A stretch of 59,414 nucleotides of DNA from an uncultured Candidatus Saccharibacteria bacterium (GTDB taxonomy: Bacteria; Patescibacteriota; Minisyncoccia; UBA6257; UBA11618): contig CAYICS010000005.1 of NCBI GenBank assembly GCA_964362125.1, positions 1 through 59,414 of the forward strand, read 5' to 3'. The notes beneath the pieces were generated by a model that saw only the letters and a program-made list of their open reading frames with translations, did no database searches and was not told the origin of the DNA. Of the stretch, positions 1-59,414 are shown in pieces. Position numbers and translations under genes: made by a program. Numbering within the stretch: the stretch's first letter is position 1; each line of letters opens with the position of its first letter.

Positions 1-55
1 CAACGACTAAAACTAGAATAGCTAAAATCCATAACGTAAGCTTTTTTGTAGCCAT
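1..55 (-). CDS. 5' end of a membrane/secreted protein (runs off window)
   Basis: ATG at 55 reads MATKKLTLWILAILVLVV, a signal/TM-like N-terminus. Confidence 0.6.
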   Translation of the reverse strand, partial: MATKKLTLWILAILVLVV

Positions 56-178
56 CTTTAAATCTTTAAATATTTAAATGTTTTTGTATTTGTTTTGAGA
101 CCTTTGCTTTTAATTCTAACACAGTTTGACAGCCGCAACCCCTTACTTGTGGATAACTATTAAAGCATTAAAGCAATC

Positions 179-601
179 CTAATACCCAAATTCATCCGAA
201 TGATCCGAATGACCCGAATGGTTCATATGATAATGGCTGTTTAGAATTCTTTTAGGACTAAGATAGATTTTCCGAAAATTAATTATTAACCCTAATTCTA
301 GATTGGCCGCTTCTAAGTATCTCTGCATTTGAAAATAATCTTCTTTGGTAATGAAATTTTTAGCTTTTAAATCTAATAGAATTTTATTATCAATTAAAAA
401 ATCCACTCTATTGCCATCTGGGGCTTCGCTCCTTAATCTTTTTATCTCAAACTCTCTTTGATAAGAAAGGCCAGCCCCTTTTAGTAATTCTTCTAATCTA
501 TCGGCGTATTGTCTTTCTCGACAAAATCTTCCTAATTCTCTATGCGCCTTAAAACATAACCCAGTTATCTTATAAGATAATTTTGGATGAACTAGGGTCA
601 T
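179..601 (-). CDS. GxxExxY protein (PD-(D/E)xK-like nuclease fold)
   Basis: LGRFCRERQY, RVDFLIDNKILLDLKAK, QMQRYL, LGLIINF; start at MTLVHPKLSY preferred. Confidence 0.85.
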   Translation of the reverse strand: MTLVHPKLSYKITGLCFKAHRELGRFCRERQYADRLEELLKGAGLSYQREFEIKRLRSEAPDGNRVDFLIDNKILLDLKAKNFITKEDYFQMQRYLEAANLELGLIINFRKIYLSPKRILNSHYHMNHSGHSDHSDEFGY

Positions 602-661
602 ATTAGAAGCATTCGGTATTAGGGGCATTCGGATTTAATTCGGATATTAGGATTAGCTTAT

Positions 662-1282
662 CTACTTATAAATAACTATAGGGAAGGTAAAGCTCTTCTT
701 TTCCTCGCCTTTTTCATTGGTCACAGTCACCACCGCATTGTAACTGCCGGCCTCCACCCAAGAGTGTTCAAAAGTCTTTTTTTCTTTGGCTGGCAAAGTC
801 CCCTCCTCTTTCTGACCATCGCCCCAGTCAAAAATATACTTAATGACTTCTTCCCCGCTTTCCAACTGCAAAGACAATCCCTGCTTCACCGGCCGGACAA
901 TAGCCACTTTGTTGGGACCGAGATTCTGGGCCAACCCCAAGACATTAGCTGTTTCCTCTTTGAAACTTTCCGCCGCTTTCTTGCCCACATCCTCAATGAT
1001 GGCGCCGGCAAATTCCTTGGGTGTCTGGGTGGCGCTTTTCCAGATTTTCTGAGTCAAGTCTTCGCTAAGCACTTTTAATTCCTTGAACGACTGGGGGCTT
1101 TTTTCTAAAAGCTTAGGCAGATTTTCAAACTTGAAAGTGGTTTTTTTTCGTTCGGTTAAACCCGGAACGCCTCCCCACCACCAATAGATGCCGCCGGCTA
1201 TGAGAGCCAGAATAATCAGATAAAACCAAAACCCGCCTCCACTGCCCTTTGCTTCCGGATATTCGCGGTACTGTCTGGCCAT
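662..1282 (-). CDS. Membrane-anchored PKD-domain protein
   Basis: N-terminal TM; YIFDWGDG...HSWVEAGSYNAVVTV. Confidence 0.75.
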   Translation of the reverse strand: MARQYREYPEAKGSGGGFWFYLIILALIAGGIYWWWGGVPGLTERKKTTFKFENLPKLLEKSPQSFKELKVLSEDLTQKIWKSATQTPKEFAGAIIEDVGKKAAESFKEETANVLGLAQNLGPNKVAIVRPVKQGLSLQLESGEEVIKYIFDWGDGQKEEGTLPAKEKKTFEHSWVEAGSYNAVVTVTNEKGEEKKSFTFPIVIYK

Positions 1283-1294
1283 ACCTTTACTATA

Positions 1295-1348
1295 TAATTT
1301 TCAATTACCAATTTTCAATTTTCATTTAATGTACCTTAATTGAAAATT
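1295..1348. repeat. 54-bp heptamer-based element, identical copy at 57323-57376
   Basis: TAATTTTCAATTACCAATTTTCAATTTTCATTTAATGTACCTTAATTGAAAATT at both loci. Confidence 0.85.
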
Positions 1349-2376
1349 TCTTCGCGATATTTATTATTAGGATTCCAGATGAGCCAGCCGTGATTAAGGC
1401 CGAAATCAGTGATGGCTTTCATCTGGGCCCGGACCATCTCCGGAGTATAGATGGCGCCCAGATTAAAATCCTGAATCCAGGGCCGGACGTTTTTGATATC
1501 GGGCCTTTGCTCTAATGTCTTAAACATCACTTCATAAGGATGGTCGGCTGGGTTGTCAAAACCAAAATTGCCCGGATCATAATGAGAGGGATAAATCATC
1601 GGGTAAATAAAATCAAAAATCTTGGCCAGCTCAGCCGCGTCCTGCCCCACTCCGATGTCCCGCTCCCGGAGGAAGGTGTAGCCGAAAAGGTCGGCGGTCA
1701 ATTGCGCCTCTGGATATTCGGCCTTGAGTTTGTCTTTGATCCAGATACTGAACTGCTGGATGATTTCCCGCTGACCTTTCTCTGGGTAACGGATATAGTC
1801 AAAGTTAATTTCGCCAAAGCCGGCGGCGGCCGCTTGCTTGGTTAGACTCCAGATATACTCCCAGTTTCTCTGATCAGCCGGATCCAGCCAATGCCTCCCT
1901 CCTTCATCCCGATACAAATTCGCTTCCTCGGAGGAAGCGAATTTGAAAGTTTGATCGGGGTGGGCTTGGGCGTATTGGTTATTTTGGAAAACAACAATGC
2001 GGGCAATAGGGAAAATTTTGAGGAAACGGAGACGCCGGACAACCGTTTTTATTTCACTGTCAAGTAAAAAATTGCCTTGGGCGTCCTGAACATCAATGAT
2101 CGCCGCATTGAGAACCAGCTCTGGCGCTGATTCACTCATTGACCGCTTCACCAGCTTAATAATCTTTTCCATCCGGTCGCTTTCGGCAGTGCCGGCAGTC
2201 AAATAGATGGCGTGGATGGTTTCGTATTTAGGCAAAGGCGGCAGAGGCGTCACTGCTTCGGTAATTTGCGATAACAAATTCTCGCTGGAAAGCGAGAATT
2301 TGTTATTAGATGATATGGCGGCAAAGACCAAAACTAACAGAACTAATAATAGAACAATGAAGATCAGCCAGCGCAC
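1336..2376 (-). CDS. Putative glycoside hydrolase (DUF4015-like)
   Basis: GFGEINFDYIRYP, PMIYPSHY, VRPWIQDF, GWLIWNP. Confidence 0.8.
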   Translation of the reverse strand: MRWLIFIVLLLVLLVLVFAAISSNNKFSLSSENLLSQITEAVTPLPPLPKYETIHAIYLTAGTAESDRMEKIIKLVKRSMSESAPELVLNAAIIDVQDAQGNFLLDSEIKTVVRRLRFLKIFPIARIVVFQNNQYAQAHPDQTFKFASSEEANLYRDEGGRHWLDPADQRNWEYIWSLTKQAAAAGFGEINFDYIRYPEKGQREIIQQFSIWIKDKLKAEYPEAQLTADLFGYTFLRERDIGVGQDAAELAKIFDFIYPMIYPSHYDPGNFGFDNPADHPYEVMFKTLEQRPDIKNVRPWIQDFNLGAIYTPEMVRAQMKAITDFGLNHGWLIWNPNNKYREEIFN

Positions 2377-2383
2377 CCAGCTA

Positions 2384-2959
2384 TTATAGACTGAGCAGGA
2401 CGTTTATGGAAGCGCCGTCAGGCACTGCCACCTGAATGTCTTTAACTGATTCGGTGGAGGCGCCGCTGTCGGCGCTCAAAGTCCGCACCCGGACTTTGTC
2501 ATAGGTGATCGGCGCCAGCTGGGCCCGGAAAATTTCCTTGCCGCCCGGACCAACCTGACTATAACCATCATAAACCAACACCCAGGGATCGCCGCCAGCC
2601 GCTGTCTTGGCAGAATTATAAAAGTAAATTTCGCGGACAATCACCGGCTTTTCTGAAGAGACGATCAAACCCACTTCACCCACACCAGCCGGCACACCAG
2701 AGGTAACTGTTAATAATGGCTGGTTTGAGCCAGCGGCGCCGCCCACAGTTTGTTCGACAGAGGCCGCCTGCTCTTCAGCGCCAGCGGTGGTTTCCCCCGC
2801 CTGTTTCTGACCAGTCCAGGTGGCTAATTTGATACCGACTAAAAGAACTATCACTATCAGCACTAAAATGCCGATATTCCAGCCCGAAGCCTCGCCCGAC
2901 TGGGCGGGGGTTTCCTCGTTCCTCCCGGGCAATAGAGGATTTTGGGGAGTTTGTTCCAT
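2384..2959 (-). CDS. Hypothetical single-TM protein
   Basis: 191-aa ORF with one TM segment, co-oriented with neighbours. Confidence 0.65.
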   Translation of the reverse strand: MEQTPQNPLLPGRNEETPAQSGEASGWNIGILVLIVIVLLVGIKLATWTGQKQAGETTAGAEEQAASVEQTVGGAAGSNQPLLTVTSGVPAGVGEVGLIVSSEKPVIVREIYFYNSAKTAAGGDPWVLVYDGYSQVGPGGKEIFRAQLAPITYDKVRVRTLSADSGASTESVKDIQVAVPDGASINVLLSL

Positions 2960-3009
2960 GGCTTGGATACTAGTTCAAGTGCTTTTTGGATGTCAAGACG
3001 CTCTGACTG

Positions 3010-3120
3010 TAAATCCTAAATAAACTAAAACTCTAAACTCTAAATCCTAAACTCTAAACAAATCCAAAATCCAAAACTCAAAATCCAAAAACGTTTTTGA
3101 GTTTAGAGCTTAGAGTTTTT
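3010..3120. repeat. Degenerate heptamer array with inverted arm
   Basis: CTCTAAA/TCCAAAA-like units followed by inverted TTTAGAG-like units. Confidence 0.7.
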
Positions 3121-4153
3121 AAAAACTAACTCCAGCTTCTCTCAATACTCTCAGCAACGGCGCCACACTAATCGAAGTAGAGCTCAGACTAAAGTCTTCT
3201 TTAGAACTGACAATGCCCATCACTGAGCCGCGCCAGAAAACCGGTGAGCCGGAGCGGCCGCCAATGGTTTCCATCTGCGCCTGAATACCGATGGCGCCGC
3301 CAGCGAATTGCTTGTCACCAACAATTACAGCCGTGGTCTGACCAACACTGCCTTGCAAAAAGAAGCGGCCGCCGTACTGGGGATTGCCGCTGGGAAAACC
3401 AAAAGTAACGATTTCCTCGCCATCAGCCGGAACTTCATCAGTTACCATGGGACTAAATTGGAAACTGGCCGGAAGGGAGGTGTAGCCAAAGGCCGGGCCG
3501 TCGCTATTAACCCCGCTGATTTTCAAAAGGCCGATGTCAATAAAATTAAATTCGGCCTCGCTCCAGCCGGCGCCGCTGGCAACAAAAAATTTTTCAGCGC
3601 GGTAGGGCAGGATATCAACGATGGTAAAGGGATTGATGGCCCGGATCTGACTGATGGTGGGAGTGGTGGTGCCGGCCGGCGGCTGACCAACATCGCAACC
3701 TTGAAAATCGTAACCAGCGGCTCCCTGATTGCCGCCGGTGATCTGATAAGCATAATCCAAATCAAAGACATGGCGGGCAGTGAGAATGACACCTTGAGGG
3801 CTGATAATCACCCCAGAACCGAAGGCCTGCTTTTTTCTGCCTTGGTTATTAACAAAATCACAGCGCAGAACAACCGCAGTCTGAAGATTGATGGGGCGAG
3901 TAATGGGAGCAGTGGGGGTGATGGGGATGGCTGGGATAATAGCTGGGGCGATGGCTGGCGCCGGCGGTGTTGACACTGGCAGGGGCTGAGGCAGGGGCTG
4001 GCTGACTATTGTCGCCGGCTCGGCTGTTTCTGTTATCTGAGCTGGTTTGGTCAGAGCCGCCGGCTTGAGGACTATGGACGCTGGTTCAATATTAATCAGA
4101 GCGACGCCAGCGGCGGCCACTGCTATTAAAATGATCAAAATTATTCTAACCAA
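3119..4153 (-). CDS. Secreted trypsin-like serine protease
   Basis: GSGVIISPQGVILTARHV, DIGLLKI, GRSGSPV; Pro-rich linker. Confidence 0.85.
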   Translation of the reverse strand: MVRIILIILIAVAAAGVALINIEPASIVLKPAALTKPAQITETAEPATIVSQPLPQPLPVSTPPAPAIAPAIIPAIPITPTAPITRPINLQTAVVLRCDFVNNQGRKKQAFGSGVIISPQGVILTARHVFDLDYAYQITGGNQGAAGYDFQGCDVGQPPAGTTTPTISQIRAINPFTIVDILPYRAEKFFVASGAGWSEAEFNFIDIGLLKISGVNSDGPAFGYTSLPASFQFSPMVTDEVPADGEEIVTFGFPSGNPQYGGRFFLQGSVGQTTAVIVGDKQFAGGAIGIQAQMETIGGRSGSPVFWRGSVMGIVSSKEDFSLSSTSISVAPLLRVLREAGVSF

Positions 4154-4556
4154 GGCCGGCTAAAATAAAAATGATGGTGCAGAGGGCGGCGGAAATTAAA
4201 CACCAACTGCACCACTGTTTAAGTTCAAAGGCCTGAATGGCGGTCAGATAAAGAGAGAAAGAAAAGGCCAGCGCTGTGGCCGCCTTGATATAAAAAGTCA
4301 TCATGGCGGTGGCTAAAGCCGGCATCAGCAAAAATAAAAGATAGGTAATAACCACCAGACCGTAGTAAAGCATTCCCAAGACTGTCACCTGAATTCCCCC
4401 AAAAGCGGAATAGCCGCTGTGAATAACCGAGTCACATTCAAATTTCAGCGGACAGATCAGCGGCTTTCTTTCAGACAACAACTTGTGACGGTAAATATAA
4501 TTGGCAATTAAAAATCCTGCGACCGCCGCCGCAATTATTAACAAATAAACAGGCAT
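4146..4556 (-). CDS. Vitamin K epoxide reductase (VKOR) family protein
   Basis: CPLKFECDSVIHS and WCSWCL (CxxC), several TM segments. Confidence 0.9.
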   Translation of the reverse strand: MPVYLLIIAAAVAGFLIANYIYRHKLLSERKPLICPLKFECDSVIHSGYSAFGGIQVTVLGMLYYGLVVITYLLFLLMPALATAMMTFYIKAATALAFSFSLYLTAIQAFELKQWCSWCLISAALCTIIFILAGLG

Positions 4557-4579
4557 TGGTTAATTATATCATTAATAGA

Positions 4580-4836
4580 GCTTTTGGTCGCTGCCTAGCC
4601 GCCCCCACACTCTTCGCAGCAACCTGTGTAGTGGAAGGGATAAATTCCTGAGCTTCTCCGAACAAAATACCCAACAAATCAGCTGTTTGAGCTCTGAATC
4701 CCGAGCCGGGTCGAGGGAGAGGGCGAGTTCTGATTTTTGGGTTTATTTTGGAGGAGAAGCGAAGATTGAATTTATCTGTAACGGAATGGTTGCGAGAGGA
4801 GTGTGGGGACGGCTTAATGGCACGGGTACCAAAAGC
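4580..4836 (+). ncRNA. Unassigned ~257-nt rod-shaped structured element, copy 1
   Basis: End-to-end self-complementarity; homologous covarying copy at 55228-55523 (-). Confidence 0.65.
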
Positions 4837-4842
4837 GATACC

Positions 4843-5010
4843 TTAACAACGGCACTTGGCCTCGGCTTCGCCGCAACCCACGCACTTGGGCAGGCAATGT
4901 TCGCCGCCGCACTCATGATTCTCGTCGTGCTCATCAGCCTCGGCCCCGCACTGATCACACTTGTACCCCTCGCACTTCATGCCGCACTTTTTACAATTTT
5001 GTTCGTCCAT
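4843..5010 (-). CDS. 55-aa Cys/His-rich metallothionein-like protein (not in ORF track)
   Basis: MDEQNCKKCGMKCEGYKCDQCGAEADEHDENHECGGEHCLPKCVGCGEAEAKCRC; TGnTATAAT just upstream. Confidence 0.75.
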   Translation of the reverse strand: MDEQNCKKCGMKCEGYKCDQCGAEADEHDENHECGGEHCLPKCVGCGEAEAKCRC

Positions 5011-5089
5011 CTTCTTATTATAACATAGCTGTCAAGTATTGAGAAAGTCTGTGTCGGTTCCTCGAGTTTGACTAATAGAGAATCGGGGG

Positions 5090-5159
5090 CTGGAAACTGG
5101 AGACTGGAAACTGGAGACTGGAAACTGGAGACTGGAAACTGGAGACTGGAAACTGGTGA
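5090..5159. repeat. Tandem (CTGGAAA CTGGAGA)n array, 10 heptamers
   Basis: Read directly; last unit degenerate (CTGGTGA). Confidence 0.9.
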
Positions 5160-5304
5160 CCCAAAGCCCGCTGCGCCCAAAAGCGCGCGGGTTTTTTAAT
5201 TAATAACCCCACTCTTGAGGAATTCTCGCCTGAGCAACTCTCGCTCGCTTGAGGAATTCTCGAGGAAATCTCGCTTGAGGAGCTCTCGGGGAACTCTCAC
5301 TAAA

Positions 5305-5348
5305 TTAGTACTCACTTATGGCCCGATCGGGCCATAAGTGAGTACTAA
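5305..5348. repeat. 44-bp perfect palindrome, copy 1
   Basis: TTAGTACTCACTTATGGCCCGA|TCGGGCCATAAGTGAGTACTAA. Confidence 0.95.
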
Positions 5349-5389
5349 CTCAAAACATCTCAAAACACCTTAAAACTCCCTAAAAATCA

Positions 5390-5944
5390 TTAAACTTCTA
5401 TTGTCCCCTGTTGTTTAATAGTAAAAATATGAATGCACGATAAAATATTGATATTACTTAAATAATTAATAAACTTTTCCGGAAGGGGGCCTCGCCCCAG
5501 CCAAACACTTTTCTGGAGTCGTCTAAAACCTAACAGCGCTAACTGAATTCTAAGAGATTTTCTTTTCCAGCTTTCTTTTTCCGGGATGTCAAAAATAATT
5601 ATGGTGTCCGGCGGGCCTTTTGGAATTTCTAGCTGGGATTCTTTTTCTTTTTTTATATTCTCCAAAAAATTCTCCCCCTCGGAAGTAATCTGCCACACCC
5701 CGCGCCCCTCGTTTGTCACTAAGCCAGATTTTTTAAGTTTCAGCAAATAATTTTTTAGGGTTTGATATTTTATTCGTTCCAGTTCCCATTCTTCTTCTTT
5801 CTCTTGCAGATATTCATTAGCTAAAGACATTAGCAACTTAAGGCCGCCGCGACCCCCCAAACCAGCAGCTAAAAGAGATAAAATAACAGTGACTATTTGT
5901 GAACGGCCGCTTAATCTTCTAAACTCCCTTAAATTTCTTCCCAT
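5390..5944 (-). CDS. PaaX-like regulator (wHTH plus Cas2-like C-terminal domain)
   Basis: LKKSGLV...WQITSEG; IIIFDIPEKESWKRKSLR...LGFRRLQKSVW. Confidence 0.8.
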   Translation of the reverse strand: MGRNLREFRRLSGRSQIVTVILSLLAAGLGGRGGLKLLMSLANEYLQEKEEEWELERIKYQTLKNYLLKLKKSGLVTNEGRGVWQITSEGENFLENIKKEKESQLEIPKGPPDTIIIFDIPEKESWKRKSLRIQLALLGFRRLQKSVWLGRGPLPEKFINYLSNINILSCIHIFTIKQQGTIEV

Positions 5945-5993
5945 ACTCTTATATTCTTATATCTTTATTCTGCCTATATTCTTAATAAAATAA

Positions 5994-6035
5994 TAGTACT
6001 CACTTATGGCCCGATCGGGCCATAAGTGAGTACTA
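5994..6035. repeat. 42-bp perfect palindrome, copy 2
   Basis: Identical to the core of 5305-5348. Confidence 0.95.
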
Positions 6036-6080
6036 GTGGGTATTGTGGGTATTATTGGGTACTTTGCGGATTTATGCAGA

Positions 6081-6698
6081 TTATTCCAGCAGATTATTCC
6101 AGTTGACGACATTCCACCAGGCCTCAATATATTCAGTGCGGCGGTTCTGATATTTCAAATAGTAGGCATGCTCCCAGACGTCCAACCCCAGCACCGGCGT
6201 CCAGCCTTGCAGTAAAGGGCTGTCTTGGTTGGGAGTGGTGATTACTTTCAGCGCGCCGCTCTGATCTTTCACCAGCCAGGCCCAGCCTGAGCCGAAAAGC
6301 CCGGCGGCTGCGGCGGTAAATTGTTTTTTAAATTCGTCTAAACTGCCGAAAGCGTCATTTATAGGGTTTAGGGTAGAGGGTTTAGGGATTAGGGTATTGG
6401 CCGGAGCCATAATCCGCCAAAAAAAAGAGTGGTTCAAATGCCCTCCGCCGTGGTTGCGCACCGCTGTCCGAATATCCTCTGGCACCGAATCTATATTTTT
6501 TAACATCTCCTCTAACGCCTCTATCTCGGGCTTGCCCTCCGTAGCTTTAGCGAAGGAGGGGTGCTTGGCTAAAGCCTCATTAAGCCGATCCACATAAGTC
6601 TGGTGGTGCTTAGTGTGATGAAGTTCCATAGTGCGCGCGTCAATATACGGCTCAAGAGCGTCGTAGGGATAGGGCAGAGGCGGCAGTTCGTATTTCAT
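6081..6698 (-). CDS. sodA: Fe/Mn superoxide dismutase
   Basis: [33 protein letters not shown]. Confidence 0.95.
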
Positions 6699-6744
6699 AT
6701 CTTTAAATATAAACTAAAATCCTGAATTTCCAAAAAATGTACAT

Positions 6745-6939
6745 TTACCCCTTACCCACTGGCTCTATCCCCAAATCACGACAGATCTTTCTTGCCAAAA
6801 AAGAATCTACTTCATTATGACGAGGCAGACTCGATGTCCTTTCTGACAAAGGATTAAAAAAGACGCTATGCCGAGCGCCTTCTCTAACTAAAACGCAACC
6901 CTTCTTTGTTAAGTAACGAATAAGATCGCGTCTTTTCAT
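6745..6939 (-). CDS. hicA: HicA family toxin
   Basis: REGARHSVF, LPRHNEV, ICRDLGI. Confidence 0.85.
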   Translation of the reverse strand: MKRRDLIRYLTKKGCVLVREGARHSVFFNPLSERTSSLPRHNEVDSFLARKICRDLGIEPVGKG

Positions 6940-6945
6940 TTAGTA

Positions 6946-7164
6946 CTAACTGACAGAAAGCGACTCCCGAATAATCCCTCTTTTAGCAATAATACTTCTT
7001 CTGGTGATAAGCCGATTGGTTTCTAAAATAAGCCGGAGCGCTTCTTTTAAATTCTCCTTAGCTTCTTTCAAAGTCCTGCCCTGGGTATTAACACCGAGAA
7101 TTTCCTCTACCCAGCCTAGATACCATTTACCGCTCTTTTTATAAATAGCCGTAAATTTTCTCAT
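6946..7164 (-). CDS. hicB: HicB family antitoxin (short form)
   Basis: GVNTQGRTLKEAKENLKEAL. Confidence 0.85.
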   Translation of the reverse strand: MRKFTAIYKKSGKWYLGWVEEILGVNTQGRTLKEAKENLKEALRLILETNRLITRRSIIAKRGIIRESLSVS

Positions 7165-7237
7165 TATCTTTTTATTATAACACAGTCATTGTCAATTGCA
7201 ATTATTTTAGAGAGGCGGCAGTTCGTATTTCATTACA

Positions 7238-7426
7238 CTATTTCTTTTTACTAAAGGCGGCGTAGGCCAGCAAGCCCGACACTACCAAGGCCAGCCAACT
7301 CACCCAAACTGACAGTATCACCCCGCCGATCACAGCCTCCCAGCCATAGATCAGCCGCGCCCCGTGCAGGAGGAAAATCGCCAGAAAGACGATGCCAACC
7401 ACAAAATTAAAAGTTTTTTGTCTCAT
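7238..7426 (-). CDS. Small 2-TM membrane protein
   Basis: 62 aa, hydrophobic; TGCTATAAT just upstream. Confidence 0.7.
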   Translation of the reverse strand: MRQKTFNFVVGIVFLAIFLLHGARLIYGWEAVIGGVILSVWVSWLALVVSGLLAYAAFSKKK

Positions 7427-7452
7427 CTTAGTATTATAGCAAAATATATAGC

Positions 7453-7488
7453 AAAAAAAGAGGCGCCCTAACCCAAAAGAGCGCCCCC
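7453..7488 (-). terminator. Intrinsic terminator downstream of the sigma factor gene
   Basis: GGGGCGCTCT/AGGGCGCCTC stem followed by T7. Confidence 0.7.
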
Positions 7489-7610
7489 GCCCTGTTCCCT
7501 ACCTCCTTGGTTTGGGCATAGACCACTATCATTATCCAAGCAACACCAAGCGCTCACTTAGCGGAGCTGTCCAGGAGGGACAGGCCCACCCGGACACACC
7601 ACAAAGTGTG

Positions 7611-8465
7611 TCACCCAACCTGATCCAATGCCTCAGCCACAGTGCCAGCTCCATTGAGATTCCCTTTGATGGTCTTGATGGCAGAGCAGTGAATTTGGGA
7701 AACGCGCGACTTAGAGATATTAAGGATTTGCCCCACCTCGTTCATCGTCATCCCCCAAGCATAGTAGCCGATGATCACTTTTTTCCCAAGACTGGTCAGG
7801 CCAATCAAGAACCGCGGACTGATGCCTTCAGCGGCGATCAACCGCTCGAGCGGCGTCTGGTCATTACTGTATGAATAATCATTGAGAACTGGCTGGTGGT
7901 TGAAATGAAACCCTCGCCAATCACCATCTCTTCTCCAGCCAGTACTCTCCTGCACCAGCTGGGACTGCTGATTAACTGCTGTCTCGATCCTCCCAGCTTC
8001 CTCCGGAGAGATCTCCAGATGCTTCACCAACTCTTCCTGACTGGGCCGATGACCCAGTTTGTCAATCAACTCTTTGTAGCTGGTGATCCGCCGGTAAGCT
8101 GAGCGCGACTGCCACATTTGCGTCCGCAGATAGTCGATTATTGCTCCCCGGATCCGGTTGAAGGCATAGATATCGAAATCTGAGCCTTTGTCCGGATCAT
8201 AGCCATTGATCGCATCCATCAGGCCGAAGTTGGCAGCACTAACCAGATCATCGAGCTCGATTGGTTCTGGCAGATGTCGGCGAAAATAGCTCGCCATCCT
8301 TTCTACCCACCACTGGAAACCCAGAATCAGCTGGTTACGCAGTTCCAGACTGCCGGTTGCCCGATAGAGCCGGAAAAGGTTGCCTACCATGGGCTGATAG
8401 CCATGCAGGCGCAGTTGCCCCCTATCTCTGTTCCCTCCCTTTCCATTTTGTTCTCTTCTTCTCAT
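7611..8465 (-). CDS. FliA/WhiG-like (sigma-28 type) sigma-70 family factor
   Basis: ELDDLVSAANFGLMDAINGYDP, RIRGAIIDYLR, TMNEVGQILNISKSRVSQIH. Confidence 0.85.
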   Translation of the reverse strand: MRRREQNGKGGNRDRGQLRLHGYQPMVGNLFRLYRATGSLELRNQLILGFQWWVERMASYFRRHLPEPIELDDLVSAANFGLMDAINGYDPDKGSDFDIYAFNRIRGAIIDYLRTQMWQSRSAYRRITSYKELIDKLGHRPSQEELVKHLEISPEEAGRIETAVNQQSQLVQESTGWRRDGDWRGFHFNHQPVLNDYSYSNDQTPLERLIAAEGISPRFLIGLTSLGKKVIIGYYAWGMTMNEVGQILNISKSRVSQIHCSAIKTIKGNLNGAGTVAEALDQVG

Positions 8466-8549
8466 CCTTGCCTGACCTCCTCTCCTTAAAAGGTAGGACT
8501 AATTTCAATGTTCTGCCTTTATTATAGACAATGACAGGACAGGGTAAAA

Positions 8550-10136
8550 TCAGCTTGTGGATATCTTTTTGCCGGGGTTGAAGATATTTTTTGGATCAAA
8601 AATTTGCTTCACTTGGCGAAAGAGATCATAAATTTTCTCCCCAAACATCATCGGCAAAAACTTGGTGCGCAAGAGGCCGTCATTATGCTCGCCGCTGATT
8701 GATCCCTTAAATTCCAAAACCAGCTGATAGACTTTCAAGGCCAGTTCGTTAATCACCTGTTCAAAGTCCGGTTCCTGTGGATTCATCAAGGGAATAATAT
8801 GAAAGTTGGCGTCGCCGATATGGCCGGCGATGGTGTAGGTCATTTTATTTTCGTACTGTTTCAGGATCTGATTAAGCCGCGGCAGAAACTCCGGCAACTG
8901 ATCAGGATGCACCACAATGTCATCAATAAAGGGCGCGGTGCGCTTTCCAGCGATGCCCTTACGCAAGAGATTAAAACTCTCCCGCCGGACAGTTTGATAT
9001 TTCTCTGTTTCCGCCGCAGTCCGGGTAAGGCGGGTTTTCAAATTAAATTCTGCCAAGTCGGCTTGGGCCGCCCGCGCTTTTTCTTCAACCGCCTCTGCCG
9101 AATCGCCGCTGAATCCGGCTAGCAGTACCAGCTTGGGAATGCCGCCGGTCAAGACCATCCCTATCTCCGGCAAAAACTGCCAAGCGAATTTAAAAAACAA
9201 ATGATCAATCCCCAGCTTCAGCGTGTGGTCGTCAAAAGTCTCAAAAGTTTCCGGCTGGTGTTTTAAGACCCGGCCGATAATGTCAGCCAGCGGGCCCAGG
9301 TCTTTTAATAAAATCACCAAGAGTTGGGAATGGGCTTTGGGCCGGATCAGCCGGAATTTAATTTCGGTAATCAGGCCCAGTGTCCCCTGCGAGCCGACAA
9401 AAATTTTGGTCAGGTCAAATTTTTCGCCGTCCCAGACATTCCATAAATAATAGCCGGAAGAGTTTTTGGAGACGGTCGGCCGGGCTTGGTCTATCAACTC
9501 CCTGTTATTTTCTATCAATTGCCATAAATTTCTGTAAATTTCCCCTTCGTAATTCTGCTGGCCCATTTTAGCATCCAGTTCTTCTTTGGTCAGGGGTTTA
9601 ATCAGATACTCATTAGCGTCGCTCAATACTACTTTTAACTCCTCTACATATTTCTCGGTTTTGCCGTAAGTTAAACTCTTCTCGCCGCCGGAGTTGTTGG
9701 CCGCCATGCCGCCGACAGCGCAGATATCTTTAGAACCCGGATAGCTGGGCATTAGCCAACCCTTAGCCAGAGCGGCTTTTTCAAAATCGCGGTACCAGAC
9801 GCCGGGTTGGGTTATCGCATAACCCAATTCTGATCCTGTCGAAGGACCGACCTCTAGCACTCGATTAAAATAGCGGGTGAAATCCAAAATAATGCCGGTG
9901 TTGAGCGGGCCGCCGGTCATATCCGTTCCCCCAGCCCTCGCCGTCAAACTAATATTCGCTTCCTCCGAGGAAGCGAATTTGACCAAAGCTTTTATATCCT
10001 CCGTGTCTTTAGGAAAAACAACAAGTTGCGGCCGGACTTCAAACAAACTGGCGTCGCGGCTGTAAGCAGTTAAAGTCAACTGGTCATCAGCTATATCGCC
10101 TTTAAGCAACTGTTGAATTTCCTGAGGCAGATTCAC
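8550..10136 (-). CDS. FAD-linked oxidase (GlcD/D-lactate dehydrogenase family)
   Basis: RAGGTDMTG, GSQGTLG, GHIGDANFH, GEHNDG, FDPKNIFNPGK. Confidence 0.9.
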   Translation of the reverse strand: MNLPQEIQQLLKGDIADDQLTLTAYSRDASLFEVRPQLVVFPKDTEDIKALVKFASSEEANISLTARAGGTDMTGGPLNTGIILDFTRYFNRVLEVGPSTGSELGYAITQPGVWYRDFEKAALAKGWLMPSYPGSKDICAVGGMAANNSGGEKSLTYGKTEKYVEELKVVLSDANEYLIKPLTKEELDAKMGQQNYEGEIYRNLWQLIENNRELIDQARPTVSKNSSGYYLWNVWDGEKFDLTKIFVGSQGTLGLITEIKFRLIRPKAHSQLLVILLKDLGPLADIIGRVLKHQPETFETFDDHTLKLGIDHLFFKFAWQFLPEIGMVLTGGIPKLVLLAGFSGDSAEAVEEKARAAQADLAEFNLKTRLTRTAAETEKYQTVRRESFNLLRKGIAGKRTAPFIDDIVVHPDQLPEFLPRLNQILKQYENKMTYTIAGHIGDANFHIIPLMNPQEPDFEQVINELALKVYQLVLEFKGSISGEHNDGLLRTKFLPMMFGEKIYDLFRQVKQIFDPKNIFNPGKKISTS

Positions 10137-10152
10137 TGTCTAATTTTAACAT

Positions 10153-10206
10153 AAAAAAACCGGGCTAGGCCGCCAACATCTTCGAAGTTGTGGCGGCCTA
10201 GCCCGG
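10153..10206 (-). terminator. Intrinsic terminator after dcd
   Basis: CCGGGCTAGGCCGCC stem followed by a T-tract on the minus strand. Confidence 0.7.
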
Positions 10207-10211
10207 GAAAT

Positions 10212-11333
10212 TTAGACTGACTCGGGCATCCTGAACTGCCGGGCCAGCTGGGGCGGCCGGCGATCAGTGTGATCAATGGCGTAGCTGGCAGTGGCCAGCT
10301 GATCATACCATTGGTCAGGCCGCTCAACCATCCTTTCATACCAAACTCGAGCTGCTATCTGGCCGTCGTAGAAAGGCATGTCCTCGTTAACGGTAATCAC
10401 CTCGAGAACCAAGGGCCTTCCCCGGCCAGCGCCGTCCTTCCCCCAGCCCCAGCCCGGGTCAATGAAACCGGCTTCATGACTGATGAAGTCGCCGAAGCGC
10501 CGATCCATTGAAATCATCTCCAGCGCCAGCCACGGCGGCACTCGTACCCATTCTTTGGTCTGAAAGAGATAGTGGCCTTCCTTGCGCAGATGAACCCGAT
10601 CCCGGTCAATTCTCATCGGCCGGAAGAACTCAAGCGGGTTGTAGTGCTGGTTCTGGCCAAATTCCAAAACCCGATTCACTCCCAGACACTCCCAGCCGGC
10701 AACCTTAGCTCCCAAGTCCAATCTCAAATTAAGAGTGCCGTCGCGGTCCTTGTTCTGCAGTTCTTCATAGCTCAATGACCGATTGCCGTTCCCAAACAGC
10801 CGATCATGATCGAAGTAACGAATCAAATCATTGAGACTGAAACGGGTGTTGTGATTAAAAAAGCGGATTTGAGAGAACGACTGTCCCGGTTCAATCTTAA
10901 GAGGATAGGCCCGCGGCCTGAGAATCTGCCAAAGCCCCCCTTGATAGCCGGCTGGTTCGGCACTGTCGTAGCGATCAACGAAATCCGCCACCACTCGCGC
11001 CCGGACAAAATTCCGGCCGCTGGTAGACTTGGGGTTGCAGTAGCCATAGACATCGTTCTGCAAAGCCAGCGACTGGTTGAGACGAATCAGATAAGTCACT
11101 CCCCGCTCTAAGGGATAGGCCAGATCATGAGGACTGTGACCAATCTGCCGCAGGGTTTCCCGCACTGCTTCGTTACGGGGAGGCGGAAAACCCTCCTCTA
11201 AACGATAGGCCTCCTGACTGATAGTCAGATCGAAAGAGGCCGGAGAGATAATTACCTCCGGCGGAACACCGTTAATCTGTTTCCTCTCAATCATTTCTCT
11301 GATGGTCTGCATCGGCAGGGCGCCGTAACCCAT
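10212..11333 (-). CDS. dcd: dCTP deaminase (long two-domain DCD type)
   Basis: PASFDL, NPKSTSGR, SQIRF, HEAGFIDPGWG, PLVLEV. Confidence 0.8.
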   Translation of the reverse strand: MGYGALPMQTIREMIERKQINGVPPEVIISPASFDLTISQEAYRLEEGFPPPRNEAVRETLRQIGHSPHDLAYPLERGVTYLIRLNQSLALQNDVYGYCNPKSTSGRNFVRARVVADFVDRYDSAEPAGYQGGLWQILRPRAYPLKIEPGQSFSQIRFFNHNTRFSLNDLIRYFDHDRLFGNGNRSLSYEELQNKDRDGTLNLRLDLGAKVAGWECLGVNRVLEFGQNQHYNPLEFFRPMRIDRDRVHLRKEGHYLFQTKEWVRVPPWLALEMISMDRRFGDFISHEAGFIDPGWGWGKDGAGRGRPLVLEVITVNEDMPFYDGQIAARVWYERMVERPDQWYDQLATASYAIDHTDRRPPQLARQFRMPESV

Positions 11334-11440
11334 TTTTCATCCGTCCTTTCCTGAATTAGTTGTGATTCTGGCAATGTACCGGCTCTTATGATAAGCTAGG
11401 ACGGGATTATTTTCAACCCGTTCTTTGAAAGGACTAAAAA

Positions 11441-12088
11441 ATGACGCGCGGAAAACTGATTGTCATTGAAGGCATTGAATGCGCCGGCAAGGACACGCAA
11501 GTGTCAAATCTGGCTAAAGCACTGGAGGAACGAGGTAGAGATGTGATGGTAGTTCGGGAGCCGGGCGGAACAGCTATCGGCGAAAGTCTGCGGGCTATTT
11601 TGAAAGATCCAAGGCACCAAGGTGTCATCGCTCCGCTGACTTCACTGTTCTTGGTCAACGCCGCCCGACTGCAACTGATGCGCGAGCAGATACGCCCGGC
11701 CCTTGATCAAGGCCGGATCGTTTTATCCAACCGCTCTTATCTTTCAAGTTTGGCTTATCAAGGTTATGCCGAGGGCTTGTCACTGAAGCTGATACGGCAA
11801 ATTTGCACTGCGGCTCTGGACGATCTCTTGCCTGACCGCATCTTTCTCCTCGACATCACGATTGAGGAGATGCTGCGGCGGATGAAAAATCGCCCCGGAG
11901 CCGCAGCTGACCGCTACGACAGTCTGGATGCCTCTTTTCATCAGAAGGTGCGGGACGGCTATATCCAAGAAGCCATCCTTGATCCTCACTTGATCAAGAT
12001 AATTGACGGCCAACAGCTAGAGGAAAAGGTCACTGCTGACCTGATCGAACGAATTCAGCCATTACTTGATCAAGGAGACAAAGCATGA
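11441..12088 (+). CDS. tmk: Thymidylate kinase
   Basis: IEGIECAGKDTQ, REPGGT, RSYLSSLAYQG. Confidence 0.95.
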   Translation: MTRGKLIVIEGIECAGKDTQVSNLAKALEERGRDVMVVREPGGTAIGESLRAILKDPRHQGVIAPLTSLFLVNAARLQLMREQIRPALDQGRIVLSNRSYLSSLAYQGYAEGLSLKLIRQICTAALDDLLPDRIFLLDITIEEMLRRMKNRPGAAADRYDSLDASFHQKVRDGYIQEAILDPHLIKIIDGQQLEEKVTADLIERIQPLLDQGDKA

Positions 12089-13590
12089 GGCCAAGAGTCT
12101 ACGCCGTGATCAATGTGCCGCCCGAAATCAGCGCCTATGCCACGGTCCGCTACAGCCGGTCGCCTGACTCAATGAAAGATAGTATTGCCTGGATCTATCG
12201 GAAATCAGCCGAAGCAGCTGCCAGCGGCGCCGAGAAATTTCTCGACACCTACTACTTCAATTATGGCCACAAATCCATTGCCGATTGCGGCCATGTGATT
12301 ATGGCTATTGAGCGATGGTCGCAACTGATGGCTGAAGAAGTCGAGGACGAACAACTCTGGGACGGACAGGAGCAATCCACCCGTTATCAGGACTTCAGCC
12401 GGCCCAAGTTCTTCAAGCCGCGGGGTTGGCAAGAAGCAGAGCTGATGGAACTCTATGTGAAAACCATCCATCAGCTCTTTACCTCCTACCACCGGCTTTC
12501 CCAACAGGCCTTCCGCTATTACTGCTTTAAGAATCCCAAGCCAGACGAGATGAAACAGGGCGATTACGAGCGCGCCCTGCGCGCCCGGGCTTTTGATGTC
12601 GCCCGCTATCTTCTGCCGATGGCTGTCAAGACCAATGTCGGCCAAATCACCAGCATCCGGGTTTTGGAAAGGCAAATCCAGCGCCTGCTGGCCAGCCGTT
12701 ACCCCGAGATTCGATTGTTGGGTGAAACAATGGCGCGGGCCTGCAAAGAGCCGGCCTACGACGTGGCCAAGGCCCAATTCAAGCTGGAGGACGTTCTGCC
12801 GGCGGTAGAAGCGGCGCCGACTCTGGCCAAATACCTCGAGCCAGACACTTATCTCGAGAACACCCGAAAGAAACTGAAACAGTTGGTAGAAAAAATTCTC
12901 CGCCTGCCCCTCCCAATCCACAACTACAGCCGGGTGGAACTCCATCCTCCCGGGAGTCACGCTGGTTACTGCGAGGAAGTGGTGACGACAGCTATCTATT
13001 GGGTCACTAACTACTCCTATCAACAATGCCTTGATTTGGTCTCCAATATGAAAGAGGAAGATCAGGCCTTAATCTGGAATGCTCTTTTTGCCGAACGCGG
13101 CCAGCACGATGAATTGCTGCGGCTCTTCCGCGGCGGCTATCCCCTGACCTTTGACACTTGCGTTGACATCGGCGCTGACCGCGATCTCAAACGTCATCGC
13201 CGCTGTATCCAAATCCGTCAGGATCTGTCGGCTGACTATGGCTATGAGATTCCAGCCGTGCTGACTGAACCGGGATTGGAAGATGAACACGACCTCTATG
13301 TGAAAGCAGTCGAGGCCGCTCACCAAGCCTATCGCCAGCTGGCTATTGTCCATCCCTATGACGCCCTCTATGTCCTGCCTCTGGGGACGAGGCGGCGCCG
13401 GCTCTATAAGATGGATCCGGCTGAAGCGGTCTACATCAGCGAACTGCGCACGGGCGTGGGCGGCCACTTCTCTTACCGGGCGGCTGCCTACCAAATGTTT
13501 GAAAAGCTGGTAGAGTGGTGTCCGGAATTCAAAGAGTTCATTGCTCCCCGCGTCACTCATCCGTCAGTGGAGGCGCCGCTGAAACGGTAA
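12085..13590 (+). CDS. thyX: Flavin-dependent thymidylate synthase, tandem-domain form
   Basis: YGHKSIAD, EQSTRYQDF, DVARYLLP, DRDLKRHR, ELRT..GGH..YR. Confidence 0.85.
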   Translation: MRPRVYAVINVPPEISAYATVRYSRSPDSMKDSIAWIYRKSAEAAASGAEKFLDTYYFNYGHKSIADCGHVIMAIERWSQLMAEEVEDEQLWDGQEQSTRYQDFSRPKFFKPRGWQEAELMELYVKTIHQLFTSYHRLSQQAFRYYCFKNPKPDEMKQGDYERALRARAFDVARYLLPMAVKTNVGQITSIRVLERQIQRLLASRYPEIRLLGETMARACKEPAYDVAKAQFKLEDVLPAVEAAPTLAKYLEPDTYLENTRKKLKQLVEKILRLPLPIHNYSRVELHPPGSHAGYCEEVVTTAIYWVTNYSYQQCLDLVSNMKEEDQALIWNALFAERGQHDELLRLFRGGYPLTFDTCVDIGADRDLKRHRRCIQIRQDLSADYGYEIPAVLTEPGLEDEHDLYVKAVEAAHQAYRQLAIVHPYDALYVLPLGTRRRRLYKMDPAEAVYISELRTGVGGHFSYRAAAYQMFEKLVEWCPEFKEFIAPRVTHPSVEAPLKR

Positions 13591-13603
13591 CCAGAGGTAA
13601 TTC

Positions 13604-13663
13604 TAATCTATTGGGGTTGGACCCCAATAGATTGGAGGCGGTCCGATGACATCGGACCGCCTC
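13604..13663. terminator. Two hairpins between convergent thyX and DUF763 genes
   Basis: AATCTATTGGGG/CCCCAATAGATT and GAGGCGGTCCGAT/ATCGGACCGCCTC. Confidence 0.65.
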
Positions 13664-14732
13664 ATTTTTTTGCCAAAATTTCTATTGTCCTATCATAAGT
13701 CTTTCTATCCACCGGATAAGGAACAGCGTCTTTTCCTCCATGAGCAAAGCTGTAGCGGGCCGGGTCTTCATAAGAGGGCTGGGCGCCGTAAATCACCTCA
13801 CCTACTAAAGCTAAAGCCCTGATGGTTTTTGGTCCCACTCCGGCTGTGGCCAAAAGTTGTTCATAAGTCTTTACTCCCTGCCAGCAGACTTTTTGTAAAA
13901 TCTTATCAAGGTATTGGCTCTTGCTAAAATCTTCATTAACTACCGGCTGCCAGTGAAAGTCAGCGCGGTTGTCAGCTAAATCTAAAAGGGTCAGTTGGAC
14001 TTGCCCCGAGCCTGTCGAGGGGTGGGGGCCGCGCCAGTATTTCCTAAGCAACGACACCTCTTTCATCACTGTTTTGTAGCCGGCGTCCACCAGCTCCACT
14101 GCCAGATTGCGATTGGGTCGGCTTTTTTCGGCAGTTAAGTTTAGAATCTGGGATTTAGGATTGAGAATTTGCGAGACAATGCCGCTATGCGGATCATTGA
14201 TAAGCTCTGTTGCCGAGCTGGAGTGCCAGTGGTACCTGCGAGCAGTGGCATTGCTCTCATTCATCCCTTGCTGGACCACGGTCCAAGCGCCCGATGGACT
14301 AAAAAAGAAAGTATGATGATAAAGCTGGTAACCGTCCTGCACCAGCGAGCTGTCCACCTTAGCCGCCATCTTGGAAGTATAGACCAGTTTCTCATCGCCG
14401 CCATGCTGTCTGATCTCCTCGGGCGCGCGGAGCGAAGTCTTCCCTTTGCCGCCGCAGATATAGATGCCTAACTTGTCTTCATCGCCGCGAAGAGATTCTT
14501 TCAAAGCGGCGGTGAGAATAGTGGTGAGGCCGGAAGCATTCCAGTCAAAAGCCAGAACTGTGCCTAATGACTGAAACCAGGCTGGGTCAGCCAACCGTCG
14601 GATGAAAGCTTCCGGCCCCTCTTCTTCCACCACTAACTCAATCGCCCGCCGCCCCAACTTCACCATCCGTTCAAAAAGCCACCGGGGGCACTGGCCGGTG
14701 TCTAACCCCATTGTCGCTATGCCGCGGTACAT
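13662..14732 (-). CDS. DUF763 domain protein
   Basis: CPRWLFERM, FDWNASGLTT, VVQQGMN, DPARYSFAHGGKD. Confidence 0.9.
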   Translation of the reverse strand: MYRGIATMGLDTGQCPRWLFERMVKLGRRAIELVVEEEGPEAFIRRLADPAWFQSLGTVLAFDWNASGLTTILTAALKESLRGDEDKLGIYICGGKGKTSLRAPEEIRQHGGDEKLVYTSKMAAKVDSSLVQDGYQLYHHTFFFSPSGAWTVVQQGMNESNATARRYHWHSSSATELINDPHSGIVSQILNPKSQILNLTAEKSRPNRNLAVELVDAGYKTVMKEVSLLRKYWRGPHPSTGSGQVQLTLLDLADNRADFHWQPVVNEDFSKSQYLDKILQKVCWQGVKTYEQLLATAGVGPKTIRALALVGEVIYGAQPSYEDPARYSFAHGGKDAVPYPVDRKTYDRTIEILAKK

Positions 14733-14857
14733 AAAAAATACTTACCCTACCTATTCAGACTTGACAATTAAAAGTTTTCCACAGATGATTAGAATCTCAG
14801 TTAATGGCTGTTTTAGTACCTTGGAAAGGAGAGGTTTTTATAGAAAGAGAGGTGCCT

Positions 14858-15478
14858 ATGCGCCAGCGCAGAAGAAAACGACCGAAGGCCACTTTCGAAA
14901 AAGTACTCTCAAGAGACCATTGGGAAGTGGCCCGGGCGCTCGACCACAAATGCTTCTTTAATCCCGGTTGGTTGAGCAAGAGAGACTGGCAATGGTACGA
15001 GCCCCATCTGATTCTCCTGGAAGGAGCGGCTGTCGGCTTTGCCGCTTTAAGGCTCAACAGCAACCTGTCCCTTGAGCGAGACCGTTTCTTCCCTTCTCCC
15101 GGCACGATCTATTTTGGCCGGATCGGCATTGTGCCGCTTTTCCGGGGACAGGGCCTGGCTTCGCAGTTTCTCAAATGGCTGATTAACTGGAGTAGAGAGG
15201 GTCGTTACTCCCGAATCGCCTGCAATTGCGCAGTGAAAAATCACAGCAGCCGCGCCCTCCTGGAAAAGTTCCAGTTCAGAAACGTCGGGACTGTTGTCTG
15301 TCATCCACCAAAACCGACATCCAAGTCAGGCTTGGCGACAGCACCACCCCTGCACATCATTGTCTGGGAAAGACCACTGGCCGCAGTCACGATCCCGCTT
15401 ACCTCTGAAGCCGCAGAAACGAATCCTCGCACCCCTGAAGGTGTGGGAACGAGCCTACCCCAAGCCCTTTCGGGGTAG
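14858..15478 (+). CDS. GNAT family acetyltransferase
   Basis: IGIVPLFRGQGLAS, NHSSRALLEKFQF; SD GAGAGG before ATG 14858. Confidence 0.75.
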   Translation: MRQRRRKRPKATFEKVLSRDHWEVARALDHKCFFNPGWLSKRDWQWYEPHLILLEGAAVGFAALRLNSNLSLERDRFFPSPGTIYFGRIGIVPLFRGQGLASQFLKWLINWSREGRYSRIACNCAVKNHSSRALLEKFQFRNVGTVVCHPPKPTSKSGLATAPPLHIIVWERPLAAVTIPLTSEAAETNPRTPEGVGTSLPQALSG

Positions 15479-15544
15479 GCTCGGTTTTTTTATTAGTAAA
15501 AAAGCTCCCTCCCCCCGACCCAGGTCGGGGGGAGGGAGAGCGTC

Positions 15545-15928
15545 TCATCTGACTAACTTCAGTCGCCGCCGTTTCCTTCGCTGATCCATTTTTTCCTGAA
15601 CCCAGGGCGAGGGCGTCCAGTAATGATCAAAAGCAACAGCCTCGCCCAGAAGCCCAGCCAGAATTCTTATCAATTGGACCACCTCTTTGGGAAAAATACA
15701 GATTTGAGCGATGTTGTTCTCGCCAAAGTGAAACCAGCCGCGCAGTTTCAGTTTTCTTTGCCAGCGCCGGCGCTTCGGTGTCCTACTGCCAGTGACAGAC
15801 AGAGGGATGTAGATGAAGATGGGGTAAGTGTTTGGTTCCATCTCCATCATGGTCACATCTCTCGGCCGCGCCATATTGGCCACATCAATATCAATCCGCA
15901 AAGACGGCCTTCTGATTTTTATCGCCAC
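15545..15928 (-). CDS. Hypothetical basic protein
   Basis: 127 aa, SD AAAGGAG before GTG, own terminator at ~15497-15540. Confidence 0.55.
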   Translation of the reverse strand: MAIKIRRPSLRIDIDVANMARPRDVTMMEMEPNTYPIFIYIPLSVTGSRTPKRRRWQRKLKLRGWFHFGENNIAQICIFPKEVVQLIRILAGLLGEAVAFDHYWTPSPWVQEKMDQRRKRRRLKLVR

Positions 15929-16082
15929 AGCCCTGCTCCTTTCTAATTCTCTTTTGTTTGCTGTCGGGGTTCCAACAAGAATTTAACCCAATCTTAAAGA
16001 TAATTCAACAGGGCGTCGTAATTGATAAATTCAAATAATCAGAATTGCCGCTGCTGCCACTGCCCCGATAATTGTTTTCATC

Positions 16083-17039
16083 TTACCCCGCTGTCTCTTG
16101 AACCAAACAGGGGTTGCCGATGCTTTCCAGTTTGGCCCGTTCATCAGAGGCAAGATAATTAGCGGGGCAAACTCTGACGGGCTGGCCGCCGCGGCGAGAA
16201 TCGGCATAGCCCAAGCCAAACTCAAATTCCTCAACCGGCAGCTGCCCTTCCGGGCCGCCGTGACGGATGGAAGCCGGCGCGGCCCGCGCCAGCGCCTGAC
16301 CGACTTCCACTAAATCGCCGTCAGCCACCGTTAACCTCACCACATGGTCATACCCCAGAGAGTAACCCCCATCCAGTTGTATTTGTAATTCCCAATCCTG
16401 CGGATCAAACGGTTGGCCGTCCGGCGTTCTGCTGACAGGATTTTTCATTAAACTAACTTTGCCGGCGGCTGAAGCCCGCAAGATAGTGCCGGGCTTAACG
16501 TAAAAATAAATGTCGGCAGACGCGCCGCCGCCGCTGCCAAAAGACAACATTGGAGATGAAACGGCATCAGAAATCTGACTGATCTCAAAAGGAAGAATCA
16601 TCGTTGCTGGCGGCGGAGTTAGGTCTGATTTTACAACGACGCTAGCTTTAGCTTCTTCATCTTTTTTCTTTCTTTCGTTCTCCTCCCGGGCCGCTTGACT
16701 GGCTCTATCCTGCTGAGTAACAGAATCAAGACGATAGTATAAAGATAACAACAGTTGATAAAGCTGTTCTGCCTTGGCGCGCGTCAGCGCGCCCTTATTC
16801 CATAAATCCAGCAATCTCTGCCAGAGCCGCTGAATGTGTTCCAGCCCGACTACGTTTTGCTGACTATTTAAAACCTTCAGCTCCCGCTCTAAATTACTAA
16901 CTTGGCTTTGCAGTCCGCTGGATTTTTTAAAAACAATAGCTGTCCCCAATTCTCTGCTGGTTAAATCAGCTCCGTTTCCCAAAAGCAAAACCGCTGCCGC
17001 CACTAATGTCACAACAATAGCAATCCATTTCTCGGTCAT
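16083..17039 (-). CDS. Secreted coiled-coil protein with degenerate M23-like domain
   Basis: LRASAAGKV, LGYDHV..LTVADGDLVEVGQAL. Confidence 0.65.
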   Translation of the reverse strand: MTEKWIAIVVTLVAAAVLLLGNGADLTSRELGTAIVFKKSSGLQSQVSNLERELKVLNSQQNVVGLEHIQRLWQRLLDLWNKGALTRAKAEQLYQLLLSLYYRLDSVTQQDRASQAAREENERKKKDEEAKASVVVKSDLTPPPATMILPFEISQISDAVSSPMLSFGSGGGASADIYFYVKPGTILRASAAGKVSLMKNPVSRTPDGQPFDPQDWELQIQLDGGYSLGYDHVVRLTVADGDLVEVGQALARAAPASIRHGGPEGQLPVEEFEFGLGYADSRRGGQPVRVCPANYLASDERAKLESIGNPCLVQETAG

Positions 17040-17076
17040 TGTTTAATTTTAACACAATATATATTATTGTAAGACA

Positions 17077-17541
17077 ATGGCCAAGCTAAAAATCGGACAA
17101 AAGGCGCCGGAGTTTTCTCTGGCTGACCAAAAGGGTCAGATTCATCAGCTAGCTGACTATCGAGGCCAGTGGCTGTTGCTTTATTTTTATCCCAAAGACA
17201 ACACCCCCGGCTGTACTAAAGAGGCCTGCGCCATCCGCGATGCTTGGCAGGACTTTGAGGCGGCTAATGCGGCGGTGCTGGGGGTGAGTGTGGATTCGGT
17301 GAAAAGCCACAAAAAGTTTGCCGCTGATTTTTCTCTGCCCTTTCCTCTGCTGGCTGATGAGAAAAAAGAATTGGTGAAAAAATATGGCGTCTGGGCTAAG
17401 AAAAAATTCATGGGCCGGGAATATCTGGGCACTTTGCGCGCTTCTTTTTTAATCAACCCGGCAGGCAAGGTTGCTAAGATCTATGAAAAAGTGAAGCCGG
17501 AGATTCATGCCGACGAAGTCTTGGCTGATTTAGGAAAGTAG
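17077..17541 (+). CDS. bcp: Peroxiredoxin Bcp
   Basis: YFYPKDNTPGCTKEAC. Confidence 0.95.
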   Translation: MAKLKIGQKAPEFSLADQKGQIHQLADYRGQWLLLYFYPKDNTPGCTKEACAIRDAWQDFEAANAAVLGVSVDSVKSHKKFAADFSLPFPLLADEKKELVKKYGVWAKKKFMGREYLGTLRASFLINPAGKVAKIYEKVKPEIHADEVLADLGK

Positions 17542-17655
17542 CAGGATTAGGAGAATAGCAAAGTTAGGAAAGTAGCAAGGTTAGGATAGTAGCAAATTAG
17601 GTCTGCTAAGTTGCTAATTTTGCTAAGTTGCTAAGTTGCTAAATTTGCTAATCTA
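17530..17655. repeat. ~17-mer array (AGGAAAGTAGCAAGGTT-like) plus inverted TGCTAAGT array
   Basis: Read directly; overlaps the bcp stop codon. Confidence 0.75.
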
Positions 17656-17723
17656 AAATAAAAAAGAGCCCCGGGCCTGATGGCTGGTGGCTCTCTGAAT
17701 TGGGGACGGATGATCACGGGACA

Positions 17724-18026
17724 TCAACAGGTGGACTTTTTGGTGATGACCACCGAGATTTCAATCCCCTCGGCTAGGGCAAAGCGGATTGAGTAAGGGC
17801 CACAGCTTCCTTCTTGACAGACGCGTTGAACAATGGCTCCTACTTTCTCTAATCCATAGAGATGCCCAAGGACTTCTTGATCGTTAAGCCCTGTGGATTT
17901 CACCAACTCATCCAACTTCAAACCGAAGCCGCGGCCGGGGCCCTGATTGGCGAAAGCGGCTAGCACTCGCCCTAGCCTCTCCCCCTTTGGTCCTGGCATC
18001 AATTCAACGCCCTCTATCTCTGGCAT
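17724..18026 (-). CDS. Hypothetical winged-helix-like protein
   Basis: LKLDELVKSTGLNDQEVLGHLYGLEKVGAI; SD AAGGAG before ATG 18026. Confidence 0.55.
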   Translation of the reverse strand: MPEIEGVELMPGPKGERLGRVLAAFANQGPGRGFGLKLDELVKSTGLNDQEVLGHLYGLEKVGAIVQRVCQEGSCGPYSIRFALAEGIEISVVITKKSTC

Positions 18027-18142
18027 CAAACACACTCCTTCCCCTAAATGTAGAAAGTCCTCGAAATAACGAAGGACTTTAATTATAATAGCTCTAAACT
18101 ATTAAAAAGACAAGTCCCCTGACATTTCATTCTCGTTTTATT

Positions 18143-18721
18143 TTATTTTACAATTACCTCTAGTAATTCAGGAAATTCTTCTGTTCCCATATCGCTTAAA
18201 ACATAATGCCCTCTTCCTTTTAGTTCAATTAATTTTCCACCAAAAGCCTCATTGAATATTTTAGCACTTTTTCTATGTCTATCTTCTTCGTTATCAGCAG
18301 TAAAAATTATAATCTCTTTAACCCTCTCTTTAATTGTTTTATCAACTGGATATTCATAAAATGGCTTTCGATCTTCTTTGGATGTAATTTTTGAAGGAGC
18401 CACAAGAATTAATTTATTGACTCTTTTTTTTGTTTCTCCTAACCAGCGAACCAAAAAAGCAGAACCGCAGCTATGCCCCACTAAAATTGTGTTTTCGTTA
18501 ATATCGTATTTCTCGAATTCTGTCTTGAATTTTCGGTAATCCGGCTGCCACGGCTCTGGCATAAGCGGTGCCTCTGTTTCTATTCCAGCCGTGGTGAGAT
18601 TCCGCTTGAGCCACGGGATCCAGTGTTTGTCGTAAGTTCTTGTTTCAGGATTCATCGCCTTCTCTTTATCAGAAGGACAGCCGTGGATTATGATGCAGTT
18701 TGCTTTTTGAGTATCAATCAT
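18143..18721 (-). CDS. RBBP9/YdeN alpha/beta hydrolase
   Basis: IIHGC, HWIPWL, LVGHSCG, GRGHY. Confidence 0.9.
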   Translation of the reverse strand: MIDTQKANCIIIHGCPSDKEKAMNPETRTYDKHWIPWLKRNLTTAGIETEAPLMPEPWQPDYRKFKTEFEKYDINENTILVGHSCGSAFLVRWLGETKKRVNKLILVAPSKITSKEDRKPFYEYPVDKTIKERVKEIIIFTADNEEDRHRKSAKIFNEAFGGKLIELKGRGHYVLSDMGTEEFPELLEVIVK

Positions 18722-18725
18722 GAAA

Positions 18726-19233
18726 CTACCTCAAAACTTTGTAGCGAAGTTGAATCTCGTTATCAGTTATTTTCCTTTGTTCTACTAACTTCAAATTACG
18801 TTCAAAATCCCCATCTTTAAAAACTGGAATACCCTCACCGAGAATTATCGGCTCTACATCTAAATAAATTTCGTCAACTAGATTTTCAGCAAGAAATGAA
18901 GTAACCAGAATGCCTCCGCCCGCTACAATAATTTCTTCAAAGTCTTTTAGTAATTCCAAGGCTTCTTTTGAAGAATGAGCTACTAGATGGTTCTTCGCTA
19001 AAGTCTTAAAATTTTCTTGAGCGACGACGACAAGTTTTACATCTTTAAATTCCGAAAATTCCGGCTGTTTCGTAAGTATATTATATGTGCGATGACCAAC
19101 GATAAGGTTTCCGGCGCTTCGCACTGCCAAACTATAGCTGTCCCATTCCTCTTTTGAAATCCAGCTTGTGTCGTCGTCGCTTTTAGCGATCATGCCATTT
19201 ACGCTTATTGCCATTATAGAGGATTACTTTCAT
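18726..19233 (-). CDS. Dihydrofolate reductase/RibD-C family protein, with a 1-nt frameshift near the start
   Basis: MKVILY (ATG 19233) is out of frame with MAISVNGMIA (ATG 19214); GHRTY, AGGG, VDEIYLDVEPIILGEG. Confidence 0.8.
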
Positions 19234-19254
19234 AAATCTAAACTATCACATCTT

Positions 19255-19272
19255 ACCCTACCCCGCTACTCA
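19255..19272. repeat. ACCCYACCCCGCTACTCA cassette-boundary motif (also 20053, 21545, 27392, 28178)
   Basis: Five same-orientation intergenic copies; the 27392 copy is interrupted after 16 bp. Confidence 0.85.
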
Positions 19273-19308
19273 CTATATCTTTTACGGCTTTTGAGATAAA
19301 ATTTTGAT

Positions 19309-19932
19309 ATGAGAATATTCGCTTTTATAGACGCCTCAAACCTCTTTTACGGCGGTGAGAAAAGTTTGGGGTGGAAAATAGATTATCAAAAACTCCTCCA
19401 CTACTTGAAGGAAAAATATGGCGTCAGCATTGCCTTTTATTTTGGCGGCGTTGAGATACACGATTTCAAATATAATTACCAAGCTGACGAGACCGTCCCT
19501 CTCAAGATTTTAGAAAAACACTTACTTAATTTGCTTCAAAACAGGGGTAAAGAATTGAACGAAGTCCAACTACTCCTTATCGGGCGACATCTGCAACGAA
19601 CAAGATTTTATCTGCGACTTGATAAGTTTGGCTATAAGTTGTTTCTTAAGCCCGTGAAGTTATACGAACAAGATGACGGCACGACAAAGCGTAAGGCAAA
19701 TTGCGATGTTGATATGACATTTCACTTAATGAAAGAGAAAGATAATTTTGACCGAGTTGTTGTATTATCGGGCGATGGGGACTTCTTGCCCGTCTTAAAA
19801 TACCTCAAGGAGAGCGACAAAGAAGTGATTATATTGGGTAGAGGCAAGAGAACGGCTAAAGAAATTAGGCAATTCGCAGGAGATAACTTTAGGGACTTTG
19901 AGTATTTACGAGAACGCCTGAAAATTAAGTAA
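19309..19932 (+). CDS. NYN domain (LabA/DUF88) PIN-like nuclease
   Basis: FIDASNL, KANCDVDM, LSGDGDF. Confidence 0.9.
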   Translation: MRIFAFIDASNLFYGGEKSLGWKIDYQKLLHYLKEKYGVSIAFYFGGVEIHDFKYNYQADETVPLKILEKHLLNLLQNRGKELNEVQLLLIGRHLQRTRFYLRLDKFGYKLFLKPVKLYEQDDGTTKRKANCDVDMTFHLMKEKDNFDRVVVLSGDGDFLPVLKYLKESDKEVIILGRGKRTAKEIRQFAGDNFRDFEYLRERLKIK

Positions 19933-20049
19933 AAACAACGAAAGACACCCATGTAGGATGTCTTTCAAGTTTAGTACTTTCAGTATAACAAGCGATTATG
20001 AAAAGTCAATGAGGGGGTGTGAATGCCCCATTTACCCTATTTTTAGGGC

Positions 20050-20354
20050 TTTACCCCACCCCGCTACTCATTAAAAAAAATTCTCTCGGTGTTATAATTT
20101 TAATACCCCTATATTCTTTTAACACTAATTGGTATCAAGCACCACCCTACGGCTTTCTGCCATGTCGGAATTCGTAAACTATCCGATCTACATCTGCTTC
20201 ACTTTTAATGCCCATCTTTTTACCTTGTTCTTTTCCATATTGAAATAATTTTTCCCACTCCAGCCGATCCTTAAGATAAATCCAGGGGGCCTATCTTATT
20301 AACTCGCTTCGATTGCGGTATTCTTTCTTGGCTAGTTTATCAGCCTCCCTCACT
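20050..20354. repeat. 305-bp direct repeat, copy 1 (copy 2 at 21542-21846)
   Basis: Appears identical by eye; offset 1492 bp. Confidence 0.9.
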
Positions 20355-20355
20355 T

Positions 20356-21504
20356 CTATTTAAACCTAACAAATTCCCCATCCTTAATAACCACTAAATC
20401 GAAATTTACTGGTACATCGCCATTGTTATCAAAAGAAACTATTCCTCCTGCACCTTGATAATCTTTTATATCAAATAACGAGTTTTTTATGCATTCTGTA
20501 TTAGAAGAACCGCATTTTACTATCACATCATAAATGATTTTCAGTGAATCGTAAGCACGAATAGAATAGTGCTGTTGTATGCCTGGATCCTCATTATATT
20601 TATTCTTATAAGCTTCAACAAATTTTTTAAAGTTTTCTCCCTGATCTTTTGGTAAAGTTGGCACAGCAGTAGGAAGCAGTAATCCATTTGCGTTGCTTCC
20701 CGCTAAATCTAAAAATTCTTTGCCGCCAATAATAGCGAATGAAGCAATAAACTGAGATGTAATACTTAATTCCCTCGCTTGTTTAATTAATAATCCTCCT
20801 TCTTTGGGGTAGGAAGAAATGTAAACAAATGATGGGTTTAGATTTTTTATCTTAGTTAGTTGTGAACGAAAATCGGTATTATTTGGCTCAATAGTTTCTT
20901 CCATTAATACTCTACCGCCCCTAGACGTATATTGTTCCTTAAACGATTTGGTACCACCTATACCATAATCATTATTTATTTTAATTATTGCAACTTTCTT
21001 GACTTTTAAATCTTCAGAAATAACTTTAGCAAGATATTCTGACTCCTGAACTGTGGAGGGAAAATTTCTGAAAGTAAAATCATTCGGTGTAGCATAATCT
21101 GGTACTGCTGTAGCCACTCCCATATGCACAACTTTGTCACGATTGGCTAATGACGTTAATGCTAAACCAATACTAGATCCCCATGTGAAAACTACAGGTA
21201 CATTATATCTAGCTCTTAATGAATTATAAGCGAGCACCGCTGTCTTTGTTTCTCCCTTACTATCTTCATAAATGAGATTTAATTTTCTATTACTTTTTTG
21301 ATTTATTTCTTCAAGGGCTAAATCCATGCCGTGTTTAATCCACTCTCCTTGATCAACGCCGCTTCCACTACTTAGTGGTAAAATAACTCCTAAATTTATT
21401 GAATCATTATTTTGCTCCGGTACCGATTTATTTATCAAAAAATACCCACCGCCAACAAGCAATATAATAGCTATAATCCAACCAATAATTCTATCCCAAT
21501 TCAT
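20356..21504 (-). CDS. Branched-chain amino-acid-type ABC substrate-binding protein (LivK-like)
   Basis: LGVILPLS, YEDSKG, NNDYG, DFRSQLTKIK, AYDS, G..SFDNNGD. Confidence 0.9.
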   Translation of the reverse strand: MNWDRIIGWIIAIILLVGGGYFLINKSVPEQNNDSINLGVILPLSSGSGVDQGEWIKHGMDLALEEINQKSNRKLNLIYEDSKGETKTAVLAYNSLRARYNVPVVFTWGSSIGLALTSLANRDKVVHMGVATAVPDYATPNDFTFRNFPSTVQESEYLAKVISEDLKVKKVAIIKINNDYGIGGTKSFKEQYTSRGGRVLMEETIEPNNTDFRSQLTKIKNLNPSFVYISSYPKEGGLLIKQARELSITSQFIASFAIIGGKEFLDLAGSNANGLLLPTAVPTLPKDQGENFKKFVEAYKNKYNEDPGIQQHYSIRAYDSLKIIYDVIVKCGSSNTECIKNSLFDIKDYQGAGGIVSFDNNGDVPVNFDLVVIKDGEFVRFK

Positions 21505-21564
21505 GAAGCTAAAAGTAGCAAATTTAATAGTCGAGGTCAATTTTACCCCACCCCGCTACTCATT

Positions 21565-21655
21565 AAAAAAAATTCTCTCGGTGTTATAATTTTAATACCC
21601 CTATATTCTTTTAACACTAATTGGTATCAAGCACCACCCTACGGCTTTCTGCCAT
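21565..21655 (-). pseudogene. Internally deleted PIN toxin remnant
   Basis: MAESRRVVLDTN* followed shortly by LKEYRGIKIITPREF, the N- and C-termini of PIN-family toxins. Confidence 0.6.
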
Positions 21656-21887
21656 GTCGGAATTCGTAAACTATCCGATCTACATCTGCTTCACTTTTAA
21701 TGCCCATCTTTTTACCTTGTTCTTTTCCATATTGAAATAATTTTTCCCACTCCAGCCGATCCTTAAGATAAATCCAGGGGGCCTATCTTATTAACTCGCT
21801 TCGATTGCGGTATTCTTTCTTGGCTAGTTTATCAGCCTCCCTCACTAATTCTTCCGGTAGGGTGATATTGATAATTTTTGCTTTCAT
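21639..21887 (-). pseudogene. CopG/ribbon-helix-helix antitoxin with internal stop
   Basis: MKAKIINITLPEELVREADKLAKKEYRNRSELIR*APWIYLKDRLEW...; TAG at 21783-21785. Confidence 0.7.
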
Positions 21888-22174
21888 ATAATAATTGTAT
21901 TGTTTATGTATGGGTATGTCAATACCTTTCTCTCGACAGAAAAATCGCGCAAAAAATCACTTTAATTCGATTGCAATCAATCCGTATTTTTGAATCTTCT
22001 CACGGTAACCCGGGAAGCTGTAATACAGCTTCTTTAATTCTTCTTCTATCTCCTTGTCCACCAGCGCATGCTACAACATCTAGCAGTAGACATCGAATAT
22101 TATCATTATATGTCCGATCGGACATTGATTGATAACAAACGATATCGAGCAAGAGCATCGGCTGGCTGATGAGG

Positions 22175-22206
22175 AAAAAAAAGCCGCTCCGATACTGCGG
22201 AGCGGC
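22175..22206 (-). terminator. Terminator of the csrA unit
   Basis: GCCGCTCCG/CGGAGCGGC stem followed by T8. Confidence 0.75.
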
Positions 22207-22237
22207 CGCTGTTCTTGGTTAGCGAATCAAACAGCTT

Positions 22238-22456
22238 CTATGCTGCCGGCTCTGGAGGCGGCGGGGGCGGCTTGGGAGTGTCCCAGGGGGTCTTCTTACC
22301 GTGAATCTGTTTATAGATTTCCTGACGATGCACCATTGTCTCTCGCGGCGCATCTATGCCTAAACGCACCTTGTCGCCCCGGATTTCTATTATACTAATC
22401 ACTGCCTGCCCTTCAATCACAATCGCCTCGTTTTTTCTCCTTATGAGAACCAACAT
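22238..22456 (-). CDS. csrA: Carbon storage regulator CsrA
   Basis: MLVLIRRKNEAIVI...IRGDKVRLGIDAPRETMVHRQEIY; SD AAGGAG. Confidence 0.9.
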   Translation of the reverse strand: MLVLIRRKNEAIVIEGQAVISIIEIRGDKVRLGIDAPRETMVHRQEIYKQIHGKKTPWDTPKPPPPPPEPAA

Positions 22457-22485
22457 AACTGGCTCCTTAAAAGGGACCTGGAAAC

Positions 22486-22755
22486 TCACTCTCCCAGCCA
22501 CCAGTAATCTTTTTCAAACTCGGCCCGCAGTTTAGAGATTATTCCCTGTTTCCTTAAGACAGTAGTTTTTGAACACCCGACATTTTGGACGATTTTCTTT
22601 ACCGAAAGGCCTTGTAAAGAGAAAAAGGCTACCCAAACTGTCCAACCGTAGATGTCTTCAACACGCTCTTTAAGCCACTCCAGAAACTTTCGGTCTTTTT
22701 CGTTCAATTCCTTCGAGCCGCTAAGATCAAGCTCCGACCAATCGTTGACTTTCAT
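22486..22755 (-). CDS. Small HTH protein
   Basis: QGLSVKKIVQNVGCSKTTV. Confidence 0.65.
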   Translation of the reverse strand: MKVNDWSELDLSGSKELNEKDRKFLEWLKERVEDIYGWTVWVAFFSLQGLSVKKIVQNVGCSKTTVLRKQGIISKLRAEFEKDYWWLGE

Positions 22756-23330
22756 TCTTTCCCTCCTTCCTTTTCGTTCTTGTCAGCGACAAACTCCAAG
22801 ATAGTGTGGATATGGAGGAAGTCGACCCTCGAGTGAGGTTTGTCAGTATCCTCAACTTCCTTAGCGTGCTGGATAAGAAAACCAGAGAACACATAAACCA
22901 GCTCTGCGGCGGTGGCTGGCTGAAACTGTGGAGGATAGCTGTGGAGATCACTCTCTTTCCCTTTTTCCTGCCTTACAGTCCGAGTGATGAGTGACATAAT
23001 CAGCCGGCCGCCCGGCATCAGCGCCCGCTTGATTCTCTCCACCATCTCAGGGAACTCCTTTTGGTAAAAGTGAAGAGAATTGATGGCCAGAATCAGTTGG
23101 TAGCGCGCCTCGCCCATATTAAATTCCAGAAAATTTTGCCGCAAAGTCTCAAAATGAGACTTGAGCGTTTCTTCTGGGGGCGGCTGGCTGTTTTTATCAA
23201 TCGCCAGCACCCTAAACCCAAGGCGGGCCAGATAACGGCTATCGCGCCCCCTGCCCGCTCCCAGTTCCAGAGCCCGTCCCCGCGGCGCTGTAGCCGCGTA
23301 TTTCTCCACCAAAGAACTGCAACTGGTCAT
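22752..23330 (-). CDS. Class I SAM-dependent methyltransferase (TehB-like)
   Basis: RALELGAGRGRDSRYLARLGFRVLAID, ALMPGG. Confidence 0.85.
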   Translation of the reverse strand: MTSCSSLVEKYAATAPRGRALELGAGRGRDSRYLARLGFRVLAIDKNSQPPPEETLKSHFETLRQNFLEFNMGEARYQLILAINSLHFYQKEFPEMVERIKRALMPGGRLIMSLITRTVRQEKGKESDLHSYPPQFQPATAAELVYVFSGFLIQHAKEVEDTDKPHSRVDFLHIHTILEFVADKNEKEGGKE

Positions 23331-23530
23331 TGTCTGTCTCCTAATTTATAGAAATCAAGGCTGCTTCTTATATGATACACAATAAAAATAAAAATGTCAA
23401 CAACAAATCTCTATGCGGTTTTATACTATTTCCTGAACAGCGGCCTTGGCAAAAATTTTCCAAAAGAAAAACCCCGTAGTAGAGTTCTTTAAAATGAAGA
23501 ATTTAGCCAGTAGCGACAGAACGGCTGAAC

Positions 23531-23556
23531 CTGCTCCTGAATTGATTCAGTAGCAG
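23531..23556. repeat. CTGCTACTGAAT-NN-ATTCAGTAGCAG palindrome (also 26848, 34353, 36233)
   Basis: Four copies with 0-1 mismatch in the arms. Confidence 0.9.
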
Positions 23557-23585
23557 ATTCAGCAGCATTGATTTATAATTAACCT

Positions 23586-23768
23586 ATGGCCAGCAGAAAA
23601 CTGAAAGAAAAAAACATCAGGAAGCTGACGCGGATGGGCGGCGGCAGGAGTTTGGGCCTGACCCTGCCCACAGAAATGATCCGCGCTCTGGGCTGGCGGG
23701 AACGGCAAAAAGTCGTCGCCCGCAAACGGGGCAAGAAAATCCGGATTGAGGATTGGAAAAAAAGATAA
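23586..23768 (+). CDS. AbrB/MazE/SpoVT-type DNA-binding protein
   Basis: IRKLTRMGGGRSLGLTLPTEMIRALGWRERQKV. Confidence 0.8.
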   Translation: MASRKLKEKNIRKLTRMGGGRSLGLTLPTEMIRALGWRERQKVVARKRGKKIRIEDWKKR

Positions 23769-23784
23769 TTTTTCTATATTTTTG

Positions 23785-23824
23785 ATTATACACTCATCGC
23801 GCACGTGCGCGATGAGTGTATAAT
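23785..23824. repeat. 40-bp perfect palindrome (second copy 26882-26923)
   Basis: ATTATACACTCATCGCGCAC|GTGCGCGATGAGTGTATAAT. Confidence 0.95.
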
Positions 23825-23946
23825 ATAAGATTCCTGTTCTGACTATGCTAACTTATATCGGTGGTGATTAATCACTAGTAGGCGCTCCTAAATTAACCCA
23901 ATTAGTAACGCCTCCCACATTAAAAATCCGCCACACATTCCCTTCT

Positions 23947-25644
23947 TCAAACAACCACTACTTCATAAATTTTCAGCGGCCGGGTCTTGCCCTTGACCTT
24001 AACCTCGCCCAGAGGACGAGTTAAGAAAATTCCCTCCAGCCGCCGGGCCGTTTCTTCAGAAATAATAATATTAGTTTGGAAATCTTTATTCAAACTCTCC
24101 AAGCGGGAGGCGGCGTTAACCGTATCGCCGATGACCGTATAGTCAAATCTTTTGGCTGATCCCATATTACCGACTGTCGCCGAACCAGTGTGGATGCCGA
24201 TGCCAATATCTATTTTAGGCCAACCTCTCTCCAGCCATTGATCTTGGAGCCGCCGCAGTCGCCGCATCATTCCCACCGCCGCCGCCACTGCCCGTCGCGG
24301 ATGATCGGATTGGGCAATGGGCGCGCCCCAAAAAGCCATGATAGCATCGCCGATAAATTTATCCACCACGCCGTCAGTGGCTAAAATTTCTTCAGTCATC
24401 TCGGTAAAATATTGGTGGAGAAGCTGGGAAAGTTTTTCCGGCGCCAGTGTCTCACTGATGGCGGTAAAAGAACGGATGTCAGAAAATAAAACAGTGATTT
24501 CCCGCCGCTCCCCGCCCAGCTGCAAACCGGCAGGATTAGCCAGAATCGCCTCCAGAACAGAAGGAGAAAAATAATTATCAATAGTGCGCCTCAGCTTCTT
24601 TTTCTCCAGGTCGGTTTTATACCAGCGATAGATTCCCTGTCCTGAAAAAACGCCGGCCAGCAGAACCATATTAAAAAAGTAAGGCAGGACAAAATCAGAA
24701 CGGAAAGCTAAAAAACTGACTGCCGGCAGCAGCAGCCCCAAAATAAGGGCGGCCAGGAGCGACCGGCTGATTTTTGTTTTAAGGGAATAAAGATACAGGC
24801 CGGCGGCCAAAATCAAACCCAACAGCCAAGCCGCCGGGTTGGCGGCGGCCCGGCGCGGCCGCCGCAAAAGAATATTGTCAAGAACATTGGCCTGCCACTC
24901 TACTCCGGCCATTAAACCTCGTCCGGGCACTGACACCAAATCATGCAGGTCACTGGCAGTGGCGCCGACAAGAATAATTTTATCTTTAAGAACTGCCTGA
25001 TCCAACCGGCCGGAAATAACATCGCTGACAGAAAAAGTGGCAAAGGCGCCGGCTGGTCCGGCAAAATTAATAACCAGATTGTCAGCCGCCGGCAGAGCGG
25101 CACCGACAGCTTGGGCTAGTTGTATAGCAAACGGCTGAAAAGAATCGCTGTCTAGCGCCAGTTCCTCCGGGAAAGGGCGGGCCAAGCCGTCAGGGGCAGT
25201 CGGCACGTTGACATGTCCCAAAAAAACATTGGACAAATTGCTGAAAGAGGCCAGCGGCCGCACCAATCCCCGACTGCCGTCTTGATAGCTGATAATCTCC
25301 ACCGGCAAAACCAAGGGAAAGGAAACTTCGGCCAGCGCCTCGGCTAGAAACTGATCGTCTTGAGTTGAAGAAGACTCGCTGAAATTGATGTCCAGGCCGG
25401 CGGCGCGGACCCCGGCCTGATCTAAAATCCGCAAAAGTCGGGCAGGGATACTCCTTGACCAAGGCCAGCGGCCGATTTCTTTCAAGCTCTTATTGTCAAC
25501 CGCTAAAATTACCACTTCGGGATGAGACGGATGGGACGAAAGAAACAAATCAACCGCCCGCAGGTCCAGGACTTTAATAAAAGGAGTAAAAGCCAGCAGG
25601 GAAAAAATCAGAATCAGGCCACTGCCGATGATTATTTCTTTCAC
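23947..25644 (-). CDS. CHASE2-domain adenylate/guanylate cyclase
   Basis: GRWPWSR, LFSDIRSFT, DKFIGDAIMAFWGAP, DTVNAASRLE, VKGK. Confidence 0.95.
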   Translation of the reverse strand: MKEIIIGSGLILIFSLLAFTPFIKVLDLRAVDLFLSSHPSHPEVVILAVDNKSLKEIGRWPWSRSIPARLLRILDQAGVRAAGLDINFSESSSTQDDQFLAEALAEVSFPLVLPVEIISYQDGSRGLVRPLASFSNLSNVFLGHVNVPTAPDGLARPFPEELALDSDSFQPFAIQLAQAVGAALPAADNLVINFAGPAGAFATFSVSDVISGRLDQAVLKDKIILVGATASDLHDLVSVPGRGLMAGVEWQANVLDNILLRRPRRAAANPAAWLLGLILAAGLYLYSLKTKISRSLLAALILGLLLPAVSFLAFRSDFVLPYFFNMVLLAGVFSGQGIYRWYKTDLEKKKLRRTIDNYFSPSVLEAILANPAGLQLGGERREITVLFSDIRSFTAISETLAPEKLSQLLHQYFTEMTEEILATDGVVDKFIGDAIMAFWGAPIAQSDHPRRAVAAAVGMMRRLRRLQDQWLERGWPKIDIGIGIHTGSATVGNMGSAKRFDYTVIGDTVNAASRLESLNKDFQTNIIISEETARRLEGIFLTRPLGEVKVKGKTRPLKIYEVVVV

Positions 25645-25646
25645 TT

Positions 25647-26738
25647 TTAAGGAATGACGATGATGGTCGAGGTCTTTTGCTCTTTAAAGACAACGCTGAC
25701 CGTGTCTCGGCCTTCAGTGGCCGGCTGGTAAAGACCATCGGGTGAAATTTTACCACCAGCGGTTCCGCTGACCGACCATTGAACCTGACTGGTAACGTCA
25801 ACTTGGGAATTGTCGCTGTAGCTGGCAGTGGCGGTAAATTGAGCTGAGGGTAGAGACCGGGCTGTCTGATAGCCGTAGAGACCATTGCTTATTTCCTGAC
25901 CAGCCGGCTCAATTTTCTTGTAAGTCAAGTCTAAGTCAGTGAGGTATTTGACCGCCGCTGGCTCTGGTCGGGACGCTGGCTCTGTTTTCAGTTGGGGTTG
26001 GGATTTAATCGGTGGAGGTGGCGGGGGTGGAGGCAAAGGTGGAGGCAGGGGCTGACTCAATCTCGACTCGTTGAGACGAGGCAGGGCTGGCGCCGGCTCC
26101 TTAAAATAGCCATCTTCTTTTTCATTAAAGATTATCCATTCATCTTTAAATTCCGGCGGGGCAAACAATGGACCTTTGTCAAAATCAGCTTGGGCGGCCG
26201 CGTCGCTGACAACCAAAAGCTGGCCGCTTTTTATTATCTTGATATTTTCCTGATTGCTGACTAAATAACTAAAAACCTCGCCCAAGCCCACATAAATCTG
26301 ACTGACATTTTTTAAATAAGAAACCAGGAAGCTGGTGCCCCGCACCGCGCCCACCAAGGTTGGGGTTTCCACCTGATAGCCGTCAGCCGGGGCCGGCTCC
26401 TGAACCTTAGACCAGGTTCTGCCGGAAACCAGCTTAAAGAGGTCTTGCTCCACCCGCAGTTCGGTGCTGGCGTCCAGCCGGATCACTGATCCGTCTTTAA
26501 GAATGATTGAGGCGCGGCTGTCCGGGCTGGTGCGGACAGTGTCATCAAGGTACACCGGACTGCCGGTGGCACCGGGCTGACTGACGCCGTCTCGGACAAT
26601 GGCCGCCTGACCGATGTAGATATTAAGATTGCCGACGCTGACCGGCAGGATCGCCTCTGGCTGCTGAAGATAAAAATAGCCGCCGGCGCCGATAGCAGCT
26701 AAAACCAACAACAAATAAATCAGCTTGACCATCTTCAA
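25647..26738 (-). CDS. FecR-domain protein with C-terminal Ig-like domain
   Basis: DGSVIRLDASTEL, VETPTLVGAVRGT, QFTATASYSD. Confidence 0.85.
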   Translation of the reverse strand: MKMVKLIYLLLVLAAIGAGGYFYLQQPEAILPVSVGNLNIYIGQAAIVRDGVSQPGATGSPVYLDDTVRTSPDSRASIILKDGSVIRLDASTELRVEQDLFKLVSGRTWSKVQEPAPADGYQVETPTLVGAVRGTSFLVSYLKNVSQIYVGLGEVFSYLVSNQENIKIIKSGQLLVVSDAAAQADFDKGPLFAPPEFKDEWIIFNEKEDGYFKEPAPALPRLNESRLSQPLPPPLPPPPPPPPIKSQPQLKTEPASRPEPAAVKYLTDLDLTYKKIEPAGQEISNGLYGYQTARSLPSAQFTATASYSDNSQVDVTSQVQWSVSGTAGGKISPDGLYQPATEGRDTVSVVFKEQKTSTIIVIP

Positions 26739-26962
26739 AAAGACTTTACCCTAAAATAAACCAAAATAAAAGAGCTCCTGCCATTACTTTCATTTTCTCC
26801 GGTGGCCAAAAATTAGGACAGGATTTCAAAATAACGGCGCCAAAACCCTGCTACTGAATTGATTCAGTAGCAGATTCATTTGATTATACACTCATCGCGC
26901 ACGTGCGCGATGAGTGTATAATCCAAGATTCCTGTTCTAACTTGTTCTAATAATGAGTATAT

Positions 26963-27370
26963 CTAGATCCCAGATTTGAGAGGGTTTGGAGTTTGAACCT
27001 CTGGTTTTCGGAAAAGCGATTTATTGTAAATTACTGCTCCAATAATCAACAACGCCCCCACTCCCCATATCGGCCACGCGCCCCAAGTGCTTAAGAACAC
27101 ATAGCGTCCGACATAGAGAAGAACTGCCCCGATGACGAGAAGTATGAGCGGCTTGGGATTTTTGTGCGCTCGGTAGTCCAGAATAAAACCAACTGCACCA
27201 AGAGCAATAAGCCCAAAAGCAACCCAACGCCAAACTGGTATTAAAGCTCCCAGCCCAAGATAAGTAAGAAGCGAGGCAGAGCCAATCCAGCAAAGCGGAC
27301 ATACCCCTATTGCTCCGGCGCCTAAGATGGGAGCTAAAAATGTAAGAATTTTTTGGAGCTTTTCCTTCAT
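26963..27370 (-). CDS. MerC-like metal transport membrane protein
   Basis: CPLCW, YRAHKNPKPL, about 4 TM segments. Confidence 0.65.
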   Translation of the reverse strand: MKEKLQKILTFLAPILGAGAIGVCPLCWIGSASLLTYLGLGALIPVWRWVAFGLIALGAVGFILDYRAHKNPKPLILLVIGAVLLYVGRYVFLSTWGAWPIWGVGALLIIGAVIYNKSLFRKPEVQTPNPLKSGI

Positions 27371-27407
27371 ATTTCCAATATACTATTTTTTACCCCACCC
27401 CGCTACT

Positions 27408-27453
27408 TGTAGTGAGCTTGTCGAAGTGGCTTGCCCTGAGCTTGCCGAACTAC
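27408..27453. repeat. Two REP-like TGAGCTTG(T/C)CGAA units
   Basis: They interrupt the cassette-boundary motif at 27392. Confidence 0.75.
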
Positions 27454-27456
27454 TTA

Positions 27457-27825
27457 CTACATCATTCTTTCCAACGCCACAGTTCTGTATTTACAATCTA
27501 CGCTTGCCTTATAGCCAAATTTGGATAAAAAGCTGATACCAACTAACGGCATACTTTCAGATATTAAAACCTGAATGTAATTTACCACCCCTTCCATTGC
27601 CGCAACTGCAAGAGCCGTAGGGACTTGGACAATTTGTCCGTTTGCAATTCTTGAAGGAGTAATACCAACAACCTGAAGACCAAGCTCTCTGGCAATTTTA
27701 GGTGTTACCTGAAGGTCGCCAGTAAAACCAGTGTCCAAAACAACAAAGGGGGCCTGAACCGCTTGCCCCCACGCAACAACTACTTTTATAAGAGGTACAT
27801 TTTCTACGAAAACGCCGCTTACCAT
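27457..27825 (-). CDS. Clan AA aspartic protease
   Basis: VLDTGFTG, PLVGISFL. Confidence 0.85.
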   Translation of the reverse strand: MVSGVFVENVPLIKVVVAWGQAVQAPFVVLDTGFTGDLQVTPKIARELGLQVVGITPSRIANGQIVQVPTALAVAAMEGVVNYIQVLISESMPLVGISFLSKFGYKASVDCKYRTVALERMM

Positions 27826-27829
27826 TTTG

Positions 27830-28108
27830 TTATCTACTATCTATAAATGATCCTGCCATTGTTTCGGCGACATCAAATCCAATCTTAACAACATAAAAAA
27901 CTTTATCTGGATGACTTTGTCGGGCTAACTCTAACGCTTCAGCACTCGTACTGCCGAGATATGCGTCTTTACTATCAATATCAATAGCCAAAAACTTACC
28001 CTTCTCTTTGGAGTCATAATTAACCTTAATTTGGTCGTATATCTTCGCCCCCTCTTCTGCTATCCTCTGAATATCTGCTTTTTTAATTAATTCTTCGTTG
28101 TTATTCAT
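27830..28108 (-). CDS. DUF5678-like small protein
   Basis: GKFLAIDIDS...ALELARQSHPDKVFYVVKIG; lies directly upstream of the aspartic protease. Confidence 0.7.
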   Translation of the reverse strand: MNNNEELIKKADIQRIAEEGAKIYDQIKVNYDSKEKGKFLAIDIDSKDAYLGSTSAEALELARQSHPDKVFYVVKIGFDVAETMAGSFIDSR

Positions 28109-28238
28109 AGGTTTGAAAGGGTAAGGAATTATTAGTAATTACACTATAGCAACAATCTGCAGAGAATACAACAATGCACCCTACCCCGCTACTCACTATT
28201 GTTTGAAAACAAAAAACTCTTGCTTAGCGTACAAGTTA

Positions 28239-29627
28239 TTATCTTCTTAGAATCATTGCCTTATTAGTAAATTGAGGGTTAGCGGGAGCAGAAACGGCCC
28301 CTGATAAAGTCTCGACTGTTATCGTTTCATCATTATTAACCCTCACCAATAAGACCCCATACTCGCTGTTGTCCCGAGCATTGGTAAGTGGTAAAACGTA
28401 ACTCACTATTTCAGAAGCGGGGGTAACTTTTTTTGGATCAGGATTAACGTTGCCTGTCTCAAGAGCAATCTTATTCCAAACACCAAAAACGGATAGCTCC
28501 GGAACGGCCAAACGAATTTGGAAAGTATTTGGTTCGTAGGGGTCGGGAATGAAAAAGGCGTTTTGCCAACTTTGATATTCTTCAAACCAACCGCCAGAAA
28601 GAGTACCGGCGACATCGTGAGCGTACTGGCCCAAAACCGGAGTAGTCTTAACTGCTTGTAAGCCCATTCCTTGTGGCGGAGGGACCCAGTAGCCGGCGAG
28701 CAGGGCAACCTGATCCTTCATTTCGTCACTCATAAAATCGTAGACAGATCGCGGACAACGGTCTTGATAATAATGCTCTGGGTGAATGATATCCCGGCAG
28801 TAACTCGAATCAATTACTCCCCAATCCCAAGCGCTGCCCTTCAGTCCCGTTTGCCCAAGAACAAAGCCGGTTTTGACTAAAATGGAGGGATATACTTCTT
28901 CAACGCCTCGCGTAAACCGCAAGGGACTGCCAAAGTACGGTTTTAGTTTTTCTACTATTTCAGGATTTAAGGATTGAATATGATCAAAGTAGTAAAAAGA
29001 CCTGTCGTCGATTTTAAAATTAAAGCGGAATTGTCCAGTTGTTTGTTCGTTGCGAAAACCCGTAATTTCACCATCAGCCGGGACATACACGTTGTAAGCA
29101 TATTCTCCCGGTTTTTTACTAAAGATATAATGTCTCATGTTGCCGTAAGCATGAGAGTCAGAAGCGGTTTGACGCGTTATGCCGCTAAATTCACCCACCG
29201 GAGCGACCGAGCCAATATCTTTGATGTCAAAAGGAAAGCGGACAAATTTGAATTCTGCTTTTGTGGTTTGTTGAGTTGAATTCTGCTGTGGCGTCGGTGC
29301 GGCTGGCTGCAAAGGGGGTTGCGACGCCGGTTGCGGTTGAATTTTAGGTTTTTGTTTTTTATAAACTGTTGGGATTTCTGTCGAAGTCGGGATTGTTTTT
29401 TCTGCTGCTGCCGGTTTTTCTGTTATCTGGAGAGGAGGCTCTGCGGCGGGAAATGGTGTTTCGGTAAGCGGCACTGATGCAGTTATATTTTTCGATTCGG
29501 TTTCCAATGGTGTTTTAAGAGGTCGTGTCCTGGATTTTTGATAAATTAAAAAAACGCCTCCGCCTGCGGCAAGCACAATTATAACAGTAATGACAACAGC
29601 GATAGGAATCAATCCCTTTTGATTCAT
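28239..29627 (-). CDS. Surface protein with low-complexity stalk and degenerate M23-like domain
   Basis: MNQKGL plus TM; VYVPADGEI, YFDHI. Confidence 0.65.
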   Translation of the reverse strand: MNQKGLIPIAVVITVIIVLAAGGGVFLIYQKSRTRPLKTPLETESKNITASVPLTETPFPAAEPPLQITEKPAAAEKTIPTSTEIPTVYKKQKPKIQPQPASQPPLQPAAPTPQQNSTQQTTKAEFKFVRFPFDIKDIGSVAPVGEFSGITRQTASDSHAYGNMRHYIFSKKPGEYAYNVYVPADGEITGFRNEQTTGQFRFNFKIDDRSFYYFDHIQSLNPEIVEKLKPYFGSPLRFTRGVEEVYPSILVKTGFVLGQTGLKGSAWDWGVIDSSYCRDIIHPEHYYQDRCPRSVYDFMSDEMKDQVALLAGYWVPPPQGMGLQAVKTTPVLGQYAHDVAGTLSGGWFEEYQSWQNAFFIPDPYEPNTFQIRLAVPELSVFGVWNKIALETGNVNPDPKKVTPASEIVSYVLPLTNARDNSEYGVLLVRVNNDETITVETLSGAVSAPANPQFTNKAMILRR

Positions 29628-29957
29628 TGACTCTATTTTATCTTGTTCTAGCCAAAAGTCCTAGTTCTTACGCCAAGTTGGCCTTATGAATAAAATAAAA
29701 CCGCTCACTACGAGCGATTTTATTTTAGAATTTCGAGATTCGCTTGGCTATCTGTCCAACCGGGCTCCATACCCTGAACGAAATCCGAACGCATTTCCGC
29801 GAAAACCCCAACGCCGAATTCTAACCTAACCGCCTCGCTACGCTCGGCGGAACGTTCGGGCGCGGCGGAATCCTGCCTACCGGCAGGCAGGCCCCTTCCG
29901 CCGCGCCATCGCTTTTCGCGCCGACGGAATTTGTGCCAGTGTCAGCTGGCGTGCCGC

Positions 29958-31136
29958 CTACACCATTTCGCAATATAAGGATTCTTTTAAACCAAGGTTT
30001 CTTTTTCTTAAGTAATTTGTAAATTTATCTGAAAGAATACTGCCATGAAGTTGAGTTTGTTTTGTTATATATTTCAAAAATGACATATTTAATCCATTGA
30101 TTTCCGATCTATACTGAACATTTCCATTTTCCGATATCCTTAAAATATTTATGTCTAATAATTTGTGATGATTCTGGCAAAGCCAAAGACCATTCTCACC
30201 GTCCAGCGCACAAGCTAATTTTTCGTCTTGAGATAAAGTCCCGTCCTTTTTTATTTCAGACACAGGCCAGATGTGAGCACCATGAATAATTTGCGGTATC
30301 TCGCATCCACAAAAAGCACATTTCTTGTCGCCAAGTTTTTCCAAAAGATTATACACATATTCTATAGAGCGCAAACTATCATTTTCTTCAAAATCAATTT
30401 TTTCGATGGTTCTATCAGAGGTATATATTTCTACCTTGCCAAGTGATTCGATGGCCTCCCTAGCTTTTTCTGGTAATTCAGTTAGACCACCCTCACCAAT
30501 CTGAAACAACTGAATTTTAGAAGTAGTAATCTCTGATAAAGCCAAGCAAAGAATAGTTGTTTCGTACTTATTAGCACCATACGTCTTTCCAAAGATCTGT
30601 AATTCATTATTAGAACCTCTTGTAATATAGGTAGATTTATTACCTCTATTTTTACTCCGAATCTGCTCTTTGTTAACGATAATGTCTTCCACCGTTGTAA
30701 AAGGGTGAATCGGATGTTCTAAATATTCTCCCTCGTTTAAAAACCTTATTTTTGCTGTTTTCATCAGACGATACATGAATATGAAATAAGGGGTCTCATA
30801 GTTTCCAATAATTGATGGATGGAAATAAAAAGAGATCTCTTTATTTGGATTCTCTTCGAGAATATACCTAGCGAGTGCACTCGGGAAACTCTGAAAACTA
30901 GAGTTTCTACTTCTTATATCTATTTCCGAAATAGATATATAATTTTTCTTTCCCTGATATTCGAGTTCGACGAGTCTACCTATGTTATAACCAGTATCAT
31001 CAAAGTCATATGTATAATCTGAACGACCAGTGACTTTTAAACTAATATCAGCAAGTATTTCGGAGGTTAATAAATCACGATATGAAGTATCTTTCTTTTG
31101 AAACTTATTTTTAATTACAAAATGTGGTTTTGTCAT
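29958..31136 (-). CDS. HNH endonuclease, probable restriction enzyme
   Basis: CAFCG, GAHIWP, NGLWLCQNHHKLLD; adjacent to the methyltransferase. Confidence 0.8.
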   Translation of the reverse strand: MTKPHFVIKNKFQKKDTSYRDLLTSEILADISLKVTGRSDYTYDFDDTGYNIGRLVELEYQGKKNYISISEIDIRSRNSSFQSFPSALARYILEENPNKEISFYFHPSIIGNYETPYFIFMYRLMKTAKIRFLNEGEYLEHPIHPFTTVEDIIVNKEQIRSKNRGNKSTYITRGSNNELQIFGKTYGANKYETTILCLALSEITTSKIQLFQIGEGGLTELPEKAREAIESLGKVEIYTSDRTIEKIDFEENDSLRSIEYVYNLLEKLGDKKCAFCGCEIPQIIHGAHIWPVSEIKKDGTLSQDEKLACALDGENGLWLCQNHHKLLDINILRISENGNVQYRSEINGLNMSFLKYITKQTQLHGSILSDKFTNYLRKRNLGLKESLYCEMV

Positions 31137-31137
31137 A

Positions 31138-32988
31138 TTAACTATAATTCATTATAAGCACCTCATCTCTTTGGTTGCCATTTATTTTATCAATATTTAC
31201 CAAACGGTATTTATTTTGTCTAACCCAATTTTTAAACTCTATATTTGTTTTGCCATTGTGCTCAACAATATACGAAATCATAAAACGCATGGACTTTTGA
31301 TTTAATGAATCCGCAAATGCAAATAAATTCATTTCGTCAACAAGCCCCCATCCATTGAAACCCCGTTTGCCGTCATTGTATGATCCGTTTGTAAGGCGAT
31401 ATGGAGGGTCCATGTACACAAATGAACCTCCTTTTATTTTATCTAAAAAATACGTATATTCAAAGCTACTAAAAACAACATCTTTCTCTTTTATTGCTCT
31501 TGAAAAACTCATCTTTTTTTCAAGAACCTTATCATTAAACCACCTCATACCTACCGGATTGTTAAAATCGTGGTTACCATTAAATCTGATTTGCTGATTG
31601 AAGCCATACAGAATAATTGCATAAAGAAATCTCGGATCTCTTTTTTCGAACGGCAAGGAGTTATATTGATTTCTCGCCTTTAAATAACTTGTAGCATCTT
31701 CCACTTTAAGACCATATTTTTTAATGATTTTCTTAACGTAAAGAAGGTACTGGTACGTATCATGTATTCTAAATGACTCTACCAAGTTTTTAACAAAGTG
31801 ATTAATATCATTATAAATAATATGATTTGCATTGGAATTTATCCCGACGTTAAAACCACCACCAAAGATATCAATAAATGTATCAATATTTTTTGGTAAA
31901 TATTTTTGAATTTCCGATAATATTTTTGCCTTACTTCCAATATAGTTTAAGGGTGATTCGTAGTGGATGTCAGTAGGATTTTTTTTCTCAATAAAGAATA
32001 GATATTCGAAGTGATCTTTTTTCCCTCGTGATTTAAAATTTGTGTATTTATTGTAAGAAATTTTTCTACACTTATAAGTTTCTGGCTTGCCGTATCGTTT
32101 TAAGCTTGCTTCTATAAAACTTTTTGACATAAACCCATCGGCACTATAGCTAAAAACAATATATTTGGCCGTGGTTTTAGATATAACTTTATCAAATAAT
32201 ATATGTGCCTTGTACATCTTTGACCAGTCAGATCTCATCGGAGTGGTTAGTCTTGATCCGGTAATTTGGCTAACACTGGGATTATCGTCCAACACTAATG
32301 TTTCAAGTAAGTGATATTGTGTTCCGTATTGATTTTGAGTATATGGTGGGTCAAGATAAAGGACATCACAATCTATCTTATCTATAATATTTTCTATCTT
32401 ATCGTTATAACACCTAAGATTAAAATGTTTGGAATTCTTTGATTCAACCCTTTGGAAAATTATTGGTTTTTTTGAACGAGGATCCCAATGCTTCAAAAAT
32501 GCTCCATACACGCCTGCGGTATTGGAAATAAATGAAATGGATTCAATAAGGCTTGCTAATAAATACGAGTATTCCTTATCATTTATCAAACTATCATGCT
32601 TCCACTTTTCAATCGAGTCTCTAAAATAATCTATCCTACCCGCATTTTCGGGAGAAAAATACATTCTTTTAGAGCCACCTGGTGAGTAGTTTTTGTAAAA
32701 AAACCCTCTTTTAGTCTGATTGCTTGAATTCAAGAATTTGAAAGGATCAAACCCTAGTTTTTTAAATCTGCAATCACTCGTTGTTATCCTTCCTTTAGTA
32801 TAAACAACGCACCAGTTCAGCATGTCATTTACCACTAAATCGAAAGAATCTTTAAGTGAATTAGAGACTGCTCCGGTGCCACAAAATGCGTCAAATAATG
32901 TTAACCTTTTCTTACCCAAAAGCCCCTCTTTGTCTAAGAGGTCTTTTATTTCATTAACGAAAGGTTCTTTGTTTCCTATAAACCTCAT
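31138..32988 (-). CDS. Two-domain adenine DNA methyltransferase (M.FokI/M.StsI-like)
   Basis: Two motif I (FCGTG, FGGG) and two DPPY motifs. Confidence 0.9.
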   Translation of the reverse strand: MRFIGNKEPFVNEIKDLLDKEGLLGKKRLTLFDAFCGTGAVSNSLKDSFDLVVNDMLNWCVVYTKGRITTSDCRFKKLGFDPFKFLNSSNQTKRGFFYKNYSPGGSKRMYFSPENAGRIDYFRDSIEKWKHDSLINDKEYSYLLASLIESISFISNTAGVYGAFLKHWDPRSKKPIIFQRVESKNSKHFNLRCYNDKIENIIDKIDCDVLYLDPPYTQNQYGTQYHLLETLVLDDNPSVSQITGSRLTTPMRSDWSKMYKAHILFDKVISKTTAKYIVFSYSADGFMSKSFIEASLKRYGKPETYKCRKISYNKYTNFKSRGKKDHFEYLFFIEKKNPTDIHYESPLNYIGSKAKILSEIQKYLPKNIDTFIDIFGGGFNVGINSNANHIIYNDINHFVKNLVESFRIHDTYQYLLYVKKIIKKYGLKVEDATSYLKARNQYNSLPFEKRDPRFLYAIILYGFNQQIRFNGNHDFNNPVGMRWFNDKVLEKKMSFSRAIKEKDVVFSSFEYTYFLDKIKGGSFVYMDPPYRLTNGSYNDGKRGFNGWGLVDEMNLFAFADSLNQKSMRFMISYIVEHNGKTNIEFKNWVRQNKYRLVNIDKINGNQRDEVLIMNYS

Positions 32989-33010
32989 AAACTTTTATTT
33001 ATTCACGACG

Positions 33011-33967
33011 CTATCGAGAACGTAGTTTTTGCACCGGATCTTTAAATGCTTTATGTAATCGATTCGCAGCATCAATCATAAAATCATTCATCTTCGTCCA
33101 GTCGTCTTCATTAAAGACACTTACGCCGTCCAGTTGATATTTTACGCGGGATGTAACCCGGTCGTCCATACGCTCCCAAATGAGAGGCCCACCAAAATCT
33201 TTCTCGATTTGGTCTTTCAAGTTGTAAAAATAATCAAACACTTCTTTATTTTTTTGTATATCACCTTTGTTTATATATATTTCTGCACGAGCATAATTTT
33301 TTGAAACGACTAAATTCAAGCCGACACCCGAAGTACCTAATGCAATTCCAATCCATGCGTCTGTTCCGGGGCTTACATTTTGGCAAAGAGAATTTTTCTG
33401 ATTCATTGCTTCAATAAGTTGAGTCCAAAATTGTTTGCGTGTGGTATGTCTTTGTGCATACTCTTTCTTTTCTGCTCCAATTTTTTTTCGTTCTTGAGTC
33501 GGACCTTCTACAACCGTAAATAGCGGCGCTACTGATGTTTGGCCCTCTATTTTTATTCCTTCAATTTGGACTAGATAGAAACACATATTGTCGGGCGTAG
33601 TTTCGTTTAACCACTCAACGACCTGTTGGTGCTCCTCAGATGGGTTTGTAGTTATCCAAATTGCTATATTCGCATCAAGATTTACCAAATATGTAAGAAT
33701 TTGGCCGAGGTGTGTGTGATCAGATTTTTCCAGTTGGTTTTCAATTATAATTTTATTTCCGGAACTATCCTCACCATAAATATCGACGAAGTATGGTCCA
33801 ACATTACCCTCAACCGTTTGAACTGAAATATCGATGTTTAAAACATCACTAAGATAATCTATATTCTTGGCAAGCCAAGGTGTAAAATTTTTAGCCTCGT
33901 GTTTCCATATTTCACGAGGGTCAATTTTTTTAATCTTCCCAATAGGTTGTTGATTGTTATTTGTCAT
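33011..33967 (-). CDS. DUF4268 domain / NucS-like endonuclease-fold protein
   Basis: WKHEAKNFTPWL, IIENQLEKSDHTHLGQILTY, IEKDFGGPLIWE. Confidence 0.85.
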   Translation of the reverse strand: MTNNNQQPIGKIKKIDPREIWKHEAKNFTPWLAKNIDYLSDVLNIDISVQTVEGNVGPYFVDIYGEDSSGNKIIIENQLEKSDHTHLGQILTYLVNLDANIAIWITTNPSEEHQQVVEWLNETTPDNMCFYLVQIEGIKIEGQTSVAPLFTVVEGPTQERKKIGAEKKEYAQRHTTRKQFWTQLIEAMNQKNSLCQNVSPGTDAWIGIALGTSGVGLNLVVSKNYARAEIYINKGDIQKNKEVFDYFYNLKDQIEKDFGGPLIWERMDDRVTSRVKYQLDGVSVFNEDDWTKMNDFMIDAANRLHKAFKDPVQKLRSR

Positions 33968-33973
33968 ATGTTT

Positions 33974-34174
33974 TTATTTAAACAATTCCGCCACCGGCAC
34001 GCCGAGGGCTTTGGCTATTTTTTCTAATGTATCAACGGTTGGATTAGGGCTTTCGCCTGTTTCTATCTTCACAACCGTATTTAACGCCAAATCAGCGTCT
34101 TTAGAGAGACGATCTTGGGAGATTCCTTTTTTGATTCGCAATTTGCGGATATTTTCGCTTACTGTATTTGCCAT
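33974..34174 (-). CDS. XRE-family HTH regulator (possible R-M controller)
   Basis: IRKLRIKKGISQDRL, NPTVDTLEKIAKALGV. Confidence 0.9.
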   Translation of the reverse strand: MANTVSENIRKLRIKKGISQDRLSKDADLALNTVVKIETGESPNPTVDTLEKIAKALGVPVAELFK

Positions 34175-34469
34175 AATGTTTTGACTTTGATAAACTATTA
34201 TAATACACTACTTATAGTAAGCGTATATTAACTTGCTTAATACAATGGTATCAAAAATATTTAAATTTGTCAAACAAAAATGGAGTCCCTTATCGTTGCC
34301 CGCGCACTGGGAGGGCAAGAGCAGGATTTCAAAATATCGCCGCCAAAAAAACCTGCTACTGAATTGATTCAGTAGCAGGGTTTTAACGAGTATATTTACA
34401 TACCAGATTTAAGAGAGTTTGAATGGTTGAAACTGCCTGCGTTTAGCCCAGCGGCCGTAACAGCATAGC

Positions 34470-34991
34470 CTAAATCTCATATTCCCAATAAGGTTGCCAC
34501 CTAAAAGGAGTGCTTAACAACTCTTTCAAGGTTTTGCCCATAAGTGTATCAAGCCCATATTGAGTAGCTCTGTGTCCGACAATGAGAATACTTTTGTCGG
34601 GATATTTTTCTTTAAGTTCGGCATAAAATCCCCGAACCCGTGCTACCGCCTGCTCGTAACTCTCGCCGTTTGGAAACGGCTCTTTGATGTGTTGCATCTT
34701 CATCGGTTCAACAACAGCAGATGGCTTGCCATTAAAATCTCCGTAATTGAGTTCCCGTAATCGTTGGTCGGCGATGACTTGGTGTTTACCCTCAAAAGCA
34801 ATCTTTACCGTATCAACAGCTCTCTTTAAATCAGAGCAACAAATAATGTCTAATTTAATATCCTTAAATGTCTCTCCTAGTTCTTTTGCTTGCTTTATAC
34901 CTAAATCAGAAAGCTCTGTATCGTTCCAGCCCGAAGCGATTTTTGCCTCGTTGTCTTTAGTTGTTGCATGAGCCGCAAAATAAACCCTCAT
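34470..34991 (-). CDS. Histidine phosphatase family protein
   Basis: AHATT, SDLKRA, LRELNYG, PNGES, VGH. Confidence 0.85.
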   Translation of the reverse strand: MRVYFAAHATTKDNEAKIASGWNDTELSDLGIKQAKELGETFKDIKLDIICCSDLKRAVDTVKIAFEGKHQVIADQRLRELNYGDFNGKPSAVVEPMKMQHIKEPFPNGESYEQAVARVRGFYAELKEKYPDKSILIVGHRATQYGLDTLMGKTLKELLSTPFRWQPYWEYEI

Positions 34992-35003
34992 AGCTTAAAA
35001 GTT

Positions 35004-36020
35004 TTATTGAATCGCCAATACGATTTTTCCTGTTTGCTTACTTTCGGATAGCAGCTTTATTGCCCTACGGAAATCCTTTAAAGGAAAGGTTCTATCAATA
35101 GTTATCTTGAGCTTGTCCCTCTCAACAAGCTTGAGAACATCCTCAAACTCCTCTTTTGTTCCCATTCTTGAACCAAGAATCGTGTGCTGATAATAGTAAA
35201 TATCGCTTAGGTCTTGCGATGCTACTGCCCCACTGGTAGTCCCTGCGATTACGACTCTTCCATGCGGTCGGAGCATTGCAAGCGTAGTATTCCAGGTAGC
35301 ACGGCCAACACTTTCAAGAACCACATCCACTTTTTCTCCTTTTGTCAGCTCCCCGACAGATTTTACAACATTCTCTTTCTTGTAATTGACGGTGTGGTGT
35401 GCCCCCATTGCTTTTACTTTTTTAGCATCTACATCGGAGCTTGCGGCAACTATTATTTTTGCACCAATATGTTTTGCTATTTGAATTGCGGCTGAACCAA
35501 GACCACCTGAAGCGCCCCATATAAAGATGGTCTCTCCTTTTTGAAGCTTGGCTCGACCGACAAGCATATGGTAAGCAGTTAAAAATGTTAAGGGAAAGGC
35601 GGCGGCTTCGACAAATGACAGGTTCTTTGGTTTTGGGTAAATTTGTTCAACTGGAACGGTTACATATTCCGCAAATCCGCCAGAAGTTCTGTAACCAAAT
35701 ATAACAACAATCTCACAAGATAGACCCTTTTTGCATCGAGAACACTTTTTACACGGTATAGCTGGGTTAACTATGACTTCCTGCCCAATTTTAAGTTTGC
35801 TCGAAGCATTTATTTCTTCGATTATCCCCGAAACATCAGAACCAGATATATGAGGAAGTGGAATATCTAAAACCCCTTTCGTAAGATGCAAATCTAAGTG
35901 ATTCAGGGCACAAGCCTTAACTTTTATTAAAGCTTCGCCTTTCTTGGGTTTAGGTTTTGGAAGCTCACCGTATTTAATAATTCTTTTCTTACCCTCTGGG
36001 GCTATATAAATTGCTTTCAT
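35004..36020 (-). CDS. Zinc-binding alcohol dehydrogenase / quinone oxidoreductase
   Basis: ALNHLD, CKKCSRC..C, GASGGLG, GKIVL. Confidence 0.9.
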   Translation of the reverse strand: MKAIYIAPEGKKRIIKYGELPKPKPKKGEALIKVKACALNHLDLHLTKGVLDIPLPHISGSDVSGIIEEINASSKLKIGQEVIVNPAIPCKKCSRCKKGLSCEIVVIFGYRTSGGFAEYVTVPVEQIYPKPKNLSFVEAAAFPLTFLTAYHMLVGRAKLQKGETIFIWGASGGLGSAAIQIAKHIGAKIIVAASSDVDAKKVKAMGAHHTVNYKKENVVKSVGELTKGEKVDVVLESVGRATWNTTLAMLRPHGRVVIAGTTSGAVASQDLSDIYYYQHTILGSRMGTKEEFEDVLKLVERDKLKITIDRTFPLKDFRRAIKLLSESKQTGKIVLAIQ

Positions 36021-36276
36021 CGTTGATTTATAAATTCCGCATCAAAAAATGCAAGGAGTTTTTTCTTCCCGGCTCGACCGCCCCATGTGTTTAAAGATAT
36101 GAGTTTCATGCAATTTCGATTTTATCACCTTTCTCGATTTATTTTAAGATGCGACCATCGAAGATTCCTGAGCGAGGATGACTCGGTAGGAGGAAGCAAT
36201 GGCAAAATTTCAAAATATCGCCGCCAAAAAACCCGCTACTGAATCAATTCAGTAGCAGGTTTTTTTTATTTGCACT

Positions 36277-36381
36277 GGGCTTGCCGAAGTGGCTTGCCCT
36301 GAGCCTGTGGTTCGACCTTGCTCAGAGTTCGAATGAGGCTCACTCGAAGTCCCACCATGAGCTTGTCGAATGGTCGAAGGG
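36277..36381. repeat. Nested REP-like (TGAGC..GTCGAA) cluster abutting the tRNA 3' end
   Basis: Shares GAAGTGGCTTGCCCTGAGC with the 27408-27453 cluster. Confidence 0.7.
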
Positions 36382-36665
36382 CTCCGCAGGCTGGATTCGA
36401 ACCAGCGACCCACCGGTTACACTTAATCTACTATTACTAGTAGCGTGGACTATATCTTTCTCGTGGTCCGACAGGACTTTACGAGATCTCGGTATCTAGT
36501 CTCTACGGCGCCCCGCCACAACTTCTTTTGATGTTGGCAGGTTCCCACGGTATTACCCCGATGTAAAATCGGGGCTTCACCGTTATCCCGAGATTTTTCA
36601 ATTCGCCTTTCAGCGAAAAGCTGCGATTTTCACAGCCGGTTGCTCTACCGCTGAGCTACTGCGGA
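36382..36665 (-). tRNA. trnN: tRNA-Asn(GTT) split by a group I intron (exons 36665-36632 and 36419-36382)
   Basis: Acceptor TCCGCAG/CTGCGGA+G, D arm GCTC/GAGC, anticodon arm ACCGG-CTGT|TAA-CCGGT, T loop TTCGAAT; CCA not encoded. Confidence 0.9.
36420..36631 (-). ncRNA. 212-nt group I intron inside the anticodon (position 35/36)
   Basis: Exon ends in U, intron ends in G; P1 GCUGU/GCAGC; R-like CGTAGAGACTA and S-like AAGATATAGTCC. Confidence 0.9.
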
Positions 36666-36676
36666 ATCTAAGTCTA

Positions 36677-36919
36677 TTATATCAAAGATTTTATAAATTC
36701 TCTACCCGCCCCTGATTTTAAGAACTTTTCTCTTTCTCTAGCTCCTCTTCTATCTTGTGCTTCTTCCGAGTAAATCAAACTAAATGGCCCCCGACACTTT
36801 GTAGATGATGTCCCTATATGACCCCGGTCATGCTGTTTCAATCTCCTTTTTAGATTGTCTGTAATGCCTGTATAATTCTTTCCGTCGAGGAGGCTTTTTA
36901 TGACATAAACATAATACAT
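36677..36919 (-). CDS. Small GIY-YIG endonuclease
   Basis: YYVYVI, YTGITDNLKRRLKQH, AREREKFLKSGAGR. Confidence 0.9.
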   Translation of the reverse strand: MYYVYVIKSLLDGKNYTGITDNLKRRLKQHDRGHIGTSSTKCRGPFSLIYSEEAQDRRGAREREKFLKSGAGREFIKSLI

Positions 36920-36925
36920 AAATTC

Positions 36926-36980
36926 ACAGCCGGTTGCCCTGCCTGCCGGCAGGCAGGTCTACCCGCTGAGCTACTGCGGA
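36926..36980 (-). pseudogene. Duplicated 5' half of tRNA-Asn with a 20-bp palindrome insertion
   Basis: Copy of 36632-36665 plus CCTGCCTGCCGGCAGGCAGG at 36938-36957. Confidence 0.85.
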
Positions 36981-37032
36981 ATCTGAAAAAATAATACCAG
37001 CTAGAAACTAGAAAATCAATCGGGGGACTTAA

Positions 37033-37100
37033 CCCCCACACCTAGTCAGTATTGCCCTGCGGGCATAAATAGCGACTAGCTTACTGACTAGGTGTGGGGG
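37033..37100. mobile_element. 68-bp MITE-like CCCCCACACCTA...TAGGTGTGGGGG element (also 58655-58722; 28-bp forms at ~37200 and 55432)
   Basis: Terminal inverted repeats and a shared internal TGCCC..GGCA hairpin. Confidence 0.75.
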
Positions 37101-37296
37101 TTGACAAGCATGCTATAATGTAAATACGAGATGAAAGGCAGCCGGCGTCGGGCTGTTTTTTGGTCTCCGCAACAGCCGAGTCAGACCGCCCCTATTTTAC
37201 CCCCACACCTATGCATAGGTGTGGGGGTACACTTTTTCCTATTTATAATTTATAATAAGGCCGGCACCCATTACCCATGAAAGAAGGAGTAAAACT

Positions 37297-37539
37297 GTGA
37301 TCTTCATCCCCAAGCGATTCGGTTCTTTGGAAAAAAAGTTGCTGAAGCTTCTTTTGGTGAAAAATGTCTCTGGATCAAGAGAAGAATTGAGCCGAATGCT
37401 TAACCAGAACACTTCTCTTTACAGTAGAACTGTCGTTAATCGTCTCCTCTCTTTTGGCATACTGACAAAAGATGAAGCCGGCCTGATCGCCTTGTCTCAA
37501 AGGGCAAAGACTATTCTTGATCGCCCAACTCGGAGTTGA
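37297..37539 (+). CDS. Hypothetical winged-helix-like protein
   Basis: SD AAGGAG before GTG; SREELSRML...VVNRLLSFGIL; terminator follows. Confidence 0.55.
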   Translation: MIFIPKRFGSLEKKLLKLLLVKNVSGSREELSRMLNQNTSLYSRTVVNRLLSFGILTKDEAGLIALSQRAKTILDRPTRS

Positions 37540-37568
37540 GCGGTCTTTTTTTATGATAAAATAATTAT

Positions 37569-38222
37569 GTGCTCCTCTCCACTCTTATTTTTCTTATTCT
37601 GGTCTGGCTGACTACTCTCAAAGCCGGCTGGAAATTTTCTCTGATTACCGGCTTGGTTCTGATAATCTGGCTGGGCGGCGTTGTGATATTGGGAAGAGCC
37701 GGATTTTTCGCGGCCAATCCCCTCTTTGCTCCCAATATTATTTTTGCCTTTTTGATACTCTTCGGTGTTTTAAGAAAAGTATTGGCTTCGCGCCCGGTAC
37801 AAAATTTTATTAAAAAGACCTCTGTGCCGTGGCTGACTGTCATTCAAACCTACCGTGTGGTGGGCGTCAGTTTTTTTGTTTTATATAATCAAGGGGTTCT
37901 GCCGGCGGTTTTTGCTTTTCCCTCCGGATTGGGAGATGTTTTCATCGGCGCCACTGCGCCTATTGTAGCTCTTATTTACCTGCTGAAAAAATCTTATTCC
38001 AAAAAACTGGCAATAATCTGGAATATTATCGGCATAGCTGATCTAGTGATCGCTGTCAGCATTGGCATCCTCGCTTTCCCCCGACCAGTCCAATTTCTCC
38101 CTACCATTATTTCTACAGAACCGCTATCATTATATCCATTGGTTGTCATTCCGCTTTTCGCTGTTCCTTTAGCAATAGTCATCCACATGATTTCATTAAA
38201 AAAGGTCGCGTTCGCTCCGTAA
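37569..38222 (+). CDS. Multi-pass membrane protein
   Basis: QTYRVVG, P..FA..SGLGD, WNIIGIADL, P.FAVP...H. Confidence 0.75.
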   Translation: MLLSTLIFLILVWLTTLKAGWKFSLITGLVLIIWLGGVVILGRAGFFAANPLFAPNIIFAFLILFGVLRKVLASRPVQNFIKKTSVPWLTVIQTYRVVGVSFFVLYNQGVLPAVFAFPSGLGDVFIGATAPIVALIYLLKKSYSKKLAIIWNIIGIADLVIAVSIGILAFPRPVQFLPTIISTEPLSLYPLVVIPLFAVPLAIVIHMISLKKVAFAP

Positions 38223-38252
38223 TAAGATACGGTGTTAGATTAAATAATTCTC

Positions 38253-38396
38253 ATGGATATTTACACAGCAGCCGGTGGTCCGATTCTTCTTGGAGTTTTA
38301 ATTGGTTTGACAGTCCTCCTGAAATGGCCCAACTGGGTCAATTATATTTGGGCGGTAGTCGCCATTCTCTGGGGCCTATTGCAAGTGTTGACCTAG
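38253..38396 (+). CDS. 47-aa 2-TM small protein (not in ORF track)
   Basis: MDIYTAAGGPILLGVLIGLTVLLKWPNWVNYIWAVVAILWGLLQVLT. Confidence 0.55.
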   Translation: MDIYTAAGGPILLGVLIGLTVLLKWPNWVNYIWAVVAILWGLLQVLT

Positions 38397-38424
38397 TTTC
38401 AATTTCAAGTATACTTAGACCCAT

Positions 38425-39150
38425 ATGAAAAATAATAAGGGTTTTTTAACTGTGCCAGTGGCGATTCTAGTGGCTGGTATTATTATTGCGGCGGCGATTA
38501 TTTATGCGGTCGGTTGGCGGGCCACGCCCGGCAGTCAGGGCCAGACAGCGCAGGTTGAAGAAACTCTGGGCGGCGACGAAGCCGCTGCTCTGAAAAAGAT
38601 GCGGCCGATCAGCGACAAAGACCATATTCTCGGCGATGCCAAGGCGCCGGTGAAAATTGTGGAGTACTCGGATACCGAATGCCCTTTTTGCAAAAGATTT
38701 CATAACACCGTCCATCAGGCGGTAACCGACTATCCCGGCCAAGTGGCTTGGGTCTATCGCCATTTTCCTTTGGACGCCCTGCACTCCAAAGCCCGCAAAG
38801 AGGCCGAGGCCACTGAATGCGCCGCGGAACTGGCCGGCAACGATGGCTTCTGGAAATATATTGACCGACTTTTTGAACTTACCCCATCCAACAATGGCCT
38901 TGATCCGGCGCAACTGCCCCAGATTGCTGTTGATGTTGGATTGGATAAAGCCAAGTTTGAAGAATGTCTGGCCAGCGGCCGCCATGCCTCAACAGTTGAA
39001 GAAGATGTTCAAGATGCTCTTGCCACCGGCGGCCAAGGCACGCCCAACAGCATCATCATTACCGCCAGCGGCGAAAAAATTTCCTTCTCCGGCGCCCAGC
39101 CCTATGAGGCGCTGAAGCAAGTGATTGACTTAGCCCTTCGGGCTAAGTAG
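38425..39150 (+). CDS. DsbA family thiol-disulfide oxidoreductase
   Basis: EYSDTECPFCKRFH, YRHFPL, GTP, GAQPYE. Confidence 0.9.
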   Translation: MKNNKGFLTVPVAILVAGIIIAAAIIYAVGWRATPGSQGQTAQVEETLGGDEAAALKKMRPISDKDHILGDAKAPVKIVEYSDTECPFCKRFHNTVHQAVTDYPGQVAWVYRHFPLDALHSKARKEAEATECAAELAGNDGFWKYIDRLFELTPSNNGLDPAQLPQIAVDVGLDKAKFEECLASGRHASTVEEDVQDALATGGQGTPNSIIITASGEKISFSGAQPYEALKQVIDLALRAK

Positions 39151-39174
39151 CTTTTAGCTTTTAGCTTTTAGCTG

Positions 39175-39534
39175 TTAGAAGGGATTTTCGAGTTTCTTAA
39201 TTATGGTAATGAGCATTTTTTGTATCTCTTCTAAAAGAGACTCAGCCTTGGAAAAGTTTACTTCTGGAAATAATTCTTTAGAGATTATTATTTGCGTTTC
39301 TAATTCGGCAGCCGATCCGTCAGCGATCCTTAGAAATTGCAAGAAGTCCTTTCTGGTTTTTCTTTTCTTGCCTTCAGCTATATTGGAAGGAATGGAAATT
39401 GCTGATTTCCTTATCTGACTGACTAATACGTATCGCTCTGAGAGTGGGAAGTTTTCGGTAATTTTATAAATTTCTTTCACTAATTCAATAGATCTTTGCC
39501 AAACAATTAATTCTTTAAAAGACTTAACATACAT
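39175..39534 (-). CDS. Four helix bundle protein (23S rRNA IVP/Avd-like family)
   Basis: SFKELIVWQRS, QIRKSAISIPSNIAEG, GSAAELETQ. Confidence 0.9.
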   Translation of the reverse strand: MYVKSFKELIVWQRSIELVKEIYKITENFPLSERYVLVSQIRKSAISIPSNIAEGKKRKTRKDFLQFLRIADGSAAELETQIIISKELFPEVNFSKAESLLEEIQKMLITIIKKLENPF

Positions 39535-39576
39535 ATTCTCCTCTAAAAGCTAACAGCTAACAGCTAAAAGCTCTAC

Positions 39577-40578
39577 TTAGTCCCAATTGAGCTGCCCTCC
39601 CACCTGATATTCGGTGACGCGAGTTTCAAAAAAGTTTTTCTCTTTGCGCAAGTCCATAATTTCACTCATCCAGGGAAAAGGATTTTTGCTGCCATAGACG
39701 CGAGGCAGGCCGATTCTCTCCAGCCGCCGATCGGCAATATATTGCAGATATTCTTTGATGACATCGGCATTAAGGCCAAGAATCCCCCGCGGCAGACAGT
39801 CATTGGCATAAGTATACTCCAGCCACACTCCCCGCTTAATATTCTCAATAATTGATTGCTTAAATTCTTCGGTCCAAATCTCGGGATTCTCGACGACAAT
39901 AGTATTAATCAGGTCTGTGCCAAAAGCCAAATGGATTGACTCATCTCTTAAAATATACTGGAACTGCTCACCCACCCCGGTCATCCGGTTCTGCCGCAAA
40001 AAAGACAGCATCATGGCAAAGCCGGCGTAAAAGAAAATACCCTCCATAATCACATAGTAGCCAATCAGATCATTGACGAATTTTTGGATATTGGCCGGGC
40101 CTTGAGTATTAAAATTAGGATCAAAAATCGACTTGGTCATTTCCATAACAAAATCATCTTTATCTTTAATGCTGGGGATGGTGTGGTAAGAGTTGTAGAC
40201 TTCATCCGGGTCAAGACCCAAAGAGTCACAGCAGTAAATAAAAGTCTCGGTGTGAATAGCTTCTTCATAGGCCTGCCGCAATAAATACTGTCGGCATTCA
40301 GGATTAGTGATGTGGCGATAAATGGCCAGAATAATATTGTTGGCAGTCAGACTCTCGGCAGTTGAAAAAAATCCGAGGTTGCGCATAATCAGCCGCCGCT
40401 CATCGTCACTTAAACCACCGGACTTTTTCCAAGTTTCCACATCCAACTGCATCGGCACTTCTTCCGGCGTCCAGTTGTTGGCCACCCCCGATAAATAATG
40501 AACTCGCGCCCAAGGATAACGGATGGGGAGAATTTTGTTGGGGTCAGTTCCAGGATTATTGAGAATAGATTTTTTCAT
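39577..40578 (-). CDS. nrdB: Ribonucleotide reductase class I beta subunit
   Basis: [30 protein letters not shown]. Confidence 0.95.
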
Positions 40579-40694
40579 GTTACGGACTCATCTACCAATT
40601 ACGAAATTCGCCAGCCGGCGGATACGAATATACGAAATTACTAAACTTGTTTTCGTACATTCGTATATTCGTACCTTTTCGTAATCTGTAGCTA

Positions 40695-43487
40695 TCATTG
40701 GCAGGCTTCGCAGATCCCATCTTCATTAACATGAATCGCCACCACTGCCGCGGGCATTACTGATTCTGCCAAAACCAGATCTGGATTGGCCGGGACCGTG
40801 GTCATCTGCTGGCTCTTTAAGTCAACTGTGCTTTTCTCGATGGCAGTCGCCCCCAGAGTCCGGAGATAATAAGTGGTTTTCAAACCCAACCGCCAAGCAT
40901 AAAGATAAATATCAGATAAAACTTTGCCGGAGTTAGTGTTGGTAAAAATGTTGAGCGACTGACTCTGGTCAATCCACTTGCCGCGCTGGGCGGCGGCTCT
41001 AATCAGCCACTCTGGAGCGATTTCAAAAGCTTCTTTGTATTTATCACGCAATCTCTGGGGAATGACGGCGATGTTGCGGATACTGCCGTCATTGGCTTTA
41101 ATTCTCTCTAAAATTGTGTCATTCCAAAGACCGATGGCCTTTAAATCATTGATCAGGTATTGATTATCAACCGTGAATTCGCCGCTGATGTTGGATTTGA
41201 CATAAAGATTTTTGTAAATTGGCTCAATCGAGGGGAAACAGCCGCAGATATTGGAAATAGTGGCAGTGGGAGCAATAGCCAGACAGTTGGAATTACGGAT
41301 TCCGTATTGCCGCACCGCCTCCCGCACCGGCAGCCAATCAAGTTTGCCGGCTCGCGGCACCTCAATCGGCAGCATTCGCTCCTCCTCCAAAAGATCCAGA
41401 GTGTCTTGGGGAAAAATCCCCCGCTGCCACTTAGATCCCTGATAAGTTTCATAAGAGCCGCGCTCTTTAGCCAGATTGGCTGAAGTGAGAATGGCGTAAT
41501 AGGCAATCATTTCCATTGATTCATCAGCCAACTGCACCGCCTCTTCCGAATCAAAATTGATATCAAGCAGATAGAGAACATCCTGAAAGCCCATCACTCC
41601 TAAACCAACCGGCCGATGACGAAGGTTGGCGTATTGACCTTCGGGAGTAGGATAATAATTGATGTCGATGACATTATCGAGCATCCGCATCGCTACCGTT
41701 ACCGTATCCCGAATTAATCCCTCATCAAGGCGGCCGTTAATAACATGCCGGGCCAGATTAACCGAACCCAAATTACAAACCGCTGTCTCATCCTTGGAGG
41801 TGTTCAGGGTAATTTCTGTACAAAGATTAGAGCTGTGAATTACCCCGGCATGATCTTGAGGCGAACGGATATTGACTGGATCTTTCCAAGTCATCCAAGG
41901 GTGACCGGTTTCAAAAAGCCGGGTGAGCATTTTTTTCCAGAGGTCGCGGGCGCGCAGCCGTTTATAAAGACGAATCTCGCCCCGGTCAGCCATCGCTTCG
42001 TATTCCTGATAGCGGACTTCAAACTGCCGGCCGTAAATATGATGAAGGTCAGGCACTTCATCGGGAGAAAAAAGAGTCCAGTCACCATCCTCCGTCACCC
42101 GCTTCATAAACAGGTCGGGAATCCAATTGGCAATGTTCATATCATGAGTTCTTCTGCGCTCATCGCCGGTGTTGCGCCGCAGATCAAGAAAATCTTCAAT
42201 ATCAAAATGCCAGGTTTCCAGGTAGGCGCAGGTGGCGCCGCGGCGCCGACCACTGCGGTTGATGGCCACGGTTGTATCATTAGCGATTTTTAAGAAAGGA
42301 ATCACGCCCTGACTTTCCACGTTGGTGGTCTTAATCAAGGCGCCGGTGGCCCGCAGGCCTGACCAGTCATTAGCCACCCCGCCCGCCCACTTGGCCATCT
42401 GGGAATTATCACCGATACATTTGAAAATATGGTGAAGATCATCTTCGACAGTGGTTAAATAACAAGAGCTTAGTTGGGGCTTGGTAGTGGCGGCGTGAAA
42501 AAGAGTGGGGGTGGAATTCATAAACCTTAAAGTTGACAAAACTTCATAAAACTCAATGGCCCATTTTTCTTTTTCCTTTTCGCCCAAGGCCAACCCCATA
42601 GCAATCCGCATCCAAAAAGCTTGAGGTGTTTCCAAACGCCGGTTATTCCTCTGATCTGAAATGTAGCAGCGATCATAAAGAGCCTGCAGGCCGCGGAAGG
42701 GCAAAAGTTTGTCGCGACTGATCTGGAGGGCCGCCGCCAGTCTCTCTAAATCAAAATTAAGCAATTCCGGAGTCAGCCGGCCAAGGGCCACTGCCTGTTT
42801 AATATTTTCAATAAAGGTTTCCCGATAAACTTTTTCTAAATCTAACGAAGCATATTTTTTGCCGATAGCCTCTTTATATAAAGCGAATCGGAAAAGATTG
42901 GTGGTGATAACCGAGTAACTAGGATCGCGCTCGATAAAAGAGCGGGCGGTCATAATACAGAGCTGGGCAATCTCGCTGGTGGTGGTGCCTTCATGAATAC
43001 TAGGCAGACAATGATCAAGAAAAAGATCAACGTCAATCACCCCTTCGTAGCCGTTAAGAGCCTGAAGGAAATAGCGGCGGATTTTATTTTCATCAAAAAC
43101 CTGCTTCTCTCCCGATCTTTTCACCACTGCCAACTGCCGCTCCCGAATTTTCTGCAAGACCTGCTGTTGACGCTCTTCTCTCATTTCCCGGTGGCGTTCG
43201 CGGTAAAGGATGTAGGCGCGGGCAACATCATAAAAACCGTCCTCCATCATAGTGCGCTCCACCACATCCTGAACACCTTCTACATCAGGCAGGCCGCCGC
43301 CGGCCCAACGTTCTTCAATTCTTTTAACAGCTTTGAGAGTAAGTTCTTTTAAATTGTCGTTATCCACCCGGCCCAGCACTGCCAGCATCGCCTTTTCCAT
43401 GGCGGTAGTGATTTTGCCGGGATAAAAATCAACCAAAGTACCATTCCGCTTGCGGATCTGACCAATGGTAGTGGTAACTGGGGCCAT
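40695..43487 (-). CDS. nrdA: Ribonucleotide reductase class I alpha subunit with two ATP cones
   Basis: QLSSCYL, SNLCTEI, CNLGS, APTATIS, KTTYYLR, CEACQ. Confidence 0.95.
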   Translation of the reverse strand: MAPVTTTIGQIRKRNGTLVDFYPGKITTAMEKAMLAVLGRVDNDNLKELTLKAVKRIEERWAGGGLPDVEGVQDVVERTMMEDGFYDVARAYILYRERHREMREERQQQVLQKIRERQLAVVKRSGEKQVFDENKIRRYFLQALNGYEGVIDVDLFLDHCLPSIHEGTTTSEIAQLCIMTARSFIERDPSYSVITTNLFRFALYKEAIGKKYASLDLEKVYRETFIENIKQAVALGRLTPELLNFDLERLAAALQISRDKLLPFRGLQALYDRCYISDQRNNRRLETPQAFWMRIAMGLALGEKEKEKWAIEFYEVLSTLRFMNSTPTLFHAATTKPQLSSCYLTTVEDDLHHIFKCIGDNSQMAKWAGGVANDWSGLRATGALIKTTNVESQGVIPFLKIANDTTVAINRSGRRRGATCAYLETWHFDIEDFLDLRRNTGDERRRTHDMNIANWIPDLFMKRVTEDGDWTLFSPDEVPDLHHIYGRQFEVRYQEYEAMADRGEIRLYKRLRARDLWKKMLTRLFETGHPWMTWKDPVNIRSPQDHAGVIHSSNLCTEITLNTSKDETAVCNLGSVNLARHVINGRLDEGLIRDTVTVAMRMLDNVIDINYYPTPEGQYANLRHRPVGLGVMGFQDVLYLLDINFDSEEAVQLADESMEMIAYYAILTSANLAKERGSYETYQGSKWQRGIFPQDTLDLLEEERMLPIEVPRAGKLDWLPVREAVRQYGIRNSNCLAIAPTATISNICGCFPSIEPIYKNLYVKSNISGEFTVDNQYLINDLKAIGLWNDTILERIKANDGSIRNIAVIPQRLRDKYKEAFEIAPEWLIRAAAQRGKWIDQSQSLNIFTNTNSGKVLSDIYLYAWRLGLKTTYYLRTLGATAIEKSTVDLKSQQMTTVPANPDLVLAESVMPAAVVAIHVNEDGICEACQ

Positions 43488-43571
43488 TACAATATCTATC
43501 TTAGTCCTTCCTCACTGCCATTCAAGCCCCACTTATCCACAGAATAAGCAATAAATCTGATATTTTGTCAA

Positions 43572-44849
43572 CTACTTCTTGCGTTTGCGCAAAAAGGTAG
43601 GGATATCCCAGATGTCAGTGACTTTTTTAGAATTTTTTTCTTGAGATTTGGGAAGGAGTGGGGCTTTAACTGCCATCGCCGGAGTGCTTAAGGCCACTGC
43701 TGGCCGCGGTTGTTCTACTGGCCGGGGCTTCAAGGGAGGCGGCTCTGGCGCCTTATGACTTAAAGTGGGCACGGGCCGCTCTTGAGCTGTGTCGAAGAGC
43801 TTTACTTCCACCTTTTCCCCAAACAAAGTGGTGGCAATAGCCGGCTCTGGCCGGGGGCTGCCCTCTTCTACAAAACTGGTGGCGATCAAAGTCACTCTGA
43901 TCTGTCCGGCTTTGAGCTTACGATCATGATAAGCGCCGAAAATAATCTTGGCGCCGCTATCGACATTATCAGTGATGGTTTTGGCAATATCGTGAACCTC
44001 GGTCATCTTCAAATCCCGGCCGCCGGAAACGCCAAACAAAACTCCTTTGGCGCCATCAATAGTGGTTTCAATTAAGGGCGAGTTAATGGCTTGTTGCACC
44101 GCCGCTCCGGCCCGCTCTCTACCGCTGCCATAGCCAATACCAACAATGGCTGTGCCAGCATTGCGCATCACCGCCTTAACATCAGCAAAGTCGACATTAA
44201 TCAGGCCGGGCATGGTGATTAGTTCGGTGATTCCCCGAACTGCATTTTTTAAAACACTATCAATGGCTTCAAAGGCCTTACCAATTGAGGTGTCGCGGCT
44301 GACCACCTGAAAAATTCGATCATTGGGAATAACAATCAAGGCGTCTACTTTGTCTTTAATTTTAACTAAACCTTCCTGAGCAATCTTCATTCTCTGGCCG
44401 CCCTCGAAAGTAAAGGGTTTGGTGACTACCGCCACTACCAGTGCCCCCAGTTCCCGGGCTACTTCGGCCACGATCACCGAAGCGGCCGAGCCCGTACCGC
44501 CGCCAAAAGTCGAGGCAATAAAAACCAGATCAGCGCCCTTGATAGCTTCAGCAATCTCCGCCCGATTTTCTTCAGCCGCCTGCCGGCCCAACTCCGGATT
44601 CATACCCGCCCCCAAACCGCGGGTAACATTTTTTCCAATATGAAGTTTTTTGTGAGCCTGACAAAATTCCAAGTCCTGCAGATCAGTATTAATAACAATA
44701 AACTCCACTCCTTTAATAAAACCTTCTTTCATCCGCGTCACCGCATTACCGCCGCCGCCGCCAACGCCCACCACCTTAATTAAAGCGGGATTTTTAGGAG
44801 AAACTTTGCGCACCGGCCGAGGCCTTGCTTTTTTAACCTTCCCCATCAT
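43572..44849 (-). CDS. ftsZ: Cell division protein FtsZ
   Basis: GVGGGGGNAV, GGGTGS, INVDFADV, DIPTFLR. Confidence 0.97.
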   Translation of the reverse strand: MMGKVKKARPRPVRKVSPKNPALIKVVGVGGGGGNAVTRMKEGFIKGVEFIVINTDLQDLEFCQAHKKLHIGKNVTRGLGAGMNPELGRQAAEENRAEIAEAIKGADLVFIASTFGGGTGSAASVIVAEVARELGALVVAVVTKPFTFEGGQRMKIAQEGLVKIKDKVDALIVIPNDRIFQVVSRDTSIGKAFEAIDSVLKNAVRGITELITMPGLINVDFADVKAVMRNAGTAIVGIGYGSGRERAGAAVQQAINSPLIETTIDGAKGVLFGVSGGRDLKMTEVHDIAKTITDNVDSGAKIIFGAYHDRKLKAGQIRVTLIATSFVEEGSPRPEPAIATTLFGEKVEVKLFDTAQERPVPTLSHKAPEPPPLKPRPVEQPRPAVALSTPAMAVKAPLLPKSQEKNSKKVTDIWDIPTFLRKRKK

Positions 44850-44886
44850 TGCTCTTATGGTTAATCCCGAAAGGCTAAAGTGTCAA

Positions 44887-46119
44887 CTAGGGTAAAAATT
44901 GATCAAACAACTTACGCAGAGCGCCGCTGACACCAGAGGGCTTGCGGGGCGCCGCCAATGATTGGTTGTGTGACCAAAGAATCAAGCCTAGAGCACAGGC
45001 GAACTCCGGCTCTTCCACTCTGATGGCCAGTTCACCATTGGGCAATTCCAAACCAGATAAATCAGGCTCGCCAATTTGCGACGGCAGTCTCAGCTCCTGC
45101 CGCGCCAACTCCACCATGCCCGGCAATTTCGCTCCTCCCCCGACTAATACTACTCCGGCTGGCAGGCGGCCGGCTTTGCCGATACGCTTCAACTCATTCT
45201 GCACAAACTCAAAGATTTCCGAGAGGCGCATCTCGGTAATTTCTCCAATGAAGCGCCGGGTAGCCGCACCCTTGGCCCGAGGATCAATTTTTCGCAGATC
45301 AATCATCTCCCGCGCTCCCACTTCTTTGGCTAAAGCTGAAGCAAAAGTACATTTAATCGCCTCGGCGGCCTCAATGGAAACTTTCAAACCAATAGCCAAG
45401 TCATTGGTGACATTGCTGGCGCCCACTGGAAACACCGCCACATCAATCAACTTGCCCTCTTCATAGACCGCCAAGCCAGTGGTGCCAAAGCCAACATCAA
45501 CCAAGGCCACTCCCAAGTCTTTCTGATTCCGGGTGAGGATGCTTTGAGAACTGGCCAAGGGACCAAAAATTAAGCCGGCGATCTCACCGCCGGCAGTTTC
45601 CACTGCCCGCACCAAAGATTTCACCGCCGGCTCAAAGGCGTCAACAATTAAAGTATTCACTTCCAGCCGACTGCCCACCATCCCCAGAGGATCTCTGATA
45701 TCACCAACATTGTCCACTAAAAATTCCTGGTTAATCAAATGGACAATGGTGCGGTTGGGCGGCAAGTTGATGGCTTGAGCCGCCTGCACCACTCGGGCGA
45801 TGTCGTCCTTATAAATTTGGTAATCAGCCCGGGAAACTGCCACAATCCCCCGCGATGACTGAACTTTGGCATGGGCGTTGCCGATATTTAAAAAAATGTT
45901 TTTCTGGACTTCGGGGTAATTCTGCCTCAACTCAATAAAGACTTGACTGATGGCGCTGGTTAAATCAGTGACATCATCGACTAAACCCTTGCGCAAACCC
46001 CGCGAGGGAAAACGGAGAGCGTCAAGCAGCGCCAACTTGCCATCTTTGCGAATTTCTCCGACGATGGCCTTGATGTTGGCCGAACCGATGTCTAGCGCGA
46101 GGATTTGTGTTGCTGCCAT
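44887..46119 (-). CDS. ftsA: Cell division protein FtsA
   Basis: LDIGSANIK, VDVGFGTT, VLVGGGAKLPG. Confidence 0.95.
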   Translation of the reverse strand: MAATQILALDIGSANIKAIVGEIRKDGKLALLDALRFPSRGLRKGLVDDVTDLTSAISQVFIELRQNYPEVQKNIFLNIGNAHAKVQSSRGIVAVSRADYQIYKDDIARVVQAAQAINLPPNRTIVHLINQEFLVDNVGDIRDPLGMVGSRLEVNTLIVDAFEPAVKSLVRAVETAGGEIAGLIFGPLASSQSILTRNQKDLGVALVDVGFGTTGLAVYEEGKLIDVAVFPVGASNVTNDLAIGLKVSIEAAEAIKCTFASALAKEVGAREMIDLRKIDPRAKGAATRRFIGEITEMRLSEIFEFVQNELKRIGKAGRLPAGVVLVGGGAKLPGMVELARQELRLPSQIGEPDLSGLELPNGELAIRVEEPEFACALGLILWSHNQSLAAPRKPSGVSGALRKLFDQFLP

Positions 46120-46415
46120 AGTTGTTTTTCTTTTTTCTCCATTTCCATTCTATCACTTTTTTTCTGATGGTCATAACCGAGAAGATGGAGAAAGCCATGA
46201 ATAAGCATTTTCTCTGAACCGGGATTAAGATAAATCTCTCCCAGTGGTTTGACGCCCTTGGGCAAATCCGGACGGGGAAAATTTTTGGGCGCGGGAAAGG
46301 CCAGGACGTTTTTCTTCATAAAAGCGTCACCCACAATATAGACCTCCACCTGTCCCGGTTGCAACTTAAAGATCTGGTTTAGCTTGCTTAATAATTTCAC
46401 TAATGATTTTGGCAT
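46092..46415 (-). CDS. ybeY: rRNA maturation RNase YbeY (short form)
   Basis: NVLAFP, LGEIYL, HGFLHLLGYDH. Confidence 0.85.
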   Translation of the reverse strand: MPKSLVKLLSKLNQIFKLQPGQVEVYIVGDAFMKKNVLAFPAPKNFPRPDLPKGVKPLGEIYLNPGSEKMLIHGFLHLLGYDHQKKSDRMEMEKKEKQLWQQHKSSR

Positions 46416-46818
46416 CGGCTTTACCTTTAAGTTCGGCCATTACTGCTTTCATTGCCTCCCCAAAATTACCAGGATTAGCTTCGGAAAGGATTCTTTTTAC
46501 GGCCTGTTCTATTTCTTCCCGGCTCATTTGGGCTGGCAGATATTTCTGGAGAATGGAGATTTCTTTTGCCTCTTTTTCCGCCAACTCTGACCGGTTACCC
46601 TGATTATATAAAATGACGGCTTCCTGCCGCTTTTTTACTTCTTTTTGGAGAACTTCAATCACCTCGTCGTCAGTTAATTCTTCAGATTGGCCTTTACCCC
46701 TTTTTTCAATAGCTTTGTTATGGAGGGCGGCATTTACAAAACGCAAAACGCCGACGGTAAAACTATCCCCTGATTTCATGGCATTTTTTAGATCATCGTT
46801 TATTCGTATCATTAGCAT
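46366..46818 (-). CDS. GatB/YqeY domain protein
   Basis: DLKNAMKSGD, KEVKKRQEA, KYLPAQMS, LKGKAD. Confidence 0.9.
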   Translation of the reverse strand: MLMIRINDDLKNAMKSGDSFTVGVLRFVNAALHNKAIEKRGKGQSEELTDDEVIEVLQKEVKKRQEAVILYNQGNRSELAEKEAKEISILQKYLPAQMSREEIEQAVKRILSEANPGNFGEAMKAVMAELKGKADAKIISEIIKQAKPDL

Positions 46819-46840
46819 AATTCGTATATTAGTATCGATA

Positions 46841-47059
46841 CTAAAGAAGCCCAAGCTTCTTTGCTTTCTCAATTTCTTTCCTCTTAGTCTCACGGTGCAA
46901 AGCGGAAACCAGGCGCTTGGCGCGGTTGGGCTGGCGACGGAAGAAGCGGCGCTTCCGAGCTTCTTTGAGAACGCCGCTTTGCTGAACTTTTTTGGTAAAG
47001 CGATAAACCAGCGCCATCGGCGACTCGCCTTCCTTTTTTCTCACAGTTACAGCGGGCAT
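46841..47059 (-). CDS. rpsU: 30S ribosomal protein S21
   Basis: VRKKEGES..ALVYRFTKKVQQSGVLKEARKRRF. Confidence 0.85.
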   Translation of the reverse strand: MPAVTVRKKEGESPMALVYRFTKKVQQSGVLKEARKRRFFRRQPNRAKRLVSALHRETKRKEIEKAKKLGLL

Positions 47060-47114
47060 TGTTTAAAAAGAATAACATAACGATAAATAAAGATCAACCC
47101 CAGTTATTCTTGAA

Positions 47115-47280
47115 AAGAGTAACGGGGCTTGTCTGAAGGAACATCCCGGAAGCGCGCAAGCTGGGTTCTTTTTTGGTATAAATGCGCAGCGCACTAAAAA
47201 AGTTGCGCGCTGAGGGAGAAGAAGCTTTTGCCGCTGGAGCAAAAGCATTCTGTTTCCTGAAGACAAGCCCCGTTACTCTT
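47115..47280. mobile_element. 166-bp element with perfect 20-bp terminal inverted repeats
   Basis: AAGAGTAACGGGGCTTGTCT / AGACAAGCCCCGTTACTCTT enclosing three hairpins. Confidence 0.7.
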
Positions 47281-47305
47281 GGGAGGATTTATTCATTAAT
47301 CTCCT

Positions 47306-47677
47306 TCACCTTGGCGGGTTGTCAACGACAGAATGAATTGAGCCGCCGCCGTCATCGAGCCAGCGGGGAATAATGTGAATATGCAAATGATCTACAGCCT
47401 GGCCGCTGGCCTTGCCCTGATTAATACCAATGGTGAAGCCATCGGGCCGGTGTTTGTCTTTAAGAAGTTGAGTAACTTTTTTGACAGCAACAAACAGCGG
47501 CCCAATTTTATCATCCGGCAAATCTAAAATGTTCTCGGCGTGAAATTTAGGCAAAACCATGGTGTGACCCGGGGCGCGAGGATGAATATCTAGGATAGCA
47601 ATAACATTGTCATCTTCATAGACAACATCTGATTTAATTTCTTTGTTTATAATCCTACAAAGTAGACACTGACCCAT
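47306..47677 (-). CDS. HIT family hydrolase
   Basis: CLLC, PGHTMV, HLHIHIIPR. Confidence 0.95.
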   Translation of the reverse strand: MGQCLLCRIINKEIKSDVVYEDDNVIAILDIHPRAPGHTMVLPKFHAENILDLPDDKIGPLFVAVKKVTQLLKDKHRPDGFTIGINQGKASGQAVDHLHIHIIPRWLDDGGGSIHSVVDNPPR

Positions 47678-47791
47678 AATTACCAATTTTCAATTACCAA
47701 TATCCAATGAAATGTCTAATGTCTAATTTTTTAATTTGTAATTTGGCATTTCATTAGACATTAGGAATTAGGTATTGGTCATTTAAAGCGC

Positions 47792-49069
47792 TTACAGGCG
47801 CTTTTTCAATTCCTCCACCAATTTGGCCAAGAGCACACTTTCCTGAGCGCCTGTTTTGAGATCACGAATGATGATCTCATTCTCAAAGACCTCTTTTTGA
47901 CCAAAAATCAGAGCCAGCGGTACCCCTTCTTTATCAGCCGTCCGCAATTGAGCCTTCAAAGAATCTTTGCCCAACGATTCTTCTACTGCCACGCCGCTTT
48001 TCCTTAATTCTTCAATAATAGTCAGACTCTTCTTCTTGGCGATGTCACCAATGTGGACAAAGAAAACTTTATTCTTGGGTCGGCTGGTAAAAGTAACTTC
48101 GTTTTTCTTAATCATTAATAACACCCGCTCTAAGCCCACTGCTCCACCCACACCGGGAGCGGCCCGGCCGCCAATCATCTCCAATAAATAATCATAGCGG
48201 CCGCCGCTGGCGATGGCGTCATCAAAGCCTTCGTAATAAATCTCAAAGACACTGCGATTATAGTAATCAAGGCCGCGCACTAAATAATTATTGAGGGTGT
48301 AGGGCAGTTTTAATTCATCGAGATACTCAAGGACTTGTTTGAAATGCTGACTACAAACATTACAAATCAAATCCAATAAAATTGGGGCGTCTTTTTTTAT
48401 TTCCTGACACTCTTTTTCTTTACAATCCAAAAGCCGCAAGGGATTGACCGTCAATCTCTTCTTGCAGTCATTACAAACACTTTTATTTTTGTAATAGTCA
48501 ATAAGTTTCTTCCGATAAGGCGGCCGGCAATTCTTACAGCCGATAGTGTTAACTTGAATAGCCAGTTTATTGAGCTTCATTTCTTCCAAAAACCGAAAGC
48601 AGATGAGAATACTTTGGGCATCATAAATCGGATCGGGATCGCCGCCCAAAATTTCAAATCCCACTTGATAAAACTGGCGAAAACGACCCTCCTGAGGCCG
48701 TTCGTGACGGTACATCGGCCCAAAATAATAAAGTTTCACTGGCTGAGGCCAGTGACTCAAACCATATTCGATATAGGCGCGGGCAATGGAGGCAGTACCT
48801 TCAGGACGCAACGCCAGCCGCTCTTTGTCTTTAGCTTTAATCATAAACATCTGTTTCTCCACCACATCCGTTGTCTCCCCAATACTCCGCTCAAATAATT
48901 CCGCCTTTTCCAGAAGCGGCGTATCAATTCTTTGGAAATTGTAGCTTTCAGCGATATCCCGGGCCGCCTTGCGCAGCCGTTCCCAAAGGGGCTGATCATC
49001 TGGCAAAAGATCGTGCATCCCTTTTACACTCTGGAAAAGTAATTTTTTTATTTTTGTTTTAGTGGACAT
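47792..49069 (-). CDS. hisS: Histidine--tRNA ligase
   Basis: LRPEGTA, RHERPQEGRFRQF, LVRGLDYY, GGRYD. Confidence 0.97.
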   Translation of the reverse strand: MSTKTKIKKLLFQSVKGMHDLLPDDQPLWERLRKAARDIAESYNFQRIDTPLLEKAELFERSIGETTDVVEKQMFMIKAKDKERLALRPEGTASIARAYIEYGLSHWPQPVKLYYFGPMYRHERPQEGRFRQFYQVGFEILGGDPDPIYDAQSILICFRFLEEMKLNKLAIQVNTIGCKNCRPPYRKKLIDYYKNKSVCNDCKKRLTVNPLRLLDCKEKECQEIKKDAPILLDLICNVCSQHFKQVLEYLDELKLPYTLNNYLVRGLDYYNRSVFEIYYEGFDDAIASGGRYDYLLEMIGGRAAPGVGGAVGLERVLLMIKKNEVTFTSRPKNKVFFVHIGDIAKKKSLTIIEELRKSGVAVEESLGKDSLKAQLRTADKEGVPLALIFGQKEVFENEIIIRDLKTGAQESVLLAKLVEELKKRL

Positions 49070-49595
49070 AAAAAGGTCGATTAATAATACTTATTTTATC
49101 AAAAGGGAAGAGACGGAGGCGGGCCAGGCCAATGATGAATTGCCGCTTCAGCGGTCCCCAACTGCGGGAGTCAGAACTGTTATCACGATTATCACCCATT
49201 ACAAAATATTCATCAGCCGCCAAAACCAAGTCGCTGCCGCCAAAAGTTCTGATGTCTAAAACCAGATAATTTTCAGAGAACTTCTGACTATTAACGAAAA
49301 CTTCTCCACCTTTGATCTGCACCCGGTCGCCGGGCAAGCCAATAATCCTCTTGATATAAAACGTATCAGGATCTTGAGGATAACGGAAGACTACTACATC
49401 GCCCGGCTGGAATTCCTGAAATCTCTTGGTCAGCTGATCGACAATCAGGTAGTTACCGTGATTGATGTTAGGCGCCATACTGGCACCACTGACCAGGAAG
49501 GGCTGTACCAAATAAGTCCTAATTAAAAAAACTGTCACCGCCGCAATAATCACCGTCTCAGCAATCTCCCAAAATGACTTCCAGAATTCTGTCAT
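49059..49595 (-). CDS. lepB: Signal peptidase I
   Basis: SGASMAP, YIKRIIGLPGD, GDNRDNSSDSR. Confidence 0.95.
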   Translation of the reverse strand: MTEFWKSFWEIAETVIIAAVTVFLIRTYLVQPFLVSGASMAPNINHGNYLIVDQLTKRFQEFQPGDVVVFRYPQDPDTFYIKRIIGLPGDRVQIKGGEVFVNSQKFSENYLVLDIRTFGGSDLVLAADEYFVMGDNRDNSSDSRSWGPLKRQFIIGLARLRLFPFDKISIINRPFYVH

Positions 49596-50110
49596 TCCAA
49601 CAATTTTACCGCTTCTTTAAAGACTTTATCAAGTTGCCGTTTATTAGCTGGGGCAATCTTTTTTAAAACCAAGACATCTGCCTTGGTTCTCTTTTTCTCT
49701 GGAGAGGGACGAATGCCGATGCGGAGACGCCAGAAGTTTTGGGTTTTGAGATGATTAATGATATTTTGGACGCCCTTGTGGCCAGCCGAGCTGCGGCCAA
49801 AAGATAGTTTATACTTCCCCAGCTCGATATCACTGTCGTCGTGGATCACTAATAACTGCTCTGGTCCTGCTTTATATTTTTTCATCGCTTTTCTGACAAA
49901 CTCGCCAGATTTATTCATATAAACATCGGTCTTCAATAATTGAAAATTGAAAATTGCCTGCCCGCCAGCGGCTTGGGCCGCAGGCACTGGCAGGCGGGAA
50001 AATTGAAAATTTTTAAGAAAATCTACAGCTATATGGCCAACATTATGATAGGTTTGTTGATACTCCGGATCAGGGTTGCCCAGACCAATGATTAATTTAA
50101 TTTTTTCCAT
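49592..50110 (-). CDS. pth: Peptidyl-tRNA hydrolase with repeat-derived insertion
   Basis: GLGNP, HNVG, YMNKSG, HDD, GHKGV, RLRIGI. Confidence 0.9.
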   Translation of the reverse strand: MEKIKLIIGLGNPDPEYQQTYHNVGHIAVDFLKNFQFSRLPVPAAQAAGGQAIFNFQLLKTDVYMNKSGEFVRKAMKKYKAGPEQLLVIHDDSDIELGKYKLSFGRSSAGHKGVQNIINHLKTQNFWRLRIGIRPSPEKKRTKADVLVLKKIAPANKRQLDKVFKEAVKLLE

Positions 50111-51558
50111 GTAAAGGTGGCCGTAAAAGTCGCCCGGCCGTCAGAGCCAACAGTAATGGCCGAGAGCGGGAATGACAAGTTAGTCACTTCCGCGTCTTTA
50201 CTAAGATTATTTTTAAAGACAATGGCCGCCCGTTCATTTTTGGCAGTGCCCACCAGCGAAACCAGCCGGCTCTGATTATCAAGCCGCACTTGAGTTAGGG
50301 TCGCGTCCGGCCCGGTCATCAAATACAACTTCCGCAACAGGGGCGAGGCAACACTGATCTGATTTTTAGCAGCCAGCACTTTTTCAATCAGAGCGTTGAA
50401 ACTCCGGGCTTGATTTTCCAACAGTCTAATTTCCTCACGATTAGCTAAACTGCCGGCTTTTTTCAGTTGCCCCGCCAATCCCCGATTGACCCGAATCAAA
50501 AGAAGGTCGGTGCCCAAATAAATCAACAGAAAAATTGCCAGCGTCGCTAAAACCACATTGCGCCAGAGACCGACAAAGCGGCGAATGCGGCTGCGGATAA
50601 ATTCTTCTTCAGTACCGACTTTTGTCAAGCTTATCAACCGGTCCTCTACCCGAGGCACTAATCCCCGTTGTGCCGCCCCCTTAACTGCCGACCACTCCGG
50701 GTCAGCTAGTTCTTCAATAGCCAGATTAAATTCTTTCTTAACGACATTGATAATGGCTTGGGCCGGTGAAACGCTGACCAGTATTAAATCACTAATAGTC
50801 TTGCCCCAGCGGGCCGAAGAAAAGTTGGTGATGCGCCGCAATTCGCCAATGAGAATCTTCTGAAAATCGTCAGCGCTCACCTGACCAGTTTTACCGCCGC
50901 TTCGTTCCTGAACAGCTAACCAAGAAATAAAGTAGTTAAACTGGAGCTGACCGGCTTTTAAAACAGAAAAGTTAAGACCGTCGCCCGTCACTGCCAGCAG
51001 AAGATGGGGTTTGGTTAAATCCCCGCCAGCCAATTGACTAACAGCCCGAGCCAAAGATAAACCGTAAAACTCCACTGCCACCACCAGAAAACCGGCCTGT
51101 CGCAAAGCCTGAGAAAAACCATCAATAATTTCATTGGGAGCAAAGGCCCCCAATAACTCCAGATTGCCATTGGCAGCTTGTCCCAGAATCTGCCAGTCAT
51201 GATAGGCATTCTTTAAATCCAGAGGTGAAATCATTTTCAAATTAAGTTCCGCCGCCTCCTCCAGACGCCGCCCTTCTAAATAAGGCAGGTTGAAAACTTG
51301 AGTGTAAATGTGATTAGAGGAAAGAGAAACGATCACCGGCATTGATTTCAGCTGACGCAGAGCATTGATAAATTGAGTGCTGTCAATCAATTTGCCTCCT
51401 TGGACCACGCCGGCTGGCAAAGGCACTTTTTCCTGTCTTAAAATCTTGCCAGCGGCATCAACCATTATTAACCGCACCGCTCCATCACTAATCTCCAAGC
51501 CAGCCACGACCAAGGTGGGATTAAACCACTTCAACCAATTGTTAAAATTCAATTTCAT
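50092..51558 (-). CDS. PilM-PilN-like fusion protein
   Basis: GLEISD..LPAGVVQGG actin-like N-terminus, TM, PilN-like C-terminus. Confidence 0.75.
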   Translation of the reverse strand: MKLNFNNWLKWFNPTLVVAGLEISDGAVRLIMVDAAGKILRQEKVPLPAGVVQGGKLIDSTQFINALRQLKSMPVIVSLSSNHIYTQVFNLPYLEGRRLEEAAELNLKMISPLDLKNAYHDWQILGQAANGNLELLGAFAPNEIIDGFSQALRQAGFLVVAVEFYGLSLARAVSQLAGGDLTKPHLLLAVTGDGLNFSVLKAGQLQFNYFISWLAVQERSGGKTGQVSADDFQKILIGELRRITNFSSARWGKTISDLILVSVSPAQAIINVVKKEFNLAIEELADPEWSAVKGAAQRGLVPRVEDRLISLTKVGTEEEFIRSRIRRFVGLWRNVVLATLAIFLLIYLGTDLLLIRVNRGLAGQLKKAGSLANREEIRLLENQARSFNALIEKVLAAKNQISVASPLLRKLYLMTGPDATLTQVRLDNQSRLVSLVGTAKNERAAIVFKNNLSKDAEVTNLSFPLSAITVGSDGRATFTATFTWKKLN

Positions 51559-52030
51559 TGAGGGAATGAGTTTTTACCTGATGAGTAGTCCGATTAGCGT
51601 TCAAGACTGCCTGTAATTGTCTTTTAGCACCAAAGCCGCCCTGGGCCAGGGAGTTGATTGTATATTTAATTTCATTGGTGAAAGTTTCTTTTTTAATACA
51701 GATGTAAACTTTGATCTCGCCCAAGGTTAAATCGTAAGTTTTATTGCCATCACCAGCAGATCGAGTAACATCGCAATCAACCGCTGGCCAGGTGTTGTCA
51801 CGAATAATCCGTAGATAAGTATCGTCAATGCCAGCCCGGGCGGCAGCCAAACCGGCAGTGGCCAGTCGAATACTAAAATTGGAACGATTAAGCGCCAAAA
51901 CAATAATCGAACCAGCCAAACCCAAAGCCACCATCAGAAAACCGATGGTCAGGATAGTTGGTAACAAGACAGCTCCGGAGTTGCGGATTCGAAAATTGAA
52001 AATTGAGAATTGAAAATTGAAAATTTTCAT
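51542..52030 (-). CDS. PilX-like minor pilin
   Basis: SGAVLLPTIL, AAARAGIDD. Confidence 0.65.
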   Translation of the reverse strand: MKIFNFQFSIFNFRIRNSGAVLLPTILTIGFLMVALGLAGSIIVLALNRSNFSIRLATAGLAAARAGIDDTYLRIIRDNTWPAVDCDVTRSAGDGNKTYDLTLGEIKVYICIKKETFTNEIKYTINSLAQGGFGAKRQLQAVLNANRTTHQVKTHSLNEIEF

Positions 52031-52899
52031 TAAGGACTATAATTAATTATTATATCATCGATGCGGGGGCTGTTGGTCTGCCAAAGATCAGTGCTCAATC
52101 GACTTTGATAACGAAGGTAACGATTAGCCAAATTCAACTGCGCCGGCACCCCAAAACCCACTGCAAACCAACTGCCATAATTCCAGGGGCCGGTACTGCT
52201 ATTGGAACCAGCTACCCGAAACTCTACTTTACCGCCATTAAGCGCTCCCTGCCACATAATGGTGTTAAAGATAGTATTATCACTGCCGCTGTCAAAAATA
52301 TTAGAAGTGAATTCAGCGGTTTGAGCACTATTGCCAGCGCTAGTTTGAACCCGCCAATCAGGAAAATCATTGGCACAATCTTTGCCCGAAGGCGGATTAT
52401 CATCACATTTAAACTGGAGCCAGCCGACAATATCATTCCAGGCATAATTTTCAAAATAACCGTTAAGGACTTTTGCCTGATAAGTAGTAGTACTGGGACA
52501 AACCCATTTCCCCAAACTACTGTTCCAACTGGAATTTTCCGATGAATTGCCGCAAAAACTAATCCAGCCAATGCTATCATTCCAAGCCCAACCGGAAAGG
52601 CCGCCGGCGCCATCATTGTTAACTTTAAAAGGCTCAGTGTAGTTGCTGCAAATATCACCATCGGGGGTGACGGCACAATTTAAGATAATAATACCCACTG
52701 TCGAGCTGGCGTAACCAAGCAGCTCATTACTGTTGATGACAACGTTGTGGTAAACATCATGCCAGTCACTCCAACCAATCACATCATTCCAAATCCAGTG
52801 TTCATTGGCGTCGTTGGTATCAATGTTACTGCCGCTGCCGCCGGCAAAGATTAAAAACGGCACTACTAATCCGACTAGCACAATAATTGAAAATTTCAT
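52030..52899 (-). CDS. Secreted pilus-associated protein with repeated WAWND.IGW motifs
   Basis: WIWNDVIGW, WAWNDSIGW, YAWNDIVGW. Confidence 0.7.
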   Translation of the reverse strand: MKFSIIVLVGLVVPFLIFAGGSGSNIDTNDANEHWIWNDVIGWSDWHDVYHNVVINSNELLGYASSTVGIIILNCAVTPDGDICSNYTEPFKVNNDGAGGLSGWAWNDSIGWISFCGNSSENSSWNSSLGKWVCPSTTTYQAKVLNGYFENYAWNDIVGWLQFKCDDNPPSGKDCANDFPDWRVQTSAGNSAQTAEFTSNIFDSGSDNTIFNTIMWQGALNGGKVEFRVAGSNSSTGPWNYGSWFAVGFGVPAQLNLANRYLRYQSRLSTDLWQTNSPRIDDIIINYSP

Positions 52900-52900
52900 A

Positions 52901-53527
52901 TTAGTATCCTTTAATCTTTATCGACCCGCTTTGCGACGAAAAATCAATTTCAGCAGTGCCTTCGCAAAATCTGGTATGGACGATATTAGTGACTGCTGGA
53001 TCACTACCCGGGCAAGTCGGCCCACCCCCCCAATCAGTTTGCTGCCAGACAACATTTTGGGTCCGGGTGATATATCTTTGCAAAACAATGTTAGTCGGAT
53101 CGCCCTGATAGTGCCACTGAATATCCACAGTCACTCTTCCTGTTGAAGGATCTTTAGTGCCGCTATCAACAATCTCACCGTTAGCATTACGATAGACCGG
53201 AGCAACAGAAAAACTGCGGCTGTAGCTGATATTATTATTGATGACTGTTTCTGCTCCTGCCCGCACTTCAAACCGGCCGGCGCTGGTCGCGGCTAAATAA
53301 CTGGCGCCGGTCGCGCCTTTAATATCAGACCATTTGCCTTCGGCAGTGGCCGCCACATTATCCAATAATTGCTCCGCCAAAAAATTACCGGTCTGCCAAG
53401 TGGGATCTTGGCTGGCGATTCGCAAAGAGACGTGAGTGGCGGCCACTGCCGCCAAAATTATCACCCCTCCCAAGGCGACAGCCACTAAAACTTCAACTAA
53501 AGATTGCCCCCTACTCAATCCTCCCAT
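52901..53527 (-). CDS. Prepilin-type minor pilin
   Basis: RGQSLVEVLVAV. Confidence 0.85.
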   Translation of the reverse strand: MGGLSRGQSLVEVLVAVALGGVIILAAVAATHVSLRIASQDPTWQTGNFLAEQLLDNVAATAEGKWSDIKGATGASYLAATSAGRFEVRAGAETVINNNISYSRSFSVAPVYRNANGEIVDSGTKDPSTGRVTVDIQWHYQGDPTNIVLQRYITRTQNVVWQQTDWGGGPTCPGSDPAVTNIVHTRFCEGTAEIDFSSQSGSIKIKGY

Positions 53528-53993
53528 TGCAGTAGACTTTTACAGCGGCTGAACCGCCGCCGACAACCGACCCGACCTCGACAATGGCGTTGGCAGTAGT
53601 CGAAGGACAAGCGGCAGAAACCCAATTACCGGAAATTTTAGCAAAGAGAATAGTTAAACTATTGCCGGCAGTCGGCGCCAAAAACCCCAAGGAAGATTTA
53701 AGGTAAAACTCACTGATGGCAGCAGTGATTTTAGCATCGGCAGTGGCGGTATTAAATAAAAAGTAACGATCGCGGCCACTGGACAAATTTTCAAACCTGA
53801 CTCCCCAATATAGTCCTGATTGCTGATTGATTGCCCGCTGCTGGGCATCTCTCAAGACAGCGGCCATTGTTCCGGCTGCCGACCCGACTTCTTGGCTATG
53901 ACTCAATCGAAATAAATACAAGCCGCCGGTAACAGCCACAATCACGATTACCCCTATCACAATCATCAGTTCGATAAGAGTCAATCCCTTCAT
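53511..53993 (-). CDS. Prepilin-type minor pilin (FimT/GspH-like)
   Basis: KGLTLIELMIVI. Confidence 0.85.
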   Translation of the reverse strand: MKGLTLIELMIVIGVIVIVAVTGGLYLFRLSHSQEVGSAAGTMAAVLRDAQQRAINQQSGLYWGVRFENLSSGRDRYFLFNTATADAKITAAISEFYLKSSLGFLAPTAGNSLTILFAKISGNWVSAACPSTTANAIVEVGSVVGGGSAAVKVYCNGRIE

Positions 53994-55201
53994 CAGAATT
54001 GTCCTACTAATTGATAAATCGGCATAATCACTGATAAGGCAATTAAACCAACCAAGCCGCCGATGACTATCAAGAGCGCCGGTTCAATAATTGACACCAT
54101 TCCTTTAATGGCCGCCTCGATTTCCGTGTCATAGAAAGTAGCCAAAGTGAATAATAATTCCTCAAGGTGACCGGCTTTTTCCGAAACAGCAATTAAATTA
54201 GTAATCACTTGGGGGAATTCTGTCTCCCGCTTAAAGGCGTCACCAATGGTTAAGCCGCGAGCCACGCCTTCACGGGCAATCCGCTGTAAGGCTAATTTCA
54301 AACGCTCATTACCGACAGCCGTGGCGGTCAACTCCAAAGAATCAATAATGGGCAGACCGGCTTTTAAAAGATAACCCAAAGTGGCGGCAAAGCGCTGAAT
54401 GGCAATCCGCAAAACAACATTTTTTATTACAGGAATTCTGGCTAAAATCCGCGACAGCCACAAGCGGCCGGTGGTGGTGTGAAAAAAGAAATACCAAAAA
54501 ATTAAAACTCCGCCAAATAACAATCCCGAGAGCCAAATAATATTATTAGAAATAAAAAGTCCGACGGTAAAAACAATTCTAGAAAAAGTCGGGGGCTCGA
54601 AACCTCCTTGCAGGAAAACATCGGCAATCCGCGGCAAAGCAAAAGTCACCAAAAAAGTCACCACCAAAAAAGAAGCGACGATAAGGACGATTGGATAAAG
54701 CAAAGCGGAGCGAATGCGGCGCCGCAAATCTTCTTCCTTCTGCAGCATCAGGCTTAAATTATCAAAAGTGGCTTCGAGATTTCCGGAGATCTCGCCAGCT
54801 TTCACCAAATTAACAAAAATCGGCGAGAAATACTGGGGATACTTGGCAAAGGTGACATAAAAGGGCTGGCCTTTTTCTAAAGTGGTGCGGATTTCTGTCA
54901 GTAAAGACTTAACTGCCGGTTTTTCAAAATCAGCAATTAAAATATCCAAAGCCCGGAAGAGATCGGTGCCGGCGCGAAGCATCAAGGCCAGATATCTTGT
55001 CAGGAAAATGTTGTCGGTAGTGGTAATGCCGCCGCCGAAAATATAAATCTTGCCGCCGATAGTCCAAGTTGATTGCTGGACAGAAATCGGCTTCAGTTCG
55101 TTTCTGGAAAGAAAATCCAGCACCGCCTGCTCTGATTGGGCGTCGACCGCTCCCTTAATAATCCGCCCGTCTGGTTGAATAGCGGTATAGGCAAACTTCA
55201 T
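53993..55201 (-). CDS. pilC: Type IV pilus platform protein PilC/GspF
   Basis: AGEISGNL, ALLYP, EKAGHL, IEPAL; start at MKFAY. Confidence 0.92.
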   Translation of the reverse strand: MKFAYTAIQPDGRIIKGAVDAQSEQAVLDFLSRNELKPISVQQSTWTIGGKIYIFGGGITTTDNIFLTRYLALMLRAGTDLFRALDILIADFEKPAVKSLLTEIRTTLEKGQPFYVTFAKYPQYFSPIFVNLVKAGEISGNLEATFDNLSLMLQKEEDLRRRIRSALLYPIVLIVASFLVVTFLVTFALPRIADVFLQGGFEPPTFSRIVFTVGLFISNNIIWLSGLLFGGVLIFWYFFFHTTTGRLWLSRILARIPVIKNVVLRIAIQRFAATLGYLLKAGLPIIDSLELTATAVGNERLKLALQRIAREGVARGLTIGDAFKRETEFPQVITNLIAVSEKAGHLEELLFTLATFYDTEIEAAIKGMVSIIEPALLIVIGGLVGLIALSVIMPIYQLVGQF

Positions 55202-55227
55202 ATTATTAATAATAGCATAAAAGGTGA

Positions 55228-55523
55228 GGCTTTCGGTGCCCGCTAGCATCGGCCAGCCAGCTCCTCTCGCAACCATTCCGTTACAGATAAATTCCTCCTC
55301 ACCCTAAGTCAGAAATTATCAGAAAAACAGAACTCGCCGTTAACATTAAGGAAGATAAGGGTTCCCCAGCAGAGCTGGGGCTCAAACAACTGTTTTTCTT
55401 AGATTTCTTTGACTTAGAGTTCGGGAATTTACCCCCACACCTATGCATAGGTGTGGGGGTTTATCTACTTCCACTACACAGGTTGCTGTGAAGAGCTGGC
55501 TGGCCTGCCAGCGACCAAAAGCC
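55228..55523 (-). ncRNA. Unassigned rod-shaped structured element, copy 2 (with 28-bp palindrome insertion)
   Basis: Homologous to 4580-4836, with compensatory stem changes. Confidence 0.65.
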
Positions 55524-55596
55524 CTATTAAAAACCCAAACAAAAAAGGAGGGTCTGGCACAGACTAGAACCAAAGAACCGCCGGGTGGCGGTACCT

Positions 55597-57306
55597 TTAC
55601 TCTCTTATCACCCTCAACACCTCCTCAATCGTCGTCATCCCCCGCTCCACCTTGCGCAGACCGTCCTCAAACATTGTCATCATCCCCTGTTGCCTGGCCG
55701 CCTCACCTAAAGCATCCAAAGTAAATTCCGGACTGACAATCAGCTGGCGAATCTCTTCGGTCACATTGAGCATTTCAAAAATACCCAACCGTCCCTTATA
55801 ACCGGTCTGGCCGCAACTGGAACAACCCAAGCCCTTATAAAGCATCTTGGGTAATTTTATATTGGAATCAATCTTTAATTCCGTCAGTTGTTTCTTGATT
55901 GATTCTAAAATATGCGGTTCGGGGGTGTAAGAAGTGATGCAGGAAAGACAAATGCGGCGCACTAATCTTTGGGCGGCCACCAGATTCAAAACAGCCGCTG
56001 CCAGAAACGGCGGCACTTTTAAATCTAAAAGACGCGGGATGGCTGTCGGGGCATCATTGGTGTGCAAACTGGATAAAACCAAATGTCCAGTGAGGGCCGC
56101 CTGGACGGCGATATCAGCCGTTTCTTGATCACGAACCTCACCGACCATAACGATATTGGGATCCTGCCGGACAATTTCCCGGAGACCGCTGGCAAAAGTA
56201 ATCCCCTGCGCCGAATTAACCTGCGTTTGATTGATATACTTCATATCGTATTCAATGGGATCTTCGACAGTCACAATATTAACCTCGGGCCGATTCAAGA
56301 TATTAATCACCGAATAAAGCGTCGTCGTTTTACCAGACCCGGTTGGCCCGGTCACCAAAATCATGCCGTAGGTCTTCTTCATATTTTCACGGAGAATCAC
56401 CACATGATCTTCCAGCATTCCCAGTTCCTCAAGCGACTGCGGCCGCTGCGTGGCCGCCAGCAACCGCATCTCCACCTTCTCTCCATAGAAAGTGGGCATA
56501 ATAGCCACCCGGATATCCATTAAGTCATGGCCAATCTTGTAGCGGAAACGGCCGTCTTGAGGTTTGTTGTGTTCGTCTAATTTTAAAGAGGCCAAAAGTT
56601 TAATGCGGGCGGCGATGGCCGGATGAACTTCTTTGGGGATGCGAATAATTTCGTGAAGAATGCCGTCGATCCGATAACGAATCAACAGCTCTTTTTCTAA
56701 AATCTCCATATGAATATCAGAGGCCCGGGAAGAAATGGCATAAGCAATCAGGTTGTCGACAATAGCAATGATCGGCACTTCTTTGGCGGCTTCCTCAGTG
56801 CCAGCGGCTTGGGAGCGCATCGAGGCGCCAATATTTTCTTCAATAATTTTCTTGAAACTCTCAGCGGAACGGCGGCTGTAAAAAGAGAAGCCGTAATTTA
56901 AATCTTCCGGCGAGGCCAGGTAAGGAACAATTTTGGTTTTGAGGAGCTTTGATAAATAATCAATGGCTTCCAAATCCACAGGATTTTCCATAGCCACGGC
57001 ATAAGAACCATCTTGATTTTTGCCGAAAACAATCAGGCGGCGCTGGCGGGAGAGATCCTCCGGCACTAACTGGATAATAGCTTCATCGAGCGCCCGGTTC
57101 ATTAGACCGGCCCGCTCCGCTTCATAAAAAGCCGCTGCCAGATTGAGGTAGTAATCTAAAGTCAGCAGGTTGCGGGCGATTAAAATATCCGCCGGGTTCT
57201 GCCCCATGCGCTTCGCTTCCTGCAAGGCCATTTCAAAATCTTCTTCTTTAACAATACCGTCTTTAATTAACAGCTCCCGGAGCTTGTCTTCAGGAATGGA
57301 GAGCAT
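55597..57306 (-). CDS. pilB: Type IV pilus assembly ATPase PilB/GspE
   Basis: ASDIH, PQDGR, GPTGSGKTT, EDPIEY, RQDPNIVMVGEVRD, GYKGRLG. Confidence 0.95.
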   Translation of the reverse strand: MLSIPEDKLRELLIKDGIVKEEDFEMALQEAKRMGQNPADILIARNLLTLDYYLNLAAAFYEAERAGLMNRALDEAIIQLVPEDLSRQRRLIVFGKNQDGSYAVAMENPVDLEAIDYLSKLLKTKIVPYLASPEDLNYGFSFYSRRSAESFKKIIEENIGASMRSQAAGTEEAAKEVPIIAIVDNLIAYAISSRASDIHMEILEKELLIRYRIDGILHEIIRIPKEVHPAIAARIKLLASLKLDEHNKPQDGRFRYKIGHDLMDIRVAIMPTFYGEKVEMRLLAATQRPQSLEELGMLEDHVVILRENMKKTYGMILVTGPTGSGKTTTLYSVINILNRPEVNIVTVEDPIEYDMKYINQTQVNSAQGITFASGLREIVRQDPNIVMVGEVRDQETADIAVQAALTGHLVLSSLHTNDAPTAIPRLLDLKVPPFLAAAVLNLVAAQRLVRRICLSCITSYTPEPHILESIKKQLTELKIDSNIKLPKMLYKGLGCSSCGQTGYKGRLGIFEMLNVTEEIRQLIVSPEFTLDALGEAARQQGMMTMFEDGLRKVERGMTTIEEVLRVIRE

Positions 57307-57402
57307 AATCTTATTATAACACTAATTTTCAATTACCAATTTTCAATTTTCATTTAATGTACCTTAATTGAAAATTGAACATTGAACATTGAAAATTCCA
57401 GC

Positions 57403-57969
57403 TCAAATAATGAGCTGGGTGTACCACTCAAACTGCAATAGCCAGAAATTAAGGAAGATGGTGGCGGCGGCCAGCGGCAGCCAAAGATAATAGAAAGAAA
57501 CCCTCTGGGTTTCTTTCTTTAATATCCAATATCCAATTCCCAAGGCCAAATAAACAGCCAAAGAAAAAACAGTATACAAAATCCAGCCGGGATGGCCGGT
57601 GAGAAATAAACCCAAGGCGATAAAATAAATTTCCTCAGGCCAGAAAAACTTTTCCTGATACTTTCTATTAAAATACCCAATCACCAAATACCCCAATATC
57701 CCGACAATCAACGAAATCACATAAGCCAGCCAAATTCTGGTAAAAGTATAAAAAATAAAATAATTAATGGGGGCGTGGGGCGGCAAAAGAAACCGGCTGA
57801 TTTCATGACTTTTCCAAATAAGAAACTGCTGGTAGGTGGTATACCCTAAAATAACCGCCAAAATTACCACTGGTATCAGCAAAAGATAAAGCCCTCCGCC
57901 CTTGCGGGCAAAGGACCTTATCCAAATTACGAAGATAACGGCTAGACTCCCGGCACTAACCAGTTCCAT
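57403..57969 (-). CDS. Membrane protein in the pilus cluster
   Basis: 188 aa, multiple TM segments. Confidence 0.7.
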   Translation of the reverse strand: MELVSAGSLAVIFVIWIRSFARKGGGLYLLLIPVVILAVILGYTTYQQFLIWKSHEISRFLLPPHAPINYFIFYTFTRIWLAYVISLIVGILGYLVIGYFNRKYQEKFFWPEEIYFIALGLFLTGHPGWILYTVFSLAVYLALGIGYWILKKETQRVSFYYLWLPLAAATIFLNFWLLQFEWYTQLII

Positions 57970-57972
57970 TTA

Positions 57973-58563
57973 CTACAACTGGACATTAGTACCAACCTCA
58001 AAAAGATCGGCATTAGTGCCGCCATCGGTATTCTCTACATCATCATCGCCGCCATTAGAATAACGACCACTTTCCATATCAGCACTCAACTCAAAAGTGT
58101 TGTTAGCTTCAGTGCAGGCATAAGCGTAGAAGCGGTCTTTCTTAGGATCTCTGGGGTAAGCGGCTAACGGCGCTCCACCAGAAGTGGTCCCTAGATTAAC
58201 CGGAAGCCAACCGGTGCCATCAACTTTTTGAATAGCACTGGCGACAGTTGTCTTACCAGCATAACGACTACTGCAGTTGGCGCCAGCCGCTGGAGTCGAA
58301 TTATGAACCCAACATTTCCCGGCTACTGCCCCAACAGTATCACATAAGTTACCAGCATCATTATCAAGACTGATTGTCCCGGAAGTGGCAACATATAATC
58401 CCATGGCCGAGTTAACTTGGCCCAAATCAGCCAATCTCTGGGAATCCCGGGCTTCTTGGAAAATCTTGACCGGATTAATTACCAAGATGACTGTTGTTGC
58501 TAGTAAGGCAATAATACCAATGACAATAATTAACTCTATTAAAGTAAAACCTTTTGTAATCAT
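57973..58563 (-). CDS. Type IV pilin (probable major pilin)
   Basis: KGFTLIELIIVIGIIALLA..INP....ARDSQRLADL. Confidence 0.9.
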   Translation of the reverse strand: MITKGFTLIELIIVIGIIALLATTVILVINPVKIFQEARDSQRLADLGQVNSAMGLYVATSGTISLDNDAGNLCDTVGAVAGKCWVHNSTPAAGANCSSRYAGKTTVASAIQKVDGTGWLPVNLGTTSGGAPLAAYPRDPKKDRFYAYACTEANNTFELSADMESGRYSNGGDDDVENTDGGTNADLFEVGTNVQL

Positions 58564-58729
58564 AGTTTTTGATTTTACGACCTTTTAACTGAACTGACCG
58601 ACTTTCTTAATTATAACAGGCCTATTTCCGGCGACAACAACCAGCTGTGGAAAACCCCCACACCTAGTCAGCATTGCCCTGCAGGCAAAATTAACGAATA
58701 GTGTGCTAACTAGGTGTGGGGGAAAACCC

Positions 58730-59101
58730 CTATCCCCCCAGAAATCCCCTAACTTTCGCCACTAGGTCGTCAATTGGTGTCTGAGCTTTAACAAAATACT
58801 CCACTGCCCCCAATTCTTTGCCCCTAGCTACATCCTGCTCCTGGCCCAAGTTAGAAATAATCATAATGGGCGTCTGGCCGTACTGGGGGCTGGCAACAAT
58901 CTCTTCCATGGCCTCAAAACCCGACTTTCCGGGTAAGATAATATCCATCAAAATCAGGTCAAATTTATTCTCTTTGAGCAACTGCAAAACCTGGTCACCA
59001 TTAGTCGCTAAAACCACTTCCAAGCCCTCCTTAGTGAGGCGGGTTTGCAAAAGTGAAGAAAGGAATTGATCGTCTTCAACTAACAAAATTTTCTTTGGCA
59101 T
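58730..59101 (-). CDS. Single-domain response regulator
   Basis: ILLVEDD, DLILMDIILP, YFVK. Confidence 0.92.
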   Translation of the reverse strand: MPKKILLVEDDQFLSSLLQTRLTKEGLEVVLATNGDQVLQLLKENKFDLILMDIILPGKSGFEAMEEIVASPQYGQTPIMIISNLGQEQDVARGKELGAVEYFVKAQTPIDDLVAKVRGFLGG

Positions 59102-59351
59102 AGAATCATTTTAACTGGAGCCCCGCACCAGAGCAAGCTCGGTGCGGGGCCTCTTATTTACAAACTCGCTCCGCGCGCCAAAAAAAGGCGCTTGTGCGCT
59201 CGTGTAAATAAGGGCTTTCTAGTTGTCCCAATCGCTCGCTCCACTCGATGAAGCGAACGAGTCGTGACTTTGGGCTCCACGACTAACACCCTGCCTGCCC
59301 CGTAGTTAAAGCGAAGCTTTATACTTCGGGGTATCAACCTTTATTTCTTAG

Positions 59352-59414
59352 TTAAATGATCCACGAGCAGCTTCCGCTACCCGTGCCTTGTTACGACTTC
59401 TTCCGTGTCACCGA
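59352..59414 (-). rRNA. rrs: 3' end of 16S rRNA (helix 44 end and helix 45), no anti-SD
   Basis: GAAGTCGTAACAAGG-CACGGGTAGC-GGAA-GCTGCTCGTG-GATCA-TTTAAC; exact 3' end approximate. Confidence 0.92.

Follow-up and report, generated by a model that had tools for sequence, protein, structure and literature searches.

What is the long hairpin that stands twice in this stretch of DNA, in copies whose stems differ in sequence and still pair, and why should an ultra-small bacterium carry it? A genome of only some 0.6 Mb is generally supposed to have shed whatever DNA it could do without, and the genome considered here has 617,965 bases in 24 contigs, is rated 96.9% complete, and sits, according to the sequencing-run listing, among groundwater Patescibacteria. 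The window, by which we mean the whole 59,414-nt stretch that was analysed, is one of its contigs (C5). An earlier note, made from the letters of the window, had described two covarying copies of a rod-shaped element, had recognised no family for it, and had offered three readings: a 6S-like RNA, a single-strand promoter or origin, or a structured mobile element. Our analysis finds that the genome holds 15 copies rather than two, and that the last of the three readings fits best, given the copy number, the decay, the chimeras, the patchy spread and the insertion between pilB and pilC.

The rod and its copies in one genome

The two copies in the window, their parts and their neighbours are as follows. 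R1 and R2 are covariance models described in the next section; the part of copy 1 that they model is its inner core.

4146..4556, minus strand: VKOR-family gene (Pfam VKOR, E 6e-21), its start codon 15 nt from copy 1 base 4572, on the opposite strand
4572..4846, plus strand: copy 1, the entire rod including short unpaired 5' and 3' tails, from the MFE fold and alignment to copy 2
4580..4615, plus strand: outer 5' arms of copy 1, P1 (4580-4595) and P2 (4597-4615), pairing from the MFE fold
4619-4624 and 4625-4639, plus strand: 5' arm of P3 (GCAACC), then the 5' strand of the purine-rich internal loop
4640..4775, plus strand: inner core of copy 1 (P4, tandem-GA site, P5, P6, apical module), 118 bits with R1 and 107.4 bits with R2
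4776-4787, 4788-4793, 4794-4814 and 4819-4836, plus strand: 3' strand of the internal loop, then the 3' arms of P3, P2 and P1
4843-5010, minus strand: small Cys-rich ORF neighbouring copy 1, from the ORF table
53993..55201, minus strand: pilC/GspF-type platform gene, downstream of copy 2 (Pfam T2SSF, E 1e-51)
55218..55531, minus strand: copy 2, the entire rod from the MFE fold, inside the 395-nt pilB/pilC spacer
55287..55432, minus strand: inner core of copy 2 (P4-P6 and a type-A apical module), 167.5 bits with R1 and 119.3 bits with R2
55315..55343, minus strand: promoter-like match (TTAACG, 17 nt, GAUAAU), a consensus match at 9 of 12 positions
55432..55464, minus strand: small palindrome CCCCCACACCUAUGCAUAGGUGUGGGGG with A/U flanks, nested within copy 2 (P4 border) and showing as an insert when other copies are compared
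55552..55592, minus strand: two hairpins resembling terminators, with T runs, directly behind the stop codon of pilB and ahead of copy 2, from a consensus scan
55597..57306, minus strand: pilB/GspE-type ATPase gene, upstream of copy 2 (Pfam T2SSE, E 7.5e-122)

When the two copies are aligned, every sequence block that had been listed as shared is found, and identical columns make up 77% of the alignment. The single long rod described for each copy is borne out: the MFE is -126.1 kcal/mol for copy 1 (z = -8.87, equalled by none of 200 shuffles) and -150.8 kcal/mol for copy 2 (z = -11.2, equalled by none of 100). The complement folds 17 kcal/mol worse for copy 1 and copy 2 alike, in line with the remark that G-U pairs favour one strand. 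Where the stems of the copies diverge in sequence, pairing is nevertheless kept: copy 1 has AGCCGCCCCCACAC opposite GUGUGGGGACGGCU, copy 2 has GGCCAGCCAGC opposite GCUGGCUGGCC, and both versions of a long A/U-rich helix pair as well. Relative to the neighbouring genes, copy 1 is antisense (VKOR gene and small Cys-rich ORF) and copy 2 is sense (pilB and pilC), again as the note had it.

The element is 230-330 nt long and folds on one strand as a single long hairpin. Its inner core is conserved and its internal loops are rich in purines (tandem G.A sites; UGUUUGA opposite GAGUUC); the outer stems around them vary in sequence between copies, yet pair well in nearly all. In copy 1, P1 is common to some other copies in the genome, P2 combines a variable outer part with a conserved CUCUUC, and the apical module contains UGUUUGAGC ... 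GGCGAGUUCUG, both invariant among the copies of this genome. The short P3 helix occurs as GCAACC/GGUUGC, GCAAUA/UAUUGC, GCAACA/UGUUGC and ACAACC/GGUUGU, each the pairing covariant of the others. At the end of the outer stem stands a paired U run, unlike the free run of an intrinsic terminator. In copy 2 the promoter-like match lies in the 3' half and reads outward to pilC, its sequence being conserved in type-A copies. The internal loop of copies 1 and 2 sets 15 nt against 12 nt, about 45 nt in from the 5' end, and the earlier description of an invariant bubble applies to these two copies, where it is identical; it does not extend to the family, in which the region has at least two sequence subtypes and is, in many relatives, mostly a helix with G.A mismatches. 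A 7-bp helix takes up most of it in relatives such as L143, L158 and L161.

How many copies are there? A profile search (nhmmer) with the two known copies returns 15 matches at E < 1e-20, on ten contigs and several at contig ends, together with weaker fragments. All 15 have the rod fold and all are intergenic, in either orientation (about 6 sense and 8 antisense to the flanking genes), several within about 70 nt of the adjacent gene. They are modular: the apical module comes in two versions, the long A/U helix in two, the internal-loop region in at least two and the P5 helix in at least eight, and the apex is the most variable module of the rod, the outer stems being highly variable too. Several copies are incomplete or mixed. 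A chimeric copy on C10 has poorly matched arms; the copies at C4:22767-23020 and C2:24013-24280 have no 5' outer arm; of a 'mini-rod' at C1:15400-15650 the outer half is retained and a 137-nt inner part is missing, so that it is core-less; and fragments with the 5' arm only lie at C3:65860-66000 and C15:11100-11266.

One pair of copies is particularly informative about how this modularity may arise. Copy 1 (C5:4560-4859) and the copy at C4:4616-4862 have an identical 136-nt inner core (4640..4775 in the window, 100% identical to C4:4689-4824), and a single base differs between CUCUUC and GAGAGGAG. The adjoining outer 13-bp P2 stems are unrelated in sequence, and each pairs. Slow compensatory drift cannot yield the same core with unrelated stems, and therefore the core must have passed by copying, as one contiguous piece, into another outer hairpin. 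We suggest that a core of roughly 190 nt would be swapped between outer hairpins in such events, either by gene conversion or by entry into the centre of a palindrome. This picture of core exchange also suits the mini-rod and the nested small palindromes, although a long palindrome that had lost its centre would account for the mini-rod too.

The nested small palindromes form a separate dispersed family of 28 nt (CCCCCACACC...GGUGUGGGGG), which is found in some rods, including copy 2 and not copy 1, and also stands alone elsewhere in the genome.

Covariation, strand polarity and relatives

With blastn against 60 related genomes the rod itself was not matched, and the only part of the query that was, in 7 of the 60, was the nested small palindrome, so that a covariance model was needed to find relatives. 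A motif scan over one genome per species gave 87 stretches, all of them chance matches (best nhmmer E 0.01, 11 bits). When metagenome contigs were scanned more strictly, 10 loci came up. Seven of these are the same organism (99.75-100% identity to contigs of the present genome, G000), L129 is an extra copy belonging to the same assembly and about 90% similar to those that end contigs C20 and C12, and L130 and L136 come from another organism, with the same architecture and new compensatory variants (for example P3 GCAACA/UGUUGC).

A MAFFT alignment of the inner part of 16 copies (A2), in which RNAalifold finds 26 pairs, 12 of them with double changes, is the basis of covariance model R1. Among 150 other genomes of the order, 16 have full-length matches to R1; among 146 from the class's other orders, none does. 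Realigning 45 matches to the model gave alignment A3, the basis of R2, which matches 25 of the 150 (1-9 matches per genome) and 4 of the 146; both models span the inner 131-145 positions. The covariance-model search that the earlier note had proposed as a check thus yields full-length relatives, both in the order and beyond it. By family, R2 matches 4 of 7 genomes in f1, 4 of 7 in f22 and 4 of 6 in f26, and 0 of 7 in each of ten other families. Taken with their flanks, the matches in relatives give the same long rod with the same conserved loops, and the architecture is full-length in the other orders too.

The argument from covariation had rested on two copies, and it is now confirmed on the 44 distinct sequences of A3, which come from 17 genomes and from two contigs of another metagenome organism, and which give 1089 cells over 26 pairs. 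Standard pairs fill 92.1% of these cells, as opposed to 34-55% when the partners are slid by 1-3 columns; both-sided changes occur in 22 of the 26 pairs; the covariation score is 0.527, as opposed to 0.05-0.09 in the slid controls; and the observed measures are reached in none of 500 shuffles. A3 is fitted to the model and so leans to the structure, and the independent MAFFT alignment A2 had the signal already. There are 37 G.U versus 18 A.C pairs (21 of the G.U being confined to two positions) and 32 purine-purine mismatches (A.G and G.A) versus 6 of C.U and U.C. Moreover, 37 of 39 copies are more stable when the model strand is folded than when its complement is, by a mean of 12.4 kcal/mol. 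Covariation, mismatch bias and strand-specific folding together point to a constraint on a single strand of defined polarity. Judged from these comparisons, the structure is under selection on one strand, a statement that would hold for RNA and for single-stranded DNA alike.

The rods of relatives occupy divergent, convergent and tandem spacers (7 of about 20 lie in divergent promoter regions, as read from the ORF table), and the genes beside them show no overall conservation. A tree of 42 rows, from which three rows shorter than 100 nt were dropped, groups the copies mostly by lineage, nests the L130 and L136 copies inside the radiation of this genome, and makes sisters of the two rods that genomes G002 and G009 carry between rplL and mraZ. 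Phage and plasmid collections gave no match to the rod, and 0 of 50 viral contigs with the motif pattern match R2.

Insertion sites and the search for an enzyme

The pilB-pilC junction gives a clear filled-versus-empty site for copy 2. At 10 of 14 orthologous pilB loci of the family the two genes are 0-18 nt apart or overlap; in the present genome the gap is 395 nt and contains the two terminator-like hairpins and copy 2. Genus g3, where pilC is not the next gene after pilB, includes two genomes (G002 and G013) with a rod just past pilB in the opposite orientation, and a third (G009) with a shorter hairpin after pilB that the model misses. At homologous VKOR loci a rod is present in 0 of 9. 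The order rplL-rod-mraZ is found in G146 (f26) and G009 (f1), that is, in two families, and flanking matches together with a shared downstream mraZ-type box indicate the same locus in G002 (f1). A rod on contig C1 of G009 lies, in the opposite orientation, between orthologues of the two genes that flank the mini-rod. Opposite orientations at shared loci could reflect repeated entry into a few permissive spacers or flipping in place, which would go by recombination between the paired outer arms.

Because there are filled and empty sites, because loci are shared between genomes and because the tree follows lineage, we conclude that rods enter spacers by insertion, multiply within a lineage and persist through speciation. 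The truncated, chimeric and core-less forms show that they also decay. Inspection of the ends of the copies gave no consistent target duplication, the empty pilB-pilC sites being too diverged to place the borders. Four metagenome runs searched over 3500-6000 gave no excision or empty-site variant of copy 1: none of their contigs, which are short and end within the repeat, bridges the copy. In run X4, a contig leaves the window sequence after position 4595. The runs listed for positions 4100-5400 number 8, from 2 studies, none of them recorded as RNA.

In several places two inverted copies bracket a gene cassette or DNA segment (C2:24013 with 28927; G081:C18; G068:C2), and the 1.4 kb between the two inverted rods of G081 has no Rfam match. 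The 9-mer TTATCCACA lies downstream of several rods, but it occurs 32 times genome-wide and is therefore not specific to them. The idea that it is a DnaA box was dropped, as the 9-mer looks like part of a common promoter.

Which enzyme could move such an element? No reverse transcriptase (RVT_1) or TnpB-type domain was found, in a search that covered these two, the tyrosine recombinases and the Y1 proteins, and a link to retroelements or TnpB was set aside since neither domain was there. The only tyrosine recombinase gene is away from the rods, which form no arrays and have no adjacent recombinase. The genome does have three RayT-like Y1 (HUH) genes. However, each is flanked by its own family of 27-35-bp palindromes, unrelated to the rods (G068 has the same arrangement), and no rod flanks a RayT-like gene in the own genome, in G046 or in G068; in G046 a rod lies 1.8 kb from a Y1 gene, with two ORFs between. 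Y1 matches occur in 11 of 25 rod-positive versus 31 of 125 rod-negative genomes, assuming the same 150-genome sample, so that co-occurrence is weak, and 14 of the 25 rod-bearing genomes have no Y1 match. With other palindromes in the Y1 flanks and so weak a co-occurrence, we rejected the RayT link.

What the rod may be

The earlier statement that the element belongs to no known family holds up: Rfam 15, run over the whole window, gave nothing at gathering score, the matches around the copies being at chance level. The 6S model (RF00013) matched neither copy's surroundings at E <= 10 nor any part of the genome at E <= 1. Models of SRP RNA (RF00169, RF01854) found nothing in the window or the genome, a blank that says little since Rfam misses RNase P and 6S RNA here too. 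We rejected the idea that the rod is SRP RNA, which has a conserved apical tetraloop domain; the apex of the rod is its most variable module. A motif look-up did give an SRP candidate, on C1, unrelated to the rods. Among the papers that a full-text search of the literature listed, none joins the candidate phyla radiation with terms for MITEs, palindromic elements or structured RNAs. The rod family is uncatalogued.

We give roughly even chances to the view that the rod is a selfish, insertion-prone structured repeat that is recognised as a folded single strand. Selection on the folded strand of one polarity makes a hairpin the most likely form in which the element is recognised, copied or moved. 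This hairpin, either single-stranded DNA or the transcript of it, would be bound by a protein that recognises the conserved loops. Transcription of an operon through a copy would give a dsRNA-like hairpin of more than 100 bp, which could block or process the transcript, and the copy may itself supply an outward promoter, as the pilB-pilC site would require. A narrower version, that the rod moves as single-stranded DNA by way of an HUH-type or similar enzyme, we consider unlikely. Against a mobile element stands the fact that our searches found no mobilising enzyme; moreover, conserved loops, covarying helices and a shared rplL-mraZ position are what one would expect of a functional RNA gene.

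This brings up the reading of the rods as a structured non-coding RNA family, in which the rod of the model strand is the functional product and the many copies are gene duplicates, some of them decaying. The RNA might then be a protein-binding scaffold or sponge, or a double-stranded RNA processed by RNase III, with the purine-rich loops as binding sites. Strong helix covariation with conserved loops across 17 genomes and two contigs speaks for such a family, as do the strand-specific fold in 37 of 39 copies with its excess of G.A over C.U mismatches, an architecture conserved at full length in the class's other orders, rods in divergent spacers beyond read-through from their neighbours, and a rplL-mraZ position common to two families, with sister rods at one locus in two species. 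On the other hand, R2 matches no more than 25 of the order's 150 genomes and, in each of ten families, none of the 7 sampled, copy number runs from 1 to 15, there are truncated, chimeric and core-less copies, and related genomes have the rod in opposite orientation at the same locus; a conserved upstream promoter was looked for and none was seen, and no partner protein is known. On balance we regard an RNA family as possible and lean against it. The more special proposal of a 6S-like RNA, which would mimic an open promoter and sequester RNA polymerase, is not supported by the comparison and seems to us hardly credible. It drew on the rod shape and on the 15/12-nt internal loop some 45 nt from the 5' end of copies 1 and 2, and one may add that the genome has no Rfam 6S match, so that its 6S gene has not been located. 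But Rfam misses SRP and RNase P RNA here as well, so that a missing 6S match says little; the Rfam 6S model matches 0 of the 15 copies, many of which are decayed; the loop is no conserved open bubble and is mostly helix in many relatives; and a length of 230-330 nt compares with about 185 nt for 6S RNA.

Could the rods instead serve the transcripts in which they lie, as terminators, insulators, mRNA-stabilising hairpins or processing sites recruited by the host, their spread being secondary? All copies of this genome are intergenic, several within about 70 nt of a flanking gene, and copy 2 sits within the pilB-pilC unit, behind two terminator-like hairpins and with its outward promoter-like match. 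Yet such a cis-acting role is very improbable in view of the mixed orientation (about 6 sense and 8 antisense), the 7 of about 20 relatives' rods in divergent promoter regions, the terminal U run that is paired and not free, and a 110-bp helix far beyond what termination needs. We think it very improbable that the rod is a folded single-strand DNA site, whether an attC-like hairpin recombination site or a single-strand origin or promoter of the kind found in rolling-circle plasmids. The strand-specific fold, the loops conserved at fixed places in an otherwise freely varying stem, and the inverted copy pairs that bracket cassettes or segments would all suit a site of this type; it is weakened by the lack of arrays and of an adjacent recombinase, the sole tyrosine recombinase gene being elsewhere, by copies scattered on the chromosome and not on a replicon of their own, and by the failure of phage, plasmid and motif-bearing viral sequences to match. 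For a single-strand promoter or origin in particular, which the earlier note had listed, no finding here speaks in favour.

If the rods are indeed mobile repeats, how do they compare with known ones? In our reading they add one more variety to the dispersed hairpin repeats of other bacteria, such as ERIC, Correia, bcr1 and REPIN. ERIC/IRU in enterobacteria and Correia (CREE/nemis) in Neisseria are dispersed intergenic imperfect palindromes in either orientation, often co-transcribed as long hairpins, with internal insertions that make size variants and with possible effects as promoters, terminators or RNase III sites. The rods are likewise dispersed, intergenic and in either orientation, but they are two to three times longer, conserve the centre and vary at the termini, have no terminal inverted repeat consensus and no target duplication that we could see, and covary across an order and beyond. 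The bcr1 repeat of the Bacillus cereus group, about 155 bp long, resembles them in being multi-copy and mobile-looking, with an RNA fold that undergoes compensatory changes, and so in standing between MITE and RNA gene; it differs in having a specific target duplication and in being confined to a single species group, whereas the rods have no recognisable target and a broader range. REPIN-RAYT systems are hairpin repeats with paired arm changes and vertical persistence, thought to move as single-stranded DNA. The genome of the rods also encodes its three RayT-like Y1 proteins, but the genes have palindromes of their own as flanks rather than rods. With classical MITEs the rods share a multi-copy, intergenic habit and presence/absence differences between related genomes; conserved terminal inverted repeats that match an insertion sequence are not found, the pattern being reversed in that the termini of the rods are the least conserved part. 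From 6S RNA, which they resemble in rod shape and internal loop, they are set apart by the lack of a model match, of a conserved open bubble and of a similar length, and by number, for instead of one or two genes per genome there are 15 copies here and up to 9 matches in relatives. TIGR loci consist of tandem arrays next to a gene for Tas (Nop-domain), in which box C/D sequences flank dual spacers that are unpaired (PMC12045711); on that description we rejected the comparison, as the rod copies are scattered and their variable segments pair with each other. The rods are unusual in their size, in a conserved centre with free ends, in covariation across an order and beyond, and in nesting.

A more far-reaching formulation, which we offer as rather doubtful, is that the rod is a new self-propagating structured nucleic acid of ultra-small bacteria, with a viroid-shaped core of about 190 nt and purine loops read by a protein, copying itself into the centres of existing hairpins, so that palindrome nests in palindrome, and kept order-wide and beyond for a very long time by a conserved protein, of the host or of the element, whose target is the folded strand. 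Put in terms of RNA, the rod would be the first structured RNA specific to the candidate phyla radiation that is both multi-copy and order-wide.

More generally, 15 copies of 230-330 nt amount to roughly 4 kb of a 618-kb genome, despite the streamlining that one expects of it. The order-wide maintenance of the fold by compensatory change would imply either a mobile element with a new, hairpin-based way of moving or a new system of RNA and protein. The pilus machine is thought to be needed by such bacteria for host contact and DNA uptake. Since copy 2 lies inside the pilus operon, between pilB and pilC, it probably affects the expression of this surface machine. On the practical side, model R2 can be used to annotate the family, which would explain breaks between contigs and prevent spurious ORF calls, an example of which is the 113-aa ORF at 4687-5028.

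Sequences adjoining copy 1

At copy 1 of the rod, the element of 230-330 nt that folds as one long hairpin, we find two open frames. The VKOR gene at window 4146-4556 (minus strand) encodes 136 aa, while the homologous frame is about 330 aa long, or is cut by the end of the locus, in eight of nine related genomes (L223-L231). By this comparison, G000, the genome to which the window belongs, appears either to lack the usual C-terminal domain or to have it detached from this gene. The other frame adjoins copy 1 directly and is without a Pfam match:

4843-5010, minus strand: ORF of 55 aa, whose 12 cysteines are arranged as CxxC-like pairs (MDEQNCKKCGMKCEGYKCDQCG...)

In X4, one of the metagenome runs compared with this region, one contig tracks the window from the VKOR gene to position 4595, 24 nt into copy 1, and then continues as 102 nt of unrelated, AT-rich sequence. 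This contig may come from a strain that is arranged differently at the copy 1 site.

Palindromic families and RayT-like genes

Besides the rods, G000 holds another family of insertion elements, which are small and palindromic and follow the pattern CCCCCACACCTA ... TAGGTGTGGGGG. Four of their sites lie in the window:

37033-37115: small palindromic element
37195-37232: small palindromic element
55432-55464: small palindromic element
58655-58737: small palindromic element

About 15 further sites lie in G000. The elements take two forms, a short one with a TGCA centre and a long one with a centre of about 45 nt, and are placed between genes as well as nested within rods. The small palindromic part alone is matched by blastn in 7 of 60 related genomes, with 15 matches in G030.

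The 618-kb genome also encodes three RayT-like Y1/HUH transposase genes (loci L125-L127):

C3:41101-41868, minus strand: RayT-like Y1/HUH gene
C8:3339-4082, plus strand: RayT-like Y1/HUH gene
C9:5775-6566, minus strand: RayT-like Y1/HUH gene

Each has its own perfect palindrome of 27-35 bp, present on both flanks and once within the gene, and all three palindrome families are also dispersed elsewhere in G000; the genome carries the C3 type, ATGTTTGGGGG...CCCCCAAACAT, at 13 sites or more.

A 9-mer downstream of rods

The 9-mer TTATCCACA, the DnaA-box consensus, occurs at 32 sites in G000 against about 5 expected, including:

148 and 43533: 9-mer TTATCCACA

It stands immediately downstream of rods in four loci (L151, L152, L157 and L163) and at C4:5158. 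A frequent setting is a TTGNCA-like motif, about 10 nt and then TGTGGATAAC, an arrangement that looks like a lineage-specific promoter element.

Rod-associated sites in related genomes

At the pilB-pilC junction of G008 (L194), the filler is not a rod but about 170 nt of AT-rich, mirrored short-period repeat, with units that include CTAAAAA and TTTAGGA. Elements seem to land in this spacer repeatedly. In G081, two inverted rods 1.4 kb apart (L160) enclose GC-rich DNA:

L160 positions 190-1100 (G081:C18, about 65420-66330): GC-rich DNA between inverted rods

This segment has 52% GC, compared with 44% nearby, and long internal complementarity; it is apparently non-coding, matches no Rfam family and could be a further structured RNA or element. 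In genus g38 (G094 and G132), another short repeat, ...GCGGGATATTTTCTCAGACAAGTTTGGTTTGCT..., adjoins rods (5' and 3' flanks of L139, L145 and L156), and the L156 rod is flanked on both sides by GACAAGTTTGGTTTGCTCCTG, a shorter part of this repeat.

Follow-up and report, generated by a model that had tools for sequence, protein, structure and literature searches.

A subgroup of the Parcubacteria that lacks both uL1 and the anti-Shine-Dalgarno (anti-SD) sequence has already been published (Tsurumaki 2022, RNA 28:1041, PMC9297842). As described for this subgroup, the 3′ end of the 16S rRNA is devoid of CCUCC(U), uL1 was not found, and Shine-Dalgarno (SD) helices are presumed not to form. In group C of GeneMarkS-2, as outlined by Lomsadze et al. 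(2018, PMC6028130), a Pribnow box is located about 6 to 8 nt before many first-gene starts and a second, leadered gene population carries SD-type sites; the resident ribosome possesses an anti-SD, and a ribosome-binding site serves those native genes that are internal or leadered. The account of the Bacteroidia by McNutt et al. (2023, PMC9976891) describes most genes as being without an SD and a small minority as having a strong one, with an anti-SD that is kept but sequestered and an rpsU SD that is a conserved native regulatory device. Phage morons, as characterized in PMC3594210, are units of one or a few genes that have a promoter and a terminator of their own and a deviant composition, are inserted between resident genes, are patchily distributed, and spread by horizontal gene transfer (HGT).

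The genome containing the window (the whole stretch of DNA analyzed, 59,414 nucleotides) resembles each of these systems in part. It shares the 16S tail and the missing uL1 with the Parcubacteria subgroup, the position of the Pribnow box and the leadered SD-type population with group C, the small minority of strongly SD-led genes with the Bacteroidia, and the self-contained, compositionally deviant, patchily distributed units between resident genes with the morons. Unlike in group C, the native SD is absent (0/261 core genes), the ribosome cannot pair, and SDs are confined to genes of foreign composition. Unlike in the Bacteroidia, the anti-SD has been lost, rpsU is not preceded by an SD, and the SD-led genes are non-conserved and presumably imported. 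Unlike morons, they are not inside recognizable prophages but scattered among core genes on many contigs. The class carries the GGAGG-type site 5 to 10 nt upstream that defines a canonical SD, and the CCUCC complement in the resident 16S rRNA is absent. The loss of the anti-SD is known; the SD-led minority and its accessory and foreign nature are added here to the account of Tsurumaki 2022 (PMC9297842), as far as that account is drawn on here. The SD-led genes are probably horizontally acquired, self-contained expression cassettes in donor format.

The remnant of the 16S rRNA gene lies at the end of the window:

59349..59414, minus strand, 3′ end of the 16S rRNA gene, last 66 nt, cut by the contig end (RF00177)

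The match covers model positions 1468-1533 of RF00177 with 43.3 bits and an E value of 3e-11. The tail reads GGAUCA-UUUAACUA versus the expected GGAUCA-CCUCCUU; it is GGAUCAUUUAACUA where the RF00177 model has GGAUcACCUCCUUu, and there is no CCUCC anti-SD. CCTCC was not found in the 250 nt downstream of this tail, and apart from the 66-nt remnant, no full rRNA or tRNA was found in the window. In 19 families of the same order, 24 16S tails were recovered; none contained CCTCC and all 24 were of the window type, which bears out the claim of an earlier note on this DNA that the 16S rRNA has no anti-SD. The protein uL1 (PF00687) was not found in the genome of the window, G000 (96.9% complete), or in the related anti-SD-less genomes G004 (10 contigs, 99% complete) and G018 (3 contigs, 98% complete), and PF00687 was present in 14/14 control genomes. 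The anti-SD was lost long ago and order-wide in the resident lineage.

The native genes of the window serve as the contrast to the SD-led ones:

38425..59101, no single strand, SD-free native core genes used as contrast (Pfam and upstream sequence)

This block contains dsbA, nrdBA, ftsZ, ftsA, rpsU, hisS, lepB, pth, pil genes, and a response regulator, and for 23 of its 31 called genes, G004, G018, or both have an orthologue (21/31 in both). The upstream regions of ftsZ, ftsA, rpsU, hisS, nrdB, bcp, dsbA, pilB, and the pilin gene, which the earlier note had named as being without an SD, were indeed all weaker than −4.5 kcal/mol. Several genes of the block possess a TATAAT-like box 6 to 10 nt before the ATG, for instance pilB with gtgttataataagattATG. 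Genome-wide, the 5′ end of TAnAAT peaks at −12/−13/−14 (23/14/10 of the 374 genes with a gap of at least 40 nt). A TATAAT-like box with at least five of six matches at −20 to −9 was present in 78/336 non-SD leader genes versus 0/38 SD genes, and 20 of these 38 had such a box at −60 to −41 instead. Core genes were depleted of SDs in every duplex-energy bin; SDs preceded 0/261 of them in G000 and 2/260 and 1/256 in the two relatives, so the persistence of SDs on vertically inherited orthologues, which the earlier note had put forward as a test, was not seen. Native genes start leaderless or without an SD.

A gene was scored as SD-led when AGGAG or GGAGG started at −17 to −9, using home-made gene calls from ORFs and dicodon scores and a first-ATG start rule. 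This yielded 44 SD-led genes out of 672 in G000, a lower bound since the ATG-first rule missed the GTG start of the ORF at 15928, compared with a number expected by chance of 11.3 when internal ATGs are the reference and 12.2 when non-start ATGs between genes are used (binomial P of 6e-14). The AGGAG starts peak at −13/−12/−11 (7/16/10 of 663 genes, with other positions at about 0.7 each). The consensus reads aAAGGAGG(t), of which AAGGAGG(T) is the full complement of the canonical anti-SD, and GGAG is separated from the start by a spacer of 6 to 9 nt in 39/44 cases, with a mode of 7 nt. The pattern was repeated in G018, with 57/800 SD-led genes versus about 12 to 15 expected (P of 1e-17), and was marginal in G004, where 18/603 versus 12 to 17 expected meant no count excess. 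The existence of the class, as claimed in the earlier note, is thus confirmed, and its frequency exceeds the background in G000 and G018 but not in G004. Accessory leader genes were bimodal in SD strength, with intermediate energy bins at chance. A Pfam family was absent for 27 of the 37 SD-led genes outside the window, no two of the SD-led genes were found to be paralogues, and among all 44, PHROGs indicated no phage structural, lysis, or hallmark proteins (31/44 without any hit). The genes occur on all contigs among core genes and are weakly clustered, with 5 adjacent pairs versus 2.7 expected.

The loci of the window with SD sites are the following:

7459..8548, minus strand, sigma-factor cassette (Pfam, promoter and terminator scan, upstream sequence)
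10212..11333, minus strand, dcd, dCTP deaminase-like (Pfam, upstream sequence)
11441..13663, plus strand, tmk, thyX, and terminator (Pfam, SD list, terminator scan)
14858..15478, plus strand, GNAT acetyltransferase (Pfam domain from residue 59 of a long ORF)
15505..15928, minus strand, hypothetical ORF 15545-15928 with GTG start (sequence, terminator; no Pfam family)
17724..18026, minus strand, hypothetical 100-aa ORF (SD list; no Pfam family, scanned as the longer ORF 17724-18035)
22182..23400, minus strand, methyltransferase/89-aa protein/CsrA cassette (Pfam, SD list, promoter and terminator scan)
37297..37539, plus strand, hypothetical 80-aa ORF with GTG start (SD list; no Pfam family)

The sigma cassette possesses a promoter-like TTTACC-16-TATAAT at 8548-8521, a leader beginning near AGAACATTG (8503-8513), the SD AAGGAGAGGAGGT at 8475-8487, a CDS at 7611-8465 for 284 aa with sigma-70 regions 2, 3, and 4 (Pfam), and a terminator hairpin at 7488-7459. 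The three-gene cassette has the promoter TTGACA-17-TATCAT at 23400-23372 and a terminator at 22207-22182. It encodes the methyltransferase (22752-23330, SD TAGGAGA), a small 89-aa protein (22486-22755, SD GAAGGAGGG) that has no Pfam family and for which HTH is the label of the earlier note, and CsrA (22238-22456, SD TAAGGAG, Pfam E value of 1e-19). The thyX gene (12085-13590) is preceded at −13 by AAGGAG inside the end of tmk and followed by a terminator with a 13-bp stem at 13635-13663, and the GTG start of the ORF at 15928 by a strong site, aaaggagcagggctGTG / aaaggagcagggct, with a terminator of 15-bp stem at 15538-15505. GGGGAAGGAG is located before the ATG of the ORF at 18026 (duplex energy of −9.8 kcal/mol) and gaaagaaggagtaaaact before the GTG of the ORF at 37297. 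The GNAT gene, with a dicodon score of 0.01 per codon, likely starts at ATG 14858 after agagaggtgcct (GAGGTG), with AGTACCTTGGAAAGGAGAGG farther upstream (14813-14834). For dcd, the SD-like AAAGGA site is weak, and the leader contains GTACATTGCC (11370-11379); tmk (11441-12088) also has a weak AAAGGA site. From the list of SD-led genes in the earlier note, the sigma gene, thyX, the ORFs at 15928, 18026, and 37297, and all genes of the methyltransferase-HTH-csrA unit therefore stand as strong and GNAT with GAGGTG, but dcd and tmk have weak AAGGA-type sites only. No orthologues of dcd, thyX, GNAT, the ORFs at 18026 and 37297, or the methyltransferase-csrA cassette were found in G004 or G018; for tmk, one of these genomes gave an orthologue.

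The anatomy seen in the window recurs across the genome. SD-led genes have visible promoters of their own and a leader of 20 to 50 nt, and the median upstream gap is 145 nt versus 55 nt for other genes (P of 3e-5), as the longer leaders described earlier had suggested. A terminator follows 21/44 SD genes versus 74/624 others in G000 (P of 3e-8); the rates in the three genomes are 48% versus 12%, 72% versus 14%, and 58% versus 24% (all P < 1e-6). The clean intrinsic terminators noticed before were found in the window as four strong ones, after the sigma gene, thyX, the ORF at 15928, and csrA. A motif at the predicted transcription start, AG[AT][AT]C[CT], was present in 15/38 strict SD leaders versus 13/336 others in G000 and, when weak four-base SDs were included, in 22/87 versus 29/398 in G018 (P of 7e-6).

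The composition of the SD-led genes is foreign. Their GC content is 0.524 versus 0.465 for other genes in G000 (P of 1e-12) and 0.560 versus 0.473 in G018 (P of 2e-21), with no difference in G004, and the dicodon scores in the three genomes are 0.16 versus 0.29, 0.11 versus 0.26, and 0.12 versus 0.32. Orthologues, determined as RBH at a family or order distance that leaves about half of all genes without one, were present in the two relatives of G000 for 1/44 and 1/44 SD genes versus 297/628 and 303/628 others (47 to 48%). The same comparison gave 2/18 versus 298/585 and 3/18 versus 315/585 from G004 and 2/57 versus 303/743 and 1/57 versus 315/743 from G018. Related genomes have entirely different SD-led gene sets.

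Homologues of three SD-led families were rare in the phylum (2 to 7 of 400 genomes) and SD-led wherever the start was clear. The sigma gene occurs in 2/100 other genomes of the order (no orthologue in 98/100) and in 3/400 of the phylum; its homologues are SD-led in G049, G018, and G320, and the only RBH of the window gene in G004 and G018 is the SD-led G018 gene. The C2_2866 family is found in 2/400 genomes, SD-led in both. The C8_7980 family is found in 7/400, and 6/6 homologues with the ORF start inside the locus are SD-like, five with strict AGGAG/GGAGG and that of G458 with AAAGGGGTG; in the seventh, G424, the ORF is open at the locus edge and no start is identifiable. A strong SD of this family was also present in G021 and G043, two genomes of the anti-SD-less order. 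Among metagenome homologues, 15/17 were SD-led versus 5/44 neighbors, the start of the homologues being picked by SD presence with a chance rate of roughly 10 to 15% per locus. The SD-led homologues occur in Patescibacteria lineages with a canonical CCUCC 16S tail: GGATCACCTCCTTTCT was present in 5/5 recovered 16S tails of family f68, which holds G458 and G320, and also in G264. In G458, which belongs to a family that does have the anti-SD, the genes of the ftsA/ftsZ region are nevertheless without an SD, a point against import.

The cassette format comprises a sigma-70-type promoter, a leader of 20 to 50 nt, and an ORF with a canonical SD, closed by an intrinsic terminator. The source of the cassettes would be a mobile accessory gene pool shared with SD-reading lineages, including Patescibacteria with a canonical 16S tail. 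Since the anti-SD has been lost and native starts are SD-free, the SD on the cassettes should be a mark of the donor format, with which the resident 16S tail cannot pair. It would be functionally silent in the resident cell, and translation, if any, may proceed via the A-rich unstructured leader. The SD site would thus mark imported DNA, not a second translation system. Recent HGT had been the first of the alternatives in the earlier note, and it is the part of its interpretation that finds support here, given the 1/44 orthologues, the foreign composition, and the homologues in CCUCC lineages. We infer both the direction of the transfer and its recency; no donor was identified and the nearest homologues of the SD-led genes are only 31 to 44% identical, which weighs against import. 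Decay of a cassette was seen once, in the congener G112, where the syntenic copy is a pseudogene with a premature stop and a CDS that is 66% identical, compared with about 80% for the flanks.

There is a smaller chance, and an unlikely one, that the SD sites work in the anti-SD-less cell, with a protein or RNA segment as another reader or with another selected role of the purine-rich site. Dedicated leadered accessory mRNAs often starting with 5′-AG(U/A)(U/A)C(U/C) would then be involved, and the accessory FliA-like sigma factor may take part. Several findings point in this direction, and some of them also count against import: the strong sites are intact and bimodal without a tail of half-decayed SDs, which could mean that the SD is kept by selection; the 15/17 diverged C8_7980 homologues retain a strong SD in SD-poor surroundings, as do those of G021 and G043; the sigma gene is SD-led in 3/3 anti-SD-less genomes having it; and unrelated SD-led leaders of G000 and G018 share AG[AT][AT]C[CT] exactly at the predicted transcription start, which is unexpected from independent diverse donors. 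G004 is without a count excess or a GC difference, which also counts against import. G000 and G018 possess the sigma gene, the large SD class, and the motif, and G004 none of the three, with three genomes a lead only. The absent decay tail is weak evidence, however, because most of the pairing energy is lost with one mutation in the GGAG core. No candidate for such a reader turned up, and none of the three genomes has a cryptic CCUCC-bearing 16S-like tail; SDs are all but missing from core genes (0/261, 2/260, 1/256), and no vertically inherited SD-led orthologues occur in the compared genomes. The one syntenic congeneric copy is a pseudogene, and carriers with a canonical anti-SD exist, in which ordinary SD function suffices to account for the retention.

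That the GGA sites are CsrA binding sites, marking a CsrA regulon and not ribosome-binding sites, is very improbable. The genome encodes CsrA twice (22238-22456 and a paralogue on contig C3), and the sites contain GGA and overlap the ribosome-binding position, but in G018, with its 57 SD-led genes, no homologue of CsrA was found at an E value of 1e-5, and G004 has one weak hit. Moreover, the consensus reaches AAGGAGG(T), the full anti-SD complement, at a spacer of 6 to 9 nt, and the sites accompany their gene families into genomes belonging to other classes. This alternative of the earlier note is rejected as a general explanation.

It is scarcely credible that the cassettes were made for another ribosome, such as that of the presumed episymbiont's host after transfer of mRNA or DNA, which had been the headline of the earlier note. 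A canonical anti-SD, which the resident ribosome lacks, would pair perfectly with the sites, the units are self-contained, and some cargo concerns regulation or nucleotide metabolism (sigma, CsrA, GNAT, dcd-tmk-thyX). Most products, nevertheless, are hypothetical proteins (27/37 without Pfam) without phage hallmarks (31/44 without a PHROG hit), sets that differ wholly between relatives indicate gene turnover and not a conserved effector set, homologous cassettes reside in lineages with their own anti-SD, and the G112 copy is decaying. Short of a systematic search, no export signal or delivery system could be tied to the cassettes. Nothing in the data calls for a host-ribosome reading. Since the genes are genome-specific, foreign in composition, and shared with anti-SD carriers, they are formatted for another ribosome only in that a donor format was kept. 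A second, unassembled 16S rRNA with a canonical CCUCC tail, for which the earlier note had advised a check, is just as improbable as the translator of the SD-led genes: the 16S rRNA gene of G000 is unassembled beyond 66 nt and such assemblies often lack rRNA genes, but no other 16S-like CCUCC tail was found in G000 or a 16S-like GATCACCTCC tail elsewhere in G018 and G004, relatives with a full-length match have one copy per genome (except G056 and G020), 24/24 tails are without CCUCC, and SD-free core genes would hardly be expected alongside a ribosome that reads SDs.

boxA is an antitermination element in leaders of long or rRNA operons. The words reported as boxA-like in the earlier note are present at the coordinates it gives but, as defined, only weakly enriched: G[AT][AT]C[ACT]TTG occurs 207 times in the genome and in 1/38 strict SD leaders versus 6/336 others in G000. 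When three genomes were pooled and weak SDs counted as well, the broadened GWWCNTTG was present in 13/211 versus 9/1080 (P of 5e-6). The words are better described as part of the AG[AT][AT]C[CT] start motif, the layout of which is TA...T, 6 nt, and then AGTTCT. Their position, the predicted start of transcription in single-gene units, differs from where boxA acts.

Genes of the 618-kb G000 genome (24 contigs, 96.9% complete, GC content 46%, standard code), of which the window is one entire contig, were called with a simple model of ORF plus dicodon usage that set the start at the first ATG, and the resulting 672 genes possessed two classes of starts. In the native class, the 5' end of a TAnAAT box was at −12, −13, or −14 in 23, 14, and 10 genes, respectively, when the 374 genes preceded by a gap of 40 nt or more were examined, which is the position expected if transcription begins at the A of the ATG. 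The second class carried AGGAG, with a peak at −13 to −11 (33 of 663 genes) and about 0.7 occurrences per position elsewhere. AGGAG or GGAGG starting between −17 and −9, the strict motif used here to define a gene as led by a Shine-Dalgarno (SD) site, was present in 44 of the 672 genes. The chance level was 8 to 12 genes by three controls, which used ATGs inside genes, ATGs between genes that are not starts, and pseudo-starts displaced by 30 nt (binomial P = 6e-14), so that roughly 30 of the 44 are above chance. This number is nevertheless an underestimate because the first-ATG rule overlooked the ORF at 15928, which has a GTG start behind AAAGGAG. The site is a textbook SD and more than a mere GGA, with the consensus aAAGGAGG, often AGGAGGT(G), and a spacer of 6 to 9 nt with a mode of 7. 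SD usage as a whole showed no increase: at the weak threshold of −4.5 kcal/mol, sites were no more common than in control windows, and it was the strong sites (−8 or stronger) that appeared in 43 of 668 genes versus 12 to 28 in four control windows.

The ribosome of this bacterium does not possess the matching tail. No tRNA and no complete rRNA gene is located within the 59.4-kb window, which contains one rRNA fragment:

59349-59414, minus strand, 3' end of the 16S rRNA gene, last 66 nt, cut by the contig end (RF00177, 43 bits, E = 3e-11)

The sequence following helix 45 is GGAUCA-UUUAACUA, compared to GGAUcA-CCUCCUUu in the RF00177 model, and CCTCC is absent from the 250 nt downstream of the 16S up to the next gene, which encodes a response regulator. 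A 16S match was obtained in 37 of the 61 genomes searched (G000 and 60 relatives of the same order), and none of the 24 readable 3' tails, from 19 families, contained CCTCC. The sequence replacing the anti-SD is conserved across the order as GGAxCA-AUUAAAC or similar (tails of relatives, L001 to L027). Tails were recovered neither from the family of G213 (0 of 2) nor from the genomes G144, G431, G458, G204, G114, G398, and G049. The ribosomal protein uL1 was found in 14 of 14 control genomes and not in G000 or in its two fully fetched relatives, G004 and G018. G000 and its relatives resemble in both respects a subgroup of Parcubacteria without the anti-SD motif, most of which also lack uL1 according to the main text of Tsurumaki et al. 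2022 (PMC9297842). The disappearance of the anti-SD from this order is ancient and has been described before.

The two relatives were processed with the same pipeline. G004 belongs to the same family (623 kb, 16S tail GGATCATTTAAT) and G018 to another family of the same anti-SD-less order (746 kb, 3 contigs, 16S tail GGATCAATTAAAC). A reciprocal-best orthologue in G004 existed for only 1 of the 44 SD-led G000 genes but for 297 of the 628 that are not SD-led (Fisher test, P = 1e-10), and in G018 likewise for 1 of 44 compared to 303 of 628 (P = 4e-11). Viewed from G018, orthologues existed in the two other genomes for 2 and 1 of 57 SD genes (others, 303 and 315 of 743) and from G004 for 2 and 3 of 18 (others, 298 and 315 of 585). 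Conversely, among the core genes, defined by an orthologue in each of the two remaining genomes, an SD was present in 0 of 261, 2 of 260, and 1 of 256 in G000, G004, and G018, respectively, and core genes were depleted of SD-like sequences in every energy bin. Within the window, nearly all genes between 7.6 and 37.5 kb were without orthologues, and 23 of the 31 genes called between 38.4 and 59 kb possessed them.

The SD-led genes differed from the remaining genes also in their anatomy. A good TAnAAT-type box at the leaderless position was assigned to 78 of 336 non-SD genes, but no such box preceded any of the 38 SD genes whose gap was 40 nt or more; 20 of these 38 contained a TATAAT-like box at −60 to −41, usually together with a TTGACA-like −35 site. 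The median upstream gap was 145 nt versus 55 nt for the others, and a terminator (hairpin plus T-run) followed 21 of 44 SD genes versus 74 of 624 other genes, with stems of 10 to 15 bp downstream of the sigma factor gene, thyX, the ORF at 15928, and csrA. The GC content was 0.52 versus 0.47 (P = 1e-12), GC3 0.57 versus 0.50, and the dicodon fit to the G000 genome 0.16 versus 0.29 per codon (P = 1e-7). The description of self-contained units with longer leaders and terminators, originally made for the window, therefore holds genome-wide; the gene names proposed there from the sequence were also borne out by Pfam (sigma factor, dcd, tmk, thyX, GNAT, bcp, CsrA, methyltransferase, DsbA, NrdAB, FtsZ/A, HisS, and pilus genes). 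No Pfam family was assigned to 27 of the 37 SD genes outside the window, and the remaining ones encode accessory enzymes (radical SAM, DHODH, SDR, GNAT, M16 peptidase, cupin, and C92 amidase). The SD-led genes were clustered only weakly.

G018 repeated the whole pattern, with 57 of 800 genes in the SD class versus 12 to 15 expected (P = 1e-17), a GC content of 0.56 versus 0.47, a dicodon score of 0.12 versus 0.32, and terminators after 58% versus 24% of the genes. G004 was marginal: its 18 SD genes are in line with the 12 to 17 expected and showed no GC difference, yet they were poor in orthologues and had terminators in 72% of the cases versus 14% of the other genes. The control counts exclude a chance origin of the class for G000 and G018. 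Counting patterns cannot serve as an order-wide census, as most AGGAGG words lie in coding sequence (603 words in G004 versus 251 in G000).

On the most economical reading, the SD-led genes are probably acquired cassettes that have kept the format of SD-reading donors within a lineage of leaderless or SD-free native genes. Horizontal transfer, which the earlier note had listed as one alternative, is favored by the near absence of orthologues, the foreign composition, and the near absence of SD sites from core genes. The ribosomes of the donors would read SD sites, and the cassettes would arrive by transfer and keep the donor format; the direction of the transfer, its recency, and the silence of the SD in the recipient are the parts of this reading that we infer. 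Accessory genes existed in two formats, SD-led ones with a GC content of 0.52 to 0.56 in G000 and G018 and ones with a leaderless-type box and a GC content of 0.42 to 0.47, which suggests one donor pool outside and one inside the anti-SD-less clade.

Individual families indicate where such cassettes occur. Homologues of the sigma factor were rare: within the order, 2 of 100 further genomes had one, and within the phylum, 3 of 400. They were SD-led in G049, G018, and G320, and the other two phylum-level matches, in G114 and G398, were longer ORFs whose starts are ambiguous; none was present in G074, which belongs to the genus of G049. The hypothetical protein family C8_7980 was represented in 7 of 400 genomes. 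Among the six homologues with the ORF start inside the fetched locus, five had the strict motif and that of G458 a weaker one, AAAGGGGTG; the G424 copy was left out of this scoring as its ORF was open at the locus edge. SD-led carriers included two genomes of the anti-SD-less order. Metagenome homologues had a strong SD before a start in 15 of 17 cases, with starts picked by the SD, which may succeed by chance in perhaps 10 to 15% of loci, versus 5 of 44 neighbor genes of at least 150 aa, three of these five sharing one locus. The scan was built on a three-sequence alignment, the first alignment being too diverse. A C8_7980 subfamily from metagenomes and genomes (loci L202, L203, L204, L208, L209, L214, L217, and L178) shared a 5'UTR of about 50 nt with a hairpin-like start GUCUCCCAGAGGGAC, an A-rich stretch, and then AAAAGGAGGAAAGUG; L208 contained AAGGGGG in place of AAGGAGG. 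The family C2_2866 was found in 2 of 400 genomes and was SD-led in both.

Some lineages that carry such cassettes have kept a canonical anti-SD. The genome family of G458, with the nearest C8_7980 homologue (44%), and G320, with the nearest phylum-level sigma homologue (31%), possessed the canonical GGATCACCTCCTTTCT in 5 of 5 recovered tails, and so did the C2_2866 carrier G264. A donor could not be named: the nearest homologues of SD-led families were only 31 to 44% identical, and a search of genome contigs with the sigma protein gave only a 27% match. Look-alikes in an atlas serve as leads only (the sigma factor near FliA/WhiG clusters of Planctomycetota, Actinomycetota, and Bacillota, one hypothetical protein near Minisyncoccota clusters). 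In the congeners G043 and G112, the C8_7980 cassette was syntenic, with flanks about 80% identical and a coding sequence only 66% identical; the G112 copy had a premature stop, and promoter, leader, and SD were still recognizable in both.

It is unlikely that the cassette format has instead been maintained because something still reads it. The strong SDs are intact, and a tail of half-decayed SD sites is missing; as a single mutation in the core is enough to destroy the pairing, this carries little weight. What keeps the reading alive is a motif that unrelated SD-led genes share where their transcription is predicted to begin: a −10 box is followed after 6 nt by AGTTCT, AGAACC, or AGTACC, together AG[AT][AT]C[CT], in the window at the following leader positions:

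8503-8513, AG[AT][AT]C[CT] motif
11370-11379, AG[AT][AT]C[CT] motif
11420-11430, AG[AT][AT]C[CT] motif
14813-14826, AG[AT][AT]C[CT] motif

The motif also occurred on the G000 contigs C1, C3, C7, C8, and C14 and in G018. Some copies formed inverted or direct repeats, for example AGTTCTgaatAGAACA, and one leader had three AGTTCTG copies. The motif was present in 15 of 38 strictly SD-led leaders of G000 versus 13 of 336 others, a circular test because it had first been spotted in that set. In G018, the numbers were 8 of 47 versus 27 of 438 (P = 0.013) and, with weak SDs included, 22 of 87 versus 29 of 398 (P = 7e-6); there was no enrichment in G004. An unbiased 5-mer scan ranked AGAAC and GTTCT at the top. 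The four leader words called boxA-like in the earlier note are instances of this motif; the word as defined there was hardly enriched. The shared motif points to one source pool or one regulator for these genes, and it may be an operator, an RNA 5'-end element, or a promoter style of the donors, all of them candidates only. Among the three genomes, G000 and G018 combine an accessory FliA/WhiG-like sigma factor with a large SD class and an enriched start motif, and G004 has none of these. The accessory sigma copies are:

7611-8465 of the window, accessory sigma factor of G000
C2:76621-77415 of G018, accessory sigma factor
G049, locus L032, accessory sigma factor

Similarly unlikely is the wider version, a Patescibacteria-wide mobilome with a stereotyped format read, even in anti-SD-less lineages, by something other than the 16S tail. 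The format would consist of a sigma-70-type promoter, a transcript with the 5' end 5'-AG(U/A)(U/A)C(U/C), AAGGAGG, a 7-nt spacer, AUG, and a terminator. It would amount to a second route by which accessory genes are initiated or controlled, one that needs the SD and no anti-SD, and the accessory FliA-like sigma factor, which co-occurs with a large SD class, may be linked to it.

The other explanations were rejected. Replacement SD pairing with the new 16S tail gave no signal in own-tail duplex energies at −20 to −1 of core genes (G000 mean −1.64 versus −1.70 and −1.69, in comparison with control regions, tails of other genomes, and shuffles); no upstream motif complementary to the conserved replacement tail was found in core genes, and the enrichment of TTAAA at −8/−7 could not be told apart from the effect of −10 boxes and stop codons. 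A second 16S copy with CCUCC, or another tail bearing it, was not found in the three genomes: an RF00177 search of G000 returned the 66-nt fragment only, and scans of G000, G004, and G018 for CACCTCC, ACCTCCT, CCTCCTT, and GATCACCTCC matched solely the antisense of SD sites, coding sequences, and the 23S. CsrA-binding GGA sites do not explain the class, as the SD-rich G018 has no CsrA. Nothing supported the speculation in the earlier note that these genes are formatted for the ribosome of a host; the gene set turns over completely between related genomes, which speaks against a conserved effector set. A prophage origin (31 of 44 SD genes without a PHROG match, no phage structural proteins) and a single paralogous family (no SD-SD paralogue pairs) found no support either.

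Since native genes are without an SD, imported DNA can be recognized at nearly the level of single genes from a canonical SD with the usual spacing; in a lineage that has lost its anti-SD, the SD becomes an intrinsic tag of imports. This provides a simple, composition-independent measure of gene flux into ultra-small genomes of the CPR, which could also separate donor pools, with SD-led imports of higher GC content and imports in leaderless format of lower GC content. Loss of the anti-SD and the leaderless mode were already known. That an SD-led minority marks acquired cassettes almost exclusively was not found in the literature searched; full-text searches brought up the main text of Tsurumaki et al. 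2022 and no further paper dealing with leaderless or SD-led genes of CPR bacteria that lack the anti-SD. The cassettes are akin to transferred genes keeping their own signals, to moron-like units, and to genes in genomes with dual start models. How, and how well, ribosomes unable to pair translate SD-formatted foreign mRNAs, and whether such a translational barrier hastens the loss of acquired genes, are questions posed by these data. Annotation of anti-SD-less genomes needs a dual start model, since ATG-first and single-motif rules set starts wrongly, as in the case of the ORF at 15928.

The variable region adjoining the SD-led cassettes in the window also contains a HicA toxin gene with a UPF0150/HicB-like partner and a MazE-like antitoxin ORF (6745-7164 and 23586-23768). 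Two blocks of low GC content (0.32 to 0.42) at 18143-22132 and 27457-37000, without orthologues in G004 or G018, are a second, different kind of accessory DNA, with no SD-led gene and with leaderless-type boxes at several genes. They include a GIY-YIG gene and an HTH gene, and one of the blocks contains a restriction-modification-like set:

29958-31136, HNH protein
31138-32988, Dam-type methyltransferase
33011-33967, DUF4268 protein

The contigs of a second study were short pieces of identical sequence, which bear on neither presence nor absence. One contig with a low coverage of 4.2x from run X1 linked position 22754 to 23360 through 33 differing letters, exactly skipping the methyltransferase ORF and placing an AAAGGAG-type site ahead of the following gene. 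It weakly hints at a variant in the population that lacks the methyltransferase, but since matches down to a likeness of 80 were accepted, the contig may come from another organism.
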